From positions 53,319 to 117,318 of IMG/VR virus record IMGVR_UViG_3300033463_000040: a stretch of 64,000 bases of DNA; one strand, written 5' to 3'. Origin of the DNA: a virus. Taxonomy: Duplodnaviria > Heunggongvirae > Uroviricota > Caudoviricetes. The translations under genes were made by a program, and so were the position numbers. Of the stretch, positions 1 to 64,000 are shown one piece after another. The notes below the pieces were generated by a model, which had not been told where the DNA came from, searched no databases, and saw only the letters and a list, made by a program, of their open reading frames with translations. How positions within the stretch are numbered: position 1 is the stretch's first letter; each line of letters starts with the position of its first letter.

Positions 1-473
1 TATTTTCTTAGATACAAAATCTTTAGCATTTTCTATAACATTACCTAAAACGTTATGATCTATCATTTGTTTAACATTTAATGCAGCATCTGATAAATAA
101 AAACTTGGCATATTCTTTCTTTTAGATACTAATTTTACAACATGAGATAAAAACAAATCATATCTATTTAAAGGATCAAAAGTTCTTTCAAATTTAATCA
201 AAATTTTAATAAAATCTTTGGTATGAATATTACCTTTCAATATAATCCATTCATTAAGTAATTCATCTCTTTTAGTTGTGTTAATAAACATATCACAAAA
301 CTGTTCATTTGACAATACTGGTGTAGTCAAGCGTAATTGTTCATTAGCGGTTTCATGTATTTCATTATAAATTTCATAATTTACATAGTGATAAATAATA
401 TCTTGTTTTTTAGCCTTTTCTAAAACAGATTTTAATTTATCATTTAAATCACCAATAACTAAAACAGATTTCA
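1..473 (-). CDS. hypothetical protein, 5' part (ATG at 473, continues past the window start)
   Basis: Uninterrupted minus-strand reading frame from the ATG at 471-473 to position 1. It abuts the stop of the next gene. Confidence 0.45.
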
Positions 474-1499
474 TTATTCTACCTCTAAAATACAATTTAT
501 ATTAAATTTTGTTTCTTGTATATGCTCATACCAAGCTAAATAACCCATAGGATTACATATAACTTGAATATGACCTAATTTGTTAAAAAATCTATTGTGT
601 ACATGACCACAGTGATAATATTTAATATTCTTAAATTGTTTAAGCCAATTATCATGATTAGACATAAAGGCTGCATTTAATGGATCATCTTTATATTTTT
701 GACTTTCACATTTAGATGTAAAAGGATGATGTGTCATAAGAATAATTGTTGCATTAGGATTCTTGGCAATAATTTCTTTATAACATCTTTTAATTGCTTT
801 TAATGATTCTTTATGCATTTCATGTGTATAACTAGGATACATAGGTGTTATTTTACCATCTTCATCACGCCAATAACCATACCTATAATCATTCATACAA
901 TTTAATGCATTTTTCATTCTACGACCACGATATGAATCTTTATTGCCCATATCTAATTCATCATATTCTTTTGCAGGATCATCAGGTAAACTTGGACCAC
1001 AAAAATGTACTTCTTGTATACCTTTATCAAATTCAGTACCCTTACCAAACACTTTACCTGTGTCTATAAACTTATTTTTTTCCTGATAAGCTTTTTCTGT
1101 ATTTATTTCTTTAATATATTGAGCTTTAGTTTGATGTCCATATAAAAAATCAGTCCAACCAATACATCCAATAACTGCTATATCATCATTAAGCCAAATA
1201 TAGTCATTTTCAAGAAATTTCCATTTACCATTAAATTCTTTTTTATAATCTTCAAGTAATTCTAAAAAAGGTTTAGCATTAGAATGATAAGTAATATGAT
1301 TACCACCAATGAAAATAACTTTTTCATCTTTAAAATATGTATCCAAAAAATTTTTAGCTTCTTCAATATCTGCATCCATATCACCAGCTATTAATGTAAC
1401 ATCTGCAGGTGTTTTAGACTTCATAATTTCTACAAAATCTGTAGCTTCATAAGTCATATTTAAAGCAGCATGAAGATCAGATATAAATCGTATTTTCAT
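474..1499 (-). CDS. calcineurin-like metallophosphoesterase
   Basis: Motifs SDLHA, GDMDAD, GGNHI, THHP, GHVHN in the conserved phosphoesterase order. Confidence 0.6.
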   Translation of the reverse strand: MKIRFISDLHAALNMTYEATDFVEIMKSKTPADVTLIAGDMDADIEEAKNFLDTYFKDEKVIFIGGNHITYHSNAKPFLELLEDYKKEFNGKWKFLENDYIWLNDDIAVIGCIGWTDFLYGHQTKAQYIKEINTEKAYQEKNKFIDTGKVFGKGTEFDKGIQEVHFCGPSLPDDPAKEYDELDMGNKDSYRGRRMKNALNCMNDYRYGYWRDEDGKITPMYPSYTHEMHKESLKAIKRCYKEIIAKNPNATIILMTHHPFTSKCESQKYKDDPLNAAFMSNHDNWLKQFKNIKYYHCGHVHNRFFNKLGHIQVICNPMGYLAWYEHIQETKFNINCILEVE

Positions 1500-1720
1500 T
1501 CTAAGCCTTGTGTTTGTACTAATTTATATAAACAAACTGCTATACAGCAAGAATATATAAATGCCATAAATGTAATACCTGTAACAGTAAGTAAAATACA
1601 GAATAATACTGTCATAATACCCCAAAATTGCCAATCTTTCATAAATACCTCCATATATCTATATTAATTATACAATATAGAATTATAAAAATAAAGCATT
1701 AAATTTAAAAAATTTCCATT

Positions 1721-1745
1721 AAAAAAGCACTCTAAAAAGAGTGCT
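1721..1745 (-). terminator. rho-independent terminator (8-bp stem agcactct/agagtgct, then a T-run on the minus strand)
   Basis: Hairpin plus T-tract read directly in the sequence, downstream of CDS 1770-2048. Confidence 0.6.
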
Positions 1746-1769
1746 TTGATTTATCCAAAAATAGATGAA

Positions 1770-2048
1770 TTATTCTTCATCTTTCTTTTCTTCGTCTTCT
1801 TTTTTAGGCATTTCTTCTTCGCGTGTTTCTTCTTCTTTTGGTGCATCTACTTCTTCATAATCTTCAATACTTACACCATCACGAATAATCACACAATCGG
1901 TCATTTCATCACCTTTTTTAAAGGTTTTACCTTCATCTGCAGTATAAAAAGTGATTTCTTCTTGAACTTCTACTTCAGCAGGAACTGTATCTGTCCAAAT
2001 ACCAAAAATACCATTTAAAGTACCTTTATATGATTTACGTTCTTTCAT
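1770..2048 (-). CDS. hypothetical protein with acidic Glu/Lys-rich C-terminus
   Basis: ORF with a highly charged C-terminal tail. Confidence 0.5.
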   Translation of the reverse strand: MKERKSYKGTLNGIFGIWTDTVPAEVEVQEEITFYTADEGKTFKKGDEMTDCVIIRDGVSIEDYEEVDAPKEEETREEEMPKKEDEEKKDEE

Positions 2049-2125
2049 TTGTTTTTACTCCTTGTATATATACTTTATTAAGAACTGTTATTTTTTATAA
2101 TTTAGTAATTTATTTTTCCAATTTA

Positions 2126-3544
2126 TTAAGCTATCGAATCAATTGTTGTAATAGCCGTTGTACATGTAGAATCACTATATATCGTGGCACCAACAATAGG
2201 ATCTGCTGTACTAGAGGTATAATACGGTGTCCAATCTATCGTTGTTCCAACATCTTGAACTCGCCAAGCCAATGCTGTTGCTGTATCATATTTTGGATTT
2301 CTTTCATAATTTGTTTCATTTACACCCGTTAATATTAAAACTGATGGTAAATCAAATAAAACAGTTGTATTAGTACCACCAAAACCATCTGTTACGCTAG
2401 CCCAAGAACCAAAATCCGCTTGTTTATTTAATGGGAAATGTACAGTACAATTAGTTACTCCTGATAATAACTTATTAAAACGGCCACTATCACCAATGGT
2501 TAAAGCAGGAAATGCTAACTGTGTAAGACTTGTATTTGTAAAGCCATTTTCCAAAGAATAGCTACCGCCCACTTTTTTTAAACTAGAAAAATCTACTTGG
2601 CTCAAAGAAGTACAACCATAACATACTCTATCTAATGCATCTGTACCATCTATAGATACTAATTTTGATAAATCAAGGCTTGTTAAATTTGTACAATTTT
2701 CAAAACATCCTACATTTGCACTATTATATCCACCCATTACTCTATTACCAGAAACTACAGTTAAATTAGACAAATCAACCGATTGAATAGGTGTAGCAGC
2801 AAAACCACACTGTAAACTATCTTCCCCATAAAGCTCCCGTAAAGAATGCATATCTACTGTAGTTAATGCATCACAACCAAAAAATGCTCTATATAAACCC
2901 TGTTTACCTGATATTTTTGTTAAGTTAGGAAAAGATATCGTAGAAAGTTTTTTACAATTAGTAAAGCATTGATACATTCCACAACTAGAAATAACATTTG
3001 TTAAAGATGAAAAATCCACCTCTGTTAAATTTATACAATTATAAAAGCACTGATCTAAAGCATTATTTCCTGTTATTTCTGTTAGATTTGGCCATTTTAC
3101 TTTAGTAATACTACTATTATTAAAACCATTATGTAATGAATCAGAATATGTAAGAGAAGTTAAACTCGGCCAATTTATTTCAGTTATACTATTATTATCT
3201 TTATACGTAGTCTCTAAAATTTTTGTATAAATATCTTTTACACCATTCATATTTACTATTTGACTATTATTTCTTCGTAATACTCCAGAAATATCTACTT
3301 GTAGTTCAAAATAATATTCGGGAGCAACTTCAGCTGTACCAGTAATTCCTAATATATTAACACCTTCTTTAATATTTTCGGGTTGTATATTTGAATCAAT
3401 ATTAGCAGTTACTGCATTTACTTTTACCGGACCATAACCATCAATGCCGGTTTCTACATTTATTGTTTGTATAGAAGTAGTAGGAGTTACTGTTAATTCT
3501 TCTATTTTAGGTGTTAATTTAATCATACTTGGACTTATGCTCAT
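2126..3544 (-). CDS. BspA-type leucine-rich-repeat tail fibre / receptor-binding protein
   Basis: Repeated ~22-aa units (F..C..L..I.FP.L..I....F); N-terminus MSISPSMIKLTPKIEEL shared with 3570-5135; C-terminal TTVLFDL motif shared with paralogues. Confidence 0.6.
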   Translation of the reverse strand: MSISPSMIKLTPKIEELTVTPTTSIQTINVETGIDGYGPVKVNAVTANIDSNIQPENIKEGVNILGITGTAEVAPEYYFELQVDISGVLRRNNSQIVNMNGVKDIYTKILETTYKDNNSITEINWPSLTSLTYSDSLHNGFNNSSITKVKWPNLTEITGNNALDQCFYNCINLTEVDFSSLTNVISSCGMYQCFTNCKKLSTISFPNLTKISGKQGLYRAFFGCDALTTVDMHSLRELYGEDSLQCGFAATPIQSVDLSNLTVVSGNRVMGGYNSANVGCFENCTNLTSLDLSKLVSIDGTDALDRVCYGCTSLSQVDFSSLKKVGGSYSLENGFTNTSLTQLAFPALTIGDSGRFNKLLSGVTNCTVHFPLNKQADFGSWASVTDGFGGTNTTVLFDLPSVLILTGVNETNYERNPKYDTATALAWRVQDVGTTIDWTPYYTSSTADPIVGATIYSDSTCTTAITTIDSIA

Positions 3545-3569
3545 TCTTTACTCCTCTAAAAGTTTTTAA

Positions 3570-5135
3570 TTATAAATCAAATAAAACTGTAGTACCACTT
3601 CCATAAAAACCACTTACTACATCTGACCAATATCCTATAGTACTTTGTAAAGCTGCTGGGAAATGAACTGTTACATTGGAACATCCGTTTAACATTTGAT
3701 TAAATGTATCAGAATATCCTACAGAAGTTAAAGCTGGAAATGACAATGTTCTTAGGCTAGAACATGCTTGACACATTATACAACATGCTCTAGATCCTTG
3801 AATGGATTGTAATTTTGGAAATTCTAAGCTAGGTAAACTCGTGCATCTATAAAATGCATTTTCCATTGCATAACTTCCACTAATCGTAGTTACATTACTT
3901 AAATCTACAGAAGTTAAGCCAGTACAACTATTTAAAAGACCAAATCTAGCATTTATAGCTGTTACTCCGCTTAAATTTAATGAAGCTAAATTCGTACAAC
4001 TTGCAAAACCATATGAAAATTTATTATCTATATTAGTTAAACCAGATAAATCTACAGAAGTAATACCAGTACACCCATAAAACATTGAGCTTCCTACATA
4101 ATTACCTGTTACATTAGTTAAATTGCTCAAATCTAATGGTCCAGTTAAGCCAGTACATTGATAAAACATACTACTTGCTGCAGAATTACCAGAAATTGTA
4201 GTTAATCCACTTAAATCAAGAGAAGTTAAATTAGTACAACCAGAAAACATACTAGAACCAGCAGATTGCCCAGATAGGGTAGTTAAACTGCTTAGATCCG
4301 CAGTTGTAAGTGCTGTACAATTCTGAAACATTCCATATGCTGCATTATCACCAGATAAAGTAGTTAAAGAATCTAAATTGATACTTGTTAAGCGTTTACA
4401 ACAATTAAACATCTTTTTACAAGCATTGTTTCCAGAAATCTCAGTTAAATTGCGTAAATCTATACCAGTAATATAACTCTCTGCTTCATATCCACCTTCC
4501 CATTCATCTCCTATTTGTGCAGAAAACATATTCTCACAAGCAGATTGTCCAGAAATTAAAGTTAAGCCACTTAAATCAATATTTCCAGAAATACTTGAAT
4601 TTGCAGTATATGCATTATAAAGTACAAAATTACCTATGTTTGTAATTCCTGTCAAATCAATAAAAGTAGTAGGAAGTTGAAGTGTAGTATTAGTTTTTGT
4701 ATATTGTATACTTAAACTAGTTGATCCACCTCCTTCATGCGTACCTGTAACACCTAATATAGTTACATCTTTTTTAATGTTTCCAGGTATAATATTACTA
4801 TCTATACTACTTGTAACTGCATTAACTGTAACCTCAGTAATACCATTTTTACCACTAGTTGGAGTTATAGTTTGTTGACTTGTAGTAGGAGTAACTGTTC
4901 TTGTTTCACCTTTTAATTCTACAGCTGATCCGTTAACCCCAAGTATACTAATTCCTTCTTTAATGTTTTCTGATTGTATGTTATTATCTATTTCAGAAGT
5001 AACTGCAGAAACTTTAACTGGACCATAACCATCAATACCTGTTTCTACTCCGATGGTTTGCATAGAAGTAGTAGGAATAATATTTAATTCTTCGATTTTT
5101 GGAGTTAATTTAATCATAGAAGGGCTTATACTCAT
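3570..5135 (-). CDS. BspA-type LRR tail fibre / receptor-binding protein
   Basis: Same N-terminal domain as 2126-3544; many CT.LT(S/T) LRR units; ends GSGTTVLFDL. Confidence 0.6.
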   Translation of the reverse strand: MSISPSMIKLTPKIEELNIIPTTSMQTIGVETGIDGYGPVKVSAVTSEIDNNIQSENIKEGISILGVNGSAVELKGETRTVTPTTSQQTITPTSGKNGITEVTVNAVTSSIDSNIIPGNIKKDVTILGVTGTHEGGGSTSLSIQYTKTNTTLQLPTTFIDLTGITNIGNFVLYNAYTANSSISGNIDLSGLTLISGQSACENMFSAQIGDEWEGGYEAESYITGIDLRNLTEISGNNACKKMFNCCKRLTSINLDSLTTLSGDNAAYGMFQNCTALTTADLSSLTTLSGQSAGSSMFSGCTNLTSLDLSGLTTISGNSAASSMFYQCTGLTGPLDLSNLTNVTGNYVGSSMFYGCTGITSVDLSGLTNIDNKFSYGFASCTNLASLNLSGVTAINARFGLLNSCTGLTSVDLSNVTTISGSYAMENAFYRCTSLPSLEFPKLQSIQGSRACCIMCQACSSLRTLSFPALTSVGYSDTFNQMLNGCSNVTVHFPAALQSTIGYWSDVVSGFYGSGTTVLFDL

Positions 5136-5164
5136 TTAGTTTTCCTTTATTCTATCATATAAAT

Positions 5165-6979
5165 TTATGCAATAGAATCTATTGTTCCAATTACTGTTGT
5201 GCAAGCAGAATCACTATATACATTGTCTCCAACCGATGGTTGAGTTGTTCCACTAGTGAATGCCCACGTTGGACTAGATTGTAAATACCAACCCATATTT
5301 GAACCTGTATCATGTGTAGCAGCTCTAAATAATGTAACAGCTGTGCTTTGACCTGTTGGCATGTATTTGATTACTGGAACTGCTGGTAAATCGAATAGTA
5401 CTACAGTATTTGTTCCACTAAATGTCCAACCACTTATTTGTGTTTCAAGGTTACTTGGGAAGTGGATTGTGCAACCTGTTACAGAACTTACCAAATAAGT
5501 AAACGGATTTGAAGCTGGTAATCCTTCTGGATGTAATGCTGGAAATGAAATAGTTGTTAAATTTGGTGAACTAGAAAAACAGAATGAAAAGCATGAACTT
5601 CCTGATGCAATACATAAATTTGTAAACTCAATACTTGTTGCACCACATCTGCTAAATGCACTTGAAAAAGCATAAGACCCAGTTACAGCTAATAATTTTC
5701 CAATACCATAATTTGTTAAGCCAGTGCAATTCTGGAATGTATAATAAAACATGTTATTCTGTGTAACAATCTCTAAATTACTCAATCCCGTGTCTGTCAA
5801 GCTTGTGCAACCATCAAATGTATATTCAAAAGGTCGCAAACTACTCTGGCTTGGATTGAAAGTAAATGTAACTTGTGAAAAATCTATACCAGTAGAAGTC
5901 AAACTCGTACAACCTTGGAAAGTATAATAAAGAGCTTCCAGATAATGAAATTTTTTACAATTTCCCAATTCGGTAGAAGTCAAGCTTGTGCAATCCTTAA
6001 ATGCATAATCTAATCCATGTATAGCCGTTTGTTCTACCAAATTTCCAAGACCTGTTCTTGTTAAAGATGTGCAACCTTCAAAAGCATGAGCTAATCCATA
6101 AGTACCATTATAAGATGTTCCTCCGCTTAGTTTCTTTAAATTATCTAGCCCAGTGCTTGTTAAAGATGTGCAATCTCTAAACGCACTTACAAGCATAGAT
6201 GCATCAGAATTATTACTTGTTCCAAGATATATTTCTGTATCGGGAGCAAAATCTATACCTGTAGAAGTCAAGCTTGTACATCCCATGAACGTAGAGCTTA
6301 GTCTTTTTAAGAATGAATAAGTAGAAACACTACGATTTAATCCGGTGCTTGTTAAAGATGTGCAACTTTTGAACATACTTGAAAAACTAGAAGGTAAGTT
6401 GATAATTCCAGCCCAGTTTATACCCGTAGAAGTTAAACTTGTGCAACCTTCAAACCAACTACTTGGGTATATAGAAGAATAACTACTACCCGGTATAAGT
6501 ACAAAATCTGTTAAATTTCCCAATTCTGTATCAGTCAAACTTGTGCACCCCTTAAATAAATTACTTAGAAGAGAAGAACTACCAGTTACTGTAGTTAAGC
6601 TTCCAAGACCTGTTCTTGTTAAAGATGTGCAATCTTGAAAACCATTAGATAATAAAGAAGAACCAATAGTTATAGTTTCTACATTATCTAACCCAGTAGA
6701 TGTTAAATTTGTGCACCCAGTAAATGCACAATATAATATTGAGTCATTTGTTACATTTATATCTGTCAAATTTTGTGCGTTTACAAATGCTGTTCCAGAA
6801 AAATCTGTGTCATTGTAATGAATTCGATAGCCAAAATATGGAACATCAATATTAGTAGCTCCACCAATATCAATTCCGGTAGAACCAAGTTTAAGTGCAC
6901 CAGTCTGAGAGTCTCTACTATATGGAATGTTTGGTCCTGTAGAACTGCTTCCACCACTAACTGTCTGATTTATAATCAC
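5165..6979 (-). CDS. BspA-type LRR tail fibre / receptor-binding protein
   Basis: More than 15 GCTSLTSTG(L/I) repeats; N-terminus MIINQTVSGGSS shared with 6991-7632. Confidence 0.6.
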   Translation of the reverse strand: MIINQTVSGGSSSTGPNIPYSRDSQTGALKLGSTGIDIGGATNIDVPYFGYRIHYNDTDFSGTAFVNAQNLTDINVTNDSILYCAFTGCTNLTSTGLDNVETITIGSSLLSNGFQDCTSLTRTGLGSLTTVTGSSSLLSNLFKGCTSLTDTELGNLTDFVLIPGSSYSSIYPSSWFEGCTSLTSTGINWAGIINLPSSFSSMFKSCTSLTSTGLNRSVSTYSFLKRLSSTFMGCTSLTSTGIDFAPDTEIYLGTSNNSDASMLVSAFRDCTSLTSTGLDNLKKLSGGTSYNGTYGLAHAFEGCTSLTRTGLGNLVEQTAIHGLDYAFKDCTSLTSTELGNCKKFHYLEALYYTFQGCTSLTSTGIDFSQVTFTFNPSQSSLRPFEYTFDGCTSLTDTGLSNLEIVTQNNMFYYTFQNCTGLTNYGIGKLLAVTGSYAFSSAFSRCGATSIEFTNLCIASGSSCFSFCFSSSPNLTTISFPALHPEGLPASNPFTYLVSSVTGCTIHFPSNLETQISGWTFSGTNTVVLFDLPAVPVIKYMPTGQSTAVTLFRAATHDTGSNMGWYLQSSPTWAFTSGTTQPSVGDNVYSDSACTTVIGTIDSIA

Positions 6980-6990
6980 AGTGTTACTCC

Positions 6991-7632
6991 TTAAATTGCG
7001 TTTGGTATTTCTAGAATTGGTGCAGCAATAGCATTATCTGTTTTATTAGTTCCACGCATATAACCAGCATTCCACCACCAAGCATAGCTGCTCATATCAC
7101 CTTCTGGATACTGTGAAGACGACCAAAATTTTCTATCAACAGAAGATGTTGATATTGTAACAGAAGCATATGAACTACTAGTTGGGTCTAAGTTATTCAA
7201 ACGTGTTCCATCTATTGCACACAAAATTCCCCATTGTTTAATAGTTGGTAACTGTCCATAATAAGTTACCCCACCAATAACAAACGATTTGCTACGACAA
7301 TGATTTACAGCAGTTGATGTTCCAGCAGAAACAATTAAATCACAAGCATTTGTTGCTGTACCAAAATCATAATACATAGAACCTTCATTATTACTAGTAG
7401 TAAAACCAGTTAAACCCGGGATAAATGTTTTGCTACTAAAAAATTTTTTATCAGTTGCACGATGCTGTGCATCTAATAAAACAAGTGCATATTCAATATT
7501 ATTCGCATCATAAAAGAAACCAGCAACAGTTCCAATCTCATTATTATTATCATCAACAACACGGTCTAATAACTGATATTTTTTGGTAGGGGCAGGGGAT
7601 GAACCCCCACTAACAGTTTGGTTTATAATCAT
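6991..7632 (-). CDS. tail fibre protein (shares N-terminal anchor MIINQTVSGGSS with 5165-6979)
   Basis: N-terminal 12 aa identical to the neighbouring LRR protein; different C-terminal domain. Confidence 0.5.
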   Translation of the reverse strand: MIINQTVSGGSSPAPTKKYQLLDRVVDDNNNEIGTVAGFFYDANNIEYALVLLDAQHRATDKKFFSSKTFIPGLTGFTTSNNEGSMYYDFGTATNACDLIVSAGTSTAVNHCRSKSFVIGGVTYYGQLPTIKQWGILCAIDGTRLNNLDPTSSSYASVTISTSSVDRKFWSSSQYPEGDMSSYAWWWNAGYMRGTNKTDNAIAAPILEIPNAI

Positions 7633-7642
7633 AGGGTTACTC

Positions 7643-8761
7643 CTATATTATCAATACATTTACAGTTATAGCACTACTTGGTGTCATTGTGCAAGTGAAT
7701 GTTAATGTTCCAGCACCTTGTGCAGTACAAAGTATGCCAGCACTAGTATAATCTGCTTGACTTGCAGGTGCAGCAGCAACAATCACGTTATTACTTGCAG
7801 TTACACCTGTTACATTTACTGTCTGTGTGTTAGAACTCCAATCATTTACTGCCAATGTCGCAGTAGCAGAAGTTGCACCACCACCACCTCCAGGTGTAGT
7901 CCAAGAACGAGTTGCAGTACCCGAACTAATCGTCAATGTGGGTACATATGTTCCATCTGCTGATGGTGTAGTAGTGAATCTGTCAGTTGGAATCGTGCCA
8001 TTTGCACTCATAATCTCATAGTTACCATAACCATTACCAACCTTAAACGTATCTTCGTCACTGTTTGTATAGCCTAAATTATTATATTTACTACCTAACT
8101 GAATTGCACCACTCGCCGTAATCTTTGCTTGATAACCTATGGCTATACCAGTCCTTGTTGTCTGTGCAGTTTTACCAATAGCAATAGCACCCCAAAAATT
8201 ATTAGCAGCAGATGCACCGTTACCTATTGCAATACCATTATCGTGGGCAACCGAACCTTTACCAACAGCAACTGCCCACTGTCCTGCTTTACTAGATACA
8301 CCAACACTAACACCTTCATATGAACCCTGACTTCCTAAAATACATAAAGCGTCTGTTCCAGTAGCAGTATTTTGTAAAGCATTTATTGTTGCCCAACTAG
8401 CATCCGTACCATCTGTTGTAAGGAATTTGCCACTTTGACCAGTCATATCAGGAAGAGAAGAGCCGGCTGGTTGTACATTTGTTTGTACCCAAGAATATAC
8501 AATTGGACTACCTGCACCTATACATTTATACCAATAACCGCTTGTATAACTTGATGTAGTAGTACCAATATATTGGACTAATCTACCTTCATTAGATGCA
8601 TTAGCTGTTGGCATAGTACTTACTTGTACTTCATAACTATCATCATCTGTAATAATATATAATTGCTCATCACTTTTTTGTGGTAAAGAGTCATATTGTT
8701 GTTTGGTCATTTTATTAATGACCAAATTATCTAATTGAACGTCTGTATAAGTTGCTGTCAT
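7643..8761 (-). CDS. tail fibre protein
   Basis: Motif PDMTGQSGKFLTTDGTDASW; Gly/Ala-rich IAIG repeat region; N-terminal domain homologous to 11869-13929 and 11508-11852. Confidence 0.6.
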   Translation of the reverse strand: MTATYTDVQLDNLVINKMTKQQYDSLPQKSDEQLYIITDDDSYEVQVSTMPTANASNEGRLVQYIGTTTSSYTSGYWYKCIGAGSPIVYSWVQTNVQPAGSSLPDMTGQSGKFLTTDGTDASWATINALQNTATGTDALCILGSQGSYEGVSVGVSSKAGQWAVAVGKGSVAHDNGIAIGNGASAANNFWGAIAIGKTAQTTRTGIAIGYQAKITASGAIQLGSKYNNLGYTNSDEDTFKVGNGYGNYEIMSANGTIPTDRFTTTPSADGTYVPTLTISSGTATRSWTTPGGGGGATSATATLAVNDWSSNTQTVNVTGVTASNNVIVAAAPASQADYTSAGILCTAQGAGTLTFTCTMTPSSAITVNVLII

Positions 8762-8823
8762 ATTCCTATTCCTTACTTTTCTTTATGTATTAGAACTTGT
8801 TTTTTCCTTATTTAAACGGTAGC

Positions 8824-10110
8824 TTAAAGATCAAATAAAACAGTTGTTGAAGTACCTCCAAAACCGTTTTTTACAGATGACCAATTACTTATCGTATATG
8901 CCAAAGAAGCAGGGAAATGTACTGTACATCCAGTCACATTTTTTAGCATATCATTAAAGATTGTATTTTCACTTAAAGTAGTTAAAGCTGGAAATGATAA
9001 TGATTGTAAATTCGTACAATCTTGACACATATTAGCCAACGCATTTGTTCCAGTTATACTACTAAGTGAAGGAAAAGTTAAAGTAGTTAAAGCTGTACAT
9101 TTATCAAAAGTATGACTAAATATATAAGTACCATTTAATGTTGCTAATAAAGGTAAATCTACAGTAGTCAAAGCTGTTGCATTTTTATAAAAACAATAAT
9201 AAAAGCCTTGATTTCCTGTTATACTTGTTAATTTAGGTAAACTAAACGTTGTCATATTAGGAAGATTTGGACAATACTGTGCAAATCCATATTGAAAACA
9301 ACCAATTCCTGATATTGTTGTTAAATTAGGTAAACTAAAAGTAGTACCTGTACGAAAATAACAATCAATAAATGAACCATAGTTTACATAATCTGCACTA
9401 TGTCCATACCCAAATAGATATTGACCACTAAGTGTAGTTAATTTATCTAAATTTGGAATTACACAAGCATGAGATCCGCCACAAATATCAAATAATGCAT
9501 AATTTCCTTCTATTACTTCTAATTCACTTAAATTTAAAACTTGTAAATTTGAGCAATTACTAAAAGTACTACTCATTGCAGAATTACCACGAATCGTTTT
9601 TAATTTAGGAAAAGATATTGATGTAAATGCAGGTATTTCAGCTGGAACTACAATTGTATTACCATAACCATCATCATAACTTTGTGCATTTCTACCTTGG
9701 AAAGCATAACCCATAGCAGAATCAGCATTAATTGTAACTAAATTACTAAAATCTACACTTTCTAAGTTTTCGCATGCATAAAAAGCCTCATATAAAGCGG
9801 CTTGCCCGGTTATTTGAGTCAAAGTACTAAAATTAGCACTTTTTACATATGGATTACCTTTTTTATAATAGTCATATTCGGTTACATATACATTTCCTAA
9901 TCCAAAGGCTTTTGATAATACATTTGCGCCTAAATCAGTAGCAGGTGCACAATTATAATTAATTTCAGCATCTGGGCTTTCTATTAATTTATCATTTTCA
10001 TCTAACTCATATCCAATCTTTACAGGAATATATGCTGGCATTCTAGTCATTTCATAAATTTGAATTGACGAAGGTGCTATTGCTGAAGTTCCTAACATTA
10101 CTTTTCCCAT
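8824..10110 (-). CDS. BspA-type LRR tail fibre / receptor-binding protein
   Basis: N-terminus MGKVMLGTSAIAP shared with 10127-11317; LRR units; ends GGTSTTVLFDL. Confidence 0.6.
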   Translation of the reverse strand: MGKVMLGTSAIAPSSIQIYEMTRMPAYIPVKIGYELDENDKLIESPDAEINYNCAPATDLGANVLSKAFGLGNVYVTEYDYYKKGNPYVKSANFSTLTQITGQAALYEAFYACENLESVDFSNLVTINADSAMGYAFQGRNAQSYDDGYGNTIVVPAEIPAFTSISFPKLKTIRGNSAMSSTFSNCSNLQVLNLSELEVIEGNYALFDICGGSHACVIPNLDKLTTLSGQYLFGYGHSADYVNYGSFIDCYFRTGTTFSLPNLTTISGIGCFQYGFAQYCPNLPNMTTFSLPKLTSITGNQGFYYCFYKNATALTTVDLPLLATLNGTYIFSHTFDKCTALTTLTFPSLSSITGTNALANMCQDCTNLQSLSFPALTTLSENTIFNDMLKNVTGCTVHFPASLAYTISNWSSVKNGFGGTSTTVLFDL

Positions 10111-10126
10111 AATTTATACTCCCTTA

Positions 10127-11317
10127 TTATGCGGTTACTGGTAAATCATATAATACGGTTGTACTTGTTCCACCAAATCCACTACTTACATCTGACCATG
10201 AGCTTAATACACTTTGTAAATTACTTGGAAAATGTACTGTTACACCTGTGCAATTATTTAACATCTTGTTAAATTGAGTTTTATATGTACCAAAGTCATT
10301 CTTTAATGATGGAAACGATATCTCAGTTAAACTTGTACAACCCGAAAAGAAATATGACATTGCATTATCACCTTTAACGGTTTCAAGTTTACCTAAGTCT
10401 ACATTAACTAAATTTACATTATTAGAAGCAAGAGATCCCATTGCACAGGTACCTTCTACATATTGAAGATTAGGTAATGCAAAAGTAGTAATATCTGAAC
10501 CACGATAACTATACGTATTATACATTGTATAGTCACCTGTTACTTTCTTTAATGCAGGATAAGTAACTCTAATTGCAGGACCTGTTTTACCTCCAGTTGC
10601 AGGTGAAGTTTGTCCGCTATATACGAATGCAGAACTAAATACACGGTCTCCATTTACTTCTTCTAAACTTGTAAATTCAATCGAAGGTATTTGTGAATAA
10701 CCAAATGTATATTTAAATACCCAATCACCGGTGATCTTTTTTAACTTAGGAAAGGTAACACTTGTTAAATTTTCACAACACCAAAATGTATATTCAAATA
10801 CATTATCTCCTTCAATTTCTTCTAATTCAGGAAAACTTAAAGATGTATATGCAGGATGAATACCAGGCTTTTCTTCCCAAGTTTCTTCATCCATATATTG
10901 CCAAGTACCACAAAAAGCCCTTGCAAATACCGAATCTGCTTTTATAGATTTTAAATTTGCAATAGAAATAGTAGCCAAATTTTCACAAGCTGCAAAAGCT
11001 GCATACATTGCTCTATCACCAGTAACTGTAAGTAAAGAATCCAAATCTACAGCTACTAAATTAGGATCACCATTAAAACTAACTTCCCCCATTTCATTTG
11101 AAGATTCTTTAGAAAATGCACGAGATAAAATATCTGTTCCAATATCTTTAGCTGGATAAGTACTATATTGATTGTGTAATAAATCATAACTAGTTAAAGT
11201 ATTATTATCAAAAGTATAACCCTTAGAGGTTGGAATATAGGAAGGCATACCTTCAACTTCTTGCACATAAGTTACTGCGGGTGCTATTGCTGAAGTTCCC
11301 ATCATAAGTTTTCCCAT
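10127..11317 (-). CDS. BspA-type LRR tail fibre / receptor-binding protein
   Basis: Paralogue of 8824-10110 (MGKLMMGTSAIAP ... GGTSTTVLYDL). Confidence 0.6.
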   Translation of the reverse strand: MGKLMMGTSAIAPAVTYVQEVEGMPSYIPTSKGYTFDNNTLTSYDLLHNQYSTYPAKDIGTDILSRAFSKESSNEMGEVSFNGDPNLVAVDLDSLLTVTGDRAMYAAFAACENLATISIANLKSIKADSVFARAFCGTWQYMDEETWEEKPGIHPAYTSLSFPELEEIEGDNVFEYTFWCCENLTSVTFPKLKKITGDWVFKYTFGYSQIPSIEFTSLEEVNGDRVFSSAFVYSGQTSPATGGKTGPAIRVTYPALKKVTGDYTMYNTYSYRGSDITTFALPNLQYVEGTCAMGSLASNNVNLVNVDLGKLETVKGDNAMSYFFSGCTSLTEISFPSLKNDFGTYKTQFNKMLNNCTGVTVHFPSNLQSVLSSWSDVSSGFGGTSTTVLYDLPVTA

Positions 11318-11507
11318 ATCTATTACTCCTATATCTTTATTTTAAAATTTTTATTATTTCAAACTGAGCCTATTACTACTCAATTTTGTACTATACGAGA
11401 TGCTACACCAGCAGGTATAGTGAGTACTTTAATAATAGTTGCTAGAGAAACTCTTTTTGTACCATGTGCTAAATAGCTAAGCATATTTTATTTCCTAAAT
11501 ATATATG

Positions 11508-11852
11508 CTATTGTTGATCTGACCATGTTCTTAAAGTAACTTTAGATCTATTTGTTACATCACTCCAAGATGCATTAGTACCATCTGTTACTAAGAATTT
11601 ACCTGCTTGACCTGTTTGACTTGGTAATGGAGATCCACCAGATGCAGGTTGTACATCTAGTTGTGTCCAAGAATATGTAGGTGTAGGATCACCATCTGAA
11701 ACACATTCATAGAAGTATCCATTTGTATAAGTACTAGTAGTAGTACCTACGAATTGTACTACTCTACCTAAATTATCAGCATTTGCCGTAGGCATTGTAG
11801 TAACTTGTATATCTTGTGTATATGCTGTTACATAACTATTTATAAGTGTCAT
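11508..11852 (-). CDS. truncated paralogue of the tail fibre N-terminal domain
   Basis: Aligns to residues ~45-150 of 7643-8761 (TMPTANA.N.GR.VQ..GTTTS.YT.GY.Y.C ... GKFL.TDGT.ASW), then ends. Confidence 0.45.
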   Translation of the reverse strand: MTLINSYVTAYTQDIQVTTMPTANADNLGRVVQFVGTTTSTYTNGYFYECVSDGDPTPTYSWTQLDVQPASGGSPLPSQTGQAGKFLVTDGTNASWSDVTNRSKVTLRTWSDQQ

Positions 11853-11868
11853 ATTTGTATACTCCTAT

Positions 11869-13929
11869 TTATCCTAAAATTACTACATTAACAGTAAGAT
11901 CATTTACAGGTATTGTATTGCAACTAAATGTTAAACTATTTAAATTTTGATTTGTACAAATCACCCCGGCTGTTGCATAATCCAATGAACTTGCGGGTGC
12001 TGGACTAATAAAGATAGCATTAGTAGAGGTTACTCCTTGTACTGTTACAGTTTGAGTATTTGTACTACTATCCCAAGCACCTGCACCAGTACCGCCTAAT
12101 AATACAGGAGCAGTAGTTGGAGACTTAATTAATTCTGTCCAAGATGTATATACACCATTTGTAGTTAATACTTTACCAGCATGACCAGATTGTGATGGTA
12201 ATGGATCAATGTTTCCCCATACTGCATTTAAATTATTATCTAATACTAAGCCTTGACCTGCACTAACACCACTCATACTTGCTAAACGAGCCTCTGGAAT
12301 TGTACCGTCTGCACTCATCAATTCAAAATTACCGTTTGCATTACCGACTTTAAATGTATTTGCATTAGCATTAGTTACATCTGCACCGTTTGCACCAACA
12401 CCTAATTGGATTGCATTAGTTGCAGTAGCTTTAGCACTCATACCAATAGCTGTAGCATAAGTATCAGTTGTTTGTGCATTATTACCAATAGCTGTACCAC
12501 GAGAACTTGCTGATGCAGCATATCCAACCGATGTACCTTTTGAACCGCTTTGTGCGTATTGACCAACAGCTGTAGCACCTTCTTGCGCACCATTTGCGGA
12601 AGCATTATCACCAATTACTAAATCACCAGTTTGAGAAGCTAATCTTTTATTAACTAATGCTTCACCCCAACTTGTTGTTGTCCCATCAGTTGTTAAGAAC
12701 TTACCGCTATTTCCAGATTGTGAAGGTAATACATCACCAGCTGTATTATTTAATAATGTCCAATTTGTTCCATCAAATTGATATGTATCATTTATTTTAA
12801 CTGTACCTGTTTCAACAGTAGAGGAAGCTACACCAGTTGTATAACTACTACCACTTGGTTTATAATTTGTAACACCAACAGTACTTACAATAAAATAATC
12901 ACCTGCTTTATATGTATATGGAGATTCCGGTGGATTTGTTCCGGCTAAACCAGTTGTACAATCCCAAGTTGACAAATAACGACCACGACCTTCAACTGAA
13001 GTTAAACGTTCATTTAAATCATGACCCATATTTGCAGACAAGGCAGAAGTAGTAGAAGTTGAACCATAATTATCTACAACTGTTACGCCCGGTTGTACAT
13101 TAAGCTGTACCCAACTATACACAGCTGTTGAAGCAACATAATCTACTTCAATTTCATCACCACCTACTGGAGTACCTGAATATACAATACCATAATTAAG
13201 TAGATTTACTTCATCAAAACCATCACTCCAATAATAGGAACCTTGTGTAACTGGAGAAGTAGTCCAACTAATATCATTTAAAGGTGTTTCAGCAAAACTA
13301 AAATAAGCTAACAATGTGTCTGGAAGCCAACTACCATTACCCATATTCCAAGTCAAACGTTCATCTGATGCATTATTAGGATAATAGGTAAAAATAGAAT
13401 TAGAATCATTAAGATTTTCTACTGTAAGATCTACTGTATAACCACACGCCGTAGCAAGTCCTGCAATAAATTCATCTACATTATTACAAGCAATTCCTAT
13501 TTCACCTGCTGTATCTACACAATTCATTGTACCAGGTATTACTACATATTCAAAATCAATTGTTTCATCACCAGAAGGGTGCACATAGTTTTCAAAAGTA
13601 GTAATATTAACCGCTAAATCACTTAAACTACTACCTATCGTTTGTGTTATAGTAACAGATGCCGGTGAACCACTTGTAATATTACATTTATAGAAATAAC
13701 CATTTGTGTAATCTTGATCAGTTAAACCTGCATATTGTATAATATTACCCAATTTAGCAGCTTCAGCATTAGGCATTTCTATCATTTGTTCTGCATAAAC
13801 TGCAGTTTCACCACCATCAATCAAATATAACTCTGTATCTGATTTTTCAGCTAAAGCATCATACTGTTCTTGAGTCATCTTGTTTATAACAAGACTTGCA
13901 ACTGCGGTATCTGTATATGTATTTGGCAT
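11869..13929 (-). CDS. large tail fibre protein
   Basis: N-terminus homologous to 7643-8761; three GKFLTTDGT/GKVLTTNG motifs; Gly/Ala-rich central repeats. Confidence 0.6.
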   Translation of the reverse strand: MPNTYTDTAVASLVINKMTQEQYDALAEKSDTELYLIDGGETAVYAEQMIEMPNAEAAKLGNIIQYAGLTDQDYTNGYFYKCNITSGSPASVTITQTIGSSLSDLAVNITTFENYVHPSGDETIDFEYVVIPGTMNCVDTAGEIGIACNNVDEFIAGLATACGYTVDLTVENLNDSNSIFTYYPNNASDERLTWNMGNGSWLPDTLLAYFSFAETPLNDISWTTSPVTQGSYYWSDGFDEVNLLNYGIVYSGTPVGGDEIEVDYVASTAVYSWVQLNVQPGVTVVDNYGSTSTTSALSANMGHDLNERLTSVEGRGRYLSTWDCTTGLAGTNPPESPYTYKAGDYFIVSTVGVTNYKPSGSSYTTGVASSTVETGTVKINDTYQFDGTNWTLLNNTAGDVLPSQSGNSGKFLTTDGTTTSWGEALVNKRLASQTGDLVIGDNASANGAQEGATAVGQYAQSGSKGTSVGYAASASSRGTAIGNNAQTTDTYATAIGMSAKATATNAIQLGVGANGADVTNANANTFKVGNANGNFELMSADGTIPEARLASMSGVSAGQGLVLDNNLNAVWGNIDPLPSQSGHAGKVLTTNGVYTSWTELIKSPTTAPVLLGGTGAGAWDSSTNTQTVTVQGVTSTNAIFISPAPASSLDYATAGVICTNQNLNSLTFSCNTIPVNDLTVNVVILG

Positions 13930-13992
13930 TTTCTACTTTCCTTCACTTTATTATTCTATAGTTAGAACTTGTTTTATTTTGTTTAATTTTCT

Positions 13993-16422
13993 TTAATAAC
14001 CTTGGACTTTTATTTCTTTTACATAGAAAGAATTTGTCCATTTAGTAGTACTACTATCTTGGCTAAATCCTATCTGTATATAATATGGACCACTACCTAA
14101 AAGTGATTCAATTTGACTTCTAGTAGCTGTTGCACTCCATTCTTGAATATTACAACCATTATGATTATCTGTATCTTTCATAAGTAATATACCTAAAGAA
14201 TCTTTCCAATATTTAACATTTGTACCATTTGCATTACCAGTGGTTGCTGGTATAGTACTTATTGTATTTCTTAAAGCAATATATCCAAAATCATAATTCT
14301 TTTCACTATCTGCATTAGCATATATAGTGAATATAAAATTATCTATATTATTTGGCATAGTAAATTCTATACCTTTAGCAGTTTCCCAGGCTTTTGCATA
14401 ACTGTCTTGATGTATTCTTATTACATCTTCATATTCACTCGTTGTATAATCTTGAAGATTTTCTATAGACCATTTATCACCTTCTGCAATTGCTGGAGTT
14501 AATAAATTAGAATCTGCAGCAGTAATAGTCATAATAGTTTCAACAGGTTGGAATGCAATATCGATTAATTCACCTGTAACAGGTGCTGGAATTATAGAAT
14601 AACTTTGTGGTAAATATCCCGCAGTAGATGTAGTAAAATCTCCTTCAACTAAGAAAGAATTTGGTGTAAAATATCCAAATGCACCACTAGTACTTTCTGT
14701 TATATCATATACATTTCCACATATAAGTGTCGTACCAGCTGTATTATAAACATTAAATAAAATTGAATTAACAAGCTGATTTGCTTGCCAATTTACAGTA
14801 ACTAAATTAGGATCTTGATCTGGAACACGTAAATCAAATTCCATATCAGAATTATCATTATTTACTGTTTTTATACATACTACTCCAGGTGTTGTAACTA
14901 TTGTACGTTTATTATATACATATATATTATCATCTTCGCCTAAATAAACAATAGATTGATAAAATTTATAACAAGACCGTTCAGAATCCCATTCTGATTG
15001 AAAATTATTAGAATAATTTTTACCTTTATATATAAAACCTATTCCATCTTGTGCAGGTTCATATGTATAAATTACTACATTAAAGGTAGGTAATGCAGGT
15101 TGATCAAATATTGCATTTATATTTTCACCTCCAGCTGCAGCAATAGCATCTAATATATCTTGATTATTAGCTAAGCTAGATGAAAAATGAACGTTTACAT
15201 TACCACAATTATAAAAAGCTTGATCTAAAAAGTTTATATTGAAATCACTTAATTTTGGAAAATATACATCTCTTAGAGATGTACAATTACCAAAAGCAAA
15301 ACGTAATCCATATGATTCTACTATATCAAGCATATTAAAATATATAGCTGGAGTATTACTACATCCATAAAAACCTAGATTTAATCCATTCTTACCAATT
15401 CTTTTTAATGAAGTAAATTCAAGAGGTCCCCATCTATCATATCCTTCATCATCATAATGTTTTAAACTAGTACAGTTTTTAAATATTCCAACTGCACCTA
15501 GCTCTTCAATATATTGTATATATTCTAAATCAATCGTCTCTAAAGAATAACAATTTTCAAATATACCATTAGTAGTTCCTGTCACGCTTGTCGGTGCAGT
15601 ACCACTAGTGTGATTGTCATATAATGTAAGATTATCCGCTTCTGATCCAAAATCAACGTGATTTAAGTTTGAACAACCTTTAAACATACCATAACAATTT
15701 TCAATATAACTTATATTATCTAAAGTTACACTAGTTAATTCTGGACAACTCATAAACATATTATATGCATTTTGTATATATTCTAAATGCTCAAAATTTA
15801 CTGTTTGTAAATTATAACAATAACTAAATGCATTTGCTGCGACTTGCGCTCCTGTTGATATTCGTTTTAATTTAGGCATAGATAATTCATAAATATCTCT
15901 GGTATATTGAAAAGCTTGAGATATTGCATAAGCACCTGTAATTTCTTGTAAATTATCAAAGCGTAGTCTTACAGGTACTCCTGAAGTATTATTATGAAAA
16001 TACTGAAAAGCTCCTTCTAATGGCCCATAATTAGTAGTTCCTGTATTTGCTATAGTAACTACATTTGAAAAATCAATATCTGAAATATTATAACAACCAG
16101 GTGTACTAGAATTGCTTCTAAATGCATAAGTTAAACATTTATCCCCGGTAATACTTGTTAAAGAAGATAAATTAATTTTCCTAATACTAGGATCAGTTAT
16201 CTTATCATATACACTATAAAATACTTCTGTACCTAAATCAGTAACACCTGTCATATCAAAATCTGGCCAAATAGATGAAGCTAGCTCTTCATATGAAGGA
16301 CCTACTACTAAAACGCCATTTTCATCTGCATGATATACCTGTTTTGTACCACTTATATGTGTAGGTACATTAAGATTTTTAATTAAAGTCTGTACAGAAT
16401 CATCATTTATTAATTTAGCCAT
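13993..16422 (-). CDS. large BspA-type LRR protein (tail fibre / RBP)
   Basis: N-terminus MAKLI shared with 16424-19000; LRR units with CxxLxxI pattern. Confidence 0.55.
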   Translation of the reverse strand: MAKLINDDSVQTLIKNLNVPTHISGTKQVYHADENGVLVVGPSYEELASSIWPDFDMTGVTDLGTEVFYSVYDKITDPSIRKINLSSLTSITGDKCLTYAFRSNSSTPGCYNISDIDFSNVVTIANTGTTNYGPLEGAFQYFHNNTSGVPVRLRFDNLQEITGAYAISQAFQYTRDIYELSMPKLKRISTGAQVAANAFSYCYNLQTVNFEHLEYIQNAYNMFMSCPELTSVTLDNISYIENCYGMFKGCSNLNHVDFGSEADNLTLYDNHTSGTAPTSVTGTTNGIFENCYSLETIDLEYIQYIEELGAVGIFKNCTSLKHYDDEGYDRWGPLEFTSLKRIGKNGLNLGFYGCSNTPAIYFNMLDIVESYGLRFAFGNCTSLRDVYFPKLSDFNINFLDQAFYNCGNVNVHFSSSLANNQDILDAIAAAGGENINAIFDQPALPTFNVVIYTYEPAQDGIGFIYKGKNYSNNFQSEWDSERSCYKFYQSIVYLGEDDNIYVYNKRTIVTTPGVVCIKTVNNDNSDMEFDLRVPDQDPNLVTVNWQANQLVNSILFNVYNTAGTTLICGNVYDITESTSGAFGYFTPNSFLVEGDFTTSTAGYLPQSYSIIPAPVTGELIDIAFQPVETIMTITAADSNLLTPAIAEGDKWSIENLQDYTTSEYEDVIRIHQDSYAKAWETAKGIEFTMPNNIDNFIFTIYANADSEKNYDFGYIALRNTISTIPATTGNANGTNVKYWKDSLGILLMKDTDNHNGCNIQEWSATATRSQIESLLGSGPYYIQIGFSQDSSTTKWTNSFYVKEIKVQGY

Positions 16423-16423
16423 C

Positions 16424-19000
16424 TTAATCTTCCCTTATTAAAATATTTTTTATATAAAGTTGTATCGACGCTGGATCTTGTACATTAGAAGCATTACATT
16501 GACCAATTTGTAGCCATAATGGATCACCCTCTACCCAACCTTGTAATAATAAAGCTTCTTTAGTTATACAAAATGAATGTGACATGCCTACATACTTTCC
16601 TTCACCCGGAACATCAGGAGACCATATTTCCCCATTACTAACAGTACCAGCAAATTGAGAATCTAAAATTGCAGTCGAATGATAGAATAAATTTGACCAC
16701 TGTAATTGAACAACTTCATTGTATGTATAATTTCTATTAGGTTCTTTTACTAAACCCATATAAACTAAAGCATCATCTAATTCTGGATAATGTTCAAATC
16801 TACTATCAATGTCTATTTGTAATTTTGTACCATGTTTAAATAAATTATCAGAAATACAATTAGACAAATTTACTGATCTAAAACTCGAATTTATACTTCC
16901 ATCAGTACAACAGAATTTAGCTAACATTACAGGCGTGCTAGCCCCTTCAATTCTTTCTGCAAGTGACCACCATTCGCCTGCTTCGCTAGGTGAAAATGTT
17001 GTAACTACTATAAAATCATTAGCGGTCCAATCTGAATGAATTGTATATTCAGGAAAATTAAGTAAAAGAGGTTGAGGAGTTTTAACACTATATGCGTATG
17101 GATAAGACTCTAAATACTCATAGTTATACGTATCTCTTGGACTCAAATTATAATATATATATAAATCAGAATCATTTGTTGTATGACCAACATAAAATGT
17201 ACGATAATTATTAGTAGCAGGATGACCATCATATGCTATTATTCTATCAGTACCTAAGTTAGGCCCAACCATAAATCCACCTTGACCATGTACAATATCT
17301 TCATTGCCTACTTCAATACTTATACATTTTAAATCAAAAGGTCTTGTTGCCGCACGTAAATCTACTTCTATATTATTTTCCCAAGGAGTACCTTTTTCAT
17401 GAGGTAATTTTATAGTAATAAAAGCTTCTTCTAATCTATACATACTATAATTTGTTTTATCAGTTTTATGTATATATAATTCTGTTTGCTCAGTTAACTT
17501 ATCCTTAAATATTTCAATTGTACTTACTCCACAACCTAAATTATCATCATATACGATATCAACATTACTTGATTCTTCATAAAAATCAGTTTCTCTATTA
17601 TATATAATAGTCTTACAAAATGTATTTGTAGTAGTATAACTTCTTTTAACAAAATCTGCTAAAATTGTAACCTTTACTTTTTCTAATTCAGGTAAATCAA
17701 ATAAAAGTGAAGTATTTGTTCCACTTACCCTAGCTAATAAATTTTCAATAAACCAATCTCCATATTTATTTATAAGTAGTGGATATAAATCTTTAGAAAA
17801 ATGTATTTTTACATCTGTACAATCTTCAACTAAACCTTCAACAGCAGGAGCATCTATATCACCTAATTTAGGAAAATATATATCTGTTAAACTTGTACAT
17901 CCTCTAAATGCTAAATATAATGCTTGATTATCCTTTAATAACATCAAACTATCAAAACTTATAGAAGTTAAAGATGTACAATATTGAAATATTTCCCAAC
18001 CACCTGCCGGTCCAATTTCTTTAAGGTTAGCTAAACTAACATGCTGTAAATTAGAGCATTGTTTAAACGCACAACAAGCTCCTCTTTCATCTATTTTTAT
18101 TACGCTATCTAAATTAATAGAGGTTAAACCTGTACAATTATAAAATAAGCCATTTGTTGCATTAATACCCTCATGACTAGGTCCTAAAATCAAATCTGAA
18201 GTACCAAGAACAACTTCGGTTAAATTTGCGCAGTTTTTAAACATATCATTAGAATTTTCTATTTGCTTTAAAGCTGGCATATATATTTTTTGAATTCCAG
18301 AAGCATTTCCTCCACCAAAGAGACCCGTAGTACCTTCAATTCTTTTTAAGCTTTCAAATCTAGCTTCTATTAAATCTTTTGTGTTACTAAACATATAATA
18401 TGCTGCATTGCCTGTTCCGTCTGTTGTTATTTCTTTTAATTTAGGAAAATCCACATAATATAAATCCTTACATCCATAAAAAGTATACCAACAAGTATAT
18501 TTACCTTTTATTTTTTCTAAGGAATTAAAGTTTATAGTTATTGGTTTTCCATAAGTAGTCGTACGTAACTGATAAAAAGTATAATTTAAAGTACCATTCG
18601 CATTACCAGTAGCCCCTTCTACATTTATTTCTTTTAAATTTGAAAAATCAATTTCAGTTACATTTGGATATTGACCTGTATAAAATGCATCATATAAAAC
18701 ATTTTTATTAGTAAGACTAGTCAAAGAAGAAAAATCTATCTTTGTAAGAGCATCTCGCTGATTCGCTGTCCAATTTTTTGCCGCATCTTTAAATACACCT
18801 TCACCTAAATTGGTAACTCCTTCCATATCACCAGGTTTGGGCCAAATAGATAAAAGTTCTTCTGTTGAAGTAGTTCTTTTACACAACTTACCTTCTACTA
18901 CTTCATAGTTTGAAGAGATTTCACTAAAAGGCAAAGGAACTTTTTGCTCTAAAATTTTAGCTGGGATTGGATTAGACTCACCGATTATAAGTTTAGCCAT
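16424..19000 (-). CDS. large BspA-type LRR protein (tail fibre / RBP)
   Basis: N-terminal LRR half with an internal SLLFDLPELEKV junction, then a distinct C-terminal domain. Confidence 0.55.
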   Translation of the reverse strand: MAKLIIGESNPIPAKILEQKVPLPFSEISSNYEVVEGKLCKRTTSTEELLSIWPKPGDMEGVTNLGEGVFKDAAKNWTANQRDALTKIDFSSLTSLTNKNVLYDAFYTGQYPNVTEIDFSNLKEINVEGATGNANGTLNYTFYQLRTTTYGKPITINFNSLEKIKGKYTCWYTFYGCKDLYYVDFPKLKEITTDGTGNAAYYMFSNTKDLIEARFESLKRIEGTTGLFGGGNASGIQKIYMPALKQIENSNDMFKNCANLTEVVLGTSDLILGPSHEGINATNGLFYNCTGLTSINLDSVIKIDERGACCAFKQCSNLQHVSLANLKEIGPAGGWEIFQYCTSLTSISFDSLMLLKDNQALYLAFRGCTSLTDIYFPKLGDIDAPAVEGLVEDCTDVKIHFSKDLYPLLINKYGDWFIENLLARVSGTNTSLLFDLPELEKVKVTILADFVKRSYTTTNTFCKTIIYNRETDFYEESSNVDIVYDDNLGCGVSTIEIFKDKLTEQTELYIHKTDKTNYSMYRLEEAFITIKLPHEKGTPWENNIEVDLRAATRPFDLKCISIEVGNEDIVHGQGGFMVGPNLGTDRIIAYDGHPATNNYRTFYVGHTTNDSDLYIYYNLSPRDTYNYEYLESYPYAYSVKTPQPLLLNFPEYTIHSDWTANDFIVVTTFSPSEAGEWWSLAERIEGASTPVMLAKFCCTDGSINSSFRSVNLSNCISDNLFKHGTKLQIDIDSRFEHYPELDDALVYMGLVKEPNRNYTYNEVVQLQWSNLFYHSTAILDSQFAGTVSNGEIWSPDVPGEGKYVGMSHSFCITKEALLLQGWVEGDPLWLQIGQCNASNVQDPASIQLYIKNILIRED

Positions 19001-19028
19001 ATTTAATACTCTTTATTTTTGTATTTTA

Positions 19029-20075
19029 TTAATTATTAGGAGTTGTAGTCCATTTTCTAAATACAACTTTATTTGTTAGTTGATTTTGGATATTGCTTGA
19101 AACGCCATCTAAATAATTAATTTCATTAGTTGTTACTGTTACACCATGTAATTTATTAACTTCTGAAGTTGTAGCCGTAACATCACTAATATTTGACAGA
19201 GCTAATCCAGACCAAGAAGCAGCTGTACCGTTAGTTGTTAAAAATTTACCCAATTGACTAGTTTGCGCAGGTAAAGCATCTACTTCTGTCCAACTTGCTG
19301 TAGTACCATCGGTTGTTAAATATTTACCTGATTGACCAGATTGTGAAGGCAAAGCATCAACAGTAGACCATGACATACTACTGCCATTAGTTGTTAAGTA
19401 CTTACCCGATTGACCAGTTTGACTTGGTAATTCAGGTTGAAAGCCAATCCAACCACTTACTGATCCACCTTGATTCCAATATGTATATTGCCATTTATAT
19501 GGAGCACGATTACCGCTTGTCATTTCAAGTAAAATAACTTTATTTGAAGCACTTGAGCCTTTCATGATTTTAACGGTAACTTCTGCATTTACCATCTCTG
19601 CTGGTAAATCATTCCATCTAACTTCACCTAAATACATTTTACCTTCTATAGCAGTAGAATCTCCAGCTACAACATCACAAAAAGCTTTAGTTGTAGTAGC
19701 AGAAGTTGTTGGCCAACTAGAAGGAAAATTTAAATAAGATGCAATTTCTAAATTACCTGAACCTAAAACATTACTACCGTTAATTGTTTTAATATTAGTA
19801 CCAGATACTAATGTTTCTTGAACAACAACATCACCTGTTTGGTTATTAACAGTAGTTACTTGACCTTTTGTATCTGTATCAACCCAAGCTATGGTATCTT
19901 CATCCCATACCCACACAGTATCTGTTGAGCCTAAAATAGCATAATCACCAGATGTGCCAACCGGATGGGCAGTTTCTAAAGCATTTAGATCTACATACCA
20001 ACCTAAATTATGTGGATCAGAACCGCCGCCACCAAATCCATTAAAAATTAAACCTTGACCTAATACTAAACTCAT
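19029..20075 (-). CDS. tail fibre protein with a triple 22-aa repeat
   Basis: Three consecutive LPSQ.GQSGK(Y/F)LTT(N/D)G..ASW(S/T) repeats near the C-terminus. Confidence 0.55.
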   Translation of the reverse strand: MSLVLGQGLIFNGFGGGGSDPHNLGWYVDLNALETAHPVGTSGDYAILGSTDTVWVWDEDTIAWVDTDTKGQVTTVNNQTGDVVVQETLVSGTNIKTINGSNVLGSGNLEIASYLNFPSSWPTTSATTTKAFCDVVAGDSTAIEGKMYLGEVRWNDLPAEMVNAEVTVKIMKGSSASNKVILLEMTSGNRAPYKWQYTYWNQGGSVSGWIGFQPELPSQTGQSGKYLTTNGSSMSWSTVDALPSQSGQSGKYLTTDGTTASWTEVDALPAQTSQLGKFLTTNGTAASWSGLALSNISDVTATTSEVNKLHGVTVTTNEINYLDGVSSNIQNQLTNKVVFRKWTTTPNN

Positions 20076-20096
20076 CGTATTGTCTCCTTCCTATAA

Positions 20097-20390
20097 TTAT
20101 TTTGGTTCGATACGTTGATCTACACCCATTTTAATCCAAACTTCTGTAGCACTACCGTCAAAACCAATCCATTCACACAAACCTGTTAATGTATGAATTC
20201 CTTCCTCTAAAGTATCACCAGTTGCTACCAATTCAGAAAAAGCTGGAACAATTAATTTACCCTTTGTATCATATTCAGTAATATTAGATCCTTTTAAAGT
20301 TACAGAACCACCGATTACTTGAATAACACCACTTCCAATAGCTGGAGATTGACAATGATATGTTTTGTTTAATTCTACTTTTGTTGCCAT
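20097..20390 (-). CDS. hypothetical protein (possible fibre accessory/chaperone)
   Basis: ORF at the 5' end of the fibre operon. Confidence 0.45.
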   Translation of the reverse strand: MATKVELNKTYHCQSPAIGSGVIQVIGGSVTLKGSNITEYDTKGKLIVPAFSELVATGDTLEEGIHTLTGLCEWIGFDGSATEVWIKMGVDQRIEPK

Positions 20391-20411
20391 TTTATCTTTC
20401 CTTTCTAATAT

Positions 20412-20455
20412 AAAAAAAAATTCTTATATCATGTAGTATAGATATAAGAATTCTT
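20412..20455 (-). terminator. rho-independent terminator (12-bp stem aattcttatatc/gatataagaatt plus T9)
   Basis: Read directly; lies between the small-gene operon and the fibre module. Confidence 0.6.
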
Positions 20456-20569
20456 TCCTTATAAATGCAGTTTTCTATTTAAATAAGAATATTGCGTTTC
20501 TATACTACCAATATTACATTAAATAGAACTTTATAAATAATATATGACCGAATTACTTAAATTAATTTT

Positions 20570-20770
20570 TTATCTATTATTTTGAATAAATCCAATTACT
20601 CTATAAGGAGGTTTAGGAGTATTAGTTTTTTCTATATAAACACCAACCTGATGATTATTTTTCTTATCTAAACGAATACCTTCATATTTATTTTTAGATA
20701 ATTCTTTTATAATGTATAAAGCATATTTATCACTTTCCATAATAGCTTTCATGGTAGTTAAATCATACAT
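20570..20770 (-). CDS. hypothetical protein
   Basis: ORF. Confidence 0.4.
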   Translation of the reverse strand: MYDLTTMKAIMESDKYALYIIKELSKNKYEGIRLDKKNNHQVGVYIEKTNTPKPPYRVIGFIQNNR

Positions 20771-20784
20771 GTTATAACTCTTCC

Positions 20785-21000
20785 TTATTTATGCTTACTT
20801 AAATCTTGCAAGTAACTATTTTTATATTGATTAAACTTAGTTATATATGTAGCACAAGCAAGTGTAGGATTATCAAATTGTAATACACAAACTTTGCCAT
20901 CTTTTTTATATGACAAAATCCACTTTTTTAAACCTGAATCAAAATGAGGAGGCCAAATCATACCTTCAGCATATTTAGATGCCGATATACCATTATTCAT
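20785..21000 (-). CDS. hypothetical protein
   Basis: ORF. Confidence 0.4.
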   Translation of the reverse strand: MNNGISASKYAEGMIWPPHFDSGLKKWILSYKKDGKVCVLQFDNPTLACATYITKFNQYKNSYLQDLSKHK

Positions 21001-21013
21001 AATTACCTACTTT

Positions 21014-21427
21014 TTATCTTTGTCTTTCTTTTACAACTGTATTTGTAATAGTAGCTTTTTTAGCATTACTACTTAAATACTTATTATATACTCCATAACT
21101 TAATAGTGCAATAGAAGCAGCTAATGATAGATAAAGAAGAGTTTTTCCAAAAGATGTTCTGCGTAAACTTTTTGCTTCAGCTTTTACTTTTCTAAGTTTG
21201 GCTCTAAATAATTCATATGTTACTATATTACCATTACCATCATAAATAGCTCCTGGAATATAATCTTCTAACATTACAGTTGAATTATTTTGTGTATCTT
21301 CTTCGTTTCCTTCTTCTTTAGGTTCTACTTCTTCTTCCACTGTGTTTAAATTTTTCATTGGCTCTAGATCCTCTTCACCATTAAACCGAAAGCCAATTCT
21401 TTTTCTTTTAGGTTGTGGATCAGGCAT
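21014..21427 (-). CDS. hypothetical protein, acidic N-terminus, C-terminal transmembrane helix
   Basis: ORF with a hydrophobic LLYLSLAASIALLSYGVY segment. Confidence 0.45.
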   Translation of the reverse strand: MPDPQPKRKRIGFRFNGEEDLEPMKNLNTVEEEVEPKEEGNEEDTQNNSTVMLEDYIPGAIYDGNGNIVTYELFRAKLRKVKAEAKSLRRTSFGKTLLYLSLAASIALLSYGVYNKYLSSNAKKATITNTVVKERQR

Positions 21428-21428
21428 A

Positions 21429-21662
21429 TTACTTACACCTTTTTCTATATTTTCGATGTAAAGTAGAAAAGATTTTCATGCGGAGATTTATATCATCTAT
21501 TGCTAATTTAAGTTGATCGACATTTTCCCCTGTTACAGTTACATAACCTTCTCCCACATAATCCGACTCTGCCCAGTAGTGTTCTTGCCCTACACCATCA
21601 ACGAGTTTATACATGTGATAATTATTATGCCAACCAACAGATTCTTTTTGCATTTTTGACAT
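21429..21662 (-). CDS. hypothetical protein
   Basis: ORF. Confidence 0.4.
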   Translation of the reverse strand: MSKMQKESVGWHNNYHMYKLVDGVGQEHYWAESDYVGEGYVTVTGENVDQLKLAIDDINLRMKIFSTLHRKYRKRCK

Positions 21663-21853
21663 AAAAAATACCCCGATAAAAATCCTATATTTAATAGAAC
21701 TTTAGTCGAGGTTTTCTTCTTGAAAGCAATGAATTAAGGGTTATTGAAGAGCAAAAATAATTGGTTAAATACGACAATAACCCTTAAACTGGCAAGGTCT
21801 TTGGAATTTAATCCAGAAAGCATTGACACCAACTTTCAAGACCTTATAAATCT

Positions 21854-21930
<77 letters not shown>

Positions 21931-22061
21931 ATAAACTACCTACTTGCTGTACTTACTACGATGGTAACTGGGAAATCTAGTATGGCAGCAAGTAGATATT
22001 ATATATTATATACATTTATTTTTATTTGTAAATACTTTTTTTAACTAAATTTCCAAAATAA

Positions 22062-22135
22062 TGGCAGGTCATGATGGAATCAAACCACCGACTAAGATTT
22101 TGGAGATCTTTGTTTTATCACTAAACTAATGACCT
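22062..22135 (-). tRNA. tRNA-Trp (CCA)
   Basis: Cloverleaf with anticodon loop CTCCAAA; acceptor AGGTCAT/ATGACCT; ends GCCA. Confidence 0.75.
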
Positions 22136-22140
22136 AGATT

Positions 22141-22214
22141 TGGAGGCCAGGACCGGAATCAAACCGATGTACAAGGATTTGCAGTCCTCTGCATAATCAT
22201 TCTGCCACCTGGCC
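22141..22214 (-). tRNA. tRNA-Cys (GCA)
   Basis: Anticodon loop CTGCAAA; acceptor GGCCAGG/CCTGGCC; 3-bp D-stem. Confidence 0.65.
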
Positions 22215-22219
22215 AAGAT

Positions 22220-22295
22220 TGGTGGCTGAGAGCGGGATCGAACCACTGACACAGGGATTTTCAGTCCCTTGCTCTACCAACTGAGCTACCCAGCC
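22220..22295 (-). tRNA. tRNA-Phe (GAA)
   Basis: Anticodon loop CTGAAAA; D-arm GCTCAGTTGGTAGAGC; T-loop TTCGATC. Confidence 0.8.
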
Positions 22296-22301
22296 AAAAA
22301 C

Positions 22302-22379
22302 TGGTCGGAATGCCCGGATTTGAACCGGGAGTCTCCTGTACCCAAAACAGGCGGAATAACCAGATTATCCTACATTCCG
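22302..22379 (-). tRNA. tRNA-Pro (UGG)
   Basis: Anticodon loop TTTGGGT; T-arm CCCGGTTCAAATCCGGG. Confidence 0.8.
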
Positions 22380-22469
22380 ATAAACTGTGGTAATCGATAA
22401 GATTTTACTTACATCTCTTCTACCCCATTGGGAAGTGTATTGATTATACTACAACTACCAAACTCAATT

Positions 22470-22499
22470 AAAAAACCTCCAGCTTTTTATTTCTGGAGG
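22470..22499 (-). terminator. rho-independent terminator (cctccag/ctggagg plus T6)
   Basis: Read directly, downstream of the ACP gene. Confidence 0.55.
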
Positions 22500-22622
22500 T
22501 ATCTAATCTTCTATAAAAGTATGATTAACACTTACCTCCAAAGGTACTAGGAAAGCATGGCCAAAAACATACATTTATTTTTTTCATATTATATAGAACT
22601 ATTTCTTTTATCGGTTAAACTC

Positions 22623-22856
22623 TCATTTTAAATATTTATTAGCAATATCTACAATATCTTGAATCGTTTTTACATCTACTAAATCATCATCTTTTATACG
22701 AATATCAAATTTTTCTTCTAATTTAGCAACCAATTCAATAGTATCTAATGAATCTAAACCTAAATCTTCATGAATAGACATCTCTGGAGTTATTTGAAAT
22801 GCAGTATATCCCATTTTTTCTAACTCTTTTATAATTTCAGTACATATATCTTTCAT
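22623..22856 (-). CDS. acyl carrier protein
   Basis: 77 aa, acidic, LGLDSLDTIELV phosphopantetheine-attachment motif (DSL). Confidence 0.65.
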   Translation of the reverse strand: MKDICTEIIKELEKMGYTAFQITPEMSIHEDLGLDSLDTIELVAKLEEKFDIRIKDDDLVDVKTIQDIVDIANKYLK

Positions 22857-23125
22857 ATCATATCCTTCCTATAAAACTATAAGGAGCAACCCATCTAAGT
22901 GTGTTCATGCTCCAACACCTTGCCTACCTAACTGTCTGGATTTGAACCAACTCAATCAGGTTTTGCATACACTCACCATAAGATTATCAGCGTGAAAACA
23001 CTGTGAGGTCAATCTTATGTATTTTGTGAGACCCTATATTGCCGATCCAAGCAGCAGCCTCCTATCTTCAGGCTGTCCCCGTCATTTTAGTCTTTGACCT
23101 ATAAGACCAAAACTTTTAATATTTA
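22857..23125. ncRNA. ORF-free structured segment (candidate ncRNA/intron remnant)
   Basis: 270 nt without an ORF. 9-bp stem cataagatt...aatcttatg, a T-arm-like ggatttgaacc, GC content above the flanks. Confidence 0.25.
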
Positions 23126-23398
23126 TTATCCACGAGTTTTAACATATTTACCCGGAACAACAAATGTTTTAGTAAAATCAACTAAATGATTTGTTTTTTC
23201 ATCAACCGCTTCAATTACAGTATATTGTGTATTTTTACCAGTAATATCTGCACCTACATTAACTTTTGCAGATAATTCATCATTAGTAAGATAATTAATT
23301 AACACAGCTTTACGAACATTTTCTTTACAAAATCCTAATAAATATAAATTCCAATGATCGTTTGTTGCAATTGGTGTTTGTTTACGGTTAAATGACAT
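23126..23398 (-). CDS. hypothetical protein
   Basis: ORF. Confidence 0.4.
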   Translation of the reverse strand: MSFNRKQTPIATNDHWNLYLLGFCKENVRKAVLINYLTNDELSAKVNVGADITGKNTQYTVIEAVDEKTNHLVDFTKTFVVPGKYVKTRG

Positions 23399-23486
23399 GA
23401 TTTTACCTCTTATTTTAAACTCATTGGGTGGGATTGATAATGTTACTAAAACATCATAGCAATTGTCCCACCCTTTTATATTTGAA

Positions 23487-23912
23487 CTATTTTATACGAC
23501 AATATTCAAAATATTTGCCTTCTACTCTACGCCATTTATAAATAGCGTTTTTATCTCTCAATAAGGCATCGTAAAAAATCTTTCCTAATTGACTTTTAGT
23601 AGATTTATCAATATCTACATCTGGTCTTTCTTTTAACCTAGCTTTTTGCCAATCAATACCCCATCTTTTAATTAAAAAATCTTCATTGGTAAATTCATGC
23701 TTATTAGATATATATGGAAACACATCTAAAGCACCAAACCATACCTCTTCTTTTGTAACTTTACCAACACCTCTAGCAAAGCTTTTAGCACAGCAAGCAC
23801 AATGATCTTCAATTAAAGACTTCTGAATATCAGTATATTCAGGAAGAGATGCAAAATGATTGATTAAGCGTTCTGGAGTATCAATCAAACCTCCATTTGT
23901 ATTAATAAACAT
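23487..23912 (-). CDS. hypothetical protein
   Basis: ORF. Confidence 0.4.
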   Translation of the reverse strand: MFINTNGGLIDTPERLINHFASLPEYTDIQKSLIEDHCACCAKSFARGVGKVTKEEVWFGALDVFPYISNKHEFTNEDFLIKRWGIDWQKARLKERPDVDIDKSTKSQLGKIFYDALLRDKNAIYKWRRVEGKYFEYCRIK

Positions 23913-24302
23913 ATTTTTTCCTTATGTTTTTCTTAGACTTATAGATATTAGGCATAATAAATAATTATCATTCACTAATATCCGGTTAAAATTGTTGTAG
24001 AGTCAATCAAATATAAACATCCAAGGATTGCATAAACATGCTTAATATATTATATAGACTCTACCCCAACACTATTTTGATAACTGTAACCCTACTCTAT
24101 CGTTTCAAGTATGTTACTTCATGATCGGTCTGTGCTCAGCAGTCATGACTAACCTGGAGTTAACACTATGTGCTCAACCTATTTTTTATTATCAAAATCT
24201 CTTACTTAGTAGGTCCCTTTACTGACTACGGCGTCCATTCAAATATATTGGATATACGATTCAAGGCTTTTATCTCTATACTACGATTACCTACTAATCT
24301 CT

Positions 24303-24377
24303 GGTGCCTGCTGACGGACTTGAACCGCCGACTTACTGATTACAAATCAGTCGTTCTACCAACTGAACTAAGCAGGC
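24303..24377 (-). tRNA. tRNA-Thr (UGU)
   Basis: Anticodon arm ACTGA-TTTGTAA-TCAGT; T-loop TTCAAGT. Confidence 0.75.
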
Positions 24378-24385
24378 ATAAACTA

Positions 24386-24462
24386 TGGTAGGAAGAGTGA
24401 GATTCGAACTCACGACCTTCGCTGTATCAGAGCGACATTCTAACCATCTGAACTACCTTCCT
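24386..24462 (-). tRNA. tRNA-Ile (GAU)
   Basis: Anticodon arm TCGCT-CTGATAC-AGCGA; T-arm GTGAGTTCGAATCTCAC. Confidence 0.7.
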
Positions 24463-24463
24463 A

Positions 24464-24539
24464 TGGTGGAGCTGATCAGACTCGAACTGACGACTCTCTG
24501 CTTGCAAAGCAGATGCTCTACCAACTGAGCTACAACCCC
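24464..24539 (-). tRNA. tRNA-Ala (UGC)
   Basis: Anticodon arm TCTGC-TTTGCAA-GCAGA; D-arm GCTCAGTTGGTAGAGC. Confidence 0.75.
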
Positions 24540-24605
24540 ATATAAATTTTTTGGTGGCCCTGACCGGAATCGAACCGGTACGACATTTAACTGTCAACAG
24601 ATTTT

Positions 24606-25309
24606 CTTACTACTATAGCTTTCACTACCAATTTCTTGTTTGTAGTCTGGACTTTGTCTTCACCATATATTTCTACTTAGGTGGCTGCCGTTAAGTCTCT
24701 ACACGTTCCTATTTCTAGGCTTCGCTCGGCGTTAGGATTATAAAACCTTTCACCGAATTTGACAGCATTCAATCGAGAAGTTTCCTACCTTGTTGCTCAT
24801 TAGTCTTACCTCTTCTAAACCTATAAGATTTAGTTAAGGAATGGCAATTTGGACACAATATAATTAAATTAGATAATAAATGATTTTCAGGATTTCCATC
24901 GATATGATGTAATTCGCATGGAGTATATTTGCTATTTTTTAATTTTTCACACCACCCACATTTCTCACACTTATCTTCTTTATATCCTTCATCTATTAAT
25001 CTTGTTTTTAATTTATATGTTTGATACTGAGGATACTTTCCTGCTAAAATTTCTTCTATAGATATTTTAGCAGATCTTTTTTTCTCAGTACCTTTTCCGC
25101 CTTGATTAGGTTTATAAATACCCAATCTTTTAGCATGCCTAATAAATGTTGTATATGCCATACCACATCTTTTAGCAGCTAAAGCCATTGTTTGAGACTT
25201 AATGATAATATCAATCATTTCTTGATCTGTAATTCTATTTTTCATAGGATTAACTCCTTATGATATAGAACTACTTTTTCAATAAATTATGATACACTCA
25301 TTTTCGTCT
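24606..25309 (-). mobile_element. group I intron in the tRNA-Leu anticodon loop, carrying an HNH homing endonuclease ORF
   Basis: Exon ends in U before the 5' splice site; the intron ends in G; P7-like CAGACTAC...GTAGT elements near the 3' end; HNH ORF inside. Confidence 0.6.
24769..25245 (-). CDS. HNH homing endonuclease (intron-encoded) with N-terminal HTH
   Basis: CELHHIDGNPENHLLSNLIILCPNCHS HNH motif; lies wholly within the intron. Confidence 0.65.
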   Translation of the reverse strand: MKNRITDQEMIDIIIKSQTMALAAKRCGMAYTTFIRHAKRLGIYKPNQGGKGTEKKRSAKISIEEILAGKYPQYQTYKLKTRLIDEGYKEDKCEKCGWCEKLKNSKYTPCELHHIDGNPENHLLSNLIILCPNCHSLTKSYRFRRGKTNEQQGRKLLD

Positions 25310-25360
25310 AAGTCTGCAGCGTCTACCAATTCCGCCACAGGGCCAAAATTAATAAAGTAA

Positions 25361-25450
25361 TGGCGGAGTGGGAGGGATTTGAACCCCCGGAAACATTACT
25401 GCTTCGGCTGATTAGTAATCAGCTGTATTAAACCGCTCTACCACCACTCC
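25361..25450 (-). tRNA. class II tRNA, Ser-like, with an atypical anticodon read as ACU
   Basis: Acceptor GGAGTGG/CCACTCC; long variable arm; anticodon arm GCTGA-TTACTAA-TCAGC gives ACT at 34-36. Confidence 0.55.
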
Positions 25451-25459
25451 TTTAAAAAA

Positions 25460-25549
25460 TGGCGGACAGAGAGGGATTCGAACCCCCGATACCATTGCTG
25501 GTATGCCGGTTTTCAAGACCAGTGTATTCAGCCACTCTACCATCTGTCC
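25460..25549 (-). tRNA. tRNA-Ser (UGA)
   Basis: Anticodon arm CTGGT-CTTGAAA-ACCGG; variable-arm hairpin ATACCAGCAATGGTAT; T-loop TTCGAAT. Confidence 0.75.
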
Positions 25550-25551
25550 AT

Positions 25552-25625
25552 TGGTGCACCAACCCGGTTATGCTCCGAGGTCTTAACCTTGGCAAGGTTA
25601 CATTCTACTATTAAACTACTGGTGC
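25552..25625 (-). tRNA. tRNA-Gly (GCC) with a non-canonical T-loop (AGCATAA)
   Basis: Acceptor GCACCAG/TTGGTGC; anticodon arm TAACC-TTGCCAA-GGTTA. Confidence 0.55.
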
Positions 25626-26109
25626 TTTTTATTCAAATATTTGAAAATTTCATCTTTAAAATTTTCAAACCAACCTAACTTTCTGTTACAATTACTACAT
25701 AATAATCCACGAAATTTAGAAGTTTTATGATCATGATCACGACATAATTTCGATATATCTTTTTTATTATGTTATGTGAAGCAATTTCAGTTTTACCACA
25801 AATTTCACATACCAAATGAGTTTTTTGGTATTCTTCTAATTCCCCATATGTAATATCTAAAATTTGCCCATTTTTTGCTTTTACAAATCTTTTTAATTTT
25901 TCTTCATGTAAATGATTACCTAATTTTCTATTTAAATTCAAAATTTGTTTTCTGTATTCAGGTTCTTGATATCTGGCTTTCATTTTATTTGAAATTTTCT
26001 TTTTTGTTTCTTGTGAAATATTACGACTATTTACACATTTTCTTGAACAAAATTTTCGATTTGTATCATTTTCAAATTCTATTCCACATTTTGGACAAAT
26101 TGCTTTCAT
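25616..26109 (-). CDS. Zn-ribbon + HNH endonuclease; HNH motif reachable only by a -1 shift at A-AAA-AAG (zero-frame product ends at 25675)
   Basis: Zero frame reads ...CEICGKTEIASHNIIKK then a non-conserved tail. The -1 frame from the A-AAA-AAG heptamer reads DISKLCRDHDHKTSKFRGLLCSNCNRKLGW, a canonical HNH motif. The 3' end overlaps tRNA-Gly. Confidence 0.5.
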
Positions 26110-26132
26110 TAATTTCCTTTTTTTAAATTTTT

Positions 26133-26209
26133 TGGTGCTTGTTAAGAGACTCGAACTCCTGACCCTCTGCGTGTAAAGCAGATGCTCTAGCCAACTGAGC
26201 TAAACAAGC
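26133..26209 (-). tRNA. tRNA-Val (UAC)
   Basis: Anticodon arm TCTGC-TTTACAC-GCAGA; T-loop TTCGAGT. Confidence 0.75.
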
Positions 26210-26402
26210 ATAGACCAAGAAAGCTAATAACTTTTTCATATTAACTTTCAGGTAATACTTCTAGCCAATGCTAAAAGAAAAACTTTCCTCTAATAAGTCT
26301 TACCAAAATTATTTCGTGCTTATTAGTAGGCTGTCTTTGATACGTATTCCTACCTTTATAGCCTCATACGTAACTAATAGTAGACACTTCTGTAAAACTT
26401 AA

Positions 26403-26476
26403 TGGTTGGAGCACCTGGATTCGGACCAAGATAACGGGAACCAAAATCCCGGGTTCTACCATTAAACTATGCTCCA
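26403..26476 (-). tRNA. tRNA-Gln (UUG)
   Basis: Anticodon arm CGGGA-TTTTGGT-TCCCG; T-loop TCCGAAT. Confidence 0.7.
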
Positions 26477-26482
26477 ATAAAT

Positions 26483-26557
26483 TGGCAGCCCCACTCGGAT
26501 TTGAACCGGGATTCTCGCCTTGAAAGGGCGGTGTCCTAACCATTAGACGATGGGGCC
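26483..26557 (-). tRNA. tRNA-Glu (UUC)
   Basis: GGCCCCATCGTCTAATGGTTAGGAC...CCGCC-CTTTCAA-GGCGA, very close to the E. coli tRNA-Glu pattern. Confidence 0.7.
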
Positions 26558-26564
26558 AGAAACA

Positions 26565-26639
26565 TGGCTGGCGTGGTCCGATTCGAACGGACAACCATTC
26601 GGTTAACAGCCGAAAGCTCTGCCGTTGAGCTACACGCCA
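26565..26639 (-). tRNA. tRNA-Asn (GUU)
   Basis: Anticodon arm TTCGG-CTGTTAA-CCGAA; T-arm GTCCGTTCGAATCGGAC. Confidence 0.75.
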
Positions 26640-27831
26640 ATATAAAGGTGTTTTGATTCTCTACGATGGCTCAATAACACCAAAAGCCTCGGCAAATCCT
26701 CGACCATTGGTCAAGGCCCAGAAATATGTTCAGTCGAGCATCACTAGCTGAACTCCGTGATGTTCGGATTGAGGTGTCCAATCAGTAGTTGAAACTTTAC
26801 CCCAAAAACCAAAAATGCATTTCTACATTCTGGCAATCCATACTAGCTAATGCTAATAGGAATTTAAGCGGAGAATGATAGTAAGACCCGGAATTTAGAT
26901 CACTGACTTGTAAGAGTACAAGCTAACCGGCCTATCAAACCCGAAATTAATATACATAAAAGTATATCAACAGTAAACATTTATACTTCCAATTCCACCT
27001 TACTAGAGCTCTTTCAGGTTTCCTATTCTTTCCCTTGGACTTGTTACAGCAAGCTGTATTGTCGAACACCAATACATTCGAGACTATTTCACTCGAAATA
27101 AGTATAAACATTAAAAATGCAGAATTTAGTTGGCCTAACCTAACGAAGTCACACCTGCATTAAACTCCGACTACTATCGACTAGTGACGATCGTTCTGAC
27201 CAGGAACGTTAGTCAAGGGATTTAGCCTACTACTGCAGTCTCAGCTAAATTGAGGGTGGGATTATTGGTTAGGCACTTCCCCTAACACTTCAGCCCAGTG
27301 TGCTGTGTGCTATACTTCACACTACTTACCCAAACTTTATGGCGACTCGTATGGGTACCGCCCCCATCTGATTTCCTGAGTGACAGTCAGGTGAACACAC
27401 TATGCATTCCCACGAGCCAAATATTTTTCTATACTTTTTGAGCTAAGCCCGCAAATAAATTTGGTAGATTCTGTTGCCAAGCTCTACCCAGCTCCGATTG
27501 ATAACTTTATTTAAATCAAGCAGCTATTGCACTTAATTTATAGTTATCGTTCGCTGGTTCATTTATCATGCCAGTCAATTAAATAATCTTTTGTAATTAT
27601 TTAGTAAACTGTATCGGTGATATTGCAATGTCCCTTATGCTTCTTTTGGTCTAGTACCAAATGTTCTATTCGTAATAAACTAAATATCACCAAACTTTAT
27701 GGTGGAGATATCGGTATTGAAACCGAGTCCAGTAAAAATATACTGTCGAATTTAACTCATCCCCTTGTATCTTTACCTAGAGCTGATAACATTACTAAGA
27801 TGTCATAGCAGTTGTTCTAGGATTTCATTTG
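26640..27831. ncRNA. 1.2-kb ORF-free, GC-enriched, hairpin-dense segment between tRNA-Asn and tRNA-Tyr: candidate large structured RNA
   Basis: No ORF above the noise. GC visibly above the ~28% background. Many GC-containing local stems (catcac..gtgatg, gttagg..cctaac, agtgtg..cacact, cctga..tcagg). CCAAACTTTATGG motif twice (27331, 27679). A tRNA-like 3' end at 27690-27725. Confidence 0.3.
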
Positions 27832-28098
27832 TGGTGGGAGAGGTTGGAGTCGAACCAACTCAGTCATAAGACAACAGATTTCATTGCTACATTGTTTTCA
27901 CATTGTAGTCTGGACTTTCTCTTCATCTCAATAAGATGTCTGGTGTAAAGTCTCTACACTCGGATTTCTCCTAGCTCGGGATTAGCATATCATTTAACTT
28001 AGCTTTCCCCGACTTAGCCAAATTTTCACTTATATATTACTATATAAGGCTGCAATTTTTTACAGTCTGCCCCGGCTCTCCGACTCCGGCGCTCGCCC
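27832..28098 (-). tRNA. tRNA-Tyr (GUA) interrupted by a ~180-nt intron; exons 28098..28062 and 27881..27832
   Basis: 5' exon GGGCGAG-CG-CCGGAGTCGGAGAGCCGG-G-GCAGA-CTGT joins to 3' exon AAA-TCTGT-TGTCTTATGACTGA-GTTGGTTCGACTCCAAC-CTCTCCC-A-CCA. The spliced anticodon arm GCAGACTGTAAATCTGT matches the E. coli tRNA-Tyr pattern. The intron core is homologous to the tRNA-Leu intron. Confidence 0.55.
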
Positions 28099-28106
28099 AT
28101 TAGTTA

Positions 28107-28607
28107 CTAATTAAAAAAGTTATTCCATATTTCTTTTCTTTTATCTAGATTATTTCTATACAAACCACTGCTAGAAGGTAAAACATGTTTTTGTAATTTA
28201 TCTAAATCAAATGATAAATTTTGTTGTTTTACGATTTTAGAAAATTCTTTAAAAGCAGTTTGTCCATTAAAATATAGATCTTTATTAATTAGTTTTTCTA
28301 AATTATTATATTGTTGTAAAGATATATTTTTATCTAGACTTGTTTCTTTATTATTTTTATCTAATCTAGAACAAGCAGATAATACATCCCATACACCAAT
28401 ATCTTTTTCTGCTAACCTTTTTATTTTTTCTATATAAGAAATTTTGTTATCATCTTTATCTTTAGTAGGAATATTTAATAATGTCCAAAAACTATTATTT
28501 GGATGACTATAATACTCACTACGTAAATTAGATACCAAACCTGGATAACTACCCAAAATAATTTTATTCGCAGATGGATTAACCATGTTCATTTTATACC
28601 TCCTCAA
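28107..28607 (-). CDS. uracil/thymine-DNA glycosylase, family 2 (MUG/TDG-like)
   Basis: ILGSYPGLVS...YYSHPNNSFWTLL matches the MUG signatures G.NPGL.S and HP.N.FW. Confidence 0.5.
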   Translation of the reverse strand: MRRYKMNMVNPSANKIILGSYPGLVSNLRSEYYSHPNNSFWTLLNIPTKDKDDNKISYIEKIKRLAEKDIGVWDVLSACSRLDKNNKETSLDKNISLQQYNNLEKLINKDLYFNGQTAFKEFSKIVKQQNLSFDLDKLQKHVLPSSSGLYRNNLDKRKEIWNNFFN

Positions 28608-28701
28608 TATTTTATTTAAAATTGAGAATTTAACCGATTCACAAAAACTCCTTATTAAAACAGAGGAAAGCGTATAAACCCTTTCTTATTTTTTTACAAT
28701 A

Positions 28702-28737
28702 ATTATATTATAGAACTATTTTTCTTAAAAGTAAAGC
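28702..28737 (-). promoter_or_regulatory. conserved promoter GCTTTAC-N18-TATAAT
   Basis: One of 12 near-identical motif instances; ~95 nt upstream of CDS 28107-28607. Confidence 0.5.
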
Positions 28738-28751
28738 ATTTATTTTCTGTT

Positions 28752-29150
28752 TTAATCTGATAATACTTGTGCCATAAATATACCATGATTATGCATTAAA
28801 CCAACTACTGCGCTGTGATCATCTAAGCCTAAATTAAACTCATAGCCTTTTTCTTCTAACTTTTTAATCATATCGAGTTTAAATTCAGCAGTAGTACCGG
28901 GGTAATCATGTGGTTTACAAAATACTTTCTTTTTAATATTTGGAAATAGTTCATTAAGTAATTTTTCTACTTTTTCTTGACCCATAGCCCAACGACCTGT
29001 AATGAATACGATAGTAAACTTTTGACCAAGCTGTTCGATTACAGATATCATCTTTTCATTAGGTTCACCAAAATGATCATAATTAGGAATAGCAAATTTA
29101 TGCGTAACTACACCATCTATATCACAAAAAATTGCTGGTATTTTATCCAT
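28752..29150 (-). CDS. HAD-superfamily phosphatase
   Basis: FCDIDGVV (DxDG motif I), FITGR (motif II), GLDDHS (motif IV). Confidence 0.55.
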   Translation of the reverse strand: MDKIPAIFCDIDGVVTHKFAIPNYDHFGEPNEKMISVIEQLGQKFTIVFITGRWAMGQEKVEKLLNELFPNIKKKVFCKPHDYPGTTAEFKLDMIKKLEEKGYEFNLGLDDHSAVVGLMHNHGIFMAQVLSD

Positions 29151-29371
29151 TATCTACTACCTTTACCTTCTCTATTTTTTCTTGTATATTCTTTTTCTAA
29201 TTTATGAAAAATACTCAAATAAAATTCATATGCTTTTTCTGGGTCCATAAAAGATTTCTCTGTCCATTTATCGTTTTCAACATAATCAACATGCCATCTT
29301 CTATCTTCATGTTTAAACAATGGGGTTTTACATCTTTCCGCTGCATATGCATTTGCTTTAATATTTGCCAT
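29150..29371 (-). CDS. hypothetical protein
   Basis: ORF. Confidence 0.4.
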   Translation of the reverse strand: MANIKANAYAAERCKTPLFKHEDRRWHVDYVENDKWTEKSFMDPEKAYEFYLSIFHKLEKEYTRKNREGKGSR

Positions 29372-30014
29372 TTAATTTTCCTTTTTGTTTAATTGTAAGA
29401 TATTCTTTAGCACCATCTATAAAAACCGATATACCTTTCTTTTTCATATATAGATAACCTTTAAGCATATAATAACTACTCCTACTAAAGGTTCCAAATC
29501 TCATACACCATTTATTTGGTTCATATTCATAAGGATTAAAATTACCGCATGTTACCATTTCTGTAGGATGTCCAGCATGACCTATAACTTGAACACATTC
29601 TTTAAACCATAATGGATCATTTAGTCTATCTTCATGATACCATTGATTTTGGTCATGTTGACCTATATTATCCCAATTACCTTGATGTTTTTCATCAGCC
29701 CATAATTGAGAATTAAAATGTTCAGTAAATAAACCTCTACCATCCATCCAAGCTTTAGCAACTTCTATAGATGATAGTTTTCTCATATCTTGTCTTTTTG
29801 ATTCACTATACCAACAACCAGTATATGGATCAGTTATTATACCATTTTCATCACAGGAACCCAATACACATTCTTTAATTATATCAAAATAATCTTGAAG
29901 AGTCATATTACAAATAGGATTATTAACTTTATTATTAGATTTAATATCTTGAATAATAAGTTTTCTTGCTTCTTTTAATTCGGCAGGTGTAACACCAAAT
30001 TTGTAATTATGCAT
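29358..30014 (-). CDS. hypothetical protein (Cys/His/Trp-rich)
   Basis: ORF; no motif recognised. Confidence 0.45.
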   Translation of the reverse strand: MHNYKFGVTPAELKEARKLIIQDIKSNNKVNNPICNMTLQDYFDIIKECVLGSCDENGIITDPYTGCWYSESKRQDMRKLSSIEVAKAWMDGRGLFTEHFNSQLWADEKHQGNWDNIGQHDQNQWYHEDRLNDPLWFKECVQVIGHAGHPTEMVTCGNFNPYEYEPNKWCMRFGTFSRSSYYMLKGYLYMKKKGISVFIDGAKEYLTIKQKGKLNGKY

Positions 30015-30016
30015 AC

Positions 30017-30616
30017 CTATTTGTCCTCTTTTTTAGTCCTATTATGTATAGCTTGTAATATTCTACCATATTTTAATATACCAACTTCACCATTCATTAA
30101 TAACAAATCTTTTTTATGTTTTAAATTCTTTCTTTCCCAAATCGAATATTGATCACATTCAAATGGTAAACCTAATAAATATCCTAATAAATCTTCGGCT
30201 TTAATCTTAATAATATCAGTTACTTCTGTAGTATTAACGCTAAAACCAATAAATCCTGCTGCAATTTCATATAAATAAATATAAGCATATGCATGATCAT
30301 GCTTAGTTTCTGTATCTGATTTCCAGCTATCTATTTCTATTAATTCTAAATTATTTGTATTTATATTTATACCTATTTCTTCTGCTGTTTCTCTATAAGC
30401 TGTCATTTTAGGATCTTCACCCGCTAATACATGTCCAGAAGCAGTAGTATATAATTTATCTGCATCCGCTCTTACTTGGAAATATACATATCCTTCTCGA
30501 TCATAAAACCATACATGAGAAGTCTTATGCCAAATACCTTCTTTATGTACTACATCTCTATCATAAGGTTGAATAGTATTCAAATCTTTATCACAACAAT
30601 GTAACATTTCTGACAT
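30017..30616 (-). CDS. NUDIX hydrolase
   Basis: Nudix box GHVLAGEDPKMTAYRETAEEIGI. Confidence 0.65.
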   Translation of the reverse strand: MSEMLHCCDKDLNTIQPYDRDVVHKEGIWHKTSHVWFYDREGYVYFQVRADADKLYTTASGHVLAGEDPKMTAYRETAEEIGININTNNLELIEIDSWKSDTETKHDHAYAYIYLYEIAAGFIGFSVNTTEVTDIIKIKAEDLLGYLLGLPFECDQYSIWERKNLKHKKDLLLMNGEVGILKYGRILQAIHNRTKKEDK

Positions 30617-30619
30617 ATA

Positions 30620-31102
30620 TTACTCCTTTTGTAAATAGTCTGTAAACAACTTTCCATTTAAATGATCAGTTTCATGCTGTATAATTCTACTCGTTAACGG
30701 ATCTTTGATTAATTCTTCATGTAAATTGCCATCAACATCTTCCCATTTAACTCTTATCCTTTTATATCTCTCTACTCTTTCATGAATAGGTTTACCATCT
30801 TTTCCTAATACACTTAAACAACCTTCAAATTCATATTGCTTATCAAAAGATGTCCAAATAATTTCAGGGTTAATCATTTCGAAAAAATTTCCTTCTTTAT
30901 TTATATCTTTTACAACAATAACTCTTTTAGATATTCCTACTTGAGGTGCTGCTAAACCCGCACCATCTACACTTTTTACAGTTTGAACCATATCATAAAT
31001 TAAATTTTCAAGAGAAATATCAACCCTATCAGATTCTATTATTGGATCTGCAATTTTACGAAGAATTTCATTATCTTGATTAACTATTTCTCTTATTGCC
31101 AT
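30620..31102 (-). CDS. def: peptide deformylase
   Basis: All three PDF motifs: GAGLAAPQVG, EGCLS, HETDHLNG. Confidence 0.8.
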   Translation of the reverse strand: MAIREIVNQDNEILRKIADPIIESDRVDISLENLIYDMVQTVKSVDGAGLAAPQVGISKRVIVVKDINKEGNFFEMINPEIIWTSFDKQYEFEGCLSVLGKDGKPIHERVERYKRIRVKWEDVDGNLHEELIKDPLTSRIIQHETDHLNGKLFTDYLQKE

Positions 31103-31103
31103 A

Positions 31104-31529
31104 TTAATATCCTTTTAACAAATTCTTTACATAAAGAAGAAAATTTGTTTTATCTAATTGTATATATGCTTCTTTTAAATCTTTTGATAATTCTACTACT
31201 ATTATTGTATATTCTTTTTTTGTACTTGTTATATCCTCTATTTTAATTCCAAAAGGTAAAAGCTTTCTAAGATTATGCATTTCATCACCCCAAATTAAAA
31301 GATTTAATTCATAAAAATCCAATCCTTTAAATGTTACGGTTATATCATATAAATGTCTTGTTAAATGATTTAAAATAACTTCTGTAAAATTATTTTTATT
31401 AACAATTATATATTCTTTACCTAAGCCCCCATTTCGCTTTAAGTCTTTCGGCTTCTTTATCCAATTGTCCGTAGTCAATACTCGTTTGATTTTCTTTTTT
31501 ATCGATTTTATTATTTTTTTGTAATTCAT
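31104..31529 (-). CDS. hypothetical protein
   Basis: ORF; overlaps the next ORF by 113 nt, so the true start is uncertain. Confidence 0.35.
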   Translation of the reverse strand: MNYKKIIKSIKKKIKRVLTTDNWIKKPKDLKRNGGLGKEYIIVNKNNFTEVILNHLTRHLYDITVTFKGLDFYELNLLIWGDEMHNLRKLLPFGIKIEDITSTKKEYTIIVVELSKDLKEAYIQLDKTNFLLYVKNLLKGY

Positions 31530-31782
31530 TGAAAAGGTCCTCCTGCTTCTTTATCATTTCTACTCTATCTCGTAGAAGATTTTCAAGTCCCACCTTAGCA
31601 TCAGCAAGTCTTTGATATGTTCTAAATATCTTGGTTCCAAATTCAATCATATCATCACTTATAATAGAACCTTTCTTTAAAACATATACTTGCTTATCCT
31701 TAACGATGAACCAACCTTTCAAACTATCTGTATACCAGACATCCTCAGAAAGCTGCTTATATTGAAAATTTTTCTTAGGCAT
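31417..31782 (-). CDS. hypothetical protein
   Basis: ORF. Confidence 0.4.
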   Translation of the reverse strand: MPKKNFQYKQLSEDVWYTDSLKGWFIVKDKQVYVLKKGSIISDDMIEFGTKIFRTYQRLADAKVGLENLLRDRVEMIKKQEDLFNELQKNNKIDKKENQTSIDYGQLDKEAERLKAKWGLR

Positions 31783-31849
31783 CTTTTCTCCTTTTTTATA
31801 TTAAAAATATAACATAAAAAAAGAAAAAAGTAAAATTAAAATTTCTAAT

Positions 31850-32179
31850 TTAAATTAAAATTTTTAACAGAGTAAGTTTAGCTTTTAATTCTTTTTCTGT
31901 TTTTTCTTTAAAATGCAAAGTCATTGCCATATATGGTGATATTTGGCTATCAATATTTTCCATAGTAAGATATGTACACACTTTATGATCTTTAACTGTT
32001 TTTAATAAATAGTCAAGTTTATCTTTTACTCCAAATACTTGAATATCAATATTATATTTACCATTACAACTAATACTCATTGTAAGTCTTAATTTTTCAC
32101 AAACAGTATTTAAATAAGTACTAATCTCATCTTCAAACTGTCGTTTCCATATGGTAAATTTTTCACTATTAGTTTGCAT
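31850..32179 (-). CDS. hypothetical protein
   Basis: ORF. Confidence 0.4.
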   Translation of the reverse strand: MQTNSEKFTIWKRQFEDEISTYLNTVCEKLRLTMSISCNGKYNIDIQVFGVKDKLDYLLKTVKDHKVCTYLTMENIDSQISPYMAMTLHFKEKTEKELKAKLTLLKILI

Positions 32180-32182
32180 TAG

Positions 32183-32797
32183 TTATTTCCTAATTTCTAC
32201 TTCAGTACCTACACTAACTAAATCATTAATTTCAAGAATATCTTTTTTAGTCCATACAGTAATACAACCTTGTGAACCTTCTTTTGGTAAACCTTCAATC
32301 CAACTATGAATACCAATCGAATCACCTGGTTTACATCCTAATTCTTTTGCTTTTTTAATATCTTTAGCTTGTGGATAATCCAAGGCTAAAAATTTAACAT
32401 ACTTAGAATTTCTTTTTTCTATAATATGATAAATACCTTCTGGTGTTTTAGAATCACCTTCACAATGCTTTGGTCCTTCATTTTTACCTAAACGAATATT
32501 ATCATATTGTTTAACTATACATCCATTAACATCTAAAAGCTGTAAAGTTTTATCAGATTTATCTACTATAATTTTTCTTACTGTACCTGGATTTTTACAA
32601 CTATCAAATTTATTATTAGAAGTAGTATTTACAGTATTTGTACTATTTATAATTGCTGTATTATAAATATTTCCTGGCATATACATTTTACTTGGTGAAG
32701 TAACCCAATTTTCTGCTTTAGCATTTATAATTCCTGCAACAAAAAATATCGCTGCCCAAAAAATTAATAATAACCATAATATTGTTTTATTTTTCAT
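32183..32797 (-). CDS. secreted L,D-transpeptidase (YkuD/ErfK-like)
   Basis: N-terminal signal peptide; catalytic-type motif SIGIHSW...SQGCITV (H ... (S/T)xGC). Confidence 0.55.
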   Translation of the reverse strand: MKNKTILWLLLIFWAAIFFVAGIINAKAENWVTSPSKMYMPGNIYNTAIINSTNTVNTTSNNKFDSCKNPGTVRKIIVDKSDKTLQLLDVNGCIVKQYDNIRLGKNEGPKHCEGDSKTPEGIYHIIEKRNSKYVKFLALDYPQAKDIKKAKELGCKPGDSIGIHSWIEGLPKEGSQGCITVWTKKDILEINDLVSVGTEVEIRK

Positions 32798-32799
32798 AA

Positions 32800-33276
32800 C
32801 TATATCCTTTTAACTGAATTTATCATTTCATCAGTAGGTATTTGATAATTTTTTATATTAGGTACAAACCATCTTGTTACTTTTAAACCTTGATAAAATA
32901 CTGGATCATCACCAAATAACCCATATTCTTTTACAACCTCTTTACTAGCTCTTTTCCAAAAAGAAAGTGTTAAAATAGTATAATCAATTGTATCTTCTTT
33001 AGAATTTAATAATTGATATATTAATTGTTTAATATCTGTACATGTACTAATATCTAAATAAACCGGAAAAGCCGGAGTACTTGTTTCTTTGGTAATAATA
33101 AAATGCATATCTAACCAATCATTAATTGAAAAACTATATACTTTTTTATCAAATGGATTTTCAAAATTAAATTCTGGATTATTAGCGCATTCATCCATAC
33201 ATTGAAACAACCCACTTGTAGAATTAATCATACAAATGTTCTTAATTAAATCGTTTGGTAACTTTTGCTTTTTCAT
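32800..33276 (-). CDS. hypothetical protein
   Basis: ORF; conserved promoter immediately upstream. Confidence 0.45.
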   Translation of the reverse strand: MKKQKLPNDLIKNICMINSTSGLFQCMDECANNPEFNFENPFDKKVYSFSINDWLDMHFIITKETSTPAFPVYLDISTCTDIKQLIYQLLNSKEDTIDYTILTLSFWKRASKEVVKEYGLFGDDPVFYQGLKVTRWFVPNIKNYQIPTDEMINSVKRI

Positions 33277-33298
33277 TTTTTACCTCTTTTATTATATT

Positions 33299-33328
33299 AT
33301 TATAAACTATTTATTATAATAGTAAAGC
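33299..33328 (-). promoter_or_regulatory. conserved promoter GCTTTAC-N17-TATAAT
   Basis: Directly follows a terminator hairpin. Confidence 0.5.
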
Positions 33329-33356
33329 AATAAAAAAGGCCATCAAAATGACCTTT
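33329..33356 (-). terminator. rho-independent terminator (aaggccat/atgacctt plus T-run)
   Basis: Read directly. Confidence 0.5.
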
Positions 33357-33549
33357 ATTTTATAGTTTTTTCAGTTGCCCATATAAGTATATCTATAGGG
33401 ATTTTATACTCTACATCTAAATTATCTCTATTTATATCACTTTCTTGTAAATTATCATTTGTATAAGGCGTAGGTTTTACTCCAGGTGTCGGTAAACTAC
33501 AGCCTAAACACAAAGAAGTCATTAAAAATAATACTAAAAAGCGTTTCAT
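33355..33549 (-). CDS. small lipoprotein
   Basis: Signal peptide with lipobox LGC (MKRFLVLFLMTSLCLGCS). Confidence 0.5.
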   Translation of the reverse strand: MKRFLVLFLMTSLCLGCSLPTPGVKPTPYTNDNLQESDINRDNLDVEYKIPIDILIWATEKTIK

Positions 33550-33550
33550 T

Positions 33551-34180
33551 TTAATAACCTTGCCAAATTAAATAATATTTATCCCAATCTATATTCTTAT
33601 ACATATGCAACATATTAAACATATCATATTCATATTCCCAAGTATCTATCAATGTTTTATGCTTTAATACTGATTCTTTATCTATTTTTAATGCTTTCAA
33701 ATCATATATTTGATGACGAAAAGCTGATACTAAATTAGGTCTACGGTAACCCATATCTTTATCTTCTAAACATTCTTCATCAGTCATATCAAAAGATCTA
33801 ATCACAGATTCATAATATTTAACAGTATTATTTCTATAAAAATCTGCACAAATCAATAAAGCTTCTGGTTTAACTATACAAAATTCAGTATCTTCATCTG
33901 AATAGTCTCTACAATCTTCTTTTATTTTTTGTGCAACATCATAATCAAAATATTTACCACATTCTACTATTTCTTCTGGTTTTAAATAATTTCTAAGTGC
34001 ATAGGTATTTACTACATCATCTTTTAAATACTTAGCAACTATTTCTTCTTCATCACTACAACCAGACCATTCTTCTCTTACTTGCTTTGCAGTAAGTTTC
34101 ATTTGTTCTTCGTGAGATAAATTCAAAATTTTATCAGCTTCTTCTTTTTCTATAACAGCAAAATAATTTCTATATCCCAT
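33551..34180 (-). CDS. hypothetical protein
   Basis: ORF. Confidence 0.4.
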   Translation of the reverse strand: MGYRNYFAVIEKEEADKILNLSHEEQMKLTAKQVREEWSGCSDEEEIVAKYLKDDVVNTYALRNYLKPEEIVECGKYFDYDVAQKIKEDCRDYSDEDTEFCIVKPEALLICADFYRNNTVKYYESVIRSFDMTDEECLEDKDMGYRRPNLVSAFRHQIYDLKALKIDKESVLKHKTLIDTWEYEYDMFNMLHMYKNIDWDKYYLIWQGY

Positions 34181-34573
34181 TTATTTCTCCTTTACTTCTT
34201 TATAACTATTTGTTTTATAATCCCATTCCCGCATATCAAAATAATTAAATATATAAAACAAACCAAGCAGGGCAATCTCAAATGTCAAACCATGATGACC
34301 AATTGGTTTTGGTATATCTATTTCAATGCCTGTATGACAACTATCACTTAAAGATAATTGCTGTAAATATCTTTTGTTATTTTTTACTTTTGAATTATAA
34401 TCTATAAAATCTATCTGCCTAAACTTATATAACGTAATCGGTAAATAAAATGAAAAATTAAATCCTAAATCAAAAATTTTCAAAGATATACTAATATACC
34501 TGTATGAAAAAACAAATTGAAAATAAAGAATATTATCTATTTTATTCCACCAATTTTGTAAAAACTTTTTCAT
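34181..34573 (-). CDS. hypothetical membrane protein
   Basis: ORF with hydrophobic segments. Confidence 0.35.
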   Translation of the reverse strand: MKKFLQNWWNKIDNILYFQFVFSYRYISISLKIFDLGFNFSFYLPITLYKFRQIDFIDYNSKVKNNKRYLQQLSLSDSCHTGIEIDIPKPIGHHGLTFEIALLGLFYIFNYFDMREWDYKTNSYKEVKEK

Positions 34574-34610
34574 TTTATTACTCCGAAGTTATTCTATGTA
34601 TTCCAATTTT

Positions 34611-34841
34611 TTATTTTCCTTTTATTAAATCTAAAGCTTCTTTTTCTGTAGTAAAACATAAATAATCATTATATAATAAATAGTTATCAAGTGCCTTTTC
34701 TAATTTTTCACCTTCTAATTTTATTACAGACCATTTTCCTCTTTTATTCCCGATATTTAAACCCGGCTGTGCATAATATATCGGTTGTAAAGATAAAACC
34801 TTCTTTTTAGTTAAATATTTAATATCTTTTAAACAAGTCAT
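34611..34841 (-). CDS. hypothetical protein
   Basis: ORF. Confidence 0.35.
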   Translation of the reverse strand: MTCLKDIKYLTKKKVLSLQPIYYAQPGLNIGNKRGKWSVIKLEGEKLEKALDNYLLYNDYLCFTTEKEALDLIKGK

Positions 34842-34843
34842 TA

Positions 34844-35227
34844 CTATATCTCTACTATTTCTGTATCACAATATTCATTAGCAATAATTTCTACCATTTC
34901 TTTTTCTGGCCAAGTCATAGCTTCTTCTATTTTATCTGTCCACCAATAATCTGTTGAGCCCGGACCTTCTACTTTCATTGGATAAAGCTTTGAGCCTAAA
35001 CTCATAGCACTAAAAGTATATCTTTTTTCTGGAGCTTGATTAGCTAAACTTAATATCTCTTCTATATATTGCCATTTTTGTACATCTTCTGCTTTCCAAT
35101 CACCAAATCTATCACTATGCTTATAATAAAATCCAAGATAAGGTAACGAACTACCTCCAGCATAAAACAATATCTGTTTACTTTCATCTGGTTCTACTGG
35201 ATCTGTTCCTTTATACCATCTAATCAT
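34844..35227 (-). CDS. hypothetical protein
   Basis: ORF. Confidence 0.4.
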   Translation of the reverse strand: MIRWYKGTDPVEPDESKQILFYAGGSSLPYLGFYYKHSDRFGDWKAEDVQKWQYIEEILSLANQAPEKRYTFSAMSLGSKLYPMKVEGPGSTDYWWTDKIEEAMTWPEKEMVEIIANEYCDTEIVEI

Positions 35228-35428
35228 TTAATCCTCCTTATATACTCTTTTATATAATGGATTATAATATAATAAATTTGCTATCTCAGACCAAGAAGAA
35301 TCTTTAGGACAATATTCTGGATCTATTTGTTGCATTAAGACTGTACCATATATACTTGGATAATATACATATTTTCCTTGTATAAGTAATTTTAGTGCTT
35401 CTTCTAAATCTATAACTTCATATTCCAT
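35228..35428 (-). CDS. hypothetical protein
   Basis: ORF. Confidence 0.35.
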   Translation of the reverse strand: MEYEVIDLEEALKLLIQGKYVYYPSIYGTVLMQQIDPEYCPKDSSWSEIANLLYYNPLYKRVYKED

Positions 35429-36012
35429 TAATCATTACTCCTTGTTTTTCTCCAAAGTTTAGGCTCTTTAAATCCACCATAACCACTCCACCATAAACCT
35501 TTTTCATACTTCTGTGCTTCTTCCATTGCTTCTTTGAACGGTTTACATTCTTTTCCACCATTATACCACCAAGCATAACCTTCTGTAACCATTCTATAAT
35601 TTAAAGTACCTTCATAATCCCATTCTATATTCCAATAATATTCTTGACACATACCAAGAATTCTACCATATACATCTCTTTTGGTATATTCACAGACAAT
35701 TTCTTTATTTCTAACTGTTTCTAACAATACTTTTTTAGCATAAAATCCACAATCTGTTTCATTATCTAAACAATATTGAATTTTACCACGATATGAACTT
35801 TCTGGAGTATCAATACATTGTAAACGAATTTTTTCGCCTTGTATTTCTATAGTATCACCATCAATAACTTTTGCTTTACCCTTTATAGTATCAGCAAATA
35901 CATCTGGAGACCAAATTAATAATATAGTATAAACAAATATAAATGCAATTAAAATAGTTTGACAAATTTGTGCTATTTTGTGAAACATTTTTACTCCTTT
36001 TTGTTTATTCAT
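35428..36012 (-). CDS. membrane-anchored thermonuclease (staphylococcal-nuclease-like)
   Basis: N-terminal TM helix; VIDGDTIEI...IRLQCIDTPE motif. Confidence 0.55.
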   Translation of the reverse strand: MNKQKGVKMFHKIAQICQTILIAFIFVYTILLIWSPDVFADTIKGKAKVIDGDTIEIQGEKIRLQCIDTPESSYRGKIQYCLDNETDCGFYAKKVLLETVRNKEIVCEYTKRDVYGRILGMCQEYYWNIEWDYEGTLNYRMVTEGYAWWYNGGKECKPFKEAMEEAQKYEKGLWWSGYGGFKEPKLWRKTRSND

Positions 36013-36243
36013 TTATTTACCTCTATAATTTATTGTATCATTTCTTACTTTATTAATACTATCCATATACATTTCATGCTGGACTTTTTGTTCTTCATAT
36101 TTCATATTCATCATTTTACAACCCTTAACCGCTATAACAGCTAGAGCTGATAAAATAATTACTGATAAACATCCATTCAAAGGAATAGAAAATAAAGTTT
36201 TAGAAGATTGTTGTGGTTGTTTATTATCTTGATTCTCTTTCAT
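36013..36243 (-). CDS. small membrane protein
   Basis: ORF with one TM helix. Confidence 0.35.
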   Translation of the reverse strand: MKENQDNKQPQQSSKTLFSIPLNGCLSVIILSALAVIAVKGCKMMNMKYEEQKVQHEMYMDSINKVRNDTINYRGK

Positions 36244-36598
36244 TGTGAAATCCCATGCCTTTTAATAACCATTTTTTATATTTTGAATATTGAATTGCTT
36301 TACCTTCCGGTGAAGATTTGTTTACAAAATGCCTACACCAACCACAATAACTTACTGATAACGGGCCATCTCTTAAAATCTTAAACCAGCTACCATCAGC
36401 GCATGCATTATAATTACCTACCCAACCATAATGAGCACAATTACTACATTGTTCTGTTTCATTTAGTCTTTGTACGCATTCTTCATGGCTTATACTAAGA
36501 TTAGCACAAGCTATTGCACTGTTTATAGACGCAGCTAAGTTATCACTAATATATCCATTTTGACCTTTTGGCTTTGAAGGTATATATTCCATATTCAT
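36224..36598 (-). CDS. Cys-rich hypothetical protein
   Basis: ORF; several CxxC pairs. Confidence 0.4.
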   Translation of the reverse strand: MNMEYIPSKPKGQNGYISDNLAASINSAIACANLSISHEECVQRLNETEQCSNCAHYGWVGNYNACADGSWFKILRDGPLSVSYCGWCRHFVNKSSPEGKAIQYSKYKKWLLKGMGFHNERESR

Positions 36599-36613
36599 TT
36601 TATTTTCCTTTAA

Positions 36614-36781
36614 TTACTTCTTATACAAGAACTTTTTCAGTCTTTCAGCATTTGTTATGGTTTTATTAAATTCTTGTTGACATTTTTTACAATAATATAT
36701 ATATTCTTTATCTAATATATATTGTTTTGGATGCCTATATAAAGATTCTCCACAATATGGGCAAGTAATTTTTTCTACCAT
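36614..36781 (-). CDS. small zinc-ribbon protein (55 aa, not in the supplied ORF track)
   Basis: MVEKITCPYCGESLYRHPKQYILDKEYIYYCKKCQQEF...; two CxxC pairs. Confidence 0.4.
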   Translation of the reverse strand: MVEKITCPYCGESLYRHPKQYILDKEYIYYCKKCQQEFNKTITNAERLKKFLYKK

Positions 36782-36792
36782 ACTTTTCTCCT

Positions 36793-38994
36793 TTAATCCT
36801 TATTATAATAACTGTTTTTAATATCAATAATGGATAATGTATCTAAATCAATACCACCATTTTTAATACCTGTCATAAAACTAAACAAATCATTCATCAA
36901 ATTTGTTTGTTCAGACTTTACATTTTTAGCGGCAAAATATTTATCATTATCACCTTTATTAATATATTCTTTCATTCTACGCATGTCTTTCCAGAATTTA
37001 TAGAAAGGTGTTTTATATTTAATCATAAAATTATTCTGATCTACAAATACAAAACCTTCTATTTCTTCATGAAAATCTTTATCAAATGCTTCAATAAAAG
37101 ATTTTAATTCAGCAAAGGTATTAAATACTTTACACATTTCTTTTGGTTTACATCCTATTTGTTTAGCTAATTCCCATACATCATCATAAGATTTAAATGT
37201 ATCTGTAAAATCATTCTGTACTATATCTAATAATACAACTTTTTCATTGACATATTCAATAATATGCGGATCATTATGTGGATCTACACATTCAAATATA
37301 GCGGAACAATTATTAGCTTTTAAATATTCTTTTAATTTATCAATATTTGTATGTGTTTTTAATATACGCTCAAAGTTTTCTTTATATTCGCCTTGATTTG
37401 TAGATTTAGATGCAATAAATAATTGATCATTATATACAGATACAATACCTAAAAAGCCATTTTCTTTCAAATAAGCAGTTACTGGAAATACTAATGTCTT
37501 TTCTAAATTTCTCCATTGTGTAGATGGATGCTGTTCTGCTTCAAAAAATTTAGGATAAGATCTAGCAACTACTTGATTTGTCTTAGTATCAACAAATAAG
37601 CCTCTCGCTGTAGTAGTTAATTTATTCCATTTTTGGCTATAAAAAGCTTCTCTACTAAAGTTATAAGAAACTATACCATCACCCAAATCTTTTTTATGTA
37701 TTAAACTACTACTATCCAATTGTTGAATAATTGGATTATCATGTCTACTAGAAGGAATTTGTATATCTTTGTTATAAATTGTATTTGGTATTTCTATTGG
37801 TAATATATTCATTTTGTCTGTATAAGATAATTCAACTATTCTTAAATTACCACCAAATTCAACTTTACCTTCTAAGTTAATACTATAGCCGTCTGCACTT
37901 ATAATTGGATTATTAGTTACATTACGATGACCATGTACATTATAGCATTTGTAGTTTAATACTTGCATAGTCATTTTTTCATTAATACTACCAAAAGCTT
38001 TTTCTACTTCATCTAAATCATCATAATCACCTACTCCTTTAATACATTGTATTGCAGAAGTACGATAATCTAAAGGAAAGCTTAATCCACCATGAGTAAT
38101 AGAAAATCTATGATAAATACCCTGACAGTAAAAACTAACATTTACTGCTACTTTTAATCTTCTAGTAAACTTACTTAATTGATCTTTTAATTCACCAAAC
38201 TGTACTAAAGAATCTTTGAAATCTGGTGTCATTTTAGCAGCTTCACCATCTCTTACATAATTCTTAGCCCATATTTCATGATTACCTTGTAAAAATACAA
38301 AGTTTTCTTTTTCACAGTGGTCTAAACAAAACTGTAATACTTCTTTAGCTTGAATACCACGATCAAAATAATCACCAATAAAGATGTATAATTTTTGATC
38401 AGATTCTGGAGATGCTTCAAAGTATTTTCTTATTGGATCATAACAATTATGTATATCACCAAATATTACTACTTCTTTCCATTTATTACCATCTATTTTA
38501 TATACAAAATTATCTAAATTAGGAAATTCATTATAATCATAAATTTCATATTTATTTTGTAATGGTACTTTTATTTGATTATACATACGATCTAATACTT
38601 CATTTGGTACTTGTTTATAACTTTCCCGCATTAAATTTCTTTCTTTACAAGTATCTAAATCAACAGAAGAAAAATCTACAATAATCATACGATAATTATA
38701 TTCTTTACACAATTTTTTATAATCTTTTAAATAAGATTCTTTGGTATGTGTAGCATCTAATATAGTAAAATCACCATTCTTCATACGATCTTCTAATCTT
38801 TCTTTAAAGAAAGCCCAAACATGTTTATCATGTTTATTAGAAACAATATATTTACCTTTTATAGTTTGTTCTGGAGAAGAGTATAATAAACGAATAGCAT
38901 CGGTACTTAAAACGTATGCTTCTAAATCTCTTTCTTTAATCCAAGTAGATTTACCAGAACCTGGAATACCTCTTAAAACTAACAAGATCTTCAT
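36793..38994 (-). CDS. trifunctional RNA repair enzyme, Pnkp-like (kinase, metallophosphatase, ligase-like)
   Basis: N-terminal P-loop GIPGSGKST; central calcineurin-like motifs GDIHNCYD, GDYFDRG, GNHE; C-terminal third with ligase-like KENG. Confidence 0.55.
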   Translation of the reverse strand: MKILLVLRGIPGSGKSTWIKERDLEAYVLSTDAIRLLYSSPEQTIKGKYIVSNKHDKHVWAFFKERLEDRMKNGDFTILDATHTKESYLKDYKKLCKEYNYRMIIVDFSSVDLDTCKERNLMRESYKQVPNEVLDRMYNQIKVPLQNKYEIYDYNEFPNLDNFVYKIDGNKWKEVVIFGDIHNCYDPIRKYFEASPESDQKLYIFIGDYFDRGIQAKEVLQFCLDHCEKENFVFLQGNHEIWAKNYVRDGEAAKMTPDFKDSLVQFGELKDQLSKFTRRLKVAVNVSFYCQGIYHRFSITHGGLSFPLDYRTSAIQCIKGVGDYDDLDEVEKAFGSINEKMTMQVLNYKCYNVHGHRNVTNNPIISADGYSINLEGKVEFGGNLRIVELSYTDKMNILPIEIPNTIYNKDIQIPSSRHDNPIIQQLDSSSLIHKKDLGDGIVSYNFSREAFYSQKWNKLTTTARGLFVDTKTNQVVARSYPKFFEAEQHPSTQWRNLEKTLVFPVTAYLKENGFLGIVSVYNDQLFIASKSTNQGEYKENFERILKTHTNIDKLKEYLKANNCSAIFECVDPHNDPHIIEYVNEKVVLLDIVQNDFTDTFKSYDDVWELAKQIGCKPKEMCKVFNTFAELKSFIEAFDKDFHEEIEGFVFVDQNNFMIKYKTPFYKFWKDMRRMKEYINKGDNDKYFAAKNVKSEQTNLMNDLFSFMTGIKNGGIDLDTLSIIDIKNSYYNKD

Positions 38995-39041
38995 TTATTA
39001 CCTCTTTATATTTATATTATATAATTTTTTATAATAATTGT

Positions 39042-39078
39042 AAAACAAAAAATCACCAAATATAAAATCTGGTGATTT
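39042..39078 (-). terminator. rho-independent terminator (aatcacca/tggtgatt plus TTTTTTGTTTT) in the Pnkp leader
   Basis: Read directly; lies between the promoter at 39131-39167 and the Pnkp start. Confidence 0.5.
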
Positions 39079-39130
39079 AGAGTGTATTCAGAGTTTAAAA
39101 AATGTATAAAAACATGAAGTTTTTTAATAC

Positions 39131-39167
39131 ATTATATAATATAGTACATTTTTTACAAAAGTAAAGC
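39131..39167 (-). promoter_or_regulatory. conserved promoter GCTTTAC-N17-19-TATAAT
   Basis: Motif instance; a transcript from here meets the terminator after ~80 nt. Confidence 0.5.
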
Positions 39168-39181
39168 AGTAATTTTATTTA

Positions 39182-39751
39182 TCATTTATTATTCCCATAT
39201 ATACCTGAATTACTACCACAATTTGAACCACAATCTTGATTATCCAAAGGATTACCAATATATTCAGGTGGAGTAGTTACATTACCACAAACAGTACTTA
39301 AATCTACACGTGGAATAATCGATCTGTTATGACCCGCATAAGTTACATTATATCCTCTTTTTATTAATTCTTCATCTGATAATTTAGATAATTCTACTGA
39401 ATCATATACTACATTACCGGGTTCTGCTGGTAATTTAACTTTTTTAGCTTCTTCATCAAAACGCAACGGTTCATTATAAGGATATGGTGGCCATTGTGGA
39501 CCTACAATATCTGGATGAGGTTTTGCTGGATTAAGTCTATGAAATTCTAAAGCTAATACTTTATTTCGCAATGAATCAACCAATATCTCCAAATCTTGAA
39601 TTCTTTCTTCTAACATTTCAATTCTACAATCTGGATTTGCTAAAATTTTTTCATGCTTTTCAGCTGCTTCTTTAGTATTAAAAATTTTACCATCAGAACA
39701 TTTATATGTTTTGATTTCTTCAACTTCTATTTTTTTATATGTTTTAGTCAT
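39182..39751 (-). CDS. hypothetical coiled-coil protein
   Basis: ORF. Confidence 0.4.
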   Translation of the reverse strand: MTKTYKKIEVEEIKTYKCSDGKIFNTKEAAEKHEKILANPDCRIEMLEERIQDLEILVDSLRNKVLALEFHRLNPAKPHPDIVGPQWPPYPYNEPLRFDEEAKKVKLPAEPGNVVYDSVELSKLSDEELIKRGYNVTYAGHNRSIIPRVDLSTVCGNVTTPPEYIGNPLDNQDCGSNCGSNSGIYGNNK

Positions 39752-39763
39752 ATTTTAACTCCT

Positions 39764-40132
39764 TTAATCTTCATTATATTCCATATTCCATTTATCTGCT
39801 AATTTTTGTATTTTTTCTCTAATTATACAAATAATCTTAAATTCATCTTTAGTTAAATTTTCATCACTTAAATCATAGCAATTTGGAACAGGAAACTCTT
39901 TAGATATTTGTTCAAAATAATCTTGCCTAAAACCTTGGATCATTTTAAAATCTTTTATGAAATCTTGCTGAAGTTCTTCTGAAATTTTTAATAAAGCATT
40001 TGAATAATTTTCTATATTAATATATGAATGTATAGATACTGACCAAGGCTTTGCTATTATATTATCTGCTTTTATTGTATATATACCAACTTCACATAAT
40101 AAATTTTTATTTTGTTTTAAACTTATATACAT
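39764..40132 (-). CDS. hypothetical protein
   Basis: ORF with strong SD (aaggagg). Confidence 0.45.
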   Translation of the reverse strand: MYISLKQNKNLLCEVGIYTIKADNIIAKPWSVSIHSYINIENYSNALLKISEELQQDFIKDFKMIQGFRQDYFEQISKEFPVPNCYDLSDENLTKDEFKIICIIREKIQKLADKWNMEYNED

Positions 40133-40157
40133 TAATATCCTCCTTTACTTTTATATT

Positions 40158-40193
40158 TGGAAAAAGGGATAAATACCTATTAACATTTATCCC
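40158..40193 (-). terminator. rho-independent terminator (gggataaat/atttatccc plus T5)
   Basis: Read directly. Confidence 0.55.
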
Positions 40194-40200
40194 TTTCTGA

Positions 40201-40509
40201 TTAATCACAATATGTACATGTTTTAGTAGTTGTATAACTATCTACTTTGTCATAAACTACTCGTGGTTGATACACATCGTAATGATCTTTAACTGTAACT
40301 GTACGACCAGTATGAACTGTAACTGGAGCCATTTTATATGAAGGCATAGCTACACGTTTATTACATACTGAACCATAACAATCATTAGTTACTTGTACTT
40401 GTTGACGAGTAAATACTTCAGATGTAGTTTCTTGTGGAATATAATAATCTGAAGCAAAGCCACAAGTTGTTGTTAAAGCGATAATTGAGGTAATAATAAG
40501 TTTTTTCAT
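40201..40509 (-). CDS. secreted/lipoprotein-like hypothetical protein
   Basis: Signal peptide MKKLIITSIIALTTTCGFA. Confidence 0.45.
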   Translation of the reverse strand: MKKLIITSIIALTTTCGFASDYYIPQETTSEVFTRQQVQVTNDCYGSVCNKRVAMPSYKMAPVTVHTGRTVTVKDHYDVYQPRVVYDKVDSYTTTKTCTYCD

Positions 40510-40523
40510 AGTTTACTCCTTAA

Positions 40524-41777
40524 TTAAATATTACCTAAAATACTAATATCACAATCTGCAACTGATAATCGTTGAGCTAAACTTCTTATAATATCATTTG
40601 CACATTTGTTAATTAGTTCACTTTCTTTTGCAGCTGAAATATTACAAAGATAAGTTTTTGGATTTAAATACCAAAAGAAATTTGTACTTGCAATATCAGT
40701 TGCTTTTAACCCAGCAGTACGAAGAGTATTTACACTACGCTCAATATCAATATCTGATATAAGCTTTGGTAAATTCTTAACTACTTCATCTACTGCAGCT
40801 AAATATTGTTTTAAATGTTTCTTTTCTGTACTTGATTTAATTAATATAATTTGTGGTAATTTATTATTAAACTGATTTGGATATAAAACAACCCCATCTG
40901 CATAAATACTATAACAAATACCATATTTTTCACGAATCTCTTTAATTAAAGGCGCAGATAATCCACCTGATAAAGCAACCTCTAATATAGTTAACATTCT
41001 TGGTGTAGTCATAATATCTTTTAAATAATATGCATGTAATACTTGTACTTGTGCAGTATTTTTCTTTTGTTTATATGGAGATTTTTTCTTTATATCTAAA
41101 TTAAAAGCAGTAGCCGCTTTTTCACTCCATATCTTACGCATATCTTTTTGTGTAGAAAGATAACAATGTTTTATACCAAAATATTTTTCAACAATTTTAC
41201 AAATCTTACGAAATGATAAATGTGAACATACAGAAATTACCATATTTCTTGGTATATATGTATTATAAATAAAATCGTTTACTTGTTTTAATGTAATTTT
41301 TTTAACACTTTTAATAGAGCCAGCCACATCTTCCATACTTAAAAATTCATGAAAATAATTTGTTTCATTTGTTGCTTCAAAATTATCTTCATACATAGCA
41401 ATTTCTTGGCATACAATAGACTTTTCTTTTTCAAATTCTTCTTTACTAATATTTTTATTTAACAACATATCTGCATATATTTCAGCACATTTTTCAAGTT
41501 TTTCTGGTAAACATTCAAAATGAAAACGAACATTATCATAATTAGTCCATGCATTAACAATAGCACCTTGTTGTTCTAATTCTTCAGATATTTGTTTAGT
41601 CGTTCTTTTATGACTTGCTTTGAACATTAAATGCTCAACCAAATGATTAATTCCTTTTTCATTTGATTCTTCTAAAGCACTACCTGTTAAAACATTTACA
41701 TGAAAAGCATCTTTATTATTAACTTTATTTTTTTCATATAATAAAACTAATCCATTATCAAATGTTTTAAATAACAT
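40524..41777 (-). CDS. M16-family (pitrilysin-like) zinc peptidase
   Basis: Inverted zinc motif HLVEH (HxxEH) near the N-terminus; length typical of an M16 domain. Confidence 0.55.
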   Translation of the reverse strand: MLFKTFDNGLVLLYEKNKVNNKDAFHVNVLTGSALEESNEKGINHLVEHLMFKASHKRTTKQISEELEQQGAIVNAWTNYDNVRFHFECLPEKLEKCAEIYADMLLNKNISKEEFEKEKSIVCQEIAMYEDNFEATNETNYFHEFLSMEDVAGSIKSVKKITLKQVNDFIYNTYIPRNMVISVCSHLSFRKICKIVEKYFGIKHCYLSTQKDMRKIWSEKAATAFNLDIKKKSPYKQKKNTAQVQVLHAYYLKDIMTTPRMLTILEVALSGGLSAPLIKEIREKYGICYSIYADGVVLYPNQFNNKLPQIILIKSSTEKKHLKQYLAAVDEVVKNLPKLISDIDIERSVNTLRTAGLKATDIASTNFFWYLNPKTYLCNISAAKESELINKCANDIIRSLAQRLSVADCDISILGNI

Positions 41778-41802
41778 AACTTCGCCTTTTTTTCCTTAAT
41801 AA

Positions 41803-42657
41803 TTATTTATTTAAATTCATTAAAATTGGCATAGAATCACCAGTCATAATTTGTGGCAATTTACCATCCCATTTTTGAACAAATTCATAATTAACTAATT
41901 TTGGATTATTTGCTAAAGCATTTGCACGAATACGCATAGATTCAGCTTCACTTTTTGCACTAATAACTTGCTGTTTAGCTTTTTGTTCAACTTGTTTAGT
42001 ACGATTTTCTTCTTCTAAAGCTTCTTGTTCTGCAACTACTTTCTTTTCAATAGATTTTTCAAATTGATCAGAATAATCAATATTAATCATTTGAAAATTT
42101 GTAATAGTAACAGGATATTTATGTTCAATCATACGAGATTGTAGTGATTTTAAAATATTATCTGCTACTTTATCACGATTAGCAACCATTTGATCTGCAT
42201 TCCATGTACCCACTTCAGCTTTAACGGCTTGTTCTAAGTTAGGATATAAAATACGTTCTTGCCATTGATTACCGTATGTTTTATATGTTTCAATAATATC
42301 ATTACTAATCAAATTATATGAATATGACACAGTAATATTTGCTGTTTGAATATCTTTTGTATAAGTTTGTGTTTTATAATCAGCACGAATCGTTTTAATA
42401 TCAAAAGTTTTTACATCTTGAATAATTGGACACTTGATATGTAAACCTGCTTCATATATATGATTCGAAGCTTTACCAAAAGTAGTTAAGATGGCTCTTT
42501 CACCTTCAGCTACAGTAAACCAAGATCCAAAAATAAGAATTAAACACAAAATCCACAATGCACCGGTAAATAAAGCAGATAATATAAAATCTGTAACATT
42601 TTCATTATCCATATTATAACCATTATTTGGTACAAAATAAAACTTTTTCCATTTCAT
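41803..42657 (-). CDS. SPFH/band-7 (prohibitin/HflC-like) membrane protein
   Basis: N-terminal TM helix, then VAEGERAILTTFGK and a coiled-coil C-terminus. Confidence 0.55.
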   Translation of the reverse strand: MKWKKFYFVPNNGYNMDNENVTDFILSALFTGALWILCLILIFGSWFTVAEGERAILTTFGKASNHIYEAGLHIKCPIIQDVKTFDIKTIRADYKTQTYTKDIQTANITVSYSYNLISNDIIETYKTYGNQWQERILYPNLEQAVKAEVGTWNADQMVANRDKVADNILKSLQSRMIEHKYPVTITNFQMINIDYSDQFEKSIEKKVVAEQEALEEENRTKQVEQKAKQQVISAKSEAESMRIRANALANNPKLVNYEFVQKWDGKLPQIMTGDSMPILMNLNK

Positions 42658-42671
42658 TGTTTACTCCTTTT

Positions 42672-42866
42672 TTATTTCTTTCTATTTTTCTTTGTTGGCT
42701 TAGCTATTTTATATAATTGGATTAAATAAATAACTAAAGCAATAGGTAAAGCTATAATTATAATTGGCCATATCCAAAGTAATAACCATATGCCGAAAAA
42801 CGCAATTATAACAAAAGCAATAATACCCAATATAGTTAGACCTAAGATTTTAAAAAATTCTAACAT
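42672..42866 (-). CDS. small membrane protein
   Basis: ORF, two hydrophobic helices. Confidence 0.35.
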   Translation of the reverse strand: MLEFFKILGLTILGIIAFVIIAFFGIWLLLWIWPIIIIALPIALVIYLIQLYKIAKPTKKNRKK

Positions 42867-42867
42867 G

Positions 42868-43218
42868 TTATTTTCCTTTTTTAGTAGGATAAATTAAAAT
42901 CATATTAGATTTATTATCTTTTTTATTTCTATACTTTTTATCTAATTCGGCCATAGCAATATAACTTTTCAAATACATTTCTAATTTTTTAACTTTGTCT
43001 AAATCTAAACATACCTGATCTGTATAAGGTTTACCATGTTTCAATGTATACCAAATATGTCTAAATCTATGCCAAAATGAAGGTTTATGATAAGCATTTG
43101 CTAAAACACCCATATACAAACCACATTCTAAGCAATCTATATCTTGTGGTTCTAAAACTATATATTCAGATCCACAATCACATTGTACAAATAATTTATC
43201 AATTTTTTTATTTTTCAT
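42868..43218 (-). CDS. zinc-ribbon hypothetical protein
   Basis: CDCG...CLECG. Confidence 0.4.
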   Translation of the reverse strand: MKNKKIDKLFVQCDCGSEYIVLEPQDIDCLECGLYMGVLANAYHKPSFWHRFRHIWYTLKHGKPYTDQVCLDLDKVKKLEMYLKSYIAMAELDKKYRNKKDNKSNMILIYPTKKGK

Positions 43219-43438
43219 TTTTTGCCTCTTTTCTTTTTAAATAGCGCATACGATTATATTCTGCTTTTTTTTCTTTATTTTTATCTATATATTTTCTACC
43301 GGAAGCTCTAATTTTATCTAAAGATTCAGCTCTTTTTTCTAAATAACTTATATACTCTAATATTAATTCCTTAGCTGGATCATCTTTTAAATTTTTTTCA
43401 AGATATTCTGCTACATTTAATTTTGTCCTAGTTTTCAT
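43208..43438 (-). CDS. hypothetical protein
   Basis: ORF. Confidence 0.35.
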   Translation of the reverse strand: MKTRTKLNVAEYLEKNLKDDPAKELILEYISYLEKRAESLDKIRASGRKYIDKNKEKKAEYNRMRYLKRKEAKNEK

Positions 43439-43629
43439 TTACTTTTCCTTTTACTTGTTTTAACATAAGATATTCCTGTACCTGGAATATTATAAGTAGT
43501 ACGATTTATACCATTACTACCATATGTTTTTCTAAAACCAGGCATACCAAAACTAAAACCAAATCCATGTTTACTTAAATTAACACGAAACAAGCCTAAA
43601 TTTAAACTTTTTCTAAATATAAAGCCCAT
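43435..43629 (-). CDS. hypothetical protein
   Basis: ORF. Confidence 0.3.
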   Translation of the reverse strand: MGFIFRKSLNLGLFRVNLSKHGFGFSFGMPGFRKTYGSNGINRTTYNIPGTGISYVKTSKRKSK

Positions 43630-43802
43630 TTAATTTCCTTTATCTATAGATATCTGGAGCATCCAAATCTATTATTCGATATTGATTCCAGTCTAAACCC
43701 ATTTGGCAAAGTATACGCTTAACCTGACCTTTCGATTGACCTGTACAAACTATTTTACAATCTTCTACTTTATTTTCTATAGCTGCAAACATCTCATACT
43801 CC

Positions 43803-44795
43803 TTAAATTCTATAATAATTAAAAGGCATATTTAAATAATACTCTTTTAATTTATTAATTTTTTCTTTAATCTCTTTCATAGAACTTTCTTTATAATTTT
43901 TATTATCTTTTCTTACTAAGCTTATATATTTTTTAGCCTGTTTTTCTTTACCTTGTTTCATTAACAAAGCATAATGTGCATCTACTATAGGATCTTTCAT
44001 TCTAGCTTTATTAAACAAGTACCAATCACATGTTGAAGCTATATCTGTTAATTCAGCATGTGCATTAAAATCATTTCTACAAGATAACAAATACATTACA
44101 TAACACCAAAGCTTTTCAATATTATCTTTGCTATTATTATAGATATCACATAAATGCTTACTATCTATATCATTCCAAGGCAATTTACCAGTATTCAAAA
44201 GATTTAACATATGCTCTGGATATTCCACTAAGTATGGTATTGCAGCTTCTGGATAATTTTGATATTCAGATTTATAGATTTTAGGATTCTTTTTAATAAC
44301 TTGTTTTAATACTTTTTCTGCTTTCTTTTTAGAAAATACCCAACCTTTATAAAGTACTTTAACTTTAGTTTTAGTTTGTTCTGCTTTTGTTTTAGCAGAT
44401 TCATCACCAACTAAACCGGCTACTGTAAAGTCCATAAATAAATTACAAGCTTTACCTTTATAAGTGTATTGTTTTTCTTCAAATTTAATGTAACCAAAAT
44501 GACATGTTGCAAAATAATATTTAGTATTTGCATCACGTGTTCTACATTCAAAAGTATCTAATATTTTACTATCAGATACGCGCTTAATTAATTCAGAACC
44601 TAACCAACGACAAGCCTTTTGAAATGGTAATCTTTTATATAACTTCATCCATTTTTCACGAATTGTATTTTCCAATGAAGGCCAAGTATACATATTATCC
44701 TTAAATTCTTTTATAAAACGAATAGGATGTCTAAATGCAAAAAGAGATGCATACCACATATTATTACTATATCTATAATTCCAAGTATTTATCAT
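43803..44795 (-). CDS. hypothetical protein
   Basis: ORF; conserved promoter upstream. Confidence 0.45.
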   Translation of the reverse strand: MINTWNYRYSNNMWYASLFAFRHPIRFIKEFKDNMYTWPSLENTIREKWMKLYKRLPFQKACRWLGSELIKRVSDSKILDTFECRTRDANTKYYFATCHFGYIKFEEKQYTYKGKACNLFMDFTVAGLVGDESAKTKAEQTKTKVKVLYKGWVFSKKKAEKVLKQVIKKNPKIYKSEYQNYPEAAIPYLVEYPEHMLNLLNTGKLPWNDIDSKHLCDIYNNSKDNIEKLWCYVMYLLSCRNDFNAHAELTDIASTCDWYLFNKARMKDPIVDAHYALLMKQGKEKQAKKYISLVRKDNKNYKESSMKEIKEKINKLKEYYLNMPFNYYRI

Positions 44796-44819
44796 TTTAA
44801 ACCTTTTTATTATATTTTT

Positions 44820-44849
44820 ATTATAATAAAAATTCTAACAATGTAAAGC
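44820..44849 (-). promoter_or_regulatory. conserved promoter GCTTTAC-N17-TATAAT
   Basis: Motif instance. Confidence 0.5.
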
Positions 44850-44856
44850 CATTATT

Positions 44857-45363
44857 TTATTTATGTTCAATGCTAATATTCATTAAAGATGAAAAATTTA
44901 CCTCTTTTAAATTTGTACAATTTTTAAACATATATGCCATGTTAGAATCATTTTCTTTATAATATCCTTCCATTCTTAATAAAATTTCAATACGATCTAA
45001 TTTGTCTTTTGGAAGATTATACATAAAAGATATTTCCCAATTCAATTTATCCGCAGACAATTCTTTTTTAATCATTTCAATAAGATTATTATAGCCTAAG
45101 CCTAATTTTTCTTCTATAAAACTAAACCATTCATGAATACGTGTATCTATCATTTTTAAAACAAAAGGATAATTACCTAAAGTAGCAACAAAATTAAATG
45201 TAATTATACTAGTTTTAGGATCATGTGTAATTTTATCTAATTCATATTTATATGGAATTGGAGTAGTAGGATTATACCACATATCATACAAAGCAGCAAC
45301 AAACTTACTTGTATTTAATAATGGAAAATTTATTCTTAAAAATGTATTACCTTCACTGGCCAT
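44857..45363 (-). CDS. hypothetical protein
   Basis: ORF; a promoter variant (GTTTTAC-N17-TATAAT at 45370-45399) sits so close that the mRNA would be nearly leaderless. Confidence 0.4.
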   Translation of the reverse strand: MASEGNTFLRINFPLLNTSKFVAALYDMWYNPTTPIPYKYELDKITHDPKTSIITFNFVATLGNYPFVLKMIDTRIHEWFSFIEEKLGLGYNNLIEMIKKELSADKLNWEISFMYNLPKDKLDRIEILLRMEGYYKENDSNMAYMFKNCTNLKEVNFSSLMNISIEHK

Positions 45364-45396
45364 ATTTATATTATAACAAATAAATATTAAAAGTAA

Positions 45397-45430
45397 AACA
45401 AAAAAAAAGCTTCTTCAAAAAGAAGAAGCT
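45397..45430 (-). terminator. rho-independent terminator (gcttcttc/gaagaagc plus T-run)
   Basis: Perfect 8-10 bp stem; A12 on plus, so T12 on minus. Confidence 0.6.
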
Positions 45431-45435
45431 TAAAG

Positions 45436-45700
45436 TATAAAAAATAATTACAATTGATGTTAGATAAATGAATTCAATTCCACTAAATAGGAGCGGATTT
45501 TAATATCTATCCAGATATTTAATCCTAAGGAGGTTACCCCTATAGCGATCATTGTTTAACTTTATATATTTTTGCTAGCTTAATATATAAAGCATTCATT
45601 AAATTTATGACTAAAAACAAACTATACAAAGTACAACCGTTTATAGACACATCAGAAAAATGACGAAAACAATAACTTACCGTTTCAACACTTTACTTAT
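45436..45700 (-). ncRNA. candidate ~270-nt sRNA transcribed from the promoter at 45706-45735 to the terminator at 45397-45430
   Basis: Promoter and terminator bracket a segment with no ORF over 30 aa. It contains an extended imperfect hairpin GGATTAAATATC..GATATTAAAATCC. Confidence 0.3.
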
Positions 45701-45705
45701 TATAT

Positions 45706-45735
45706 ATAATAACGTAATTTTTTAAAAAGTAAAGC
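45706..45735 (-). promoter_or_regulatory. conserved promoter GCTTTAC-N17-TATTAT/TATAAT
   Basis: Motif instance with no annotated gene downstream. Confidence 0.45.
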
Positions 45736-45741
45736 AAAAAA

Positions 45742-45957
45742 TTAAAATTTTTTCCGTTTCATAAATCGTTGTAAAATATAGTAAATCATTGGTCCTTCTT
45801 TCCATTCTGATGATACTACATAACCAACTATATTCTTTTTAAATAATCTAGAAGCTGGTTCATATAACTTACAATTAAGTTTTTCTGCTTTTTTCATTAA
45901 TCTATCATGACGACAATCTTTAAAATAATCGCATATCCCTAAAATAATTCTTTTCAT
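45742..45957 (-). CDS. hypothetical protein
   Basis: ORF. Confidence 0.4.
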   Translation of the reverse strand: MKRIILGICDYFKDCRHDRLMKKAEKLNCKLYEPASRLFKKNIVGYVVSSEWKEGPMIYYILQRFMKRKKF

Positions 45958-45960
45958 AAT

Positions 45961-46638
45961 TTACTCCTTATTTTTTTCAAATAATTCTTCACAATATTCT
46001 ACTAAATCATCATAACCTGATTGATTTAAAGATTCCAAATACTTAGTTATACCTGAAAGCATAGCATCATTTTCCATTGTTTGCTTTATTACATCTACAA
46101 CTTCTTGTTTAGGTGTATTTTTTGTTATGATTTTATCATCACATAATAAACATAATGAAATAACTCCATTAAAAGCTGTCTTTACTTTATTTAAATTAAA
46201 GAATTTTTTTGTATTTTTTTCAAAATTAATTGAATTATAATCTATATTTTGTTTGTCTTCATTCAGTAAAGAAAGCATATACCAAATAATTATACTTGAT
46301 AAACTTTCAATTCTACGTACTATAAAAGCTTTTTTGTTTATTTCTCTATATAAGACTAAACTTTCTAAATAAGATAACCAAATATTAATAATTAATTTAT
46401 CCCCATCTTTTTCTGCTGAAAAAAGAGTATCTTCATTACCTTTACCTAAACGTAAAGCTAATACAAAATGTACATCTTCTTTAATTCCCCAATTAATTCT
46501 ATATGCATTACCATTTAGCATTTCTTCATATGCTTGCTTATAATATTCAGATTCGATATCACGTATTAGATGCCTATGTAAAAGTTGAAATAATATACCA
46601 ACTTTTAATGTATTAGTAATCTCTTTTTCAAATTTCAT
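45961..46638 (-). CDS. hypothetical protein
   Basis: ORF; conserved promoter upstream (46664-46694). Confidence 0.45.
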   Translation of the reverse strand: MKFEKEITNTLKVGILFQLLHRHLIRDIESEYYKQAYEEMLNGNAYRINWGIKEDVHFVLALRLGKGNEDTLFSAEKDGDKLIINIWLSYLESLVLYREINKKAFIVRRIESLSSIIIWYMLSLLNEDKQNIDYNSINFEKNTKKFFNLNKVKTAFNGVISLCLLCDDKIITKNTPKQEVVDVIKQTMENDAMLSGITKYLESLNQSGYDDLVEYCEELFEKNKE

Positions 46639-46792
46639 AAAATATCCTTTATTTTACATTTTTTATTATAAGTTAAATATTTTATAATGTAAAGCCATAA
46701 AATTTATGTTCTATATAATAAGAAGTAGCAATGACTGCGACTTCATAATTTCCATGCGATAATATCAAGTGGCGGAACTAAAAGAGTAAAAA

Positions 46793-47293
46793 ATGTTAAA
46801 AGAGACTACTGCCCTCGATTTCTGGGCATTTCGTGAAGATTATGATATTGATAATGTCATATCTGTTTGTAAAGAACAATTTTGTGAAAACTTCATAAAA
46901 ATTTTCCATCAACGTAAACAAGATTCAGAAAAATATCCAGTTAATTTATCTTGCTTAGATAATTATACTGTATTTCGTAATATGTATAATACACACAAGA
47001 ATATTACATTTAATACTAAAAATTTAATGTTTGAAACTTGTGTAACAGATTTATGGGATAGATTTGTAACTTATCTGGAAAGACAAAAGGATAAAAGAGG
47101 AGCACAAGATCCTTATATGGAAGAACAATTGGTAATGAATGGACAATTAGATAAAGTTGCTGTTGATCAAATTACTTTATATGATAAAGCAGACTATCAT
47201 GCTTTCTTTGGATCTGGTGAATTTCCATTTATGAATTTTACTGTAATAAGAGTAGGAACTAAAGAGTATTCTTTCTGGGATATAGTAAGATAA
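46793..47293 (+). CDS. hypothetical protein (one of few plus-strand genes)
   Basis: ORF followed by a bidirectional terminator. Confidence 0.45.
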   Translation: MLKETTALDFWAFREDYDIDNVISVCKEQFCENFIKIFHQRKQDSEKYPVNLSCLDNYTVFRNMYNTHKNITFNTKNLMFETCVTDLWDRFVTYLERQKDKRGAQDPYMEEQLVMNGQLDKVAVDQITLYDKADYHAFFGSGEFPFMNFTVIRVGTKEYSFWDIVR

Positions 47294-47295
47294 AA

Positions 47296-47330
47296 GAAAA
47301 AGGCCTTTAATTAGGCCTTTAATTTTTTTG
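47296..47330. terminator. bidirectional rho-independent terminator (aaggcct/aggcctt, T-runs on both strands)
   Basis: Lies between convergent genes. Confidence 0.6.
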
Positions 47331-47736
47331 CCATATTTAAAAATTCTTCTAATACTACTGAATCTATAGTTAAACCTGAATCTATTAATTTTATATAAAA
47401 TTTAATTAAATCTTTATTATCGCATTCCCAAACCAATTCATAATACATTGGTGATAAATAATTAAATGTATCAGGATTTTTAATAAGTTTAAAATAACTA
47501 AATTTATTATTATCATAAACTAAATAATCCGAATGAGGAAATTCTACATATTTTCCACTTAGCACAATAGGCTGTTCTTTAGGCGGCCAAAATAGATGAA
47601 TAGAATAATAAAAATTAAAAATATTATAACTTTCAACATCTCCATTTTCATAAATAAGCCAATCACCAGAAGAGGTTGATATTTTTTTAAATCTAGTATT
47701 TTCTAATTCATGCATTTTAATCTTCCATAAATTCAC
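47311..47736 (-). CDS. hypothetical protein
   Basis: ORF. Confidence 0.4.
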   Translation of the reverse strand: MNLWKIKMHELENTRFKKISTSSGDWLIYENGDVESYNIFNFYYSIHLFWPPKEQPIVLSGKYVEFPHSDYLVYDNNKFSYFKLIKNPDTFNYLSPMYYELVWECDNKDLIKFYIKLIDSGLTIDSVVLEEFLNMAKKLKA

Positions 47737-48028
47737 TGATTAATTCATTAGTTAAAACTTTTTTAATATCTTCTAATGTTTCAGGATTTGGTTTGCATTT
47801 AATTTCTTCTGCTTTATCTGTAATCATTCCCATGCAAGCTTGAACCATACCCATACGTAAATCAAATTCACTGTATTTTTTATCATCTATGGTTATTTCA
47901 CCATTAATTAATTCTTTAGATATTTCATTATAAGCTTTTATACAAGTATCAATTAAACCGCGTAAATATTCAAAATCTTCTTTCTTTTCATATCTTTGCA
48001 TTAAATATTTTTCACTAGAAGGTAACAT
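47717..48028 (-). CDS. hypothetical protein
   Basis: ORF. Confidence 0.4.
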   Translation of the reverse strand: MLPSSEKYLMQRYEKKEDFEYLRGLIDTCIKAYNEISKELINGEITIDDKKYSEFDLRMGMVQACMGMITDKAEEIKCKPNPETLEDIKKVLTNELISEFMED

Positions 48029-48039
48029 ATCTTACTCCT

Positions 48040-49233
48040 TTACTTAAACATTTTAGCAGCATAATCTTTACCTGCTTCGGTTAATCTATATAATCCTTTG
48101 GCATTTTTGACATTTTCTATATAACTACAATTTTCTCTATGCCGAATATTATGTAATTTTGTACTAATTTGTTTTCTGGTTAATACTTTAGCTGAATTTT
48201 TAGCTCCATATAAATTATAATAAGCAGTAGTTAATTCATTTAATGTTAATTTATCTTTATTATAATCTTTTAAAGCAATCCAAAACACACGCAAAAATTC
48301 CATACTTCTATATATATTTATAGTATAAGAAGACAATTTTAATTTTTTTGCTTCACTTTCACTTACTGTAAACAAATTTTCTATCATTGGAATTTCCTCT
48401 TTATTTAAAGGTTTGTCTATTAATAAAGTATATTTATTTTTATCTATTCTTTTAATTTCTACACCATTTTCTTTTAATTCATTATTATTTATATATTTAT
48501 ACAAACTTGCCCAAATCAAATGACTAGGTTTAATTTTCTTTTTTTTACCATACAAATTATGGTAAGCAATGGTTATTTCATTTAAATTTAATATACTTTT
48601 ATTATAATGTATTTTTGCAATTTTAAACACATTAATCATATCATTATAATTTTCTAAACTTTTTTTATATGAAGGTGAATTTTTACCACACAATACTTTT
48701 TTAACAATTTTATGTGTTTTGCCTTGAGCTTTAAACTCTGTATAAATATCTGAAACAATTTGACGAACTCGTTCTCTTGTAATTCCAAATTTATCTGCAA
48801 CAGCTTGATATGTATAAATACCTTTACTATACATATCTCTAATTGCCTGTTTTTGTTTTCTTTTTTCTAAAGGTGGTATATATTGAGGTTGTTTTAAACC
48901 TAATTTATGTGAAATATTAGTAAAGCGTGAAAATTCTATACCCGCTTTAATAGCTTTTTCTTTAACTGATAACTCTGGATAATTTTTATATGTTTCTATA
49001 ACTCTATTAATAATGGCTTGTTTAAATTTAGCTTTAGTTTCTTTTATTTGTAATCTATTTAAAGTTTTTAATTGTTTAAGTTCTTTCGTGATTACACTAG
49101 GTTTGCCTTTTTTATCATTAGAAAAAGCTTTTAATACATCTTCTCTTTTTAAATTTAAAGAATTACAAATCCAATCAAGAGAAAAATCTTTTTTTAATAA
49201 TTGTGTAACAGCTTTTTTTAATTGCTCATCCAT
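48040..49233 (-). CDS. putative sigma-factor-like / HTH transcription regulator
   Basis: ADKFGITRERVRQIVSDI resembles the sigma70 region-4 HTH; conserved promoter 45 nt upstream. Confidence 0.45.
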   Translation of the reverse strand: MDEQLKKAVTQLLKKDFSLDWICNSLNLKREDVLKAFSNDKKGKPSVITKELKQLKTLNRLQIKETKAKFKQAIINRVIETYKNYPELSVKEKAIKAGIEFSRFTNISHKLGLKQPQYIPPLEKRKQKQAIRDMYSKGIYTYQAVADKFGITRERVRQIVSDIYTEFKAQGKTHKIVKKVLCGKNSPSYKKSLENYNDMINVFKIAKIHYNKSILNLNEITIAYHNLYGKKKKIKPSHLIWASLYKYINNNELKENGVEIKRIDKNKYTLLIDKPLNKEEIPMIENLFTVSESEAKKLKLSSYTINIYRSMEFLRVFWIALKDYNKDKLTLNELTTAYYNLYGAKNSAKVLTRKQISTKLHNIRHRENCSYIENVKNAKGLYRLTEAGKDYAAKMFK

Positions 49234-49257
49234 TTTTAATACCTTTATTTTATGTTA

Positions 49258-49288
49258 AATATACAATAATCGTTTTAAAAAGTAAAGC
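49258..49288 (-). promoter_or_regulatory. conserved promoter GCTTTAC plus an AT-rich -10
   Basis: Motif instance. Confidence 0.45.
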
Positions 49289-49325
49289 AAAAAATTTAAT
49301 TCTTTGTAACTAAGTTCTATTATAA

Positions 49326-49733
49326 GTGAATAGAATCAAGGATTTTTATATGAGTAAGCTAAGATCGTTATTAGAAAATACTTTAAAAGAATATATCACA
49401 TTAAAGCATGAAGTATATGCATTAAAACAAAATGCAAAAGATATTCCTGGTCCTACACTTTATTATAATGGTAGTAGTTGGGTGAATTCTAAAGAAGAGG
49501 CTATCTTATATAAAAATAAAAAAGAAGCTAGAAAAACTCTAGCCAATCTTATTCATAAAGATCTTTCAGAATATGCTGGTCCATCAGTACCTGACACAAA
49601 AGAAATATATTCAAAGTTACTTAAATATGACGATGAATATAATTTTCTAGTAGGATATCCAATAGATTATTCTATAGAAGTTAGACCTTTTACTTATATT
49701 GATAAAAACGGTAAACCTTGGAATAAATTCTAA
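49326..49733 (+). CDS. hypothetical protein (plus strand)
   Basis: ORF. Confidence 0.4.
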   Translation: MNRIKDFYMSKLRSLLENTLKEYITLKHEVYALKQNAKDIPGPTLYYNGSSWVNSKEEAILYKNKKEARKTLANLIHKDLSEYAGPSVPDTKEIYSKLLKYDDEYNFLVGYPIDYSIEVRPFTYIDKNGKPWNKF

Positions 49734-49735
49734 AA

Positions 49736-50035
49736 CTATTGATTTTTTAATAATTCATTCCTACTTACATTAGCTAAAACTTCACACATTTTAGACACAA
49801 ATTCTTTATTTTGTCCATTTATCCTTTTTTCTATATCGCTTCTTATGACAGCTAAACACTTATCTATTAATATAGAAATAACTCTTTCTTTTTCAGGACC
49901 TTCTTCATCGTCTTTACATATTTCTTTTATTTTATCAACAAATTCAATACATCTTTGTGAAAGAAATGCAACATGTTCTTCATTATTTGTTTCTAAAGCG
50001 TTTTTAATAATTTCAATACTACTATTTTTTAACAT
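49736..50035 (-). CDS. hypothetical protein
   Basis: ORF. Confidence 0.4.
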   Translation of the reverse strand: MLKNSSIEIIKNALETNNEEHVAFLSQRCIEFVDKIKEICKDDEEGPEKERVISILIDKCLAVIRSDIEKRINGQNKEFVSKMCEVLANVSRNELLKNQ

Positions 50036-50052
50036 TTAATATCCTTTTTAAT

Positions 50053-50571
50053 TTATCTAGCTAAACCTTCATTATAAAAATATTCTTTAATACCAGGTTT
50101 GTATACAGATTCTTTAACTGATGTTAATTCAAAACCATATCTATCAATCAGTTTCTGTAACATACTTAAATTCTGTTGAGATACTGTCATAACTGGTTTA
50201 TTCGTTTTCAATACTTCGAAACTATCTTCAATCAATTTACTTGCAATTTTTTGACCTCTATAATTTGGATCTACAAATAAACAACATAATTTTTTTTCAT
50301 CTGGTTCATCTTTTAATAAAGCACAACCCGCTAAGGTATATACAGGAATAATACCTCTTTTAGTAGTAATTACTTGCTTAGAATATGGATCTATTGCAAA
50401 GCTATACCCACGTTTACCTTCTTTTAATCCCGGAAAGAATTTATATTGTAACCAATCCCAATGCCCTTCATAACTGTCCAAAATATCTCTAGTTAACCAA
50501 GCAACTTGTCCATAAAATGGTTCATGCTTTGGATTATAGACATTTGATAATTCATAAGAAATAGTACTCAT
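50053..50571 (-). CDS. GNAT-family N-acetyltransferase
   Basis: Motif A-like VDPNYRGQKIASKLIE. Confidence 0.5.
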   Translation of the reverse strand: MSTISYELSNVYNPKHEPFYGQVAWLTRDILDSYEGHWDWLQYKFFPGLKEGKRGYSFAIDPYSKQVITTKRGIIPVYTLAGCALLKDEPDEKKLCCLFVDPNYRGQKIASKLIEDSFEVLKTNKPVMTVSQQNLSMLQKLIDRYGFELTSVKESVYKPGIKEYFYNEGLAR

Positions 50572-50584
50572 TTAAAATCCTTTA

Positions 50585-50917
50585 TTATATATTTTCTATA
50601 CAAATACCTACTACACCAAATTTACCTTGTGCTTCTTTATCATAAAACTGTTCCATAATCTTAATCGCATTTTCAACAGTTCCCAATCCAGCATATTTAG
50701 GATCAATATATCTAAACAATTCTTTAAAAGTAGGTGCAGTAAAAAAGCCTTTTACTTGTACTGTATGAAAATTATCACCATTTTGAAAAGTAATAGTGTC
50801 TCCAATTTCAATTTTACGTCTTTTAGCATCATATAAACGTAATTCAATAGTTTTTTTACCTTCTTTAATCAAATTAAAATAAGGTTGTTTTAATGTCATA
50901 TTATGATTTGTTGCCAT
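50585..50917 (-). CDS. ASCH/PUA-like domain protein
   Basis: Small beta-rich ORF with ELRLYD...GDTITF pattern. Confidence 0.35.
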   Translation of the reverse strand: MATNHNMTLKQPYFNLIKEGKKTIELRLYDAKRRKIEIGDTITFQNGDNFHTVQVKGFFTAPTFKELFRYIDPKYAGLGTVENAIKIMEQFYDKEAQGKFGVVGICIENI

Positions 50918-50946
50918 TTTTACCCCTTTTGGTTTTTAACTATATT

Positions 50947-50980
50947 ATTATAATAGTATATAAAATATTAAAAGTAAAGC
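50947..50980 (-). promoter_or_regulatory. conserved promoter GCTTTAC-N18-TATTATAAT
   Basis: Motif instance. Confidence 0.5.
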
Positions 50981-51018
50981 AGAAAAACAATAAACTTTTT
51001 GTTATATAAATTTTAAGC

Positions 51019-51411
51019 TTATTTTACAACAATATATCCACCCATTCTTAAAAAATTGCCTAAATTAGTCATTAACTCGGTATTACCAATAAACTCTATA
51101 CCGTTGTGCTTAAAATCTATAACTTTATTCCAATCTTTTAATAAGTTACTAAGATGTTTTTCTACTAATTCAAACTCTAAATTATTAGGACTCCAGTCAT
51201 TATGAAATAAAACTACAATAGATACATTATTTAATTGAGCATTAACAGTTCCTACAATTATATCTGCTATTCCTAAAGATTTACCAGGAATTGCTTCATC
51301 AGTATTAGGAATAGGAAAAATTAAACTTTCTAGATAATCTTTTAAAGCATGACAAATTACCCATTTACCATAAGGTACAAAGAAATTACTCATACTAAAA
51401 CCTCCGAACAT
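51019..51411 (-). CDS. hypothetical protein
   Basis: ORF. Confidence 0.4.
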   Translation of the reverse strand: MFGGFSMSNFFVPYGKWVICHALKDYLESLIFPIPNTDEAIPGKSLGIADIIVGTVNAQLNNVSIVVLFHNDWSPNNLEFELVEKHLSNLLKDWNKVIDFKHNGIEFIGNTELMTNLGNFLRMGGYIVVK

Positions 51412-51833
51412 TTAACATGTTCATTTGCCATAGCTATAATACTTTCTTTATCTATTTTAGCTAAAATTTCTAATTTGTTATATAAATCACGTGGTATTAA
51501 GTATTTAACATTAATATCACAATAATTTACTTTTGAACCCCATGTATCTTCAATTATTCTAGCTTCACTATATTTAACATCTGTTTTGAATTTACTTTTA
51601 ATACCTAAATCTTTTTCTAAATTTTCAATTAGTTTATTAATAGCAAATCTACGAAAACTTTTAAGATATTTATTCTTTGATATACCAAAAGATAATTCAA
51701 TTCTAACTTTAAGTTCAGATATATCTGTAATATATACATAACTACTTAAACTATTCCAATAAAAACAGCTGCGGACATTAGTATCCACATACGTTCTTAA
51801 AGCTTCTATCAAAAAATCTCTATCTGTCTTCAT
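51390..51833 (-). CDS. hypothetical protein, paralogue family (C-terminus ...YNKLEILAKIDKES)
   Basis: C-terminal motif shared with 51836-52192 and 52251-52625. Confidence 0.4.
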   Translation of the reverse strand: MKTDRDFLIEALRTYVDTNVRSCFYWNSLSSYVYITDISELKVRIELSFGISKNKYLKSFRRFAINKLIENLEKDLGIKSKFKTDVKYSEARIIEDTWGSKVNYCDINVKYLIPRDLYNKLEILAKIDKESIIAMANEHVKCSEVLV

Positions 51834-51835
51834 AA

Positions 51836-52192
51836 CTAATTGATCTTACTTAATACTTTTAATTTATCATATAATTCTTCAGGTACTTTATATAAAATCT
51901 CATATAAAATTTCTTTACTACTATGCGCATATTCCCTTTCTAAATGTGGTTTATCTAATCCAAATGTATTTTTAAACCAATTTTTTATCCACAACTGAGC
52001 TTCTATATTTAATACATTAGATCTTATAGCAACTCTAATATAAGGCGGATATTCTTTATAATTATAAGGCTCTGGTAAAGTATCTTTAACTGCAAAATTA
52101 ATATGAAAATTAACTTTTGTTTCACCTAATTCATCTTGAATATAGTGTGTCAAAAGTTTTTCAATATCAAAATATTCTTTATTATATATCAT
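51836..52192 (-). CDS. hypothetical protein, same paralogue family (...YDKLKVLSKIN)
   Basis: Shared C-terminal motif. Confidence 0.4.
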   Translation of the reverse strand: MIYNKEYFDIEKLLTHYIQDELGETKVNFHINFAVKDTLPEPYNYKEYPPYIRVAIRSNVLNIEAQLWIKNWFKNTFGLDKPHLEREYAHSSKEILYEILYKVPEELYDKLKVLSKIN

Positions 52193-52250
52193 AGAATGAC
52201 CTTTTAATCTATTTAAATAATAACTTGCTACAAATTAAATGTAAAACAAA

Positions 52251-52625
52251 TTATTGTATTTTAGATAATACAAGTAAAGTATTTTCTATATCTTCTGTTA
52301 AATCATACATTAATATTACTTTAGCAAGCATCCAACTTTGACTTATAAGATCTTTATATATTCGACTTGGCTTATCTAAGCCTAATTTCCGTTTTGTATC
52401 ATTATTAAACCATTTTATATTTCTTTCTACTATTTCATTAATATTTTCTTTACTAGTTAAATGATGAGTTATATCTAATGCTACACTAAAAACCTTATCA
52501 CTTGGAGTATAATTAAGACTTATAGACGCAATATCATTAGTATAATCTTGTGGAATTGCATTAATATTCAATTTATTAGAAAGATAAAAAACTATTGCGG
52601 TAGCAATTTCTGTATCTGTCATCAT
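52251..52625 (-). CDS. hypothetical protein, same paralogue family (...ENTLLVLSKIQ)
   Basis: Shared C-terminal motif. Confidence 0.4.
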   Translation of the reverse strand: MMTDTEIATAIVFYLSNKLNINAIPQDYTNDIASISLNYTPSDKVFSVALDITHHLTSKENINEIVERNIKWFNNDTKRKLGLDKPSRIYKDLISQSWMLAKVILMYDLTEDIENTLLVLSKIQ

Positions 52626-52627
52626 AA

Positions 52628-53023
52628 TTATCTCCTACCATTTCTTTTTAATAATTCAGCTCTAGTAATAACTTCAAGATTATTTAAATCGTTATTAAAC
52701 TTATCCCCATCTATATGATAAACTACTTCATTGCTTTTTAATTTTCTACCTAATTCCTTTTCCATAAGCCATTTACTATAACTTACTCTGCGCTGGTGCA
52801 TATATACTTTACCATTACGGCTTCTTACAGGTACTTTCTCTTCACTACTACATACCATACCATCTCGACCTTTTCTGGGCTTACCAATAATACGTCTAGC
52901 TTCAATATCTTTTTTAGTAAAACTAGTAGCATTAGCCCCTTGCCAACCAAAAAGGCCTTTATTCCAAGTTTTATGTCCTTTAATAAATCTTCCAGAATTA
53001 GACATTTTATTTATTAACCCCAA
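52628..53023 (-). CDS. HNH endonuclease (HNH_3-like)
   Basis: VVYHIDGDKFNNDLNNLEVITRAE. Confidence 0.5.
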   Translation of the reverse strand: MGLINKMSNSGRFIKGHKTWNKGLFGWQGANATSFTKKDIEARRIIGKPRKGRDGMVCSSEEKVPVRSRNGKVYMHQRRVSYSKWLMEKELGRKLKSNEVVYHIDGDKFNNDLNNLEVITRAELLKRNGRR

Positions 53024-53032
53024 TATATTTTT

Positions 53033-53063
53033 ATTATAATATATATTTATTAAATAGTAAAGT
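53033..53063 (-). promoter_or_regulatory. conserved promoter (variant ACTTTAC)-N18-TATAAT
   Basis: Motif instance. Confidence 0.45.
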
Positions 53064-53107
53064 CAAAAGCCTAAATATTTCTATCTAAGCTTTTTGACTT
53101 GATTATA

Positions 53108-53704
53108 TTACTCGTTTGGTCTTAATTCTTCTAAAGTTTTATTGTTGTAATAAAATAATTGATAACCATTTAAAGAATTAGTTTTATCTGCAGGTGCTAA
53201 TTTACCGGCAATTTTTGATACACTTTCTGGTTTATCGAAACCTGGAAATTGAACTTTATTCTTTGGCATTACAATACCAGTACATGCTGGTAATTGACAA
53301 TTCATATAATAAATCTTAGCACCAATTGGAATATTCAACATAGCAAACGTAGTATTATTACGGCGTTTTTTAGTAGAATTAGGTGTAATTTCTTTACTTC
53401 CAGGTAAAGATGTTCTAGCAAAACTTAAAACTTCATCTAATTTATCTGCACTAAAAAATTCTGTTTCACGACCAGTTCTGGTATAATGTCTATATGCAGC
53501 AAAAGCTTTATGTAAAGCTTTTTCATTTTTTTCAGCATCTTGGCATTCAAATAAAGCAACAAATTCAAAATCTTCTAACACACTAGTATTTGATAAAGTA
53601 GCTTTTCTACCATTTATACTATTAGTTATACCAATTTTAATAAATCCATATAAGCATGGATTTGTTGCAATATATAAATATCTTTTTTTACTTTTATTTT
53701 CCAT
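53108..53704 (-). CDS. GIY-YIG-like (T5orf172/MUG113-type) putative endonuclease
   Basis: YLYIATNPCLYGFIKIGITNS...R, a GIY...YIG-like spacing. Confidence 0.35.
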   Translation of the reverse strand: MENKSKKRYLYIATNPCLYGFIKIGITNSINGRKATLSNTSVLEDFEFVALFECQDAEKNEKALHKAFAAYRHYTRTGRETEFFSADKLDEVLSFARTSLPGSKEITPNSTKKRRNNTTFAMLNIPIGAKIYYMNCQLPACTGIVMPKNKVQFPGFDKPESVSKIAGKLAPADKTNSLNGYQLFYYNNKTLEELRPNE

Positions 53705-53718
53705 TTTTAATCTTTTTA

Positions 53719-54054
53719 TTAAATTAGTTTATATACACCTCTTTTAACTGCTTTTAATAACTTCTTTTGAGCCATTCTATAAACAATTAAACCCATGTAA
53801 TTTCGGTTTATCAACTTTTCTTTACTATGGTCTTTGGTATATTTATTATAATAACCCAACACTATATCAACAACAGTCAATTCAGTATCTTTATCTTTAA
53901 ACAATTCCAATACGCGCTTTTCATGTATCGTTAAGTTCAAAGTACTTGTAGTAGATTTTATGCCTAACTTCTTTAAAGTTTCAGTATCTACTGTTTCTTT
54001 ATTAAAAATTACATTTTCATTATTCATTTCCATGTCCTTTTTACTATTACTCAT
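53719..54054 (-). CDS. hypothetical protein
   Basis: ORF; conserved promoter upstream (54070-54100). Confidence 0.4.
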   Translation of the reverse strand: MSNSKKDMEMNNENVIFNKETVDTETLKKLGIKSTTSTLNLTIHEKRVLELFKDKDTELTVVDIVLGYYNKYTKDHSKEKLINRNYMGLIVYRMAQKKLLKAVKRGVYKLI

Positions 54055-54177
54055 TATTGAGTTATTACAATCTTACATTAATTTTTATTAAAAGTAAAGC
54101 AAAAAATTCAAAAAATTAAAAAACTTAAACATTCTAAGTCTAAGTCTTTGATTTTACTGTATATTTTACTATACCAA

Positions 54178-54540
54178 TTAAATAGCTAACTTATATAATA
54201 GCGCTAACTTTTCAATTAAACCAATCGGAACTTGATATGCTAAATTATAATTTGCTATTGTTTCATCGTTTTCATATATATAATCTTCATCTTTAGTTAA
54301 CCACATAGGATCTAACCCAAAGTTTTCTCTAAGTATATCTAAAAAGTTTTGTTTATGCTCTAATTTAATATTCATTACCCTTATATATACCATAGAAAAA
54401 TCTGCATTTTCTGCCCCAAAAGGTATTTTAAATACATTTATACTAAGTGCATAGGATTCTTTATCATCTTTTGTCAATTCAGAAAGCATCTTAGATAAAT
54501 TTAACTGTATATAATTCTCTGCAGGTATATATATTAACAT
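54178..54540 (-). CDS. hypothetical protein, tandem paralogue A
   Basis: Alignable over its whole length to 54570-54929. Confidence 0.45.
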   Translation of the reverse strand: MLIYIPAENYIQLNLSKMLSELTKDDKESYALSINVFKIPFGAENADFSMVYIRVMNIKLEHKQNFLDILRENFGLDPMWLTKDEDYIYENDETIANYNLAYQVPIGLIEKLALLYKLAI

Positions 54541-54569
54541 ATTTAAATCCTTTTTATTTACTATATGAA

Positions 54570-54929
54570 TTAAATAGTTATCTTATATAATACCGCAAGC
54601 TGCTCAACTAAACTTATTGGTATTTTATATGCTAGATTAAGATTACCAAAGATACCTGACTTATCTAATATATGATCATCATCTTTATATATCCATGCAT
54701 CCTCAAATCCAAATTTTTCTCTAATATATGCTAATATCTCCGGTTTATACGCTAACCTAATATTCAATATACATATACTTACTGTACTAAAACCTTTATA
54801 TTCTTTTCCAAAAGGTGCAAATACACATATATTACACCCATAACATTCTTTATCTGCTTTAGTCAATTCACCAAGCAGTCTAGGTATATTCATCTGCAAA
54901 TAATTCTCAGCTTCTATATATATTCCCAT
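54570..54929 (-). CDS. hypothetical protein, tandem paralogue B
   Basis: Paralogue of 54178-54540. Confidence 0.45.
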   Translation of the reverse strand: MGIYIEAENYLQMNIPRLLGELTKADKECYGCNICVFAPFGKEYKGFSTVSICILNIRLAYKPEILAYIREKFGFEDAWIYKDDDHILDKSGIFGNLNLAYKIPISLVEQLAVLYKITI

Positions 54930-54964
54930 ATTAAATTTCTTTTACTATATCAATTAAATAGTTA

Positions 54965-55651
54965 TTAATTCTTTACGCTACCAATTTCCCCAATATATTC
55001 TTGTATAGGGTAATCTAACCCATTATCTATAATATATTTATTACGAGCTTCTAATGCCTCTTTCTGTGTATCATAATAGCCTAAATGTATATGTTTATAA
55101 TCTATTACTATATCAGATTTCCATTTCTTCATATTTTTAGTATACCAAATACCTATATAACCGCTTTTATTAGATTTGTTTTTATTTCTATTTAATATTT
55201 GTTGTTTATAAGTTGCCCATCTACAATTATCAGGTTCATAATTACCATCAGTATTTATACGATCTATGGTTAATTCTTTATTATACCCTGCTTTCAATGC
55301 CCAAACTTTAAATGTTTCATAATCATTTTTCCATTCATCACAAACTTTTATTCCCTTCATTCCATAATAACAATAAATATTACAGTTAATATTATATCAT
55401 CTTTCTAGCATCTTACACCAAATTCTATGAAGCCTATCTGTAGAAAGTCCATGTTTAGTGCTTCCACATTTTCTACAGCTTGTACTTCTACCGGATTTAA
55501 GACTGTTTAAAGTTATTTCTGCTTCTTTTCCACATTCACATCTACATTTCATATATCTTTTATTATATTTATTTCTACCCAAATCTTCTATAACTGTCCA
55601 TTTACTAAACTTTTTTCCAACATAATTTTCTTGATTTTGTTTCATAATCAA
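54965..55651 (-). pseudogene. HNH-AP2 homing endonuclease interrupted by a single in-frame TGA (55397-55399) at a conserved Cys position
   Basis: ORFs 55397-55651 and 54965-55360 are in the same frame. Read through the TGA they give ...RLHRIWCKMLER*YNINCNIYCYYGMKGIKVCDEW..., the contiguous Zn-finger/HNH/AP2 architecture. Confidence 0.5.
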
Positions 55652-55977
55652 TTCCTTTTATAGTTATTATATTATATATAAGAAAAAAATTAATAAAAAT
55701 TATTCTAAATATGTATTAACTATCCCAAACTTATAGTTCTATTAATTATAGAAACAACCCTAATCTGGAATGTGTAGATGAATACCTATAACCAACAATA
55801 CTCGGTCTAATCCCTTATCGCAATATTAGTCCCGATTATCATAAATAAAGATAGGTATTTTTTTATTACTATACAAATAAAACAGTATATCAATTCATTT
55901 TATACGCTAACAATAACAAAAATTAAATACAAGTATAAAATACAGATATACATACATATATATAAGAGATAAATAAA

Positions 55978-57519
55978 ATGTCAATTTTAAAAACAATCGA
56001 AAAACAAGGTTTGACAGAAGCTAAACGCAATGTCAAAATGAACCGCGGTATCGCACACGCAGCTCAATTCTTAGCAGAATCTAACTTAGGTGTTCGTTGC
56101 CCAAATTTGGTTAAAGGTTTAGAATCTGATTCCAAAGAAGCTAAATATGCAGCAGCTACATTAGTCCAAATCATGGAAAATACAGCTGACTACGTTATGA
56201 AAACAGACGGCAAAGATATCTTACATGAAGATGCTATCAACGCTACAGCTAACACAATGTTAACACCAGGCGTCTCAACTTTGACTCCACAAGTATTGGA
56301 TATCGTTAATATATTTTATCCAATGATGGTTGCAAATTATATTGCAGACATTCAAGCTATGGATCGTCAATCTGGCCAAATCTTTACAATTAAGACACGT
56401 TACAGCCAGACAGCAGCAGACGTAGCAGAAGGTGATATTGTATTCGAAAAAGCAACTGACGGTACATATTCTACTGAAGGTGTTATTTCTTATACAGCAG
56501 CTACAACAGCAGCAGGTGCAGCTACATTGAATCCAACAGCAGCATTAGAAGCAAACACAACAGTAAAAGTACGTGCAGGTTCATTTATCGTTACAGTTGA
56601 TGGTAAAGAAGTTGCTCGTGATTACGGTTTAGACACATCTTTGGATGGTGTTGGTGGTACATATGTAGTTATCGGTAAGGGCGTATCTGGTACAGTTGAT
56701 GCACAAACAGGTGTTGCAACTTTGAAATTGGATACAGCTGTTATTGCTGATGGTACAGTATTGAATGCTACAGCTTCTTATGATACAGAACACGATGAAG
56801 ATTTGATTCGTAAGATTCAATTCGATATTCCTAACCAACCAATCTTGGCTAAGGAACACCCATTGATGAGTTCATATTCTGTTGCTGCAGGTTTAGTCAT
56901 GAACGCTCACTTAGCAATTGATACAGATGAATTGATCACAAATCAATTAGCTGGTACAATTCGTTGGGAACGTGACTTGGCATTAGTTAAAGCAGTATCT
57001 GATGCTGCAGTTGCTAATCCATCTTTGACTTTTGACTGCTCAGCTAACGGTACTAACTTGACATTGGCACAACGTTATAGTTCATATACAACAACTATTT
57101 CTTCTGCTCGTGGTATTATCCAAGAAACAGCAGGTCGTGGAACTGTTGACTTTATCATCTGTTCTGCTACTCAAGGTTTGCCAATTATCGAACAAATCGA
57201 AGGCTTTAAAGCTGCTCCAGAAGCTAAGAAACCAATTGGTCCATATTTAGCAGGTACATTGCGTGATGGTACAATCAACGTAATTGCAGTTCCTTATACA
57301 AAAACATTGGCAGCTGATCAAGTTGTCTTTGGTTTCAAGGGCTTCCAATTAGGTGATTCTGCAATCATCTTAGCTGAATGGGTTGCTTTGTATTTGACAC
57401 CAACATTCCAAGCTCCAAACTTACGTAACCACAAAGGTTGCTTGAGTTTCTACGACTTATTTGTAAATAAGCCAGAATACTTGGTTAAAGGTGCTATTTC
57501 TAACTTCAACGTTGCTTAA
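55978..57519 (+). CDS. putative major capsid protein (513 aa)
   Basis: Plus-strand gene; codon usage strongly skewed to GGT/GCT/ACA/GTT-type codons, unlike its neighbours; Ala/Thr/Gly/Val-rich; followed by a strong terminator. Confidence 0.45.
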   Translation: MSILKTIEKQGLTEAKRNVKMNRGIAHAAQFLAESNLGVRCPNLVKGLESDSKEAKYAAATLVQIMENTADYVMKTDGKDILHEDAINATANTMLTPGVSTLTPQVLDIVNIFYPMMVANYIADIQAMDRQSGQIFTIKTRYSQTAADVAEGDIVFEKATDGTYSTEGVISYTAATTAAGAATLNPTAALEANTTVKVRAGSFIVTVDGKEVARDYGLDTSLDGVGGTYVVIGKGVSGTVDAQTGVATLKLDTAVIADGTVLNATASYDTEHDEDLIRKIQFDIPNQPILAKEHPLMSSYSVAAGLVMNAHLAIDTDELITNQLAGTIRWERDLALVKAVSDAAVANPSLTFDCSANGTNLTLAQRYSSYTTTISSARGIIQETAGRGTVDFIICSATQGLPIIEQIEGFKAAPEAKKPIGPYLAGTLRDGTINVIAVPYTKTLAADQVVFGFKGFQLGDSAIILAEWVALYLTPTFQAPNLRNHKGCLSFYDLFVNKPEYLVKGAISNFNVA

Positions 57520-57546
57520 TTAAGTAATTAGTTAGAAAACCTATCA

Positions 57547-57578
57547 AACCCCTGTCTTCGGATGGGGGTTTCTTATTA
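57547..57578 (+). terminator. rho-independent terminator: 8-bp stem with UUCG tetraloop, then UUUCUUAUU
   Basis: ccccugUC-uucg-GAuggggg then a U-tract, read directly. Confidence 0.65.
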
Positions 57579-57611
57579 CTATTTAAAAGGTATAGTTAAT
57601 GAAAGTAAATA

Positions 57612-57640
57612 AAAACCCCTTCTCTATAAAAAGAAGGGAT
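57612..57640 (-). terminator. minus-strand terminator (cccttct/agaaggg plus T5) that stops antisense read-through into the capsid gene
   Basis: Hairpin with the A-run on plus, so a T-run on minus. Confidence 0.45.
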
Positions 57641-57995
57641 TAACCTTAAAAACATCACGTATGTTAGGAGTCTAATGTTATTAAGAATGTTAGGAATATA
57701 TATAGAACAGGAGGAGAGAGAGAATTGGAAAGGAAGGACCCGTTACTATATATACTCCTAGCGGAGATTATATACAAGTATTATTACAAAGGGGAACTCT
57801 GACAACATTTACTTGTATATATGGCGTTCAACAGAAATATATTACTTATTTTGCTTGAAAGGACTTTCGCAGAAACCTATATATTTCCATCTATGTTTTT
57901 GAACATATTTATATTATACGCATTCCTATATAAAAGTAAATGATTAATTTTCCAATTCTGATAAAAAAGATATCCTATACAAATCATATAGGATA

Positions 57996-58200
57996 TTAGG
58001 TGTGTTTCGCTTGCCAATAACCTCTGTATTTGGTTAATAAGCTATGTATACTATAAAGTGGAAATATATAAATGTAAATAAAAAACCTCCCCTTATAAGG
58101 AAAGTTCTTCTTGGACAAAGCGAAGAAAAGGGAAGGTTTCAAGAGCGTAACAATGGAAAGTCTATACTTAAAATGTCGAATAAAAGTACAAACCATTAAC
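57996..58200 (-). CDS. possible small hydrophobic protein (doubtful)
   Basis: Low-complexity ORF; gains some credit because the promoter at 58216-58245 and the terminator at 57612-57640 bracket it. Confidence 0.2.
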
Positions 58201-58215
58201 ATGATTACAAAATAT

Positions 58216-58245
58216 ATTATAGCATTAAATAAATAAAAGTAAAGC
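58216..58245 (-). promoter_or_regulatory. conserved promoter GCTTTAC-N17-TATAAT
   Basis: Motif instance immediately after a terminator. Confidence 0.5.
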
Positions 58246-58287
58246 AAAAAAAAAGACTTACTTCTCTCCAGTCGGCCGAAGTAAGTG
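58246..58287 (-). terminator. rho-independent terminator (acttacttc/gaagtaagt plus T9)
   Basis: Read directly. Confidence 0.55.
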
Positions 58288-59017
58288 CGTATTATAATCT
58301 AAAACATTAAAACGCCGTCAAGCATTTCTATATAATCTTATAGCATATTTGTACAAATGTAAATAAGTAATTTTCCAATTCTATTTATATACTATTTAAA
58401 TCATATAGTTTATCAAATAATAAAGGGGCTTGGTCTAAACTCCTTCCGGAAAGAAATATATTTATTTATCCTTTTTTCGTATTATATTTCCATTTCTGTT
58501 AATATATTTACTACTTCTTTATATTTCTTCATAGGTTACTCTTCACTATGATCAGCCAGAACAGTTACTGGATTAATTCTTATTATAGATATGTATAGAT
58601 AAGAATAAAATTTGCTATATATAAATTGTCATATCCTTTATATATAGTTGAAAGATATACTTCTTTCCCCCGGATATTTGGTTTATCGCAAGCCCCCAGA
58701 AGGATCATCCGCACATTGCCGGGCGTTTTGGAGTCACTACTTCGGTGTATTACTTTTGTAAGGTCTATTGTAGGTCCAATTAATAGAACACATGATTTAA
58801 TATAAAGATTATAAAAAAATTATTATAATTGGAAATTTTCTTGAATGAGGGAGAATACACACTAAATAATACTAAGGAAAGGTATGAATGGTTGATAAAA
58901 AATATCCTTAGTACTATCTAGCGTGGTGTGATAATAGATAATAACAAAAGGAAAATTTAAATGCTAGTTAAATCTATTATCTAATTATATTATATGTTGA
59001 TCTGTTTAAAAAGTAAA

Positions 59018-59188
59018 TTAAAAACTTAATTCACCTGTCACATCATCATAGATTGCTACGATAGCAGAAACCCCTTTATCTAAATATTCATGCATTACAT
59101 CTTGTGCATCTTCATAAGAAGTAAAGGTACGTCCGCAATCTACGTAATTAGCACCGATAAGTACTTTATATAACATACATGTAGCCAT
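59018..59188 (-). CDS. small protein (56 aa, not in the supplied ORF track)
   Basis: MATCMLYKVLIGANYVDCGRTFTSYEDAQDVMHEYLDKGVSAIVAIYDDVTGELSF with an AAGGAG SD 8 nt upstream. Confidence 0.45.
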   Translation of the reverse strand: MATCMLYKVLIGANYVDCGRTFTSYEDAQDVMHEYLDKGVSAIVAIYDDVTGELSF

Positions 59189-59189
59189 C

Positions 59190-59942
59190 TTAGACTCCTT
59201 TGGTTAATATACTTTCAACGTCACTTAATTTAAATAACTTCCCGGTTTTAGCACCAGGCAAAGCCTTTACTTTACATCCTAACTCTTTTAATACTATATC
59301 ATTTAAATAGTATTCAATAGCATCAGATATAAATTGCTGTTGAGATTTTGCATATCCTACTGGAAATACAAAATATCCATCGAGGTTATCTTCTTTATAC
59401 GCTATATTAGGGTAACTTTTACGAAGGATATTTAAGACGATGTCTTTAATTGTAGCTCTGTTTATTTTAAACTTAGTTTGTTGTGATATAAAAGTGTCGT
59501 CTTTATAAAAGTTTGTAAAATCTTGTAAGTTATAAACATATACAGTACAACTATTCTTATAGTCTGTAGCTTCTCTTGTATATGAATACTGCTTAATAAA
59601 GCCTTTACCAGAAACATATAAATAAGCACTATAATCTTTACCTGAATTAGAAAGAACGTATCCTCTATAACCATTTGCTTTTAAAACGTGATATACAATT
59701 TCTGAAATATATATTCTAACAAAAGAAGGTTTTGGTAAGGTCCTTTTCATATGTGCAGCAACCAGACTTTTAATATCATCCGCTGTAATAGTAAGTTTAT
59801 AAGCTTTGTTTGTACGATAACAGCCTCCATTCTTTGGTTTATTTATTAATATTCGAATTGATTCATAGTCTTGTTTATCTGTACCTAAAAAGTATGCTTT
59901 ATCAGTACAATATCCTACTTTGTTAACTTCTTCTATAGTCAT
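59190..59942 (-). CDS. hypothetical protein (paralogue of 60143-60868; ...YYLNDIV..ELGC)
   Basis: Shared C-terminal motif. Confidence 0.45.
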   Translation of the reverse strand: MTIEEVNKVGYCTDKAYFLGTDKQDYESIRILINKPKNGGCYRTNKAYKLTITADDIKSLVAAHMKRTLPKPSFVRIYISEIVYHVLKANGYRGYVLSNSGKDYSAYLYVSGKGFIKQYSYTREATDYKNSCTVYVYNLQDFTNFYKDDTFISQQTKFKINRATIKDIVLNILRKSYPNIAYKEDNLDGYFVFPVGYAKSQQQFISDAIEYYLNDIVLKELGCKVKALPGAKTGKLFKLSDVESILTKGV

Positions 59943-59943
59943 T

Positions 59944-60168
59944 TTATTCTTCCTTAATTTTAATATCTTTTAGTTTATTGAGGCAACCTTCCCCTAAGGT
60001 ATCTTCCATATATTCCCACGTAGTATCATCTACATTCAACTCGATATTACATACATTTAAGTTGTGTTGATTTCTCATTCTAGCTCCAATAACTATACAT
60101 CTTATACAAGTTAAAAAGATTAGGATAAGAAGGATTGCTTTCTTAATTGTCATTGTTATCTCCATCAA
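59944..60168 (-). CDS. small membrane protein
   Basis: ORF with a TM helix. Confidence 0.35.
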   Translation of the reverse strand: MMEITMTIKKAILLILIFLTCIRCIVIGARMRNQHNLNVCNIELNVDDTTWEYMEDTLGEGCLNKLKDIKIKEE

Positions 60169-60868
60169 AAGGTAAAGTAATGAGTTCTAGGTCTATAAAA
60201 GGATTTGCCCAACATCTTGTATAATTCTTTTTAGTTGGTCTAATCTTAATATTACAACCTAAATTATTTTCATTTACTATATGGTTCAAATAGTATTGTA
60301 ATGCTTCTTCAACAAATTTATTATAACTTTCTTTTGTACTAAAACTATAACTTTCCATTCCATAGCATTTATTTAACAGGAAGCCTTTCTTTTTGAGTAT
60401 TTCGATAAGATTGTCTTTAACGGATAAGTTCACCATAGTAACATGAGCTTCTTTTTTATTCTTTTCATCTATTAAAGATTGCTGCTTCTTTGTTCTTGGT
60501 AGTTTTTCAAATTCCGATGCTAAGCCAAAATAGATAGGAAAGTCTTCAGCAAATCCCCATTTCATAGTCCAAAAGGTATGCATAGATTCACTAGAATATA
60601 AGACTATTTTATCTCTAATACCTAAAACTCCTGGTAAATCTAAGACAGTTAAATATGTAACACCTTTACTCATAGCGTAATCTTTAACTGCTGCAGTAAA
60701 TTCTGGTGTTACTCTAACTTTATAAATAGAATTAGTTTTATATATATCTTCCATGCAGCATGGTCGGGATTTTACTCCACCGTGTAATATAGCATTCGAA
60801 TAATTCAAATCTCTTTCTCTAATAAACATTACCATGTCTTTAGAGCAAGGTATATATAATTCTGTCAT
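60143..60868 (-). CDS. hypothetical protein (paralogue of 59190-59942)
   Basis: ...YYLNHIVNENNLGC. Confidence 0.45.
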   Translation of the reverse strand: MTELYIPCSKDMVMFIRERDLNYSNAILHGGVKSRPCCMEDIYKTNSIYKVRVTPEFTAAVKDYAMSKGVTYLTVLDLPGVLGIRDKIVLYSSESMHTFWTMKWGFAEDFPIYFGLASEFEKLPRTKKQQSLIDEKNKKEAHVTMVNLSVKDNLIEILKKKGFLLNKCYGMESYSFSTKESYNKFVEEALQYYLNHIVNENNLGCNIKIRPTKKNYTRCWANPFIDLELITLPFDGDNNDN

Positions 60869-60879
60869 TTCATTCTCCT

Positions 60880-61182
60880 TTATAACTCTAATCTATCTTC
60901 TAATCCGTTTATACCATGCTTAATTGTATAATATAATTCAAATAACTGGTTCATCTGGTCCATACAACCATTCCAATGTGTAACGATATTCCTTGCACAA
61001 TCGAATAATGCCATACGTTGTGGTACTACCATATCAGCCCAATGTCTATAATCTTTGAAATATCCAAACATTTTGCAGCATTCTTCTGGTGTCATGTTAA
61101 TACCTTTATGTTCTTTTAACCACCTACTAAAGGTTTCACATTCACTATATTCTGCTAATACTTCTTTAACAGGATCTGTCAT
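60880..61182 (-). CDS. hypothetical protein
   Basis: ORF. Confidence 0.4.
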   Translation of the reverse strand: MTDPVKEVLAEYSECETFSRWLKEHKGINMTPEECCKMFGYFKDYRHWADMVVPQRMALFDCARNIVTHWNGCMDQMNQLFELYYTIKHGINGLEDRLEL

Positions 61183-61191
61183 ATTAACCTC

Positions 61192-61623
61192 CTAATATTC
61201 TAATATTCCTTTAATATATAATGGACCTTTATCTTTATATATATCCAAAGAATTTAATACTTTAATCATACTACGAGCTTCATCCCAAGTACTAAATTTC
61301 TTTGCTTTATCCTTATCTTCCGTAATACCATTTTCCCCTACGTAAACCCAACCGCATTTAATTATAAAGTAATCATAATACCTTGAATCATCTGGTAAGG
61401 GTTCATCTACAAAGGCTGTTTCAACTATATAGAAGTGACAGTTATCTTCATTTAATGTTTCTTCATAGTCACCATCCATATTGAAGGTACAGTTATCTCC
61501 ATAAGTTTTATTTAAGATACGTGCGGCTTCAATTGCATCTGCTTCTTTACTATAAGCACATATAATGTCCCCATTATATCCTTCTGTAGGTTGGTATTGT
61601 TTAACCACATGTATCTTTTTCAT
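61192..61623 (-). CDS. hypothetical protein
   Basis: ORF. Confidence 0.4.
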   Translation of the reverse strand: MKKIHVVKQYQPTEGYNGDIICAYSKEADAIEAARILNKTYGDNCTFNMDGDYEETLNEDNCHFYIVETAFVDEPLPDDSRYYDYFIIKCGWVYVGENGITEDKDKAKKFSTWDEARSMIKVLNSLDIYKDKGPLYIKGILEY

Positions 61624-61624
61624 T

Positions 61625-61921
61625 CTAAATTTCCTTTGTTTTTAATGCTACTACTGTTATAAATGCTTCATCACCAGGATCATCAGTTTCATACAATTGT
61701 ACTTGTAAGTCTTCTACAATCTTACCTTTAGTATGATCACTTAACCATTCAACTACTACTTGTGGTATATCACCTAGATCATAGTCATCATGATCCCAGA
61801 CTTCTATTTCATAACCTTCACCCATTTCTGCTTCTATTTGTTCACAGAATTCACATGTGCTAAAGTCATCGTGTTTTATTTTAAAACCATTTAATACTTC
61901 CCATAACGCTTTGTTTGCCAT
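61625..61921 (-). CDS. acidic hypothetical protein
   Basis: ORF. Confidence 0.4.
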   Translation of the reverse strand: MANKALWEVLNGFKIKHDDFSTCEFCEQIEAEMGEGYEIEVWDHDDYDLGDIPQVVVEWLSDHTKGKIVEDLQVQLYETDDPGDEAFITVVALKTKEI

Positions 61922-61937
61922 ATTTTACTCCTTTAGT

Positions 61938-62159
61938 TTAGCATGACATCTTTTCAAATTCTTCTGCACAGATTGTTTTGCAAAGATTTGGAAAGAAGAG
62001 TTCAGCATCTAATTTCCAACCGGTTTCACAATAGTCTAAAGATTTTTGTAATTGTTCAATTTGTTTTTTACTATCTTGTTCACCAATATTTTGACCAATA
62101 CCGATACCCCAAACGAATGTCACAATTCCAATAAATAAACAACCAAAAAATGTTTTCAT
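61938..62159 (-). CDS. small secreted protein
   Basis: Signal-peptide-like N-terminus. Confidence 0.35.
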   Translation of the reverse strand: MKTFFGCLFIGIVTFVWGIGIGQNIGEQDSKKQIEQLQKSLDYCETGWKLDAELFFPNLCKTICAEEFEKMSC

Positions 62160-62170
62160 ATTTTACTCTT

Positions 62171-62422
62171 TTAGTGTTCAGTCATCATTTCTTCTAAACT
62201 CATCATAACACTTTCTACAGTATATTCATGAGTTTCTTCACCATTACAGAATTCTTTCATTTGTTTTTCTGCTGCTTTACGTGTGCCATATAAACTAGCC
62301 TCACTTTTATGCTTTACTAAACTTACAGTATTTTCATCATCATCTATTTCTACATAGTGAATATGACCTGTAATTTTACTTGTTGCTTTAATTACAAACA
62401 ACTGTTTAAGTGCTTCTGCCAT
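62171..62422 (-). CDS. hypothetical protein, tandem paralogue A
   Basis: KQLFVIKA..K.TG...YVEIDDD...LVK.KS.A.LYG...TVES shared with 62434-62661. Confidence 0.45.
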   Translation of the reverse strand: MAEALKQLFVIKATSKITGHIHYVEIDDDENTVSLVKHKSEASLYGTRKAAEKQMKEFCNGEETHEYTVESVMMSLEEMMTEH

Positions 62423-62433
62423 ATTATACTCCT

Positions 62434-62661
62434 TTAATGTTCAGTCACTATTATACTTTCTACTGTAAAAGTATTTATTGCTTCACTTTCACAATATTTT
62501 TTCATTTCTCGTAATGCTACTTCATACTTTCCATATAAAGTTGCATCACTTTTATACTTTACTAAGTTTACTTGGTCATCATCTATTTCTATATATCTAG
62601 TAGTACCAGTCTTTTTATTAACTGCTTTAATGACAAACAATTCTTTAAGTGTTTTTGTCAT
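62434..62661 (-). CDS. hypothetical protein, tandem paralogue B
   Basis: Paralogue of 62171-62422. Confidence 0.45.
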   Translation of the reverse strand: MTKTLKELFVIKAVNKKTGTTRYIEIDDDQVNLVKYKSDATLYGKYEVALREMKKYCESEAINTFTVESIIVTEH

Positions 62662-62662
62662 A

Positions 62663-63100
62663 TTATACTCCTTTATATTTACAGTTTGTATTAACTTTAA
62701 ATGGTTTATTTATATCTATTTCTTCAATATCAAATACCGTTATTTTAGATATACCTATTTTAATGAAATAAATATCTTCTTTACTTAGTTTAATGCTAAC
62801 TTTACTATATTTATTTTTTAATGCTAGTTTATAAGTTCTTGCATAAATGTATTTACTGGTTTTACCTATTGTTGCTTTTTCTTTAATAAAAGTCATAATA
62901 ACAGGTTGTACTATTAATTTACTATTTTCTTTATCTACATCTATAATTTTATACTTAACTAAACGACAATCTGCATTTGATGGATAAACTATAATATATT
63001 TGTTTTTTATATTATTAACAATATCATCTATAAACAATACTCTATCTTTAGTAAAGCCATAAGACAAATATTCACCAATTGATACATACTCACGATCCAT
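62663..63100 (-). CDS. hypothetical protein
   Basis: ORF. Confidence 0.4.
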   Translation of the reverse strand: MDREYVSIGEYLSYGFTKDRVLFIDDIVNNIKNKYIIVYPSNADCRLVKYKIIDVDKENSKLIVQPVIMTFIKEKATIGKTSKYIYARTYKLALKNKYSKVSIKLSKEDIYFIKIGISKITVFDIEEIDINKPFKVNTNCKYKGV

Positions 63101-63245
63101 ATTAACCTCCTATGATTATTTTAATTATACCAACTATTAACATGATTATAAAGATAAGAATAATTATACCCACTACTTTAGCTTCATCTGTTTTAGCCTT
63201 ATAATCATCCATTACTGTTGGTCTCATGCTTTACTCCTTTTATAT

Positions 63246-63662
63246 TTATCCCACAAGTTCATCATAGGTATCTGTATATACTTCTTGTTCTTGTTTAGTG
63301 ACTAACCCACATTCCCTTAAGAGTTGAGGGTCACAATCTTCTTCTGGATTAAGATGTCCGCATTCGTAGGCATCTTTATAGTCAGACTTAGCCATTTCTA
63401 TTACTTCTTTTTTACGCTCTTTAGAGATAGGTTCATAGTATTTAATAACTTCATTAAACACTTGCATACCTAATCCAGTTTGAGTTCCATCTAAATGTTG
63501 TCCGAAGTTTTCCCATAACCAATCAATATTAATTGGATTATTATGTTCATCTAATGGAAAGCCTTCTTTCGACATTAAATTATTATCTTCGATGTCTTCA
63601 ATGACCATATCAAAGAATTCTTGGTATTCATCAAAGTCTTTTAAGTTATAAGTAGTACTCAT
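63246..63662 (-). CDS. hypothetical protein
   Basis: ORF. Confidence 0.4.
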   Translation of the reverse strand: MSTTYNLKDFDEYQEFFDMVIEDIEDNNLMSKEGFPLDEHNNPINIDWLWENFGQHLDGTQTGLGMQVFNEVIKYYEPISKERKKEVIEMAKSDYKDAYECGHLNPEEDCDPQLLRECGLVTKQEQEVYTDTYDELVG

Positions 63663-63678
63663 ATCTATTCTCCTTTAA

Positions 63679-63864
63679 CTATATCTTTTCTATAGTAAAT
63701 GTTCTTAATGGTGCAATCTCGGATAAATCTGCTCTGGCATTTTGTGCTTCCCCTAAGGTATCAAATATCCTTGCAGCACCTTTATCAAAGATTATTTCAA
63801 GCATATCAAAGTCACTATTATATGACATTACATAACCACCATCATCTCTTTTTATAACATACAT
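63679..63864 (-). CDS. hypothetical protein
   Basis: ORF. Confidence 0.35.
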   Translation of the reverse strand: MYVIKRDDGGYVMSYNSDFDMLEIIFDKGAARIFDTLGEAQNARADLSEIAPLRTFTIEKI

Positions 63865-63887
63865 ATTAAACTTCTTTAGATTGCTGG

Positions 63888-64000
63888 GATTAACAATACT
63901 GATTGATCTCCGGGTTTAACTGTAGAATTTACATATTCATCATCTTCTTCTAACTTACCTACTTGTACCTCGAATAAATCCCCAATAGTATTTATTTCTG
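63888..64000 (-). CDS. hypothetical protein, 3' part (runs in from beyond the window end)
   Basis: Open frame to the window edge, ending in TAA at 63888-63890. Confidence 0.25.

What the first reader, a model, noticed from the sequence alone, without database searches (positions are those of the whole stretch)
26640..27831. 1.2-kb ORF-free, GC-enriched, hairpin-dense segment inside the tRNA island: candidate large structured RNA (GOLLD/ROOL-class?)
Between tRNA-Asn and the intron-containing tRNA-Tyr lie ~1190 nt with no credible ORF on either strand. GC is clearly above the flanking ~28% background. Many short GC-containing stems are present (catcac/gtgatg, gttagg/cctaac, agtgtg/cacact, cctga/tcagg, ggcg/cgcc). 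A 13-nt motif CCAAACTTTATGG occurs twice ~350 nt apart. There is a tRNA-like 3' end (GGACTCGGTTTCAATACCGATATCTCCACCA on minus). Phage genomes this gene-dense rarely tolerate 1.2 kb of non-coding DNA unless it is functional. Large ornate RNAs of the GOLLD and ROOL classes are characteristically found in phages and prophages next to tRNA arrays. This is the strongest candidate for an undescribed element in the window. Alternatives are an ORF-less group I/II intron, a degenerate tmRNA-like element, or decayed tRNA/intron copies.
Basis: partly seen in the sequence, partly recalled or inferred. Interest (0 to 1): 0.85.

Follow-up and report, generated by a model that had tools for sequence, protein, structure and literature searches.

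The report
Phage tRNA-island string of non-coding RNAs
The 1.2-kb gene-free stretch is not one known giant RNA but a conserved string of small structured RNAs in a rumen phage's tRNA operon: two separate pieces of a ribosome-rescue RNA (tmRNA), an odd tRNA-Asp, and pseudoknotted modules, one of which copies a bacterial small RNA that always sits beside DUF3800 genes.

Summary
Window 26640-27831 has no credible ORF, is GC-enriched, folds better than shuffles on the minus strand, and carries the 13-nt repeat twice.

The GOLLD/ROOL reading fails: no Rfam family of that kind matches the window or six relatives.

On the minus strand the segment resolves into:
- a 65-nt tmRNA tRNA-like domain in standard order with no tag;
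- a separately encoded alpha-type tmRNA tag piece (ANDNYKLSAIAA*);
- a non-canonical tRNA-Asp(GUC);
- a 78-nt unit;
- a roughly 610-nt composite, X-Y-A-insert-BCD-E.

The core A, BCD and E recurs in the same order in 11 related rumen phage contigs. It has near-invariant blocks, pseudoknots supported by compensatory changes, and variable closed or tRNA-like inserts at fixed junctions.

Unit E is homologous to a free-standing small RNA found convergent to DUF3800 plus ~160-aa gene pairs at the six bacterial sites tested (five lookup sites plus the discovery locus L021). No Rfam family matches it, and no DUF3800 gene lies in the window.

Best reading: a co-transcribed set of RNA modules, some probably decoys for the tmRNA partner SmpB and for DUF3800 modules. 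Whether A-BCD-E stays one large molecule is unresolved.

The parts
27776..27821 (-). M0: conserved hairpin between tRNA-Tyr and the tmRNA tRNA-like domain.
   Evidence: It folds at -13 kcal/mol with z = -2.2. It is 86-94% identical in L008, L015, L016, L018, L020 and L022.
27700..27764 (-). tmRNA tRNA-like domain (TLD) in standard order with no tag. Parts: GGGGAUG acceptor strand (G3.U70), AUUCGAC D-loop analogue, closed 5-bp P2 hairpin, GGAC, T arm, acceptor 3' strand, A, CCA.
   Evidence: Rfam RF00023 aligns end to end (model 1-374 with a 310-nt internal deletion), 26 bits, E = 3e-9. Relatives L016 and L013 score 48.9 and 48 bits against a gathering score of 47. P2 and the T stem covary in alignment A1.
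27692..27699 (-). Spacer UAAAGUUU after the TLD CCA. Together with CCA and GG it forms one copy of the 13-nt repeat.
   Evidence: The same or a similar AAAGUUU spacer follows CCA ends in L002, L013 and L016.
27616..27691 (-). M76: self-contained 76-nt stem-loop closed by GGUGAUAUU/AAUAUCACC. ARAGORN mistook its 5' strand for a permuted tmRNA 5' half.
   Evidence: Fold z = -2.6. It is present only in the window and L022. The TLD abuts the tag piece directly in L020.
27457..27614 (-). tmRNA mRNA-like (tag) piece of alpha type: a 5' hairpin, the tag frame, a long helix around the tag, and a 3' hairpin with loop UGGCAACAGAA. It has no tRNA-like half.
   Evidence: Rfam alpha_tmRNA 27460-27612, 36.4 bits, E = 2e-8, below the gathering score of 50. 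It is 92-97% identical in L004, L014, L019, L020 and L022. The consensus fold has 5 compensated pairs.
27516..27554 (-). Tag reading frame GCG AAC GAU AAC UAU AAA UUA AGU GCA AUA GCU GCU UGA, which reads ANDNYKLSAIAA*.
27340..27418 (-). Non-canonical tRNA-Asp(GUC) with a 7-bp acceptor stem, a CUGUCAC anticodon loop, T loop GGCGGUA and an encoded CCA.
   Evidence: ARAGORN finds it only at a relaxed threshold, and Rfam tRNA does not hit it. It is 100% identical in L015 and L020 and 79% identical to a tRNA-Asp of huge phage LR756502.
27332..27339 (-). Second UAAAGUUU spacer, after the tRNA-Asp CCA. It belongs to the second copy of the 13-nt repeat.
27254..27331 (-). M1: 78-nt unit, GGGUAAGUAGUGUG...CCUAACCAAUAAUCCCACC. 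Function unknown.
   Evidence: It is 95-97% identical in L002, where it sits just upstream of the TLD, and in L010. The single-sequence fold is not better than shuffles, z = +0.6.
27116..27253 (-). X: a hairpin plus two candidate H-type pseudoknots.
   Evidence: Present in L013-L016, L018 and L019; absent in L004, L008, L010, L020 and L022. Hairpin UUUAGC/GCUAAA becomes UUUGAGA/UCUCAAA in L015, and stem AUGCAG/CUGCAU becomes UUAGAU/AUCUAA in L016 (read directly).
26973..27115 (-). Y: closed multi-hairpin domain with a 13-bp closing stem. It holds the motif AAGGGAAAGAAUAGGAAACC...GGUGGAAUUGGAAG.
   Evidence: Fold z = -2.1. It occupies this position only in the window and L019. A related module closed by AAUAUCUCUU/AAGAGAUAUU sits between A and B in L004 and L010, and between D and E in L013-L015 and L018.
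26869..26970 (-). A0 hairpin plus block A, a long irregular hairpin containing a 37-nt run that is invariant in the relatives sharing the A pattern; only L022's A diverges.
   Evidence: Alignment A5: 98.6% of cells paired, A0 covaries, the main hairpin hardly varies.
26804..26865 (-). Two-hairpin insert at the A|B junction.
   Evidence: Fold z = -3.0. It is shared with L008 and L010. L015, L018 and L020 carry a tRNA-like insert at this junction instead.
26728..26803 (-). Block BCD: GGUAAAG, the UUGGA/UCCGA hairpin, and an H-type pseudoknot (CAUCAC/GUGAUG with GUUCAG/CUGAAC). The window copy lacks about 25 nt, two helices, that are present in all relatives.
   Evidence: Alignment A4: 99.5% of cells paired, 9 of 25 pairs compensated, 0/500 shuffles reach the observed value.
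26647..26720 (-). Block E: pseudoknotted small RNA homologous to the bacterial DUF3800-associated small RNA.
   Evidence: Alignment A3: 98.4% of cells paired, 8 of 23 pairs compensated, 0/500 shuffles reach the observed value. Model R1 scores 109.6 bits here and 81-94 bits beside DUF3800 genes in L021, L023, L025 and L026.
26565..26639 (-). tRNA-Asn(GUU), the downstream neighbour of E in 10 of 11 phage loci.
27832..28098 (-). tRNA-Tyr(GUA) with a group I intron. It is the upstream flank and not part of the element.

Best explanation
SHOWN
- The segment is a same-strand (minus) string of non-coding RNA units inside the phage tRNA operon. It has no convincing internal promoter or terminator.
- Units, 5' to 3': hairpin M0; a 65-nt tag-less tmRNA tRNA-like domain (TLD) ending in CCA; stem-loop M76; a separately encoded alpha-type tmRNA tag piece; a divergent tRNA-Asp; unit M1; then X, Y, A, an insert, BCD and E; then tRNA-Asn.
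- A, BCD and E are conserved in order in 11 related rumen phage contigs, and their helices and pseudoknots carry compensatory changes.
- E is homologous to an autonomous small RNA that lies convergent to DUF3800 plus ~160-aa gene pairs on bacterial mobile elements.

INFERRED
- The operon is transcribed as one precursor.
- RNase P and 3'-end enzymes cut it at the true tRNAs and at the CCA-UAAAGUUU-GG junctions.
- The products act on host RNA-binding machinery as look-alikes. The tag-less TLD would bind SmpB, and perhaps alanyl-tRNA synthetase, and so perturb or redirect trans-translation, as proposed for phage DS6A. E would bind or titrate the host DUF3800-module protein for which the bacterial RNA is the partner, by analogy with phage pseudo-ToxI RNA.
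- A, BCD, X and M1 are taken to be further such modules with unknown partners.

UNRESOLVED
- Whether A-BCD-E remains one molecule after processing.
For: Anatomy:
- Searches identify the TLD, tag piece, tRNA-Asp and intron-bearing tRNA-Tyr.
- TLDs of relatives pass the RF00023 gathering score.
- TLD helices covary, and every copy has the GGGGAUG/(C or U)AUCUCC acceptor with G3.U70.

TLD and tag piece are separate genes. The spacing between them is:
- 0 nt in L020;
- 76 nt in the window and L022;
- about 215 nt, including a tRNA, in L019;
- about 530 nt in L014;
- 1.2 kb, including a 240-aa ORF and tRNA-Trp, in L004.

Modularity:
- M1 sits next to the TLD in L002 but next to X in the window.
- The GGGAGAAAAUAGGAAACC module occupies three different junctions.
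- X is present or absent between relatives.
- The window's BCD has lost two helices while its neighbours are intact.

Conservation and structure:
- E; BCD; A.
- Conserved blocks are 92-100% identical between phages whose adjacent UDG gene is only about 70-73% identical at the DNA level.

E is autonomous:
- It has a promoter-like -35/-10, a 5' hairpin and a U tract in bacteria.
- The covariance model built from phage copies finds it at the same relative place in five independent sites fetched through homologues of L021's DUF3800 protein (L023/24, L025, L026/27, L028, L032; E from 1e-19 to 1e-6), as well as in L021, which was a training sequence for the model. Weak candidates appear in two more loci.

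Precedents from papers:
- A TLD-only tmRNA in mycobacteriophage DS6A; a similar molecule inhibits tmRNA (PMC4131195, PMC11915505).
- DUF3800 genes are accompanied by many unrelated structured RNAs with terminators (PMC5737381).
- DUF3800 has an RNase H-like fold and is linked to mobile elements and defence loci (PMC10910872, PMC13594972).
Against: - There are no expression or processing data. RNA ends are inferred only from CCA ends, spacers and the edges of conservation.
- The order A, BCD, E never varies in 11 phage loci.
- All inserts between these blocks are closed by long stems, and the tRNA-like ones lack CCA. That fits one large RNA at least as well as separate products.
- The decoy functions are analogies. 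No SmpB or DUF3800 gene was tested, and the biochemical role of DUF3800 and its RNAs is unknown.
- No partner was found for A, BCD, X or M1.
- No clean TLD-to-tag-piece pairing was found, so how, or whether, the tag piece is used remains open.
- Substitutions in the tag are explained by RNA pairing as well as by coding.
Confidence: 0.5

Rival explanations
1. X-A-BCD-E, about 370-680 nt depending on the phage, is one large ornate RNA of a new class. It would work like GOLLD or ROOL: a multi-pseudoknot RNA in a phage tRNA island with variable peripheral domains and embedded tRNA-like domains, possibly self-assembling. Its 3' domain would derive from the DUF3800-partner RNA.
For: - The order and co-occurrence of A, BCD and E are strict in 11/11 phage loci, while the flanking tRNAs differ.
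- Insertions occur only at three junctions, and each is closed by a 10-13-bp stem.
- The three tRNA-like inserts have good T arms, long closing stems and no CCA, so they may not be cut out.
- GOLLD linkers sometimes hold tRNAs, and both classes lie near tRNA islands (PMC12286853).
- No internal promoter or terminator stands out above chance.
- The samples come from the rumen, where ROOL was found (PMC5737381).
Against: - E is a complete gene on its own in bacteria.
- No long-range pairs linking A, BCD and E were seen. The power to detect them is low because these blocks barely vary.
- The window copy lost two BCD helices while A and E stayed intact.
- No Rfam large-RNA family matches.
Confidence: 0.33
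2. The TLD and the tag piece together form a working two-piece tmRNA with a new kind of split, tRNA-like domain and mRNA-like domain on unlinked genes. The phage would then supply its own trans-translation tag.
For: - Both pieces are kept at 82-97% identity (TLD) and 92-97% identity (tag piece) in relatives.
- The tag ANDNYKLSAIAA* is a typical alpha-type degradation tag ending in AA.
- It is followed by the conserved UGGCAACAGAA hairpin, as in the classical permuted gene of L003.
- The tag piece starts with CCAGU, which could invade the TLD P2 strand ACUGG (read).
Against: - The TLD closes its own P2 helix and acceptor stem, with covariation.
- No conserved intermolecular helix was found.
- L015 holds the composite element, but no TLD or tag piece was detected within its 11.4-kb contig.
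- Changes within the tag are compensated in the opposite strand of a helix, so they do not show translation.
- No known tmRNA works with an untethered mRNA-like domain.
Confidence: 0.1
3. The composite is a fragmented or permuted RNase P RNA that processes the phage's tRNAs.
For: From memory only, so a lead and not a test:
- GAGGUAAAGUCCAUA resembles the P4 5' strand region GAGGAAAGUCCAUGC.
- GAAUCAAAAC resembles the segment just before the P4 3' strand.
- A module in L013 and L004 resembles the P9-P11 region (sequences).
Against: - No RNase P family hit at E<=10 in the window or in L004, L010, L013, L016 and L019.
- AACACC at the 3' end pairs with GGUGUU in a covarying pseudoknot, not in a P4-like helix.
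- E is an independent DUF3800-associated RNA.
- The window lacks the UCCAUAAG part altogether.
Confidence: 0.02
4. The segment is decaying debris of tRNA, tmRNA and intron copies with no function.
For: - The tRNA-Asp is non-canonical.
- The window's BCD carries a deletion.
- The tRNA-like inserts lack anticodon loops or CCA.
Against: - Blocks are 92-100% identical between phages whose neighbouring protein gene is about 70-73% identical.
- 20 compensated pairs were counted in three modules, and 0/500 shuffles reach the observed values.
- The odd tRNA-Asp is identical in three phages.
Confidence: 0.05

Closest known systems
TLD-only ('standard, no CDS') tmRNA, as in mycobacteriophage DS6A
   Same: - About 65 nt.
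- Standard gene order.
- Acceptor stem with G3.U70, D-loop analogue, short closed P2, T arm and CCA.
- No tag frame.
- Phage-encoded (PMC4131195, PMC11915505).
   Different: - Here the T arm and acceptor are 94% identical to those of a classical alpha-type permuted phage tmRNA (L003).
- The T loop is one nucleotide short.
- A tag-bearing piece is kept as a separate gene nearby.
Alpha-proteobacterial permuted (two-piece) tmRNA, Rfam RF01849 and RF04321
   Same: - Tag ANDNY...AA.
- Terminal hairpin with loop UGGCAACAGAA.
- The same T arm.
   Different: - In the permuted gene the coding piece begins with the 5' acceptor strand and pairs with the acceptor piece.
- Here the 5' strand sits upstream of the T arm in the same small RNA, and the tag piece has no tRNA-like half.
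- The spacing between the two pieces varies from 0 nt to 1.2 kb.
DUF3800-associated structured RNAs (DUF3800-I to -XI, drum, skipping-rope; Weinberg et al. 2017)
   Same: - Block E's bacterial homologues are compact, highly conserved, pseudoknotted RNAs.
- They end in a terminator and lie next to DUF3800 genes on the opposite strand (PMC5737381).
   Different: - No Rfam 15 family matches E. DUF3800-I and DUF3800-IX are in that library.
- The phage copies have no DUF3800 gene within the window or the fetched loci.
- The phage copies end at a tRNA instead of a terminator.
GOLLD and ROOL large ornate RNAs
   Same: - Phage origin.
- Position in or beside a tRNA island.
- Multiple pseudoknots.
- A variable region that can hold tRNA-like elements.
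- Rumen source, as for ROOL (PMC12286853, PMC5737381).
   Different: - No sequence or structure match to either covariance model.
- The conserved part is built of modules that also occur separately.
Phage pseudo-ToxI RNA, mimicry of a type III antitoxin RNA (Blower et al. 2012; cited from memory)
   Same: A phage carries a copy of a structured small RNA whose normal partner is a bacterial mobile-element or defence protein.
   Different: - The role of the DUF3800 partner RNA is unknown.
- Mimicry is inferred here, not shown.

Membership tests
GOLLD RNA (Rfam) | Match to the family covariance model. | tested here: not met
   No hit at the gathering threshold or at E<=10 in the window or in L004, L010, L013, L016 and L019.
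ROOL RNA (Rfam) | Match to the family covariance model. | tested here: not met
   Same searches as for GOLLD.
ROOL/GOLLD-like (works-like) | Large multi-pseudoknot RNA next to tRNAs in phages. | tested here: inconclusive
   The context and the pseudoknots are met. That it is a single large molecule is not shown, because E is autonomous elsewhere.
tmRNA, standard form (RF00023) | Acceptor stem with a G3.U70 pair, discriminator A and 3' CCA. | tested here: met
   GGGGAUG pairs with UAUCUCC in the window and with CAUCUCC in relatives, followed by ACCA.
tmRNA, standard form (RF00023) | Covariance-model score at or above the gathering score of 47 bits. | tested here: inconclusive
   The window scores 26 bits, E = 3e-9. 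Homologous TLDs in L016 and L013 score 48.9 and 48 bits.
tmRNA, standard form (RF00023) | Tag reading frame and pseudoknots lying between the two halves of the tRNA-like domain. | tested here: not met
   P2 is closed by a 6-nt loop, and 310 model positions are deleted. This makes it the 'no CDS' form.
Permuted two-piece tmRNA (RF01849, RF04321) | Acceptor piece followed by a coding piece that starts with the 5' acceptor strand. | tested here: not met
   ARAGORN's 5' half, GGUGAUAU, would give U3.U70, and it is actually the closing strand of stem-loop M76. The true 5' strand is upstream of the T arm.
Permuted two-piece tmRNA (RF01849) | Alpha-type tag and 3' hairpin. | tested here: met
   ANDNYKLSAIAA* and UGGCAACAGAA are present. 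The score is 36.4 bits, E = 2e-8, which is below the gathering score of 50. The piece aligns with the classical gene of L003.
tRNA (Asp) | Cloverleaf with a GUC anticodon, 7-bp acceptor stem and CCA. | tested here: met
   ARAGORN at the relaxed threshold. It is homologous to a tRNA-Asp that ARAGORN calls by default in LR756502.
tRNA (Asp) | Canonical T loop and D loop, and a match to Rfam tRNA. | tested here: not met
   The T loop is GGCGGUA. There is no RF00005 hit and no default ARAGORN call.
DUF3800-associated small RNA (block E class) | Homologous RNA found beside DUF3800 genes. | tested here: met
   Model R1 hits at five sites fetched through DUF3800 homologues with E<=4e-6, and also in L021, the discovery locus, which was among the sequences R1 was built from. 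Two more loci give weak hits. All lie at the gene-pair end. DUF3800 was confirmed by Pfam at 49 bits.
DUF3800-associated small RNA (block E class) | A DUF3800 gene nearby in this genome. | tested here: not met
   tblastn finds no homologue in the 64-kb window or in the phage loci. The rest of the phage genome was not seen.
Described DUF3800-I to -XI motifs, drum, skipping-rope | Match to one of those Rfam models. | tested here: not met
   No hit at E<=10 on the window copy of E or on L021. At least DUF3800-I and DUF3800-IX are in Rfam 15. Whether all eleven are in the library was not checked.
RNase P RNA | Match to any RNase P covariance model, and a P4 helix. | tested here: not met
   No hits. 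The 3' end forms a different, covarying pseudoknot.
Group I intron | Match to Intron_gpI inside 26640-27831. | tested here: not met
   The only hit is 27889-28072, inside tRNA-Tyr and outside the segment.

The most novel reading that the evidence does not exclude
The phage lineage has assembled, inside its tRNA operon, an RNA-only counter-measure cassette with two parts.

1. A new ~400-700-nt ornate RNA (A-BCD-E with embedded tRNA-like domains). Its 3' domain is a captured copy of the partner RNA of bacterial DUF3800 modules, and it disarms or hijacks those modules by mimicry.
2. A tmRNA split into unlinked tRNA-like and tag genes, which reprogrammes ribosome rescue.

If true, this would give the first functional handle on the DUF3800-associated RNAs and a third class of large phage RNA.
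Probability: 0.2. Interest if true: 0.85.

Novelty: new variant of a known kind. Interest (0 to 1): 0.66.

Why it matters
Three open questions become testable.

1. DUF3800-associated RNAs have had no proposed function since 2017. A phage that carries an orphan copy of one, without the protein, points to an RNA-protein partnership that phages have reason to interfere with. It also gives a simple experiment: express phage E in cells that carry the module.
2. A tag-less tmRNA tRNA-like domain is kept beside a separately encoded, conserved tag piece. This is an arrangement not among the gene forms tabulated in the 2025 tmRNA database paper (PMC11915505). It either marks an intermediate in tmRNA gene permutation or a new way for a phage to manipulate ribosome rescue.
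3. The A-BCD-E core is an undescribed, pseudoknot-rich RNA with nearly invariant sequence. It is confined so far to rumen phage contigs of roughly 120-250 kb, and it has the same genomic habits as GOLLD and ROOL.

Practical point: default ARAGORN and the Rfam gathering thresholds miss every one of these genes, so such tRNA islands are under-annotated.

Tried and rejected
- GOLLD, ROOL, RNase P, Y RNA, riboswitch and ribozyme families: no Rfam hit at E<=10 on the window and six related loci. This used all 8 Rfam searches.
- ARAGORN's permuted-tmRNA model (27425-27794) is rejected as drawn. Its 5' half gives U3.U70 and belongs to a separate stem-loop. The standard-order TLD fits and covaries.
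- RNase P-like reading of GAGGUAAAGUCC and GAAUCAAAAC is rejected (see rival explanations).
- Pairing of block B with GGGUCUUAC in block A, a 'P4-like' helix: variants are not compensated (read).
- TLD-to-tag-piece duplex search gave no clean conserved helix.
- GenBank phages and PLSDB plasmids hold no homologue of the composite or of E. The only match is a 76-nt tRNA-Asp hit.
- IMG/VR scans with blocks A, D and E returned only chance matches (L011, L012, L029, L030) or nothing. L002 and L003 were the only useful IMG/VR loci.
- The UDG neighbour found nothing in IMG/VR.
- Long-range covariation between A, BCD and E was looked for by eye and the module alignments. None was seen, but the blocks hardly vary.
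- Synonymous changes in the tag as evidence of translation: undermined by compensation within an RNA helix.
Full report
**1. Observation**

The segment 26640-27831 lies between tRNA-Asn (26565-26639, minus strand) and a tRNA-Tyr. ARAGORN recognises the tRNA-Tyr only when introns are allowed (27832-28098). Its 180-nt insert is a group I intron (Rfam Intron_gpI 27889-28072, 64.8 bits).

- No ORF exceeds 63 aa.
- GC is 0.37-0.50, against 0.21-0.30 in the coding flanks.
- The 13-mer occurs twice, with 0.09 expected by chance.
- The 700 nt at 26640-27339 fold with z = -3.7 on the minus strand, the strand of all 14-15 tRNAs, and z = -2.4 on the plus strand.

**2. Known large RNAs**

At Rfam gathering thresholds the whole window yields only tRNAs. 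At E<=10 the segment gives no GOLLD, ROOL, RNase P, group II or riboswitch hit. It gives only sub-threshold tmRNA hits. The same is true of homologous regions in L004, L010, L013, L016 and L019.

**3. The upper 40% (27340-27830)**

Relaxed ARAGORN calls a tRNA-Asp(GUC) at 27340-27418 and a 'permuted tmRNA' at 27425-27794 with tag (EP)ANDNYKLSAIAA*. Comparison with relatives changes that picture.

The tRNA-like domain:
- It is complete in standard order: GGGGAUG, AGUUAAAUUCGAC, a closed hairpin CAGUA-UAUUUU-UACUG, GGAC, the T arm, UAUCUCC, A, CCA.
- Rfam's standard tmRNA model aligns it end to end with the 310 internal positions deleted (26 bits, E = 3e-9).
- The homologous RNAs in L016 and L013 pass the gathering score (48.9 and 48 bits).
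- In eight sequences the P2 hairpin and the T stem show compensatory changes.
- The acceptor always has G3.U70.

ARAGORN's downstream '5' half' (GGUGAUAU, which would give U3.U70) is really the 5' strand of a 9-bp stem. That stem closes a separate 76-nt stem-loop found only in the window and L022.

The tag piece (27457-27614):
- It matches the alpha-type model only over the tag and the terminal UGGCAACAGAA hairpin (36.4 bits).
- It lacks any tRNA-like half.
- It is a separate gene. It abuts the TLD in L020, and lies about 215 nt away with a tRNA between in L019, about 530 nt away in L014, and 1.2 kb away past a 240-aa ORF and tRNA-Trp in L004.

A classical permuted alpha-type tmRNA with the same T arm exists on another phage contig (L003). 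This lineage has therefore probably re-arranged a permuted gene.

Tag-less TLDs are known. The tmRNA database lists nine 'standard, no CDS' sequences, including phage DS6A, and a similar molecule inhibits tmRNA (PMC4131195, PMC11915505). A separately kept tag piece is not among the forms tabulated in that paper.

Changes in the tag (ATA>ATT, GCT>GCC, GCA>GCT, AAA>AGA, AAC>AGC) first looked like purifying selection on a peptide. However, the AAA>AGA change is compensated in the opposite strand of a long helix, and AAC>AGC gives a G.U pair. They therefore do not prove translation. I found no conserved pairing between the TLD and the tag piece.

**4. The repeat**

On the minus strand the 13-mer reads CCA-UAAAGUUU-GG. 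It is the 3' end of the TLD or of tRNA-Asp, an 8-nt spacer, and the first two bases of the next unit. Similar AAAGUUU spacers follow CCA ends in relatives. I read it as a processing junction. This is an inference.

**5. tRNA-Asp**

The 79-nt gene has a 7-bp acceptor stem, a CUGUCAC anticodon loop and CCA, but an odd D arm and T loop (GGCGGUA). It is identical in L015 and L020 and resembles a tRNA-Asp of a 642-kb phage. Other relatives carry a canonical tRNA-Asp at that position.

**6. Relatives**

GenBank phages hold nothing similar. I used three routes to find relatives:
- homologues of the adjacent uracil-DNA-glycosylase-like gene;
- one metagenome scan with a 20-mer from block A;
- one genome scan with a degenerate block E pattern.

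These gave eleven related loci besides the window: L004/5, L008/9, L010, L013-L016 and L018-L020 from rumen-type metagenomes, and L022, a 245-kb contig binned as 'Bacilli bacterium' from buffalo rumen. An IMG/VR contig (L002) holds M1 and the TLD at its end.

**7. The lower 690 nt (26640-27331)**

The eleven-way alignment shows three near-invariant blocks in constant order:
- A0+A, a covarying hairpin followed by an 85-nt irregular hairpin with 37 invariant bases;
- BCD;
- E.

E is followed by tRNA-Asn in ten loci.

Between and before these blocks lie modules that differ between phages:
- X: window, L013-16, L018, L019.
- A different X': L010, L020.
- Nothing: L004, L008, L022.
- Y, or a related module carrying AAGGGAGAAAAUAGGAAACC...GGUGGAAUUGAAG. 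It is closed by 10-13-bp stems and sits before A (window, L019), between A and B (L004, L010), or between D and E (L013-15, L018).
- tRNA-like inserts with good T arms, 8-12-bp closing stems and no CCA: between A and B in L015, L018 and L020; between D and E in L008, L020 and L022.

M1 (78 nt) precedes X in the window, X' in L010, and the TLD in L002.

Pair counts on structures that I proposed from the sequences:

| Module | Cells paired | Compensated pairs | Shuffles reaching observed |
|---|---|---|---|
| E | 98.4% | 8 of 23, including 4 of 6 in the pseudoknot stem | 0/500 |
| BCD | 99.5% | 9 of 25, including 5 of 6 in pseudoknot stem 1 | 0/500 |
| A | 98.6% | few, because it barely varies | n/a |

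The structures were derived from these sequences, so the slid-partner control is generous. The compensated pairs are nevertheless explicit.

The window's own BCD lacks about 25 nt, two helices and UCCAUAAG, that every relative has.

**8. Block E has a bacterial life of its own**

The genome scan also hit a 688-kb contig of a rumen 'uncultured proteobacterium' MAG (L021). There E stands alone. A TATAAT box and a small hairpin precede it. Its pseudoknot stem (GGGGAG/CUCCCC, compensating the phage GGUGUU/AACACC) runs into a U tract.

It is convergent to a 159-aa ORF and a 231-aa ORF, and the latter is DUF3800 (PF12686, 49 bits).

I fetched contigs for homologues of that protein at 40-73% identity and searched them with a covariance model built from the E alignment, which holds ten phage copies plus L021 itself. 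The model therefore matches L021 by construction.
- The RNA appears at the same place, overlapping the 3' end of the ~160-aa gene on the opposite strand, in L023/24 (88 bits), L025 (81), L026/27 (82.5), L028 (36, E = 4e-6) and L032 (33, E = 1e-6).
- Weak candidates appear in L031 and L033.
- These loci sit beside integrases, methylases and a ParE toxin gene.

This fits the published description of DUF3800-associated RNAs: many unrelated, well-conserved structures, often with terminators, on either strand near the gene, function unknown (PMC5737381). DUF3800 is predicted to have an RNase H-like fold and is linked to mobile elements and defence loci (PMC10910872, PMC13594972).

No Rfam family matches E. 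DUF3800-I and DUF3800-IX at least are in the library. No DUF3800 homologue is encoded in the window or the phage loci.

**9. Mechanism**

Shown: the units, their conservation, their structures, their shuffling, and the bacterial association of E.

Inferred:
- One precursor is made together with the tRNAs. No promoter or terminator stands out above chance.
- It is cut at true tRNAs and at CCA junctions.
- The tag-less TLD acts on SmpB and trans-translation.
- E acts on the host DUF3800 module as an orphan look-alike of its partner RNA. This is comparable to phage pseudo-ToxI (from memory).

I could not decide whether A-BCD-E is released as pieces or kept as one ornate RNA.
- For one RNA: the constant order, the insertions confined to three junctions, and the stem-closed, CCA-less tRNA-like inserts.
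- For modules: the autonomy of E, the mobility of M1 and the Y-type module, and the independent decay of B in the window.

**10. Verdict**

The finding is real and interesting, but the label is wrong. It is a mosaic. The known kinds are a TLD-only tmRNA, an alpha-type tag piece and a tRNA-Asp variant. There is a new DUF3800-type small RNA, orphaned in phages. Two further conserved pseudoknotted blocks (A and BCD) have no known relative.

- Novelty: new variant of known kinds, with about a one-in-three chance that the core is a new large-RNA class.
- Interest: 0.66.

Noticed in passing
window 27832-28098 (-): tRNA-Tyr(GUA) is interrupted in the anticodon loop by a 180-nt group I intron (Rfam 64.8 bits). 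The orthologous tRNA-Tyr in L004, L008, L010, L016, L020 and L022 has no intron, so the intron was gained recently.
   Followed up: partly
window 27340-27418 (-); L015, L020; L001 (LR756502.1): A non-canonical tRNA-Asp(GUC) with T loop GGCGGUA and an odd D arm is 100% conserved in three phages. It resembles a tRNA-Asp of a 642-kb phage. Sister phages carry a canonical tRNA-Asp at this position.
   Followed up: partly
window 25555-25625 (-): Rfam calls a tRNA here (49.2 bits) that default ARAGORN misses. L010 has tRNA-Gly(GCC) at the homologous place.
   Followed up: no
window 24087-24190, 23416-23468, 24206-24297, 26213-26279: Further ORF-free stretches of the tRNA island are conserved at 77-92% in L004, L008 and L010. 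These may be more unannotated small RNAs.
   Followed up: no
L019 137-241 (+): Two tandem sub-threshold matches to the '6A RNA' family (RF02925; 32.8 and 34.8 bits against a gathering score of 41.2) and a weak tRNA lie between the TLD and the tag piece of this relative.
   Followed up: no
L003 250-590 (-) (IMGVR_UViG_3300032284_001448): A classical alpha-type permuted tmRNA (tag ANDNNAYDLRLAA*) on a 15-kb viral contig. Its T arm and acceptor are 94% identical to the window's TLD.
   Followed up: partly
L021, L023-L028, L032: A recurrent three-part module on bacterial mobile elements: a DUF3800 gene, a ~155-165-aa gene with no Pfam match, and a convergent ~120-nt pseudoknotted RNA. It usually lies beside an integrase.
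   Followed up: partly
window 13993-19000 (-); 24769-25245 (-); 28107-28607 (-): Two large BspA-type leucine-rich-repeat proteins lie outside the tRNA island, upstream of its 21854 boundary. A weak HNH endonuclease ORF lies within the island, and a uracil-DNA-glycosylase-superfamily gene sits just beyond its other edge.
   Followed up: no
L022 (JAFZWP010000001.1) and L021 (CACWNX010000001.1): A 245-kb contig binned as 'Bacilli bacterium' is 96% identical to the window over 445 nt and is probably a phage genome of this group. The low-GC (32%) rumen 'proteobacterium' MAG that carries the E-RNA module, together with the alpha-type tag, hints at a low-GC proteobacterial host.
   Followed up: no

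What the first reader, a model, noticed from the sequence alone, without database searches (positions are those of the whole stretch)
27832..28098. Second intron-split tRNA: tRNA-Tyr(GUA) with a short ORF-less intron related to the tRNA-Leu intron
Exons at 28062-28098 (GGGCGAG...CCGGAGTCGGAGAGCCGG...GCAGACTGT) and 27832-27881 (AAATCTGT, class II variable arm, T-arm, CTCTCCC-A-CCA) rebuild an anticodon arm GCAGA-CUGUAAA-UCUGU identical in pattern to E. coli tRNA-Tyr. The ~180-nt insert shares blocks with the tRNA-Leu intron (GTAGTCTGGACTTT(G/C)TCTTCA(C/T)C; GT(T/A)AAGTCTCTACAC). It has no endonuclease gene and is shorter than typical group I introns. The acceptor stem carries one C-U mismatch (4-69). 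This is either a minimal HEG-less derivative, a trans-dependent intron, or a decaying pseudo-tRNA.
Basis: partly seen in the sequence, partly recalled or inferred. Interest (0 to 1): 0.7.

Follow-up and report, generated by a model that had tools for sequence, protein, structure and literature searches.

The report
Tiny self-splicing intron in phage tRNA-Tyr
A phage tRNA-Tyr gene is split in its anticodon loop by a complete but unusually small (180-nt) group I self-splicing intron with no protein gene; this is a real, conserved member of a known kind of element, not a decaying gene.

Summary
On the minus strand, exons 28098-28062 and 27881-27832 flank a 180-nt insert (28061-27882). Joined, the exons give a class II tRNA-Tyr(GUA). 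The insert scores 64.8 bits on Rfam's group I intron model (cut-off 50). It has U·G at the 5' splice site, a terminal G, and helices P1-P9 including the P7 guanosine-binding pair. A hand-drawn fold is supported by covariation in 19 homologous tRNA-Tyr introns (86% of cells paired against 36-41% in shifted controls) and in the 7 closest mini-introns (95%). Orthologs in sister phage contigs show compensatory changes in every tRNA stem, so the gene is maintained. The blocks shared with the window's tRNA-Leu intron are the family's invariant catalytic core (57% identity overall). The nearest relatives are 181-189-nt tRNA-Tyr and about 185-nt tRNA-Asn introns at the same 35/36 position (82-91%). 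Related tRNA-Tyr introns also occur in chromosomal genes of rumen Clostridia, Gammaproteobacteria and Patescibacteria. Position 35/36 and a tRNA-Tyr host were published in 2026. What is new: a phage host, a length below the published bacterial range (184-894 nt), and visible stepwise miniaturisation. Splicing was not tested.

The parts
28062..28098 (-). tRNA-Tyr(GUA) 5' exon (positions 1-35; ends C32 U33 G34 U35)
   Evidence: Sequence read. The joined exons are called tRNA-Tyr(gta) by ARAGORN.
27882..28061 (-). 180-nt group I intron without an ORF, inserted between U35 and A36
   Evidence: Rfam RF00028 64.8 bits, gathering score 50. Covariation. No ORF longer than 39 codons.
27832..27881 (-). 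tRNA-Tyr 3' exon (A36 onwards: long variable arm, T arm, acceptor strand, A73, encoded CCA)
   Evidence: Identical exons in L259.
28050..28065 (-). P1: exon C32-U35 plus intron A1-A2 paired with the internal guide UUGCAG (intron 7-12); U35.G9 wobble marks the 5' splice site
   Evidence: Rfam alignment. The U.G pair is present in 19 of 19 Tyr introns and helix 2 is 100% paired. The guide switches to GAGU in Leu introns, whose exon ends ACUU.
28029..28048 (-). P2 hairpin, 8 bp with a GUAA tetraloop (intron 14-33)
   Evidence: 8 of 8 pairs change on both sides and 99.3% of cells are paired.
27939..28022 (-). P3 (intron 40-44 with 119-123, UUUGG/CCAGA), enclosing the P4-P6 domain and the 5' strand of P7
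   Evidence: Three P3 pairs change on both sides between the Tyr and Asn mini-introns (UCUGG/CCAGA versus GCCAG/CUGGC). The tentative sixth pair 39/124 is never formed and was dropped.
27976..28012 (-). P4 (intron 50-55 with 81-86), A-rich J4/5 and J5/4, and P5 (intron 59-77) with GCUAAG...UAUGC, which reads as an 11-nt GAAA-tetraloop receptor
   Evidence: P4 is 100% paired with 3 covarying pairs. The receptor motif is conserved in both clades of alignment A4. Its identification as a receptor rests on general knowledge of the CCUAAG...UAUGG motif.
27958..27975 (-). P6 hairpin with a GAAA loop (intron 87-104)
   Evidence: Base pairs are 100% paired with covariation (helix 8) and 92.9% paired in the close clade.
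27912..27954 (-). P7 pseudoknot: intron G108, G110-U113 with A146-C150; A109 bulged; G110-C149 is the inferred guanosine-binding pair; encloses P3', P8 and J8/7
   Evidence: All 5 pairs are invariant and paired in 19 of 19 sequences. Assignment as the G-binding pair is by analogy with Azoarcus G129-C176 (PMC13168695).
27924..27938 (-). P8, reduced to a 4-5 bp hairpin with a 5-nt loop (intron 124-138); relatives have a longer P8 with a receptor motif and a GAAA cap
   Evidence: 100% paired with one compensatory pair in the close clade. Truncation relative to the Leu and Asn introns is seen.
27887..27908 (-). P9, a single hairpin with a GAAA loop (intron 154-175); relatives carry a second 3' hairpin
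   Evidence: 100% paired with 2 compensatory pairs. L040 shows U-A to C-G and G-C to A-U.
27882..27882 (-). Terminal G of the intron (omega-G), the 3' splice site
   Evidence: Invariant in alignment A4.
24552..25344 (-). Companion gene: tRNA-Leu(UAA) split at 34/35 by a 704-nt group I intron (25309-24606) carrying an HNH endonuclease ORF (25245-24769)
   Evidence: The spliced sequence is called tRNA-Leu(taa). Rfam RF00028 65.1 bits. PHROG HNH endonuclease E 4e-20.

Best explanation
This is a working phage tRNA-Tyr(GUA) gene interrupted between anticodon nucleotides U35 and A36 by a 180-nt group I intron with no endonuclease gene and an Azoarcus-like compact architecture. Inferred mechanism, following the established group I pathway: (1) In the precursor, anticodon-loop nucleotides C32-U35 pair with the intron's internal guide (UUGCAG) to form P1, with a U35.G wobble marking the 5' splice site, while the exons stay paired through the anticodon stem GCAGA/UCUGU. 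(2) A free guanosine bound at the G110-C149 pair of P7 attacks after U35. (3) The terminal G180 then takes that site, and the 3'-OH of U35 attacks after G180, joining U35 to A36 and restoring the loop CUGUAAA. (4) End processing then gives a class II tRNA-Tyr whose CCA is encoded. The intron is a miniaturised member of a family spread through phage tRNA arrays: it has lost the extended P8 and the second 3' hairpin of its relatives. The anatomy, its conservation and the covariation are shown here. Catalysis, aminoacylation and every step of the mechanism are inferred.
For: Rfam group I model 64.8 bits, above the cut-off of 50. The spliced product is called tRNA-Tyr(gta). On a structure-blind MAFFT alignment of 19 tRNA-Tyr introns, the hand-drawn fold, including the P7 pseudoknot, pairs 86.2% of cells against 35.5-41.1% when partners are slid. 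Thirty pairs change on both sides, and the covariation score is 0.395 against 0.181 in shuffles (0 of 500 reach the observed value). P1 with its U.G pair and P7 are invariant, and P2 covaries at 8 of 8 pairs. In the 7 closest mini-introns 94.7% of cells pair, against 31.7-39.1%, with 14 double-change pairs, and the short P8 and single P9 are 100% paired. The P1 guide tracks the host exon: GCAG with CUGU in Tyr and Asn, GAGU with ACUU in Leu. Orthologs: L259 has identical exons and a 181-nt intron, L278 has 184 nt and L040 has 182 nt. They show compensatory changes in acceptor 5:68 and 6:67, the D stem, the T stem and the variable arm. Intron-less homologs of the same phage tRNA-Tyr family reach 87% identity. 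Chromosomal tRNA-Tyr genes of rumen Clostridia MAGs carry 198-201-nt relatives. Introns at 35/36 in other tRNAs self-splice accurately in vitro (PMC13011429).
Against: No splicing, expression or charging data exist for this gene. The tRNA has unusual features: a C4.U69 mismatch and C8 instead of U8. P10 is at most 2 bp. At 180 nt the intron is shorter than any of the 333 bacterial tRNA introns surveyed (184-894 nt, PMC13011429) and shorter than Azoarcus (205 nt), and it has lost P8 and 3' elements that relatives keep, so efficiency without helpers is uncertain. In the broad alignment P3, the distal part of P6, P8 and P9 pair in only 52-70% of cells. I attribute this to mis-register with the distant clade, but that is an interpretation.
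Confidence: 0.88

Rival explanations
1. Decaying pseudo-tRNA: the gene was inactivated by an intron that no longer splices, and both are drifting.
For: C4.U69 mismatch and C8 in the tRNA. The intron is unusually short and lacks peripheral elements. One sister contig has an apparently chimeric Asn-like gene whose exon halves do not pair (L040:410-609), so decay does happen in this family.
Against: Compensatory changes occur in all four tRNA stems among orthologs. Intron helices covary while catalytic positions are invariant. C8 is shared with intron-less homologs from many phages. The 4:69 position stays mismatched while its neighbours covary, which is not what drift would give.
Confidence: 0.03
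2. Trans-dependent intron: the core is intact, but miniaturisation has made splicing depend on a protein cofactor or RNA chaperone from the phage or the host.
For: Loss of the P8 receptor and of the second 3' hairpin. The weak P10. Length below the known range (PMC13011429).
Against: P1-P9, both A-rich junctions, the G-binding pair and a conserved P5 receptor with an L9 GAAA loop are all present. Nothing in the window resembles a known maturase, and the HNH protein of the Leu intron is a DNA endonuclease family. The 205-nt Azoarcus intron self-splices robustly with the same set of helices (PMC13168695).
Confidence: 0.08
3. Adaptive device: the intron is kept because it benefits the phage. It might couple tRNA-Tyr maturation to GTP level or infection stage, or keep the anticodon loop unavailable to host anticodon nucleases until it is spliced.
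For: Several tRNAs per array are split in related phages: Tyr, Leu and others in L035. The window also encodes a Pnkp-RNA ligase fusion of the tRNA-repair type. tRNA-Tyr is a known target of anti-phage systems that phage tRNAs can evade (PMC11555353 abstract).
Against: Intron presence is polymorphic among homologous phage tRNA-Tyr genes, and similar introns sit in ordinary bacterial chromosomal genes. That pattern fits a tolerated selfish element. No direct evidence for any benefit was found.
Confidence: 0.08

Closest known systems
[quoted passage not shown]
   Same: It lies in a tRNA anticodon loop and is compact. It has the same helix set, P1-P9 without P5abc or P2.1. The P7 G-C pair is the guanosine site. 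GNRA loops on P2 and P9 and a CCUAAG...UAUGG-type receptor in P5 match by motif (PMC13168695 for size, elements and G129-C176; the tetraloop-receptor details are from my own knowledge).
   Different: The window intron is 25 nt shorter. Its P8 is a bare 4-5 bp hairpin without a receptor, L2 is GUAA rather than GAAA, and no separate P9.0 or second 3' element is evident. The host tRNA (Tyr versus Ile) and insertion site differ, and it is phage-borne.
tRNA-Leu(UAA) 34/35 group I introns of cyanobacteria, plastids and Bacteroidota (some with HNH genes)
   Same: Same intron family: the window's own Leu intron and dozens in viral contigs align through P3-P9 with invariant core blocks.
   Different: The insertion site is one nucleotide upstream (34/35). 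The guide is GAGU rather than GCAG. These introns are longer (194-218 nt, or about 670-726 nt with a homing endonuclease gene), and they keep the long P8 and two 3' hairpins. Identity to the Tyr intron is only 57%.
Position 35/36 tRNA introns of Patescibacteria (tRNA-Asn, tRNA-Asp, one tRNA-Tyr; Nakagawa et al. 2026, PMC13011429)
   Same: Same insertion site, and in one genome the same host tRNA. Standard tRNA finders miss them in the same way. Self-splicing at this site was shown in vitro for Asn and Asp.
   Different: Those introns were classified almost entirely as subgroup IA, whereas this one is Azoarcus-like (IC-like by architecture, not formally classified). They are bacterial and chromosomal rather than phage-borne, and none is shorter than 184 nt.
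Classical phage group I introns (T4 td, nrdB, sunY; Twort; SPO1; Bastille)
   Same: Group I ribozymes resident in phage genomes.
   Different: Those interrupt protein-coding genes. A 2014 review stated that all phage introns known then were in protein-coding genes, despite the many phage tRNA genes (PMC3984707). This one interrupts a tRNA.

Membership tests
Group I intron (Rfam RF00028) | Covariance-model score at or above the curated gathering score | tested here: met
   64.8 bits against 50, E 3e-16. The ortholog in L259 scores 70.0 bits.
Group I intron (Rfam RF00028) | 5' exon ends in U, which forms a U.G wobble with the internal guide in P1 | tested here: met
   U35.G9; the U.G pair is present in 19 of 19 homologs.
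Group I intron (Rfam RF00028) | Intron ends in G (omega-G) | tested here: met
   G at 27882, invariant in alignments A4 and A5.
Group I intron (Rfam RF00028) | Conserved core P3-P9 with the P3/P7 pseudoknot and a G-C guanosine-binding pair in P7 | tested here: met
   All helices can be drawn. 86% (19 sequences) and 95% (7 sequences) of cells pair, with 30 and 14 double-change pairs. P7 is invariant.
Group I intron (Rfam RF00028) | Guanosine-dependent self-splicing | not testable with these tools
   Needs an in vitro splicing assay or RNA data.
Subgroup IC3 (Azoarcus / tRNA-Leu type) | Subgroup-specific peripheral architecture and core sequence signature | tested here: inconclusive
   The helix set and receptor motifs look Azoarcus-like, and 81% of bacterial tRNA introns are IC (PMC13011429). 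No formal subgroup classifier was available.
Mobile (homing) group I intron | Intron-encoded homing endonuclease | tested here: not met
   No ORF longer than 39 codons overlaps the gene. Relatives of 598-726 nt do carry ORFs.
Bacterial-type tRNA-Tyr | Class II cloverleaf with GUA anticodon after intron removal | tested here: met
   ARAGORN calls tRNA-Tyr(gta), 87 nt, with a long variable arm.
Bacterial-type tRNA-Tyr | Identity elements G1-C72 and A73 (from general knowledge) and actual charging by TyrRS | not testable with these tools
   G1-C72, A73 and the long variable arm are visible in the sequence. Charging needs an assay. C8 and the 4:69 mismatch are atypical.

The most novel reading that the evidence does not exclude
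The 180-185-nt introns are the smallest natural self-splicing group I ribozymes in any tRNA. They form a lineage that moves between tRNA-Tyr(GUA) and tRNA-Asn(GUU) genes of phage tRNA arrays without any endonuclease, by reverse splicing into the shared CUGU loop sequence. Phages retain them because they gate or protect tRNA maturation during infection.
Probability: 0.1. Interest if true: 0.7.

Novelty: new member of a known kind. Interest (0 to 1): 0.4.

Why it matters
There are four practical consequences. First, annotation: ARAGORN and the default Rfam scan both miss this gene, so phage tRNA repertoires (and codon-usage arguments built on them) are undercounted. The same family sits unannotated in a cultured jumbo phage. 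Second, it contradicts the older generalisation that phage introns live only in protein-coding genes: one 14-mer scan of IMG/VR pulled in about 65 intron copies of this family, most of those resolved lying in tRNA genes. Third, at 180 nt with a full, covariation-supported core, it is a candidate for one of the smallest natural group I ribozymes. Its relatives show a natural deletion series (long P8 lost first, then the second 3' hairpin), which is useful for ribozyme minimisation and structural work. Fourth, the close Tyr and Asn paralogs give a testable case of endonuclease-free intron movement between tRNA genes.

Tried and rejected
- The whole-window Rfam gathering scan and a 10-kb E-value scan missed both introns. 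Only stretches of about 1.4 kb or less recovered them. A 3.2-kb two-locus scan also returned nothing.
- The viral-contig pattern AGACTGTN{4,12}TTGCAGC was too loose: 120 loci, none a homolog.
- blastn of 27400-28700 against GenBank phages found no match.
- The promoter and terminator scan around the gene was at background level: 9 sites against 7.1 expected.
- A sixth P3 pair (intron 39/124) was proposed and then dropped, because it is never paired in the close clade.
- My first junction-finding filter rejected L040's tRNA-Tyr; it was resolved by hand.
- Literature searches for a stated 'smallest group I intron' returned only a group II statement. Searches for prior reports of phage tRNA group I introns found none, but the library is incomplete, so this is absence of evidence only.
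- Formal subgroup classification and a comparison with the Azoarcus sequence itself were not done, because I hold that sequence only from memory.

Full report
**1. What is in the sequence**

Read on the minus strand, 28098-27832 is GGGCGAGCGCCGGAGUCGGAGAGCCGGGGCAGACUGU | 180 nt | AAAUCUGUUGUCUUAUGACUGAGUUGGUUCGACUCCAACCUCUCCCACCA. ARAGORN finds 14 tRNAs in the window, all on the minus strand between 21.8 and 26.6 kb, but nothing here. When the 180 nt are removed it calls tRNA-Tyr(gta), 87 nt. The longest ORF overlapping the gene has 39 codons.

**2. The insert is a group I intron**

On a 551-nt stretch the Rfam group I model (RF00028) scores 64.8 bits, above its gathering score of 50, with E 3e-16 over 28072-27889. 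The default whole-window scan and a 10-kb scan missed it. This is loss to the speed filters, not absence: the same happened for the Leu intron, which scores 65.1 bits on a short stretch.

From the Rfam alignment, the minimum-energy fold (z = -3.8 against shuffles) and inspection, the anatomy is as follows (intron numbering; window coordinate = 28062 - n):
- P1: exon C32-U35 plus A1-A2 pair with U7-G12, with U35.G9 at the 5' splice site.
- P2: 14-21 with 26-33, GUAA loop.
- P3: 40-44 with 119-123.
- P4: 50-55 with 81-86, flanked by AA/AA junctions.
- P5: 59-77, reading GCUAAG...UAUGC. By general knowledge of the CCUAAG...UAUGG motif this is an 11-nt GAAA-tetraloop receptor.
- P6: 87-104, GAAA loop.
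- P7: G108 and G110-U113 with A146-C150, with A109 bulged.
- P8: 124-138, a bare hairpin.
- P9: 154-175, GAAA loop.
- Terminal G180.

The exons can remain paired through the anticodon stem GCAGA/UCUGU, which P1 does not use.

**3. Relatives, and a formal test of the fold**

A 14-mer from the core fetched 119 viral contigs. nhmmer showed that over half carry true homologs (65 intron-like clusters in 55 loci, besides the window's two).

A brute-force search for splice junctions that restore a tRNA gave the following hosts:
- tRNA-Leu(UAA) at 34/35: most cases, 194-218 nt, or 666-726 nt with an ORF.
- tRNA-Asn(GUU) at 35/36.
- tRNA-Tyr(GUA) at 35/36.
- A few Ile, Lys and Ala genes.

A pattern spanning the Tyr P1 helix then found tRNA-Tyr introns in metagenome contigs and in GTDB genomes:
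- L259 has exons identical to the window and a 181-nt intron.
- L278 (184 nt), L040 = L268 (182 nt) and L035 = L256 = L062 (189 nt) are phage tRNA arrays.
- Four sheep-gut Clostridia MAGs carry 198-201-nt versions in a chromosomal tRNA-Met/tRNA-Tyr pair beside ordinary cellular genes.
- Gammaproteobacteria and Patescibacteria MAGs carry 185-211-nt versions.
- A Bacilli MAG has a 621-nt version, a length that suggests an ORF (none was looked for).

The window's 180 nt is the shortest I saw.

On a structure-blind MAFFT alignment of 19 distinct Tyr introns (A4), my fold, including the P7 pseudoknot and the exon-exon stem, gave these results:
- 86.2% of cells pair, against 35.5-41.1% when the 3' partners are slid by 1-3 columns.
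- 30 pairs change on both sides.
- The covariation score is 0.395, against 0.181 +/- 0.010 in shuffles (0 of 500 reach the observed value).
- P2 covaries at 8 of 8 pairs.
- P4 is 100% paired with three covarying pairs.
- P1 (U.G in 19 of 19) and P7 are invariant.

P3, the distal part of P6, P8 and P9 were blurred (52-70% paired), because the distant clade is out of register with a structure drawn on the window. I therefore repeated the count on the seven closest mini-introns (A5). There 94.7% of cells pair against 31.7-39.1%, and 14 pairs change on both sides. P3 has three compensatory pairs (UCUGG/CCAGA in Tyr against GCCAG/CUGGC in Asn). The short P8 and the single P9 are 100% paired. A tentative sixth P3 pair was never formed and was dropped.

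The P1 guide also tracks its exon across hosts: GCAG with CUGU in Tyr and Asn, GAGU with ACUU in Leu.

**4. The tRNA is maintained, not decaying**

Among the phage orthologs the acceptor pairs 5:68 (G-C to C-G) and 6:67 (A-U to U-A), the D stem (CCGG/CCGG against ACAG/CUGU), the T stem and the variable arm all change compensatorily. Position 4:69 stays mismatched (C.U in the window, L259 and L278; C.A in L040). The Clostridia versions have U.G there. C8, instead of the usual U8, is shared with intron-less phage tRNA-Tyr homologs of up to 87% identity, which have a fully paired acceptor stem. So C8 is a family trait, the 4:69 mismatch is a conserved peculiarity of this clade, and intron presence is polymorphic among homologous genes.

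**5. Relation to the tRNA-Leu intron**

The Leu gene (25344-24552) is split at 34/35 by a 704-nt intron carrying an HNH endonuclease ORF. It aligns with the Tyr intron through P3-P9. The shared blocks (GUGUAGAGACUU; GAAGA.AAAGUCCAGACUACAA) are largely invariant across the 23 family members aligned; they are the catalytic core. Identities to the window's Tyr intron:

| Intron | Identity |
|---|---|
| L278 Tyr | 91% |
| L040 Tyr | 90.5% |
| L278 Asn (185 nt) | 83% |
| L035 Tyr | 83% |
| L040 Asn-like | 82% |
| Clostridia Tyr (L288) | 69% |
| Window Leu intron | 57% |

The nearest paralogs are therefore the Asn(GUU) mini-introns, which share the CUGU exon end and the GCAG guide. This suggests movement between the two tRNA genes, but that is an inference.

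Miniaturisation is visible in steps. Leu and Asn relatives have a long P8 (CCUAA...GAAA...UAUGG) and two 3' hairpins. L240's Tyr intron has the short P8 but keeps both 3' hairpins. The window clade has lost both.

**6. Genome context**

The window is a phage of about 25-37% G+C. The evidence:
- A major head protein homolog at 55978-57519 (phrog_138, E 3e-24).
- Tail-fibre repeat hits and BspA-type LRR proteins.
- An HNH endonuclease.
- A Pnkp-RNA ligase fusion at 36793-38994 (phrog_8238, E 6e-175).

The sister loci are IMG/VR viral contigs with tRNA arrays.

**7. Comparison with what is known**

Nakagawa et al. 2026 (PMC13011429) surveyed 4,934 complete bacterial genomes and found 333 tRNA group I introns of 184-894 nt (mean 257). 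Of these, 28 sit at position 35/36, one of them in tRNA-Tyr(GUA) of a Patescibacteria genome. They also found HNH-bearing tRNA-Leu(UAA) introns in Bacteroidota, and showed accurate self-splicing at 35/36 for Asn and Asp. The kind of element, the insertion site and the host tRNA are therefore published.

The Azoarcus pre-tRNA-Ile intron (205 nt; P2-P9 and P9.0; G129-C176 as the guanosine pocket; PMC13168695) is the closest structural model.

Hausner et al. 2014 (PMC3984707) wrote that all phage introns seen to date were in protein-coding genes, despite the many phage tRNA genes. I found no later paper describing phage tRNA group I introns, but the library is incomplete.

Database records already contain them:
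- Microcoleus phage My-WqHQDG annotates a 286-nt 'tRNA-Arg'.
- Cultured Agrobacterium jumbo phage Atu_ph07 has an unannotated tRNA-Leu(UAA) split at 34/35 by a 278-nt insert. Rfam scores it at 48.9 bits, E 1e-11, and the spliced sequence is called tRNA-Leu(taa). A 39-codon hypothetical ORF is annotated over it.

**8. Verdict**

This is a real, conserved group I intron without an ORF in a functional-looking phage tRNA-Tyr. It is a new member of a known kind. Three things are modestly new: the phage host, a length just below the published bacterial range, and the visible route of miniaturisation together with the Tyr/Asn paralogy. Self-splicing and charging remain untested. Confidence in the main explanation is 0.88 and interest is 0.4.

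Noticed in passing
window 27460-27764 (minus strand); ortholog L259:3-520 (minus): A tmRNA-like locus of unusual layout lies just downstream of tRNA-Tyr. A complete 65-nt tRNA-like domain (27764-27700) has a G3:U70 pair, a UUCGAC D-analog, a T arm and ACCA; its P2 is closed as a hairpin where normal tmRNA holds about 310 nt. About 145 nt further on is a canonical tag frame, GCG AAC GAU AAC UAU AAA UUA AGU GCA AUA GCU GCU UGA = ANDNYKLSAIAA*. The tRNA-like domain scores 34.5 bits here and 49.5 bits (cut-off 47) in L259, where the closing hairpin covaries (CAGUA/UACUG to CAAUG/CAUUG). The spacer between the two parts is roughly 200 nt longer in L259. ARAGORN calls no tmRNA. The order fits neither the one-piece nor the known permuted two-piece gene, and how the tag part would be tethered to the tRNA-like part is unexplained.
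   Followed up: partly
window 24552-25344 (minus strand): tRNA-Leu(UAA) is split at 34/35 by a 704-nt group I intron (Rfam 65.1 bits) carrying a 158-aa HNH endonuclease ORF (25245-24769). tRNA finders and the default Rfam scan both miss it.
   Followed up: yes
MF403008.1 (Agrobacterium phage Atu_ph07), about 112889-113249; locus L369:656-1016: A cultured jumbo phage carries an unannotated tRNA-Leu(UAA) split at 34/35 by a 278-nt group I-like insert of the same family (Rfam 48.9 bits, E 1e-11; the spliced sequence is called tRNA-Leu). The record annotates a 39-codon 'hypothetical protein' (AUZ94936.1) over it. Matches to the same core also occur in the 735-kb uncultured phages LR756501 and LR756503, Lak-C1, a Kolpuevirus and others.
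   Followed up: partly
L035 (= L256) 1100-5800; L278; L240: Sister phage tRNA arrays hold several intron-split tRNAs each. L035 has Tyr (189 nt), Leu (194 nt) and two or three further copies whose host tRNA is ambiguous (Glu, or Ser/stop-like). L278 has both a Tyr (184 nt) and an Asn (185 nt) mini-intron.
   Followed up: partly
L040:410-609 (minus strand): An Asn-like gene carries a 183-nt mini-intron, but its exon halves do not match: the 5' anticodon-stem strand is AGGGA and the 3' strand is UCAAG. It may be a chimeric or decayed copy, or a product of ectopic intron movement.
   Followed up: no
window 28062-28098 and 27832-27881: The phage tRNA-Tyr has C8 instead of the near-universal U8; this is shared with intron-less homologs in many viral contigs. 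It also has a conserved mismatch at 4:69 (C.U or C.A) that is specific to this clade. The significance for folding, charging or nuclease evasion is unknown.
   Followed up: partly
window 25555-25625 (minus strand): Rfam calls a tRNA here (49.2 bits) that ARAGORN misses. By eye it is tRNA-Gly(GCC) with an atypical T arm (CUCGG-AGCAUAA-CCGGG).
   Followed up: partly
window 25361-25450 (minus strand); also L240:5166-5257: A tRNA-Ser is called with the unusual anticodon ACU (A at position 34), next to tRNA-Ser(UGA). The same call appears in a sister contig.
   Followed up: no
window 36793-38994 (minus strand): A 733-aa fusion of polynucleotide kinase, phosphatase and T4-type RNA ligase 1 (phrog_8238, E 6e-175), that is, tRNA-repair machinery. 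It is 35% identical to proteins of Bacillus SPbeta-like and Staphylococcus phages, which hints at a Bacillota host.
   Followed up: no
window-wide (method): Rfam's group I model loses these compact AT-rich introns to its speed filters once more than about 1.5-3 kb is searched in one call. This held for the window, L368 and L369, so routine annotation will systematically miss them.
   Followed up: yes

What the first reader, a model, noticed from the sequence alone, without database searches (positions are those of the whole stretch)
28702..58245. A 12-copy conserved promoter: GCTTTAC, 17-18 nt spacer, TATAAT, all on the minus strand of the early/middle region
Near-identical motifs (plus-strand form aaaagtaaagca) sit about 28731, 33322, 39161, 44843, 45393 (variant GTTTTAC), 45729, 46688, 49282, 50974, 53057 (variant ACTTTAC), 54094 and 58239. 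Each is followed on the minus strand by an AT spacer of 17-18 nt and a TATAAT-like hexamer. Each lies 30-100 nt upstream of a minus-strand start codon (UDG-like, 32800 gene, Pnkp leader, 43803 gene, 44857 gene, 45961 gene, sigma-like gene, ASCH gene, HNH, 53719 gene) or an ORF-less region. Several sit immediately after a terminator T-run, giving terminator-promoter cassettes. I did not notice the motif in the structural half (1-21 kb). This points to a temporally distinct promoter class, probably host-sigma70-dependent early/middle, with a phage-specific -35-like element.
Basis: seen in the sequence. Interest (0 to 1): 0.65.

Follow-up and report, generated by a model that had tools for sequence, protein, structure and literature searches.

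The report
Early promoter family of a rumen phage
The repeated GCTTTAC...TATAAT motif is a real family of strong bacterial-type promoters that switch on the non-structural genes of an uncultured giant rumen phage; this is how large phages such as T4 are already known to work.

Summary
All 12 listed sites exist. A weight matrix built from them finds 14 strong sites, all on the minus strand. They share a T-rich stretch, G(C/T)TTTAC(T/A)TTT, a 16-17 bp spacer and TATAAT. This is a housekeeping-sigma promoter with an extended -35 that carries T, not G, at -33. Sites are intergenic, point the same way as the genes, usually lie 21-32 nt from a start codon, and half follow a terminator hairpin. The motif is conserved in about 55 related metagenomic loci: 74 sites on the early-gene strand against 5 on the other. 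One relative is a 245 kb contig binned as a rumen Bacilli MAG. It also precedes the LRR and tail-fibre genes, tRNA clusters and all three plus-strand genes, and is probably the late class. So a temporally distinct promoter class is supported computationally. Host-sigma dependence and timing are inferred. The closest analogues are T4 early promoters (GTTTAC), PeSL cassettes and the Kayvirus early/late system. It is a new member of a known kind. The "sigma-like" gene shows only a region-4 helix-turn-helix. In passing I found a conserved, covarying noncoding RNA of about 400 nt at 58380-58790 with no Rfam match.

The parts
1667..1697 (-). It follows terminator hairpin 1724-1747 and precedes the metallophosphatase gene 474-1499.
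   Evidence: Matrix score 18.9 bits; anatomy and upstream hairpin of -13.6 kcal/mol; Pfam Metallophos.
28707..28737 (-). Class I promoter upstream of the UDG-like gene 28107-28607. Its spacer and -10 also contain the class II motif (AAATAGTTCTATAAT), so it is a combined promoter.
   Evidence: Pfam UDG.
33299..33328 (-). Class I promoter directly after terminator hairpin 33335-33356. The -10 ends 22 nt before the start codon of 32800-33276.
39016..39046 (-). It follows terminator 39050-39078, and its -10 ends 21 nt before the Pnkp-RNA ligase gene 36793-38994.
   Evidence: Matrix score 17.7 bits.
39138..39167 (-). Class I promoter driving a short ORF-less transcript of about 85 nt that ends at terminator 39050-39078.
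44820..44849 (-). Class I promoter; the -10 ends 24 nt before the start of 43803-44795.
45370..45399 (-). Class I promoter (GTTTTAC variant) directly after terminator 45407-45431. The first ATG of 44857-45363 lies 6 nt after the -10, so the mRNA may be leaderless.
45706..45735 (-). Class I promoter driving an ORF-less transcript of about 290 nt that ends at terminator 45407-45431. The transcript body is conserved in relatives L001, L061 and L101.
46665..46695 (-). Class I promoter for 45961-46638, back to back with a plus-strand class II motif at 46708-46713.
49258..49288 (-). Class I promoter for the 397-aa protein with a sigma region-4-like helix-turn-helix (48040-49233). It is divergent from the plus-strand class II motif at 49314-49319.
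50950..50980 (-). Class I promoter for 50585-50917 (PHROG 'RNA-binding protein').
53033..53063 (-). Class I promoter (ACTTTAC variant) after hairpin 53065-53094. It precedes the HNH endonuclease gene 52628-53023, and an orthologous promoter sits in L001 at 6195.
54070..54100 (-). Class I promoter with the weakest -10 (TAAGAT), after hairpin 54119-54149. It precedes 53719-54054.
58216..58245 (-). Class I promoter after hairpin 58256-58286. It drives an ORF-less transcript in the 57.5-59 kb noncoding region.
22005..22034 (-). TTTACA-N16-TATAAT promoter without G at -37, upstream of tRNA-Met (21854-21930). It stands for the weaker relatives of the family; others have -35 elements at about 31836, 52247, 57942, 58080 and 59019.
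45736..46695 (-). Two-ORF cassette bounded by two direct copies of the class I promoter. Relatives L001 and L061 have a single promoter at this junction and no cassette.
55736..55741 (+). Class II motif (GTTCTA, extended form aGTTCTAtaaaat) about 240 nt upstream of the gp23-like capsid gene 55978-57519. Other copies: plus strand 46708 and 49314; minus strand 2085, 8796, 13968, 20529, 21700, 22599, 25271, 28716 and 58789.

Best explanation
These are strong bipartite promoters read by an RNA polymerase holoenzyme that carries a housekeeping (group 1, sigma70/sigmaA-type) sigma factor, most likely the host's.

Sigma region 4 would bind the -35 element TTTAC(T/A). Region 2 would bind and melt TATAAT 16-17 bp downstream. 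Transcription would start at a purine about 7 nt after the -10, giving very short leaders that hold little beyond the Shine-Dalgarno sequence.

Extra conserved positions make the sites a recognisable phage-specific subclass: a T-rich stretch at -43 to -38, G at -37, C or T at -36, T rather than G at -33, and TTT at -29 to -27. They presumably add affinity or selectivity so the phage competes for host polymerase at the start of infection.

The promoters head transcription units for auxiliary enzymes, homing endonucleases, ORFans and a few small noncoding RNAs. About half sit immediately behind an intrinsic terminator, so each unit is insulated as a terminator-promoter cassette.

Late functions (capsid, LRR and tail-fibre genes) and the tRNA clusters instead carry a single-block GTTCTAtaaaat element without a -35. 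A phage-encoded factor probably reads it.

Shown: motif, geometry, placement, orientation, conservation, and partition against the second motif. Inferred: promoter activity, host-sigma dependence and early timing.
For: Enrichment and strand bias. There are 14 sites of at least 17.7 bits on the minus strand, and the best plus-strand score is 12.7.

Geometry: the spacer is 17 bp in 84 of 108 clade-wide sites, with 21 at 16 bp and 3 at 18 bp. The search admitted only 16-18 bp and required A at -11 and T at -7, so only the preference for 17 bp is informative. A purine sits at +1 in 78%.

Placement: 17 of 20 minus-strand TTTAC-type sites are intergenic although intergenic DNA is 11% of the window. 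The -10 lies 21-32 nt from the start codon at most sites.

Conservation: in 500 kb flanking the capsid gene in 57 loci from relatives, there are 74 sites on the early-gene strand against 5 on the capsid strand. With a seed that ignores -37 and -36, G at -37 occurs in 72% and C or T at -36 in 88% of 149 sites, against 4 of 50 background sites with GC. Orthologous promoters occur in L001.

Downstream genes are non-structural: UDG, Pnkp-RNA ligase, M16 peptidase, SPFH, NUDIX, deformylase, YkuD, SNase, GNAT, HNH, T5orf172 and a metallophosphatase.

The contrasting class II motif sits upstream of the capsid gene in 23 relatives' upstream sequences, that is all with at least about 200 nt available except L064 and L077. 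It also sits upstream of LRR and tail-fibre genes and tRNA clusters. GTTCTA is intergenic in 14 of 35 occurrences, p = 1e-5.

Precedent: T4 early promoters have -35 GTTTAC with T at -33 plus extra consensus (PMC1524935; PMC2988021). Kayvirus has 58 early sigma70-type promoters and 12 late long -10 promoters without a -35, some of them combined (PMC7698491).
Against: There are no transcript data, so start sites, strength and timing are unproven.

The host is unknown. The only hint is that a 245 kb relative contig was binned as a rumen 'Bacilli' MAG. It therefore cannot be shown that the host sigma prefers or accepts TTTAC.

The canonical G at position 3 of the -35 is almost never used (7 TTGAC against 149 TTTAC sites). 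This could mean a non-host or modified recognition factor.

Only 64 kb of a genome of about 150-245 kb was examined, so a phage RNA polymerase or a group-1-like sigma elsewhere is not excluded.

A generic sigma70 scan is uninformative in this AT-rich DNA (163 hits against 157 expected), so weak family members cannot be told from chance.
Confidence: 0.8

Rival explanations
1. The sites are middle-type promoters that need a phage-encoded factor. That factor could be a MotA-like activator, a sigma-appropriation system, or a phage sigma or region-4-like protein such as the product of 48040-49233. It would read the G(C/T)TTTAC block, so the sites would not be recognised by unmodified host holoenzyme.
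For: The core tTGCTTTA is letter for letter the T4 MotA-box consensus (a/t)(a/t)(a/t)TGCTTtA (PMC1524935). Conservation extends outside the canonical hexamer to G at -37 and TTT at -29 to -27. TTGAC is avoided. The window encodes a protein with a sigma region-4 helix-turn-helix behind one of these promoters (Pfam 2.1e-6).
Against: The box lies 19 bp from the -10, not the 11-13 bp of MotA-dependent promoters. Each site already has a good -35 at the optimal 17 bp spacing, which MotA promoters lack.

No MotA, AsiA or Alt domain was found in the roughly 60 ORFs scanned. The region-4 protein has no detectable region 2, so it could not direct -10 melting. Its own gene sits behind the same promoter type, so something else must fire these promoters first.
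Confidence: 0.12
2. The conserved block serves chiefly as a recombination linker. Promoter-plus-stem-loop repeats of this kind (PeSL-like mobile regulatory cassettes) let gene cassettes be inserted, deleted and swapped between related phages. Promoter activity would be a co-function.
For: Window 45736-46695 holds two ORFs between two direct copies of the promoter. L001 and L061 carry one promoter and no cassette, with homology running into both flanks.

Seven of the 14 sites pair with a stem-loop. The region is mosaic and rich in ORFans relative to L001. In places the promoters are the only sequence shared between otherwise unrelated segments (for example L061 811-835 matches window 49273-49297). 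PeSL precedent: PMC2839356.
Against: There is only one clean example. Other breakpoints, at 50980 and 53063-54100, do not fall neatly inside the repeat. The repeats are short (about 30-45 bp) with variable spacers. The stem-loops are ordinary terminators rather than the G/C-tract stems of PeSLs. This role adds to the promoter role rather than replacing it.
Confidence: 0.3
3. The matches are a chance or compositional artefact of very AT-rich intergenic DNA, or binding sites for a non-transcriptional protein involved in replication or packaging.
For: The window has 25-30% G+C. A generic sigma70 consensus scan finds no more hits than shuffles do.
Against: The extended motif is far above shuffle expectation. 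It occurs on one strand only and has a fixed 16-17 bp spacing to a TATAAT. It sits 21-32 nt from start codons and is conserved in position and sequence across a diverged clade. G and C, the rare bases in this genome, are its most conserved positions.
Confidence: 0.02

Closest known systems
Bacteriophage T4 early promoters (Pe) and their counterparts in T4-like phages
   Same: Many near-identical host-sigma-type promoters head early, largely ORFan-rich transcription units. The -35 is GTTTAC-like with T rather than G at -33. A conserved G lies just upstream of the hexamer, and there is consensus beyond the canonical elements. The -10 is TATAAT. Promoters also precede tRNA genes (PMC1524935; PMC2988021).
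   Different: Here the G lies one base further upstream (G-N-TTTAC). The region upstream of the -35 is T-rich rather than an A-rich UP element. There is no TGn extended -10: T is 54% at -15 and G only 24% at -14. The spacer carries TTT at -29 to -27. The phage is only distantly related; its capsid matches Pfam Gp23, but the nearest cultured relatives share 34% identity. The host is probably a low-GC rumen bacterium. No Alt-like enzyme was seen in the window.
Two-class promoter system of Staphylococcus Kayvirus (Herelleviridae) phage vB_SauM-515A1
   Same: Dozens of early sigma70-type promoters (-35, 17 bp, -10) control most genes. A small set of late promoters consists of a long -10 block without a -35 (TGTTATATTA there, aGTTCTAtaaaat here) in front of morphogenesis genes. 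A few promoters combine both types, as 28707-28737 does here (PMC7698491).
   Different: The Kayvirus early -35 is the canonical TTGACW with a TRTGN extension. Here the -35 is TTTACW with G at -37 and no TG extension. The Kayvirus classes were mapped by RNA-seq; here they are inferred.
PeSL (promoter-early stem-loop) mobile regulatory cassettes of coliphages RB49 and phi1
   Same: Repeated early-promoter-plus-stem-loop modules lie between ORFans in plastic genome regions. Here a gene cassette flanked by two copies in one genome corresponds to a single copy in a relative (PMC2839356).
   Different: The stem-loops here are plain AT-rich intrinsic terminators upstream of the -35 and are present at only half the sites. 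There is one clean cassette example, and there is no evidence of mini-circles.
T4 MotA-dependent middle promoters
   Same: The sequence tttTGCTTTA equals the MotA-box consensus, and a TATAAT-like -10 lies downstream.
   Different: The box is 19 bp from the -10, not 11-13 bp. A functional-looking -35 is present. No MotA or AsiA homologue was found in the window.

Membership tests
Housekeeping sigma (sigma70/sigmaA) -35/-10 promoter | -10 hexamer TATAAT-like, with A at -11 and T at -7 | tested here: met
   Exact TATAAT in 9 of 14 window sites, at least 5/6 in 13 of 14, and A at -11 and T at -7 in all 14. In the clade set of 108 sites A -11 and T -7 were search criteria, so they are not independent evidence there.
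Housekeeping sigma (sigma70/sigmaA) -35/-10 promoter | -35 hexamer resembling TTGACA | tested here: met
   TTTAC(T/A) matches 4-5 of 6 positions. The systematic departure is T for G at position 3: 149 TTTAC against 7 TTGAC sites.
Housekeeping sigma (sigma70/sigmaA) -35/-10 promoter | Spacer of 17 +/- 1 bp | tested here: met
   Window sites have 16 or 17 bp. In the clade, 17 bp in 84, 16 bp in 21 and 18 bp in 3 of 108; the search admitted only 16-18 bp, so the informative result is the preference for 17.
Housekeeping sigma (sigma70/sigmaA) -35/-10 promoter | Intergenic, oriented with the downstream gene, at leader distance from the start codon | tested here: met
   17 of 20 minus-strand sites are intergenic, against 0 of 8 on the plus strand. 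The -10 ends 21-32 nt before the start codon at most sites.
Housekeeping sigma (sigma70/sigmaA) -35/-10 promoter | Transcription starts 6-9 nt downstream and depends on the host primary sigma | not testable with these tools
   No transcript data, and the host is uncultured and unknown. The only hint is a relative's contig binned as a Bacilli MAG.
T4-type early promoter | -35 region GTTTAC with T at -33 and a conserved G upstream | tested here: inconclusive
   T at -33 was fixed by the seed (TTTAC[AT]) in every site collected. The evidence for the preference is that TTGAC sites are rare (7 against 149). G is conserved in 72% of sites but at -37, one base further upstream than in T4.
T4-type early promoter | A-rich UP-like element at -40 to -44 and a TGn extended -10 | tested here: not met
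   Positions -43 to -38 are T-rich (57-61% T). G at -14 is only 24%.
T4-type early promoter | Immediate-early expression, stimulated by an injected Alt ADP-ribosyltransferase | not testable with these tools
   No ADP-ribosyltransferase domain in the roughly 60 ORFs scanned. Most of the genome lies outside the window.
T4 MotA-dependent middle promoter | MotA box TGCTTtA centred at -30, 11-13 bp upstream of the -10, replacing the -35 | tested here: not met
   TGCTTTA ends 19 bp from the -10, and a canonical-spacing -35 is present.
T4 MotA-dependent middle promoter | Phage encodes MotA and AsiA | tested here: inconclusive
   No such Pfam hit among the ORFs scanned. Small ORFs and the rest of the genome were not scanned.
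PeSL mobile regulatory cassette | Early promoter joined to a stem-loop, repeated in plastic ORFan-rich regions | tested here: met
   7 of 14 sites have an adjacent hairpin of -10.5 to -13.6 kcal/mol plus a T-run. The region is mosaic relative to L001.
PeSL mobile regulatory cassette | Indels between related genomes bounded by the repeats | tested here: inconclusive
   One clean case: 45736-46695 against a single promoter in L001 and L061. Other junctions are not clean.
PeSL mobile regulatory cassette | Excised mini-circles formed by recombination between the repeats | not testable with these tools
   Needs inverse PCR on infected cells.

The most novel reading that the evidence does not exclude
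The positions outside the canonical hexamers are G at -37, T at -33 and TTT at -29 to -27, held across a clade whose capsids have diverged to 66% identity, together with near-total avoidance of TTGAC. Under this reading they are not just a strong host promoter but a private recognition code. The code would be read by host polymerase after a phage-directed change (an injected modifier like T4 Alt), or by a phage protein that mimics sigma region 4. The 397-aa product of 48040-49233 is such a candidate: it has a region-4 helix-turn-helix plus two repeated C-terminal domains, no detectable region 2, and sits behind one of these promoters. It would bind the G(C/T)TTTAC box to boost or later shut off early transcription. 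That would be a new takeover mechanism in a phage of a probably Gram-positive, uncultured host, and would have converged on the same -35 variant as T4.
Probability: 0.12. Interest if true: 0.6.

Novelty: new member of a known kind. Interest (0 to 1): 0.33.

Why it matters
The result gives a usable regulatory map for an uncultured clade of large rumen phages (contigs of 157-245 kb). One motif marks early or auxiliary transcription units and small-RNA genes, and a second marks late genes. This helps annotate ORFan-rich regions, define operons and find noncoding RNAs in metagenomic phage genomes.

The systematic use of TTTAC instead of TTGAC, as in T4, adds a second and distant example. It may help explain why some virulent phages favour this -35 variant.

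The promoters could also serve as compact strong parts for low-GC hosts.

None of this changes current understanding of phage transcription.

Tried and rejected
- **Megablast of 12 kb against GenBank phages:** no match, so no annotated close relative exists.
- **Generic sigma70 scan:** 163 hits against 157 expected. It is useless in this AT-rich DNA; only the extended motif stands out.
- **Exact 18-mer TTTTTGCTTTACTTTTAA in IMG/VR:** 51 loci, each with one hit. On reading 33 nt downstream of each hit, almost none had a TATAAT-like -10. Many were identical copies of a few unrelated sequences, so these are chance matches, not relatives.
- **Relatives sought through three other window proteins:** the Pnkp-RNA ligase, the M16 peptidase and an LRR protein gave none. 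Only the capsid protein retrieved relatives.
- **Exact-protein lookup of the capsid:** not on record.
- **The 'sigma-like' gene:** Pfam gives only Sigma70_r4 (2.1e-6). PHROG is marginal, PDB hits have E of at least 0.2, and tblastn against phages finds nothing. I rejected calling it a sigma factor.
- **MotA-box reading:** rejected on spacing.
- **Rfam:** only tRNAs reach the gathering scores. Permissive searches of 57.4-59.1 kb and 22.3-28.2 kb gave no convincing family for the noncoding regions.
- **Simple deletion at 53063-54100:** I looked for one between two promoter copies relative to L001. L001 instead has a different ORF there, so this is a replacement, not a clean repeat-bounded indel.

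Full report
**1. The observation**

The window is very AT-rich, with 24-39% G+C per 2 kb and about 25-28% across 28-55 kb. Almost all genes are on the minus strand.

Chance does not explain them:
- GCTTTAC occurs 30 times against 7.8 +/- 2.6 in dinucleotide-preserving shuffles.
- GCTTTAC-N16-19-TATAAT occurs 5 times, all on the minus strand, against 0.07 expected.
- GCTTTAC followed by a -10 matching at least 4 of 6 gives 11 minus-strand and 1 plus-strand site, against 1.2 expected for both strands together.

A weight matrix built from the 12 sites separates 14 minus-strand sites scoring at least 17.7 bits from everything else. The best plus-strand score is 12.7. Leave-one-out scores are 8-30 bits. 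The two added members are 39046 (GTTTTACA-N17-TATAAT, directly upstream of the Pnkp-RNA ligase gene) and 1697 (GCTTTAT-N17-TATAAT).

**2. Anatomy**

Read against the bacterial consensus, the -35 hexamer is TTTAC(T/A), and the G and C of GCTTTAC sit at -37 and -36. The spacer to the -10 is 16 or 17 bp at all 14 sites. The -10 is exact TATAAT in 9 of 14 and at least 5/6 in 13 of 14.

The -10 ends 21-32 nt before a start codon preceded by a Shine-Dalgarno sequence at most sites. Three sites (39167, 45735, 58245) face ORF-less stretches that end at terminators.

Seven of the 14 sites (1697, 33328, 39046, 45399, 53063, 54100, 58245) lie directly behind a hairpin of -10.5 to -13.6 kcal/mol followed by a T-run. 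The T-run upstream of the -35 is often the terminator tail.

I then relaxed the seed to TTTAC[AT]-N16-18-(at least 5/6 TATAAT). This gives 20 minus-strand sites, 17 of them in the 11% of the window that is intergenic. It gives 8 plus-strand sites, none intergenic. So the GCTTTAC sites are the strong core of a somewhat larger family. The wider family includes the promoter of a tRNA cluster (22034) and several sites in the ORF-less 57.5-59 kb region.

**3. What the phage is**

There is no nucleotide match in GenBank phages. The isolated plus-strand gene 55978-57519 encodes a Gp23-type major capsid protein. Its nearest cultured relatives are Xanthomonas phage phiXF1 and Pseudomonas phage QdP_Psa3, at 34% identity.

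Capsid-based searches retrieved relatives from three collections:
- 9 IMG/VR loci;
- 47 metagenome loci;
- one GTDB contig of 245 kb, labelled 'MAG: Bacilli bacterium RGIG8164, water buffalo rumen'.

Related contigs reach 157-245 kb, so this is a clade of large uncultured phages. The rumen origin rests on that single record title, because no habitat information was returned for the other samples. Host assignment from a binned contig is only a hint. The strong Shine-Dalgarno sequences and an L,D-transpeptidase gene are consistent with a walled low-GC host.

**4. Conservation**

All retrieved loci are oriented with the capsid gene on the plus strand. In their 500 kb, GCTTTAC-N17-TATAAT-like sites number 74 on the opposite (early-gene) strand and 5 on the capsid strand.

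To avoid circularity I collected sites with a seed that ignores -37 and -36. Among 149 unique early-strand sites, G is at -37 in 72% and C or T at -36 in 54% and 34%. Positions -43 to -38 are 57-61% T, and the spacer is 17 bp in 104. Only 4 of 50 background sites on the other strand have GC.

Downstream of the hexamer, TTT at -29 to -27 is 69-86% T. There is no TGn extension. A is at -6 in 74%, and a purine is at +1 in 78%.

The canonical TTGAC -35 is almost unused: 7 sites against 149 for TTTAC. TTGAC is only about four times rarer as a bare word.

Orthologous promoters can be matched between the window and L001, for example 53063 with L001 6195, and 46695 and 45735 with L001 1684.

**5. A second promoter class supplies the temporal contrast**

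Intergenic regions that lack the first motif share A-rich DNA followed by GTTCTA(T/A)(A/T)AA. This motif has no -35 partner. It lies 20-45 nt from start codons in several cases, which leaves no room for a separate -10, so the block itself must act as the -10-type element.

In the window it precedes:
- four of the BspA-type LRR and tail-fibre genes of 1-20 kb (2085, 8796, 13968, 20529; Pfam);
- tRNA clusters and small genes (21700, 22599, 25271);
- all three plus-strand genes (46708, 49314, 55736);
- a conserved noncoding RNA (58789).

A GTTCTA or GTTCTT motif, usually a single copy, lies 110-300 nt upstream of the capsid gene in 23 of the relatives' distinct upstream sequences. That is all with at least about 200 nt available except L064 and L077. 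GTTCTA is intergenic in 14 of 35 occurrences, p = 1e-5.

The promoter at 28737 carries both motifs (GCTTTAC ... AGTTCTATAAT).

Class I heads enzymes and ORFans: UDG, a NUDIX-deformylase-YkuD operon, SNase, Pnkp-RNA ligase, M16 peptidase, SPFH, GNAT, HNH, T5orf172, and a metallophosphatase behind the 1697 site.

This partition is the best available evidence that class I is a temporally distinct, pre-late class.

**6. Mechanism**

The geometry is that of a housekeeping-sigma holoenzyme: -35 and -10 elements 17 bp apart, A at -11 and T at -7, and a purine start. The most economical reading is that host RNA polymerase uses these promoters from the start of infection. The conserved extra positions would raise affinity or selectivity. 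These steps are inferred, because there are no transcript data.

Established precedent is close.
- T4 early promoters are described as containing excellent matches to all host elements plus additional consensus (PMC2988021). Their -35 is GTTTAC (-36 to -31) with T at -33 and a conserved G upstream (PMC1524935).
- Kayvirus vB_SauM-515A1 has 58 early sigma70-type promoters and 12 late promoters made of a long -10 box (TGTTATATTA) without a -35. Some of its promoters combine both types (PMC7698491).

**7. Rivals**

- **MotA-type middle promoter.** tTGCTTTA is identical to the T4 MotA-box consensus. But the box sits 19 bp from the -10, not 11-13 bp, and a proper -35 is present. No MotA, AsiA or Alt domain appeared in about 60 scanned ORFs.
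- **Phage sigma.** The 'sigma-like' gene 48040-49233 has only a region-4 helix-turn-helix (Pfam 2.1e-6). No region 2 is detectable, PDB similarity is weak, and there is no homologue in cultured phages. It cannot be called a sigma, though a region-4-like DNA binder behind one of these promoters is an intriguing candidate regulator.
- **Recombination linker (PeSL-like).** Window 45736-46695 holds two ORFs between two direct promoter copies. L001 and L061 have a single promoter whose upstream flank matches the window upstream of 46695. Its downstream flank matches the transcript of 45735. This is the topology described for PeSL cassettes (PMC2839356). I found only this one clean case, so I treat it as a probable side role.
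- **Chance.** Excluded.

**8. Novelty and verdict**

It is a new member of a well-known kind: early promoter families of large virulent phages.

Its distinctive details are G at -37, T-rich rather than A-rich upstream DNA, TTT at -29 to -27, no TGn, and near-exclusive TTTAC. Interest is modest.

The most interesting by-product is outside the brief. It is a noncoding block of about 400 nt at 58380-58790 on the minus strand, starting just after a class II motif.
- It is conserved at 71-82% nucleotide identity in at least 11 relatives.
- Its predicted fold has 71 pairs, 19 with compensatory changes, against 7.3 +/- 1.5 in shuffles (0 of 500) and 1-8 in slid controls.
- It has no Rfam match.

Noticed in passing
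window 58380-58790, minus strand (alignment A1): A noncoding block of about 400 nt is conserved at 71-82% nucleotide identity in at least 11 relatives and begins just after a class II GTTCTA motif. Its consensus fold has 71 pairs, 19 of them with compensatory changes, against 7.3 +/- 1.5 in shuffles (0 of 500). This includes a long-range closing helix in which 7 of 10 pairs covary. There is no Rfam match even at E <= 1, so it is a candidate new large structured phage RNA.
   Followed up: partly
window, GTTCTA at minus 2085, 8796, 13968, 20529, 21700, 22599, 25271, 28716, 58789 and plus 46708, 49314, 55736; upstream of the capsid gene in L001-L006, L061, L065-L068, L071, L075, L078-L080, L083, L086, L092, L094, L097, L101, L105: A second conserved promoter-like motif, A-rich DNA followed by GTTCTAtaaaat with no -35, precedes the capsid gene, LRR and tail-fibre genes, tRNA clusters and all plus-strand genes. 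It is probably the late promoter class read by a phage factor, comparable to the Kayvirus TGTTATATTA and T4 TATAAATA late promoters.
   Followed up: partly
window 55742-55977 (plus strand) and the same region in relatives: The capsid gene has a leader of roughly 110-300 nt. A conserved box, (C)TATTCTGGA, lies 20-90 nt downstream of the class II motif in most relatives. It may be a processing or regulatory element.
   Followed up: no
window 45400-45700 (minus); also 39050-39130 and 57520-58250: Class I promoters drive ORF-less units that end at terminators. The unit of about 290 nt from P45735 has a core conserved in L001, L061 and L101. The region 57.5-59 kb holds five promoter-like sites and no ORF of 50 aa or more apart from two doubtful TTG-start ORFs (57996-58247 minus, 58626-58805 plus). 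These look like phage small-RNA genes.
   Followed up: partly
window 57920-57960 and 58345-58385 (minus); relatives L063, L065, L066, L072, L085, L095: A recurring upstream element, (A)ATTGGAAAT, lies about 8-12 nt upstream of the -35 of the promoters in the noncoding region behind the capsid gene. It may be an activator or UP-like site specific to these units.
   Followed up: no
window 27460-27761, minus strand: There are sub-threshold tmRNA-like matches: alpha_tmRNA at 36.4 bits (E 6.5e-8, gathering score 50) and permuted tmRNA at 22.9 bits. They lie in GC-richer noncoding DNA beside the tRNA clusters. An extra tRNA-like match sits at 22389-22458 (31.5 bits). ARAGORN called no tmRNA.
   Followed up: no
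window 2126-19000, minus strand: This is an array of eight paralogous BspA-type leucine-rich-repeat proteins (Pfam LRR_5) of 396-858 aa, plus one protein like a tail fibre. It is probably a diversified set of receptor-binding proteins rather than a standard structural module.
   Followed up: partly
window 48040-49233, minus strand: A 397-aa protein has a sigma region-4-type helix-turn-helix (aa 126-161) and two repeated C-terminal segments (about aa 216-250 and 332-366). It has no detectable sigma region 2 and no homologue in cultured phages. It may bind -35-like DNA.
   Followed up: partly
window 45363-45375, minus strand: The first ATG of ORF 44857-45363 lies 6 nt after the -10 of promoter 45399, so the mRNA may be leaderless. 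The L001 homologue aligns from residue 10, so the start cannot be far downstream.
   Followed up: no
window 25361-25450: ARAGORN calls a tRNA-Ser with anticodon ACT, which is unusual, next to a tRNA-Ser(TGA). Rfam finds 15 tRNAs against ARAGORN's 14, the extra one at 25555-25625.
   Followed up: no
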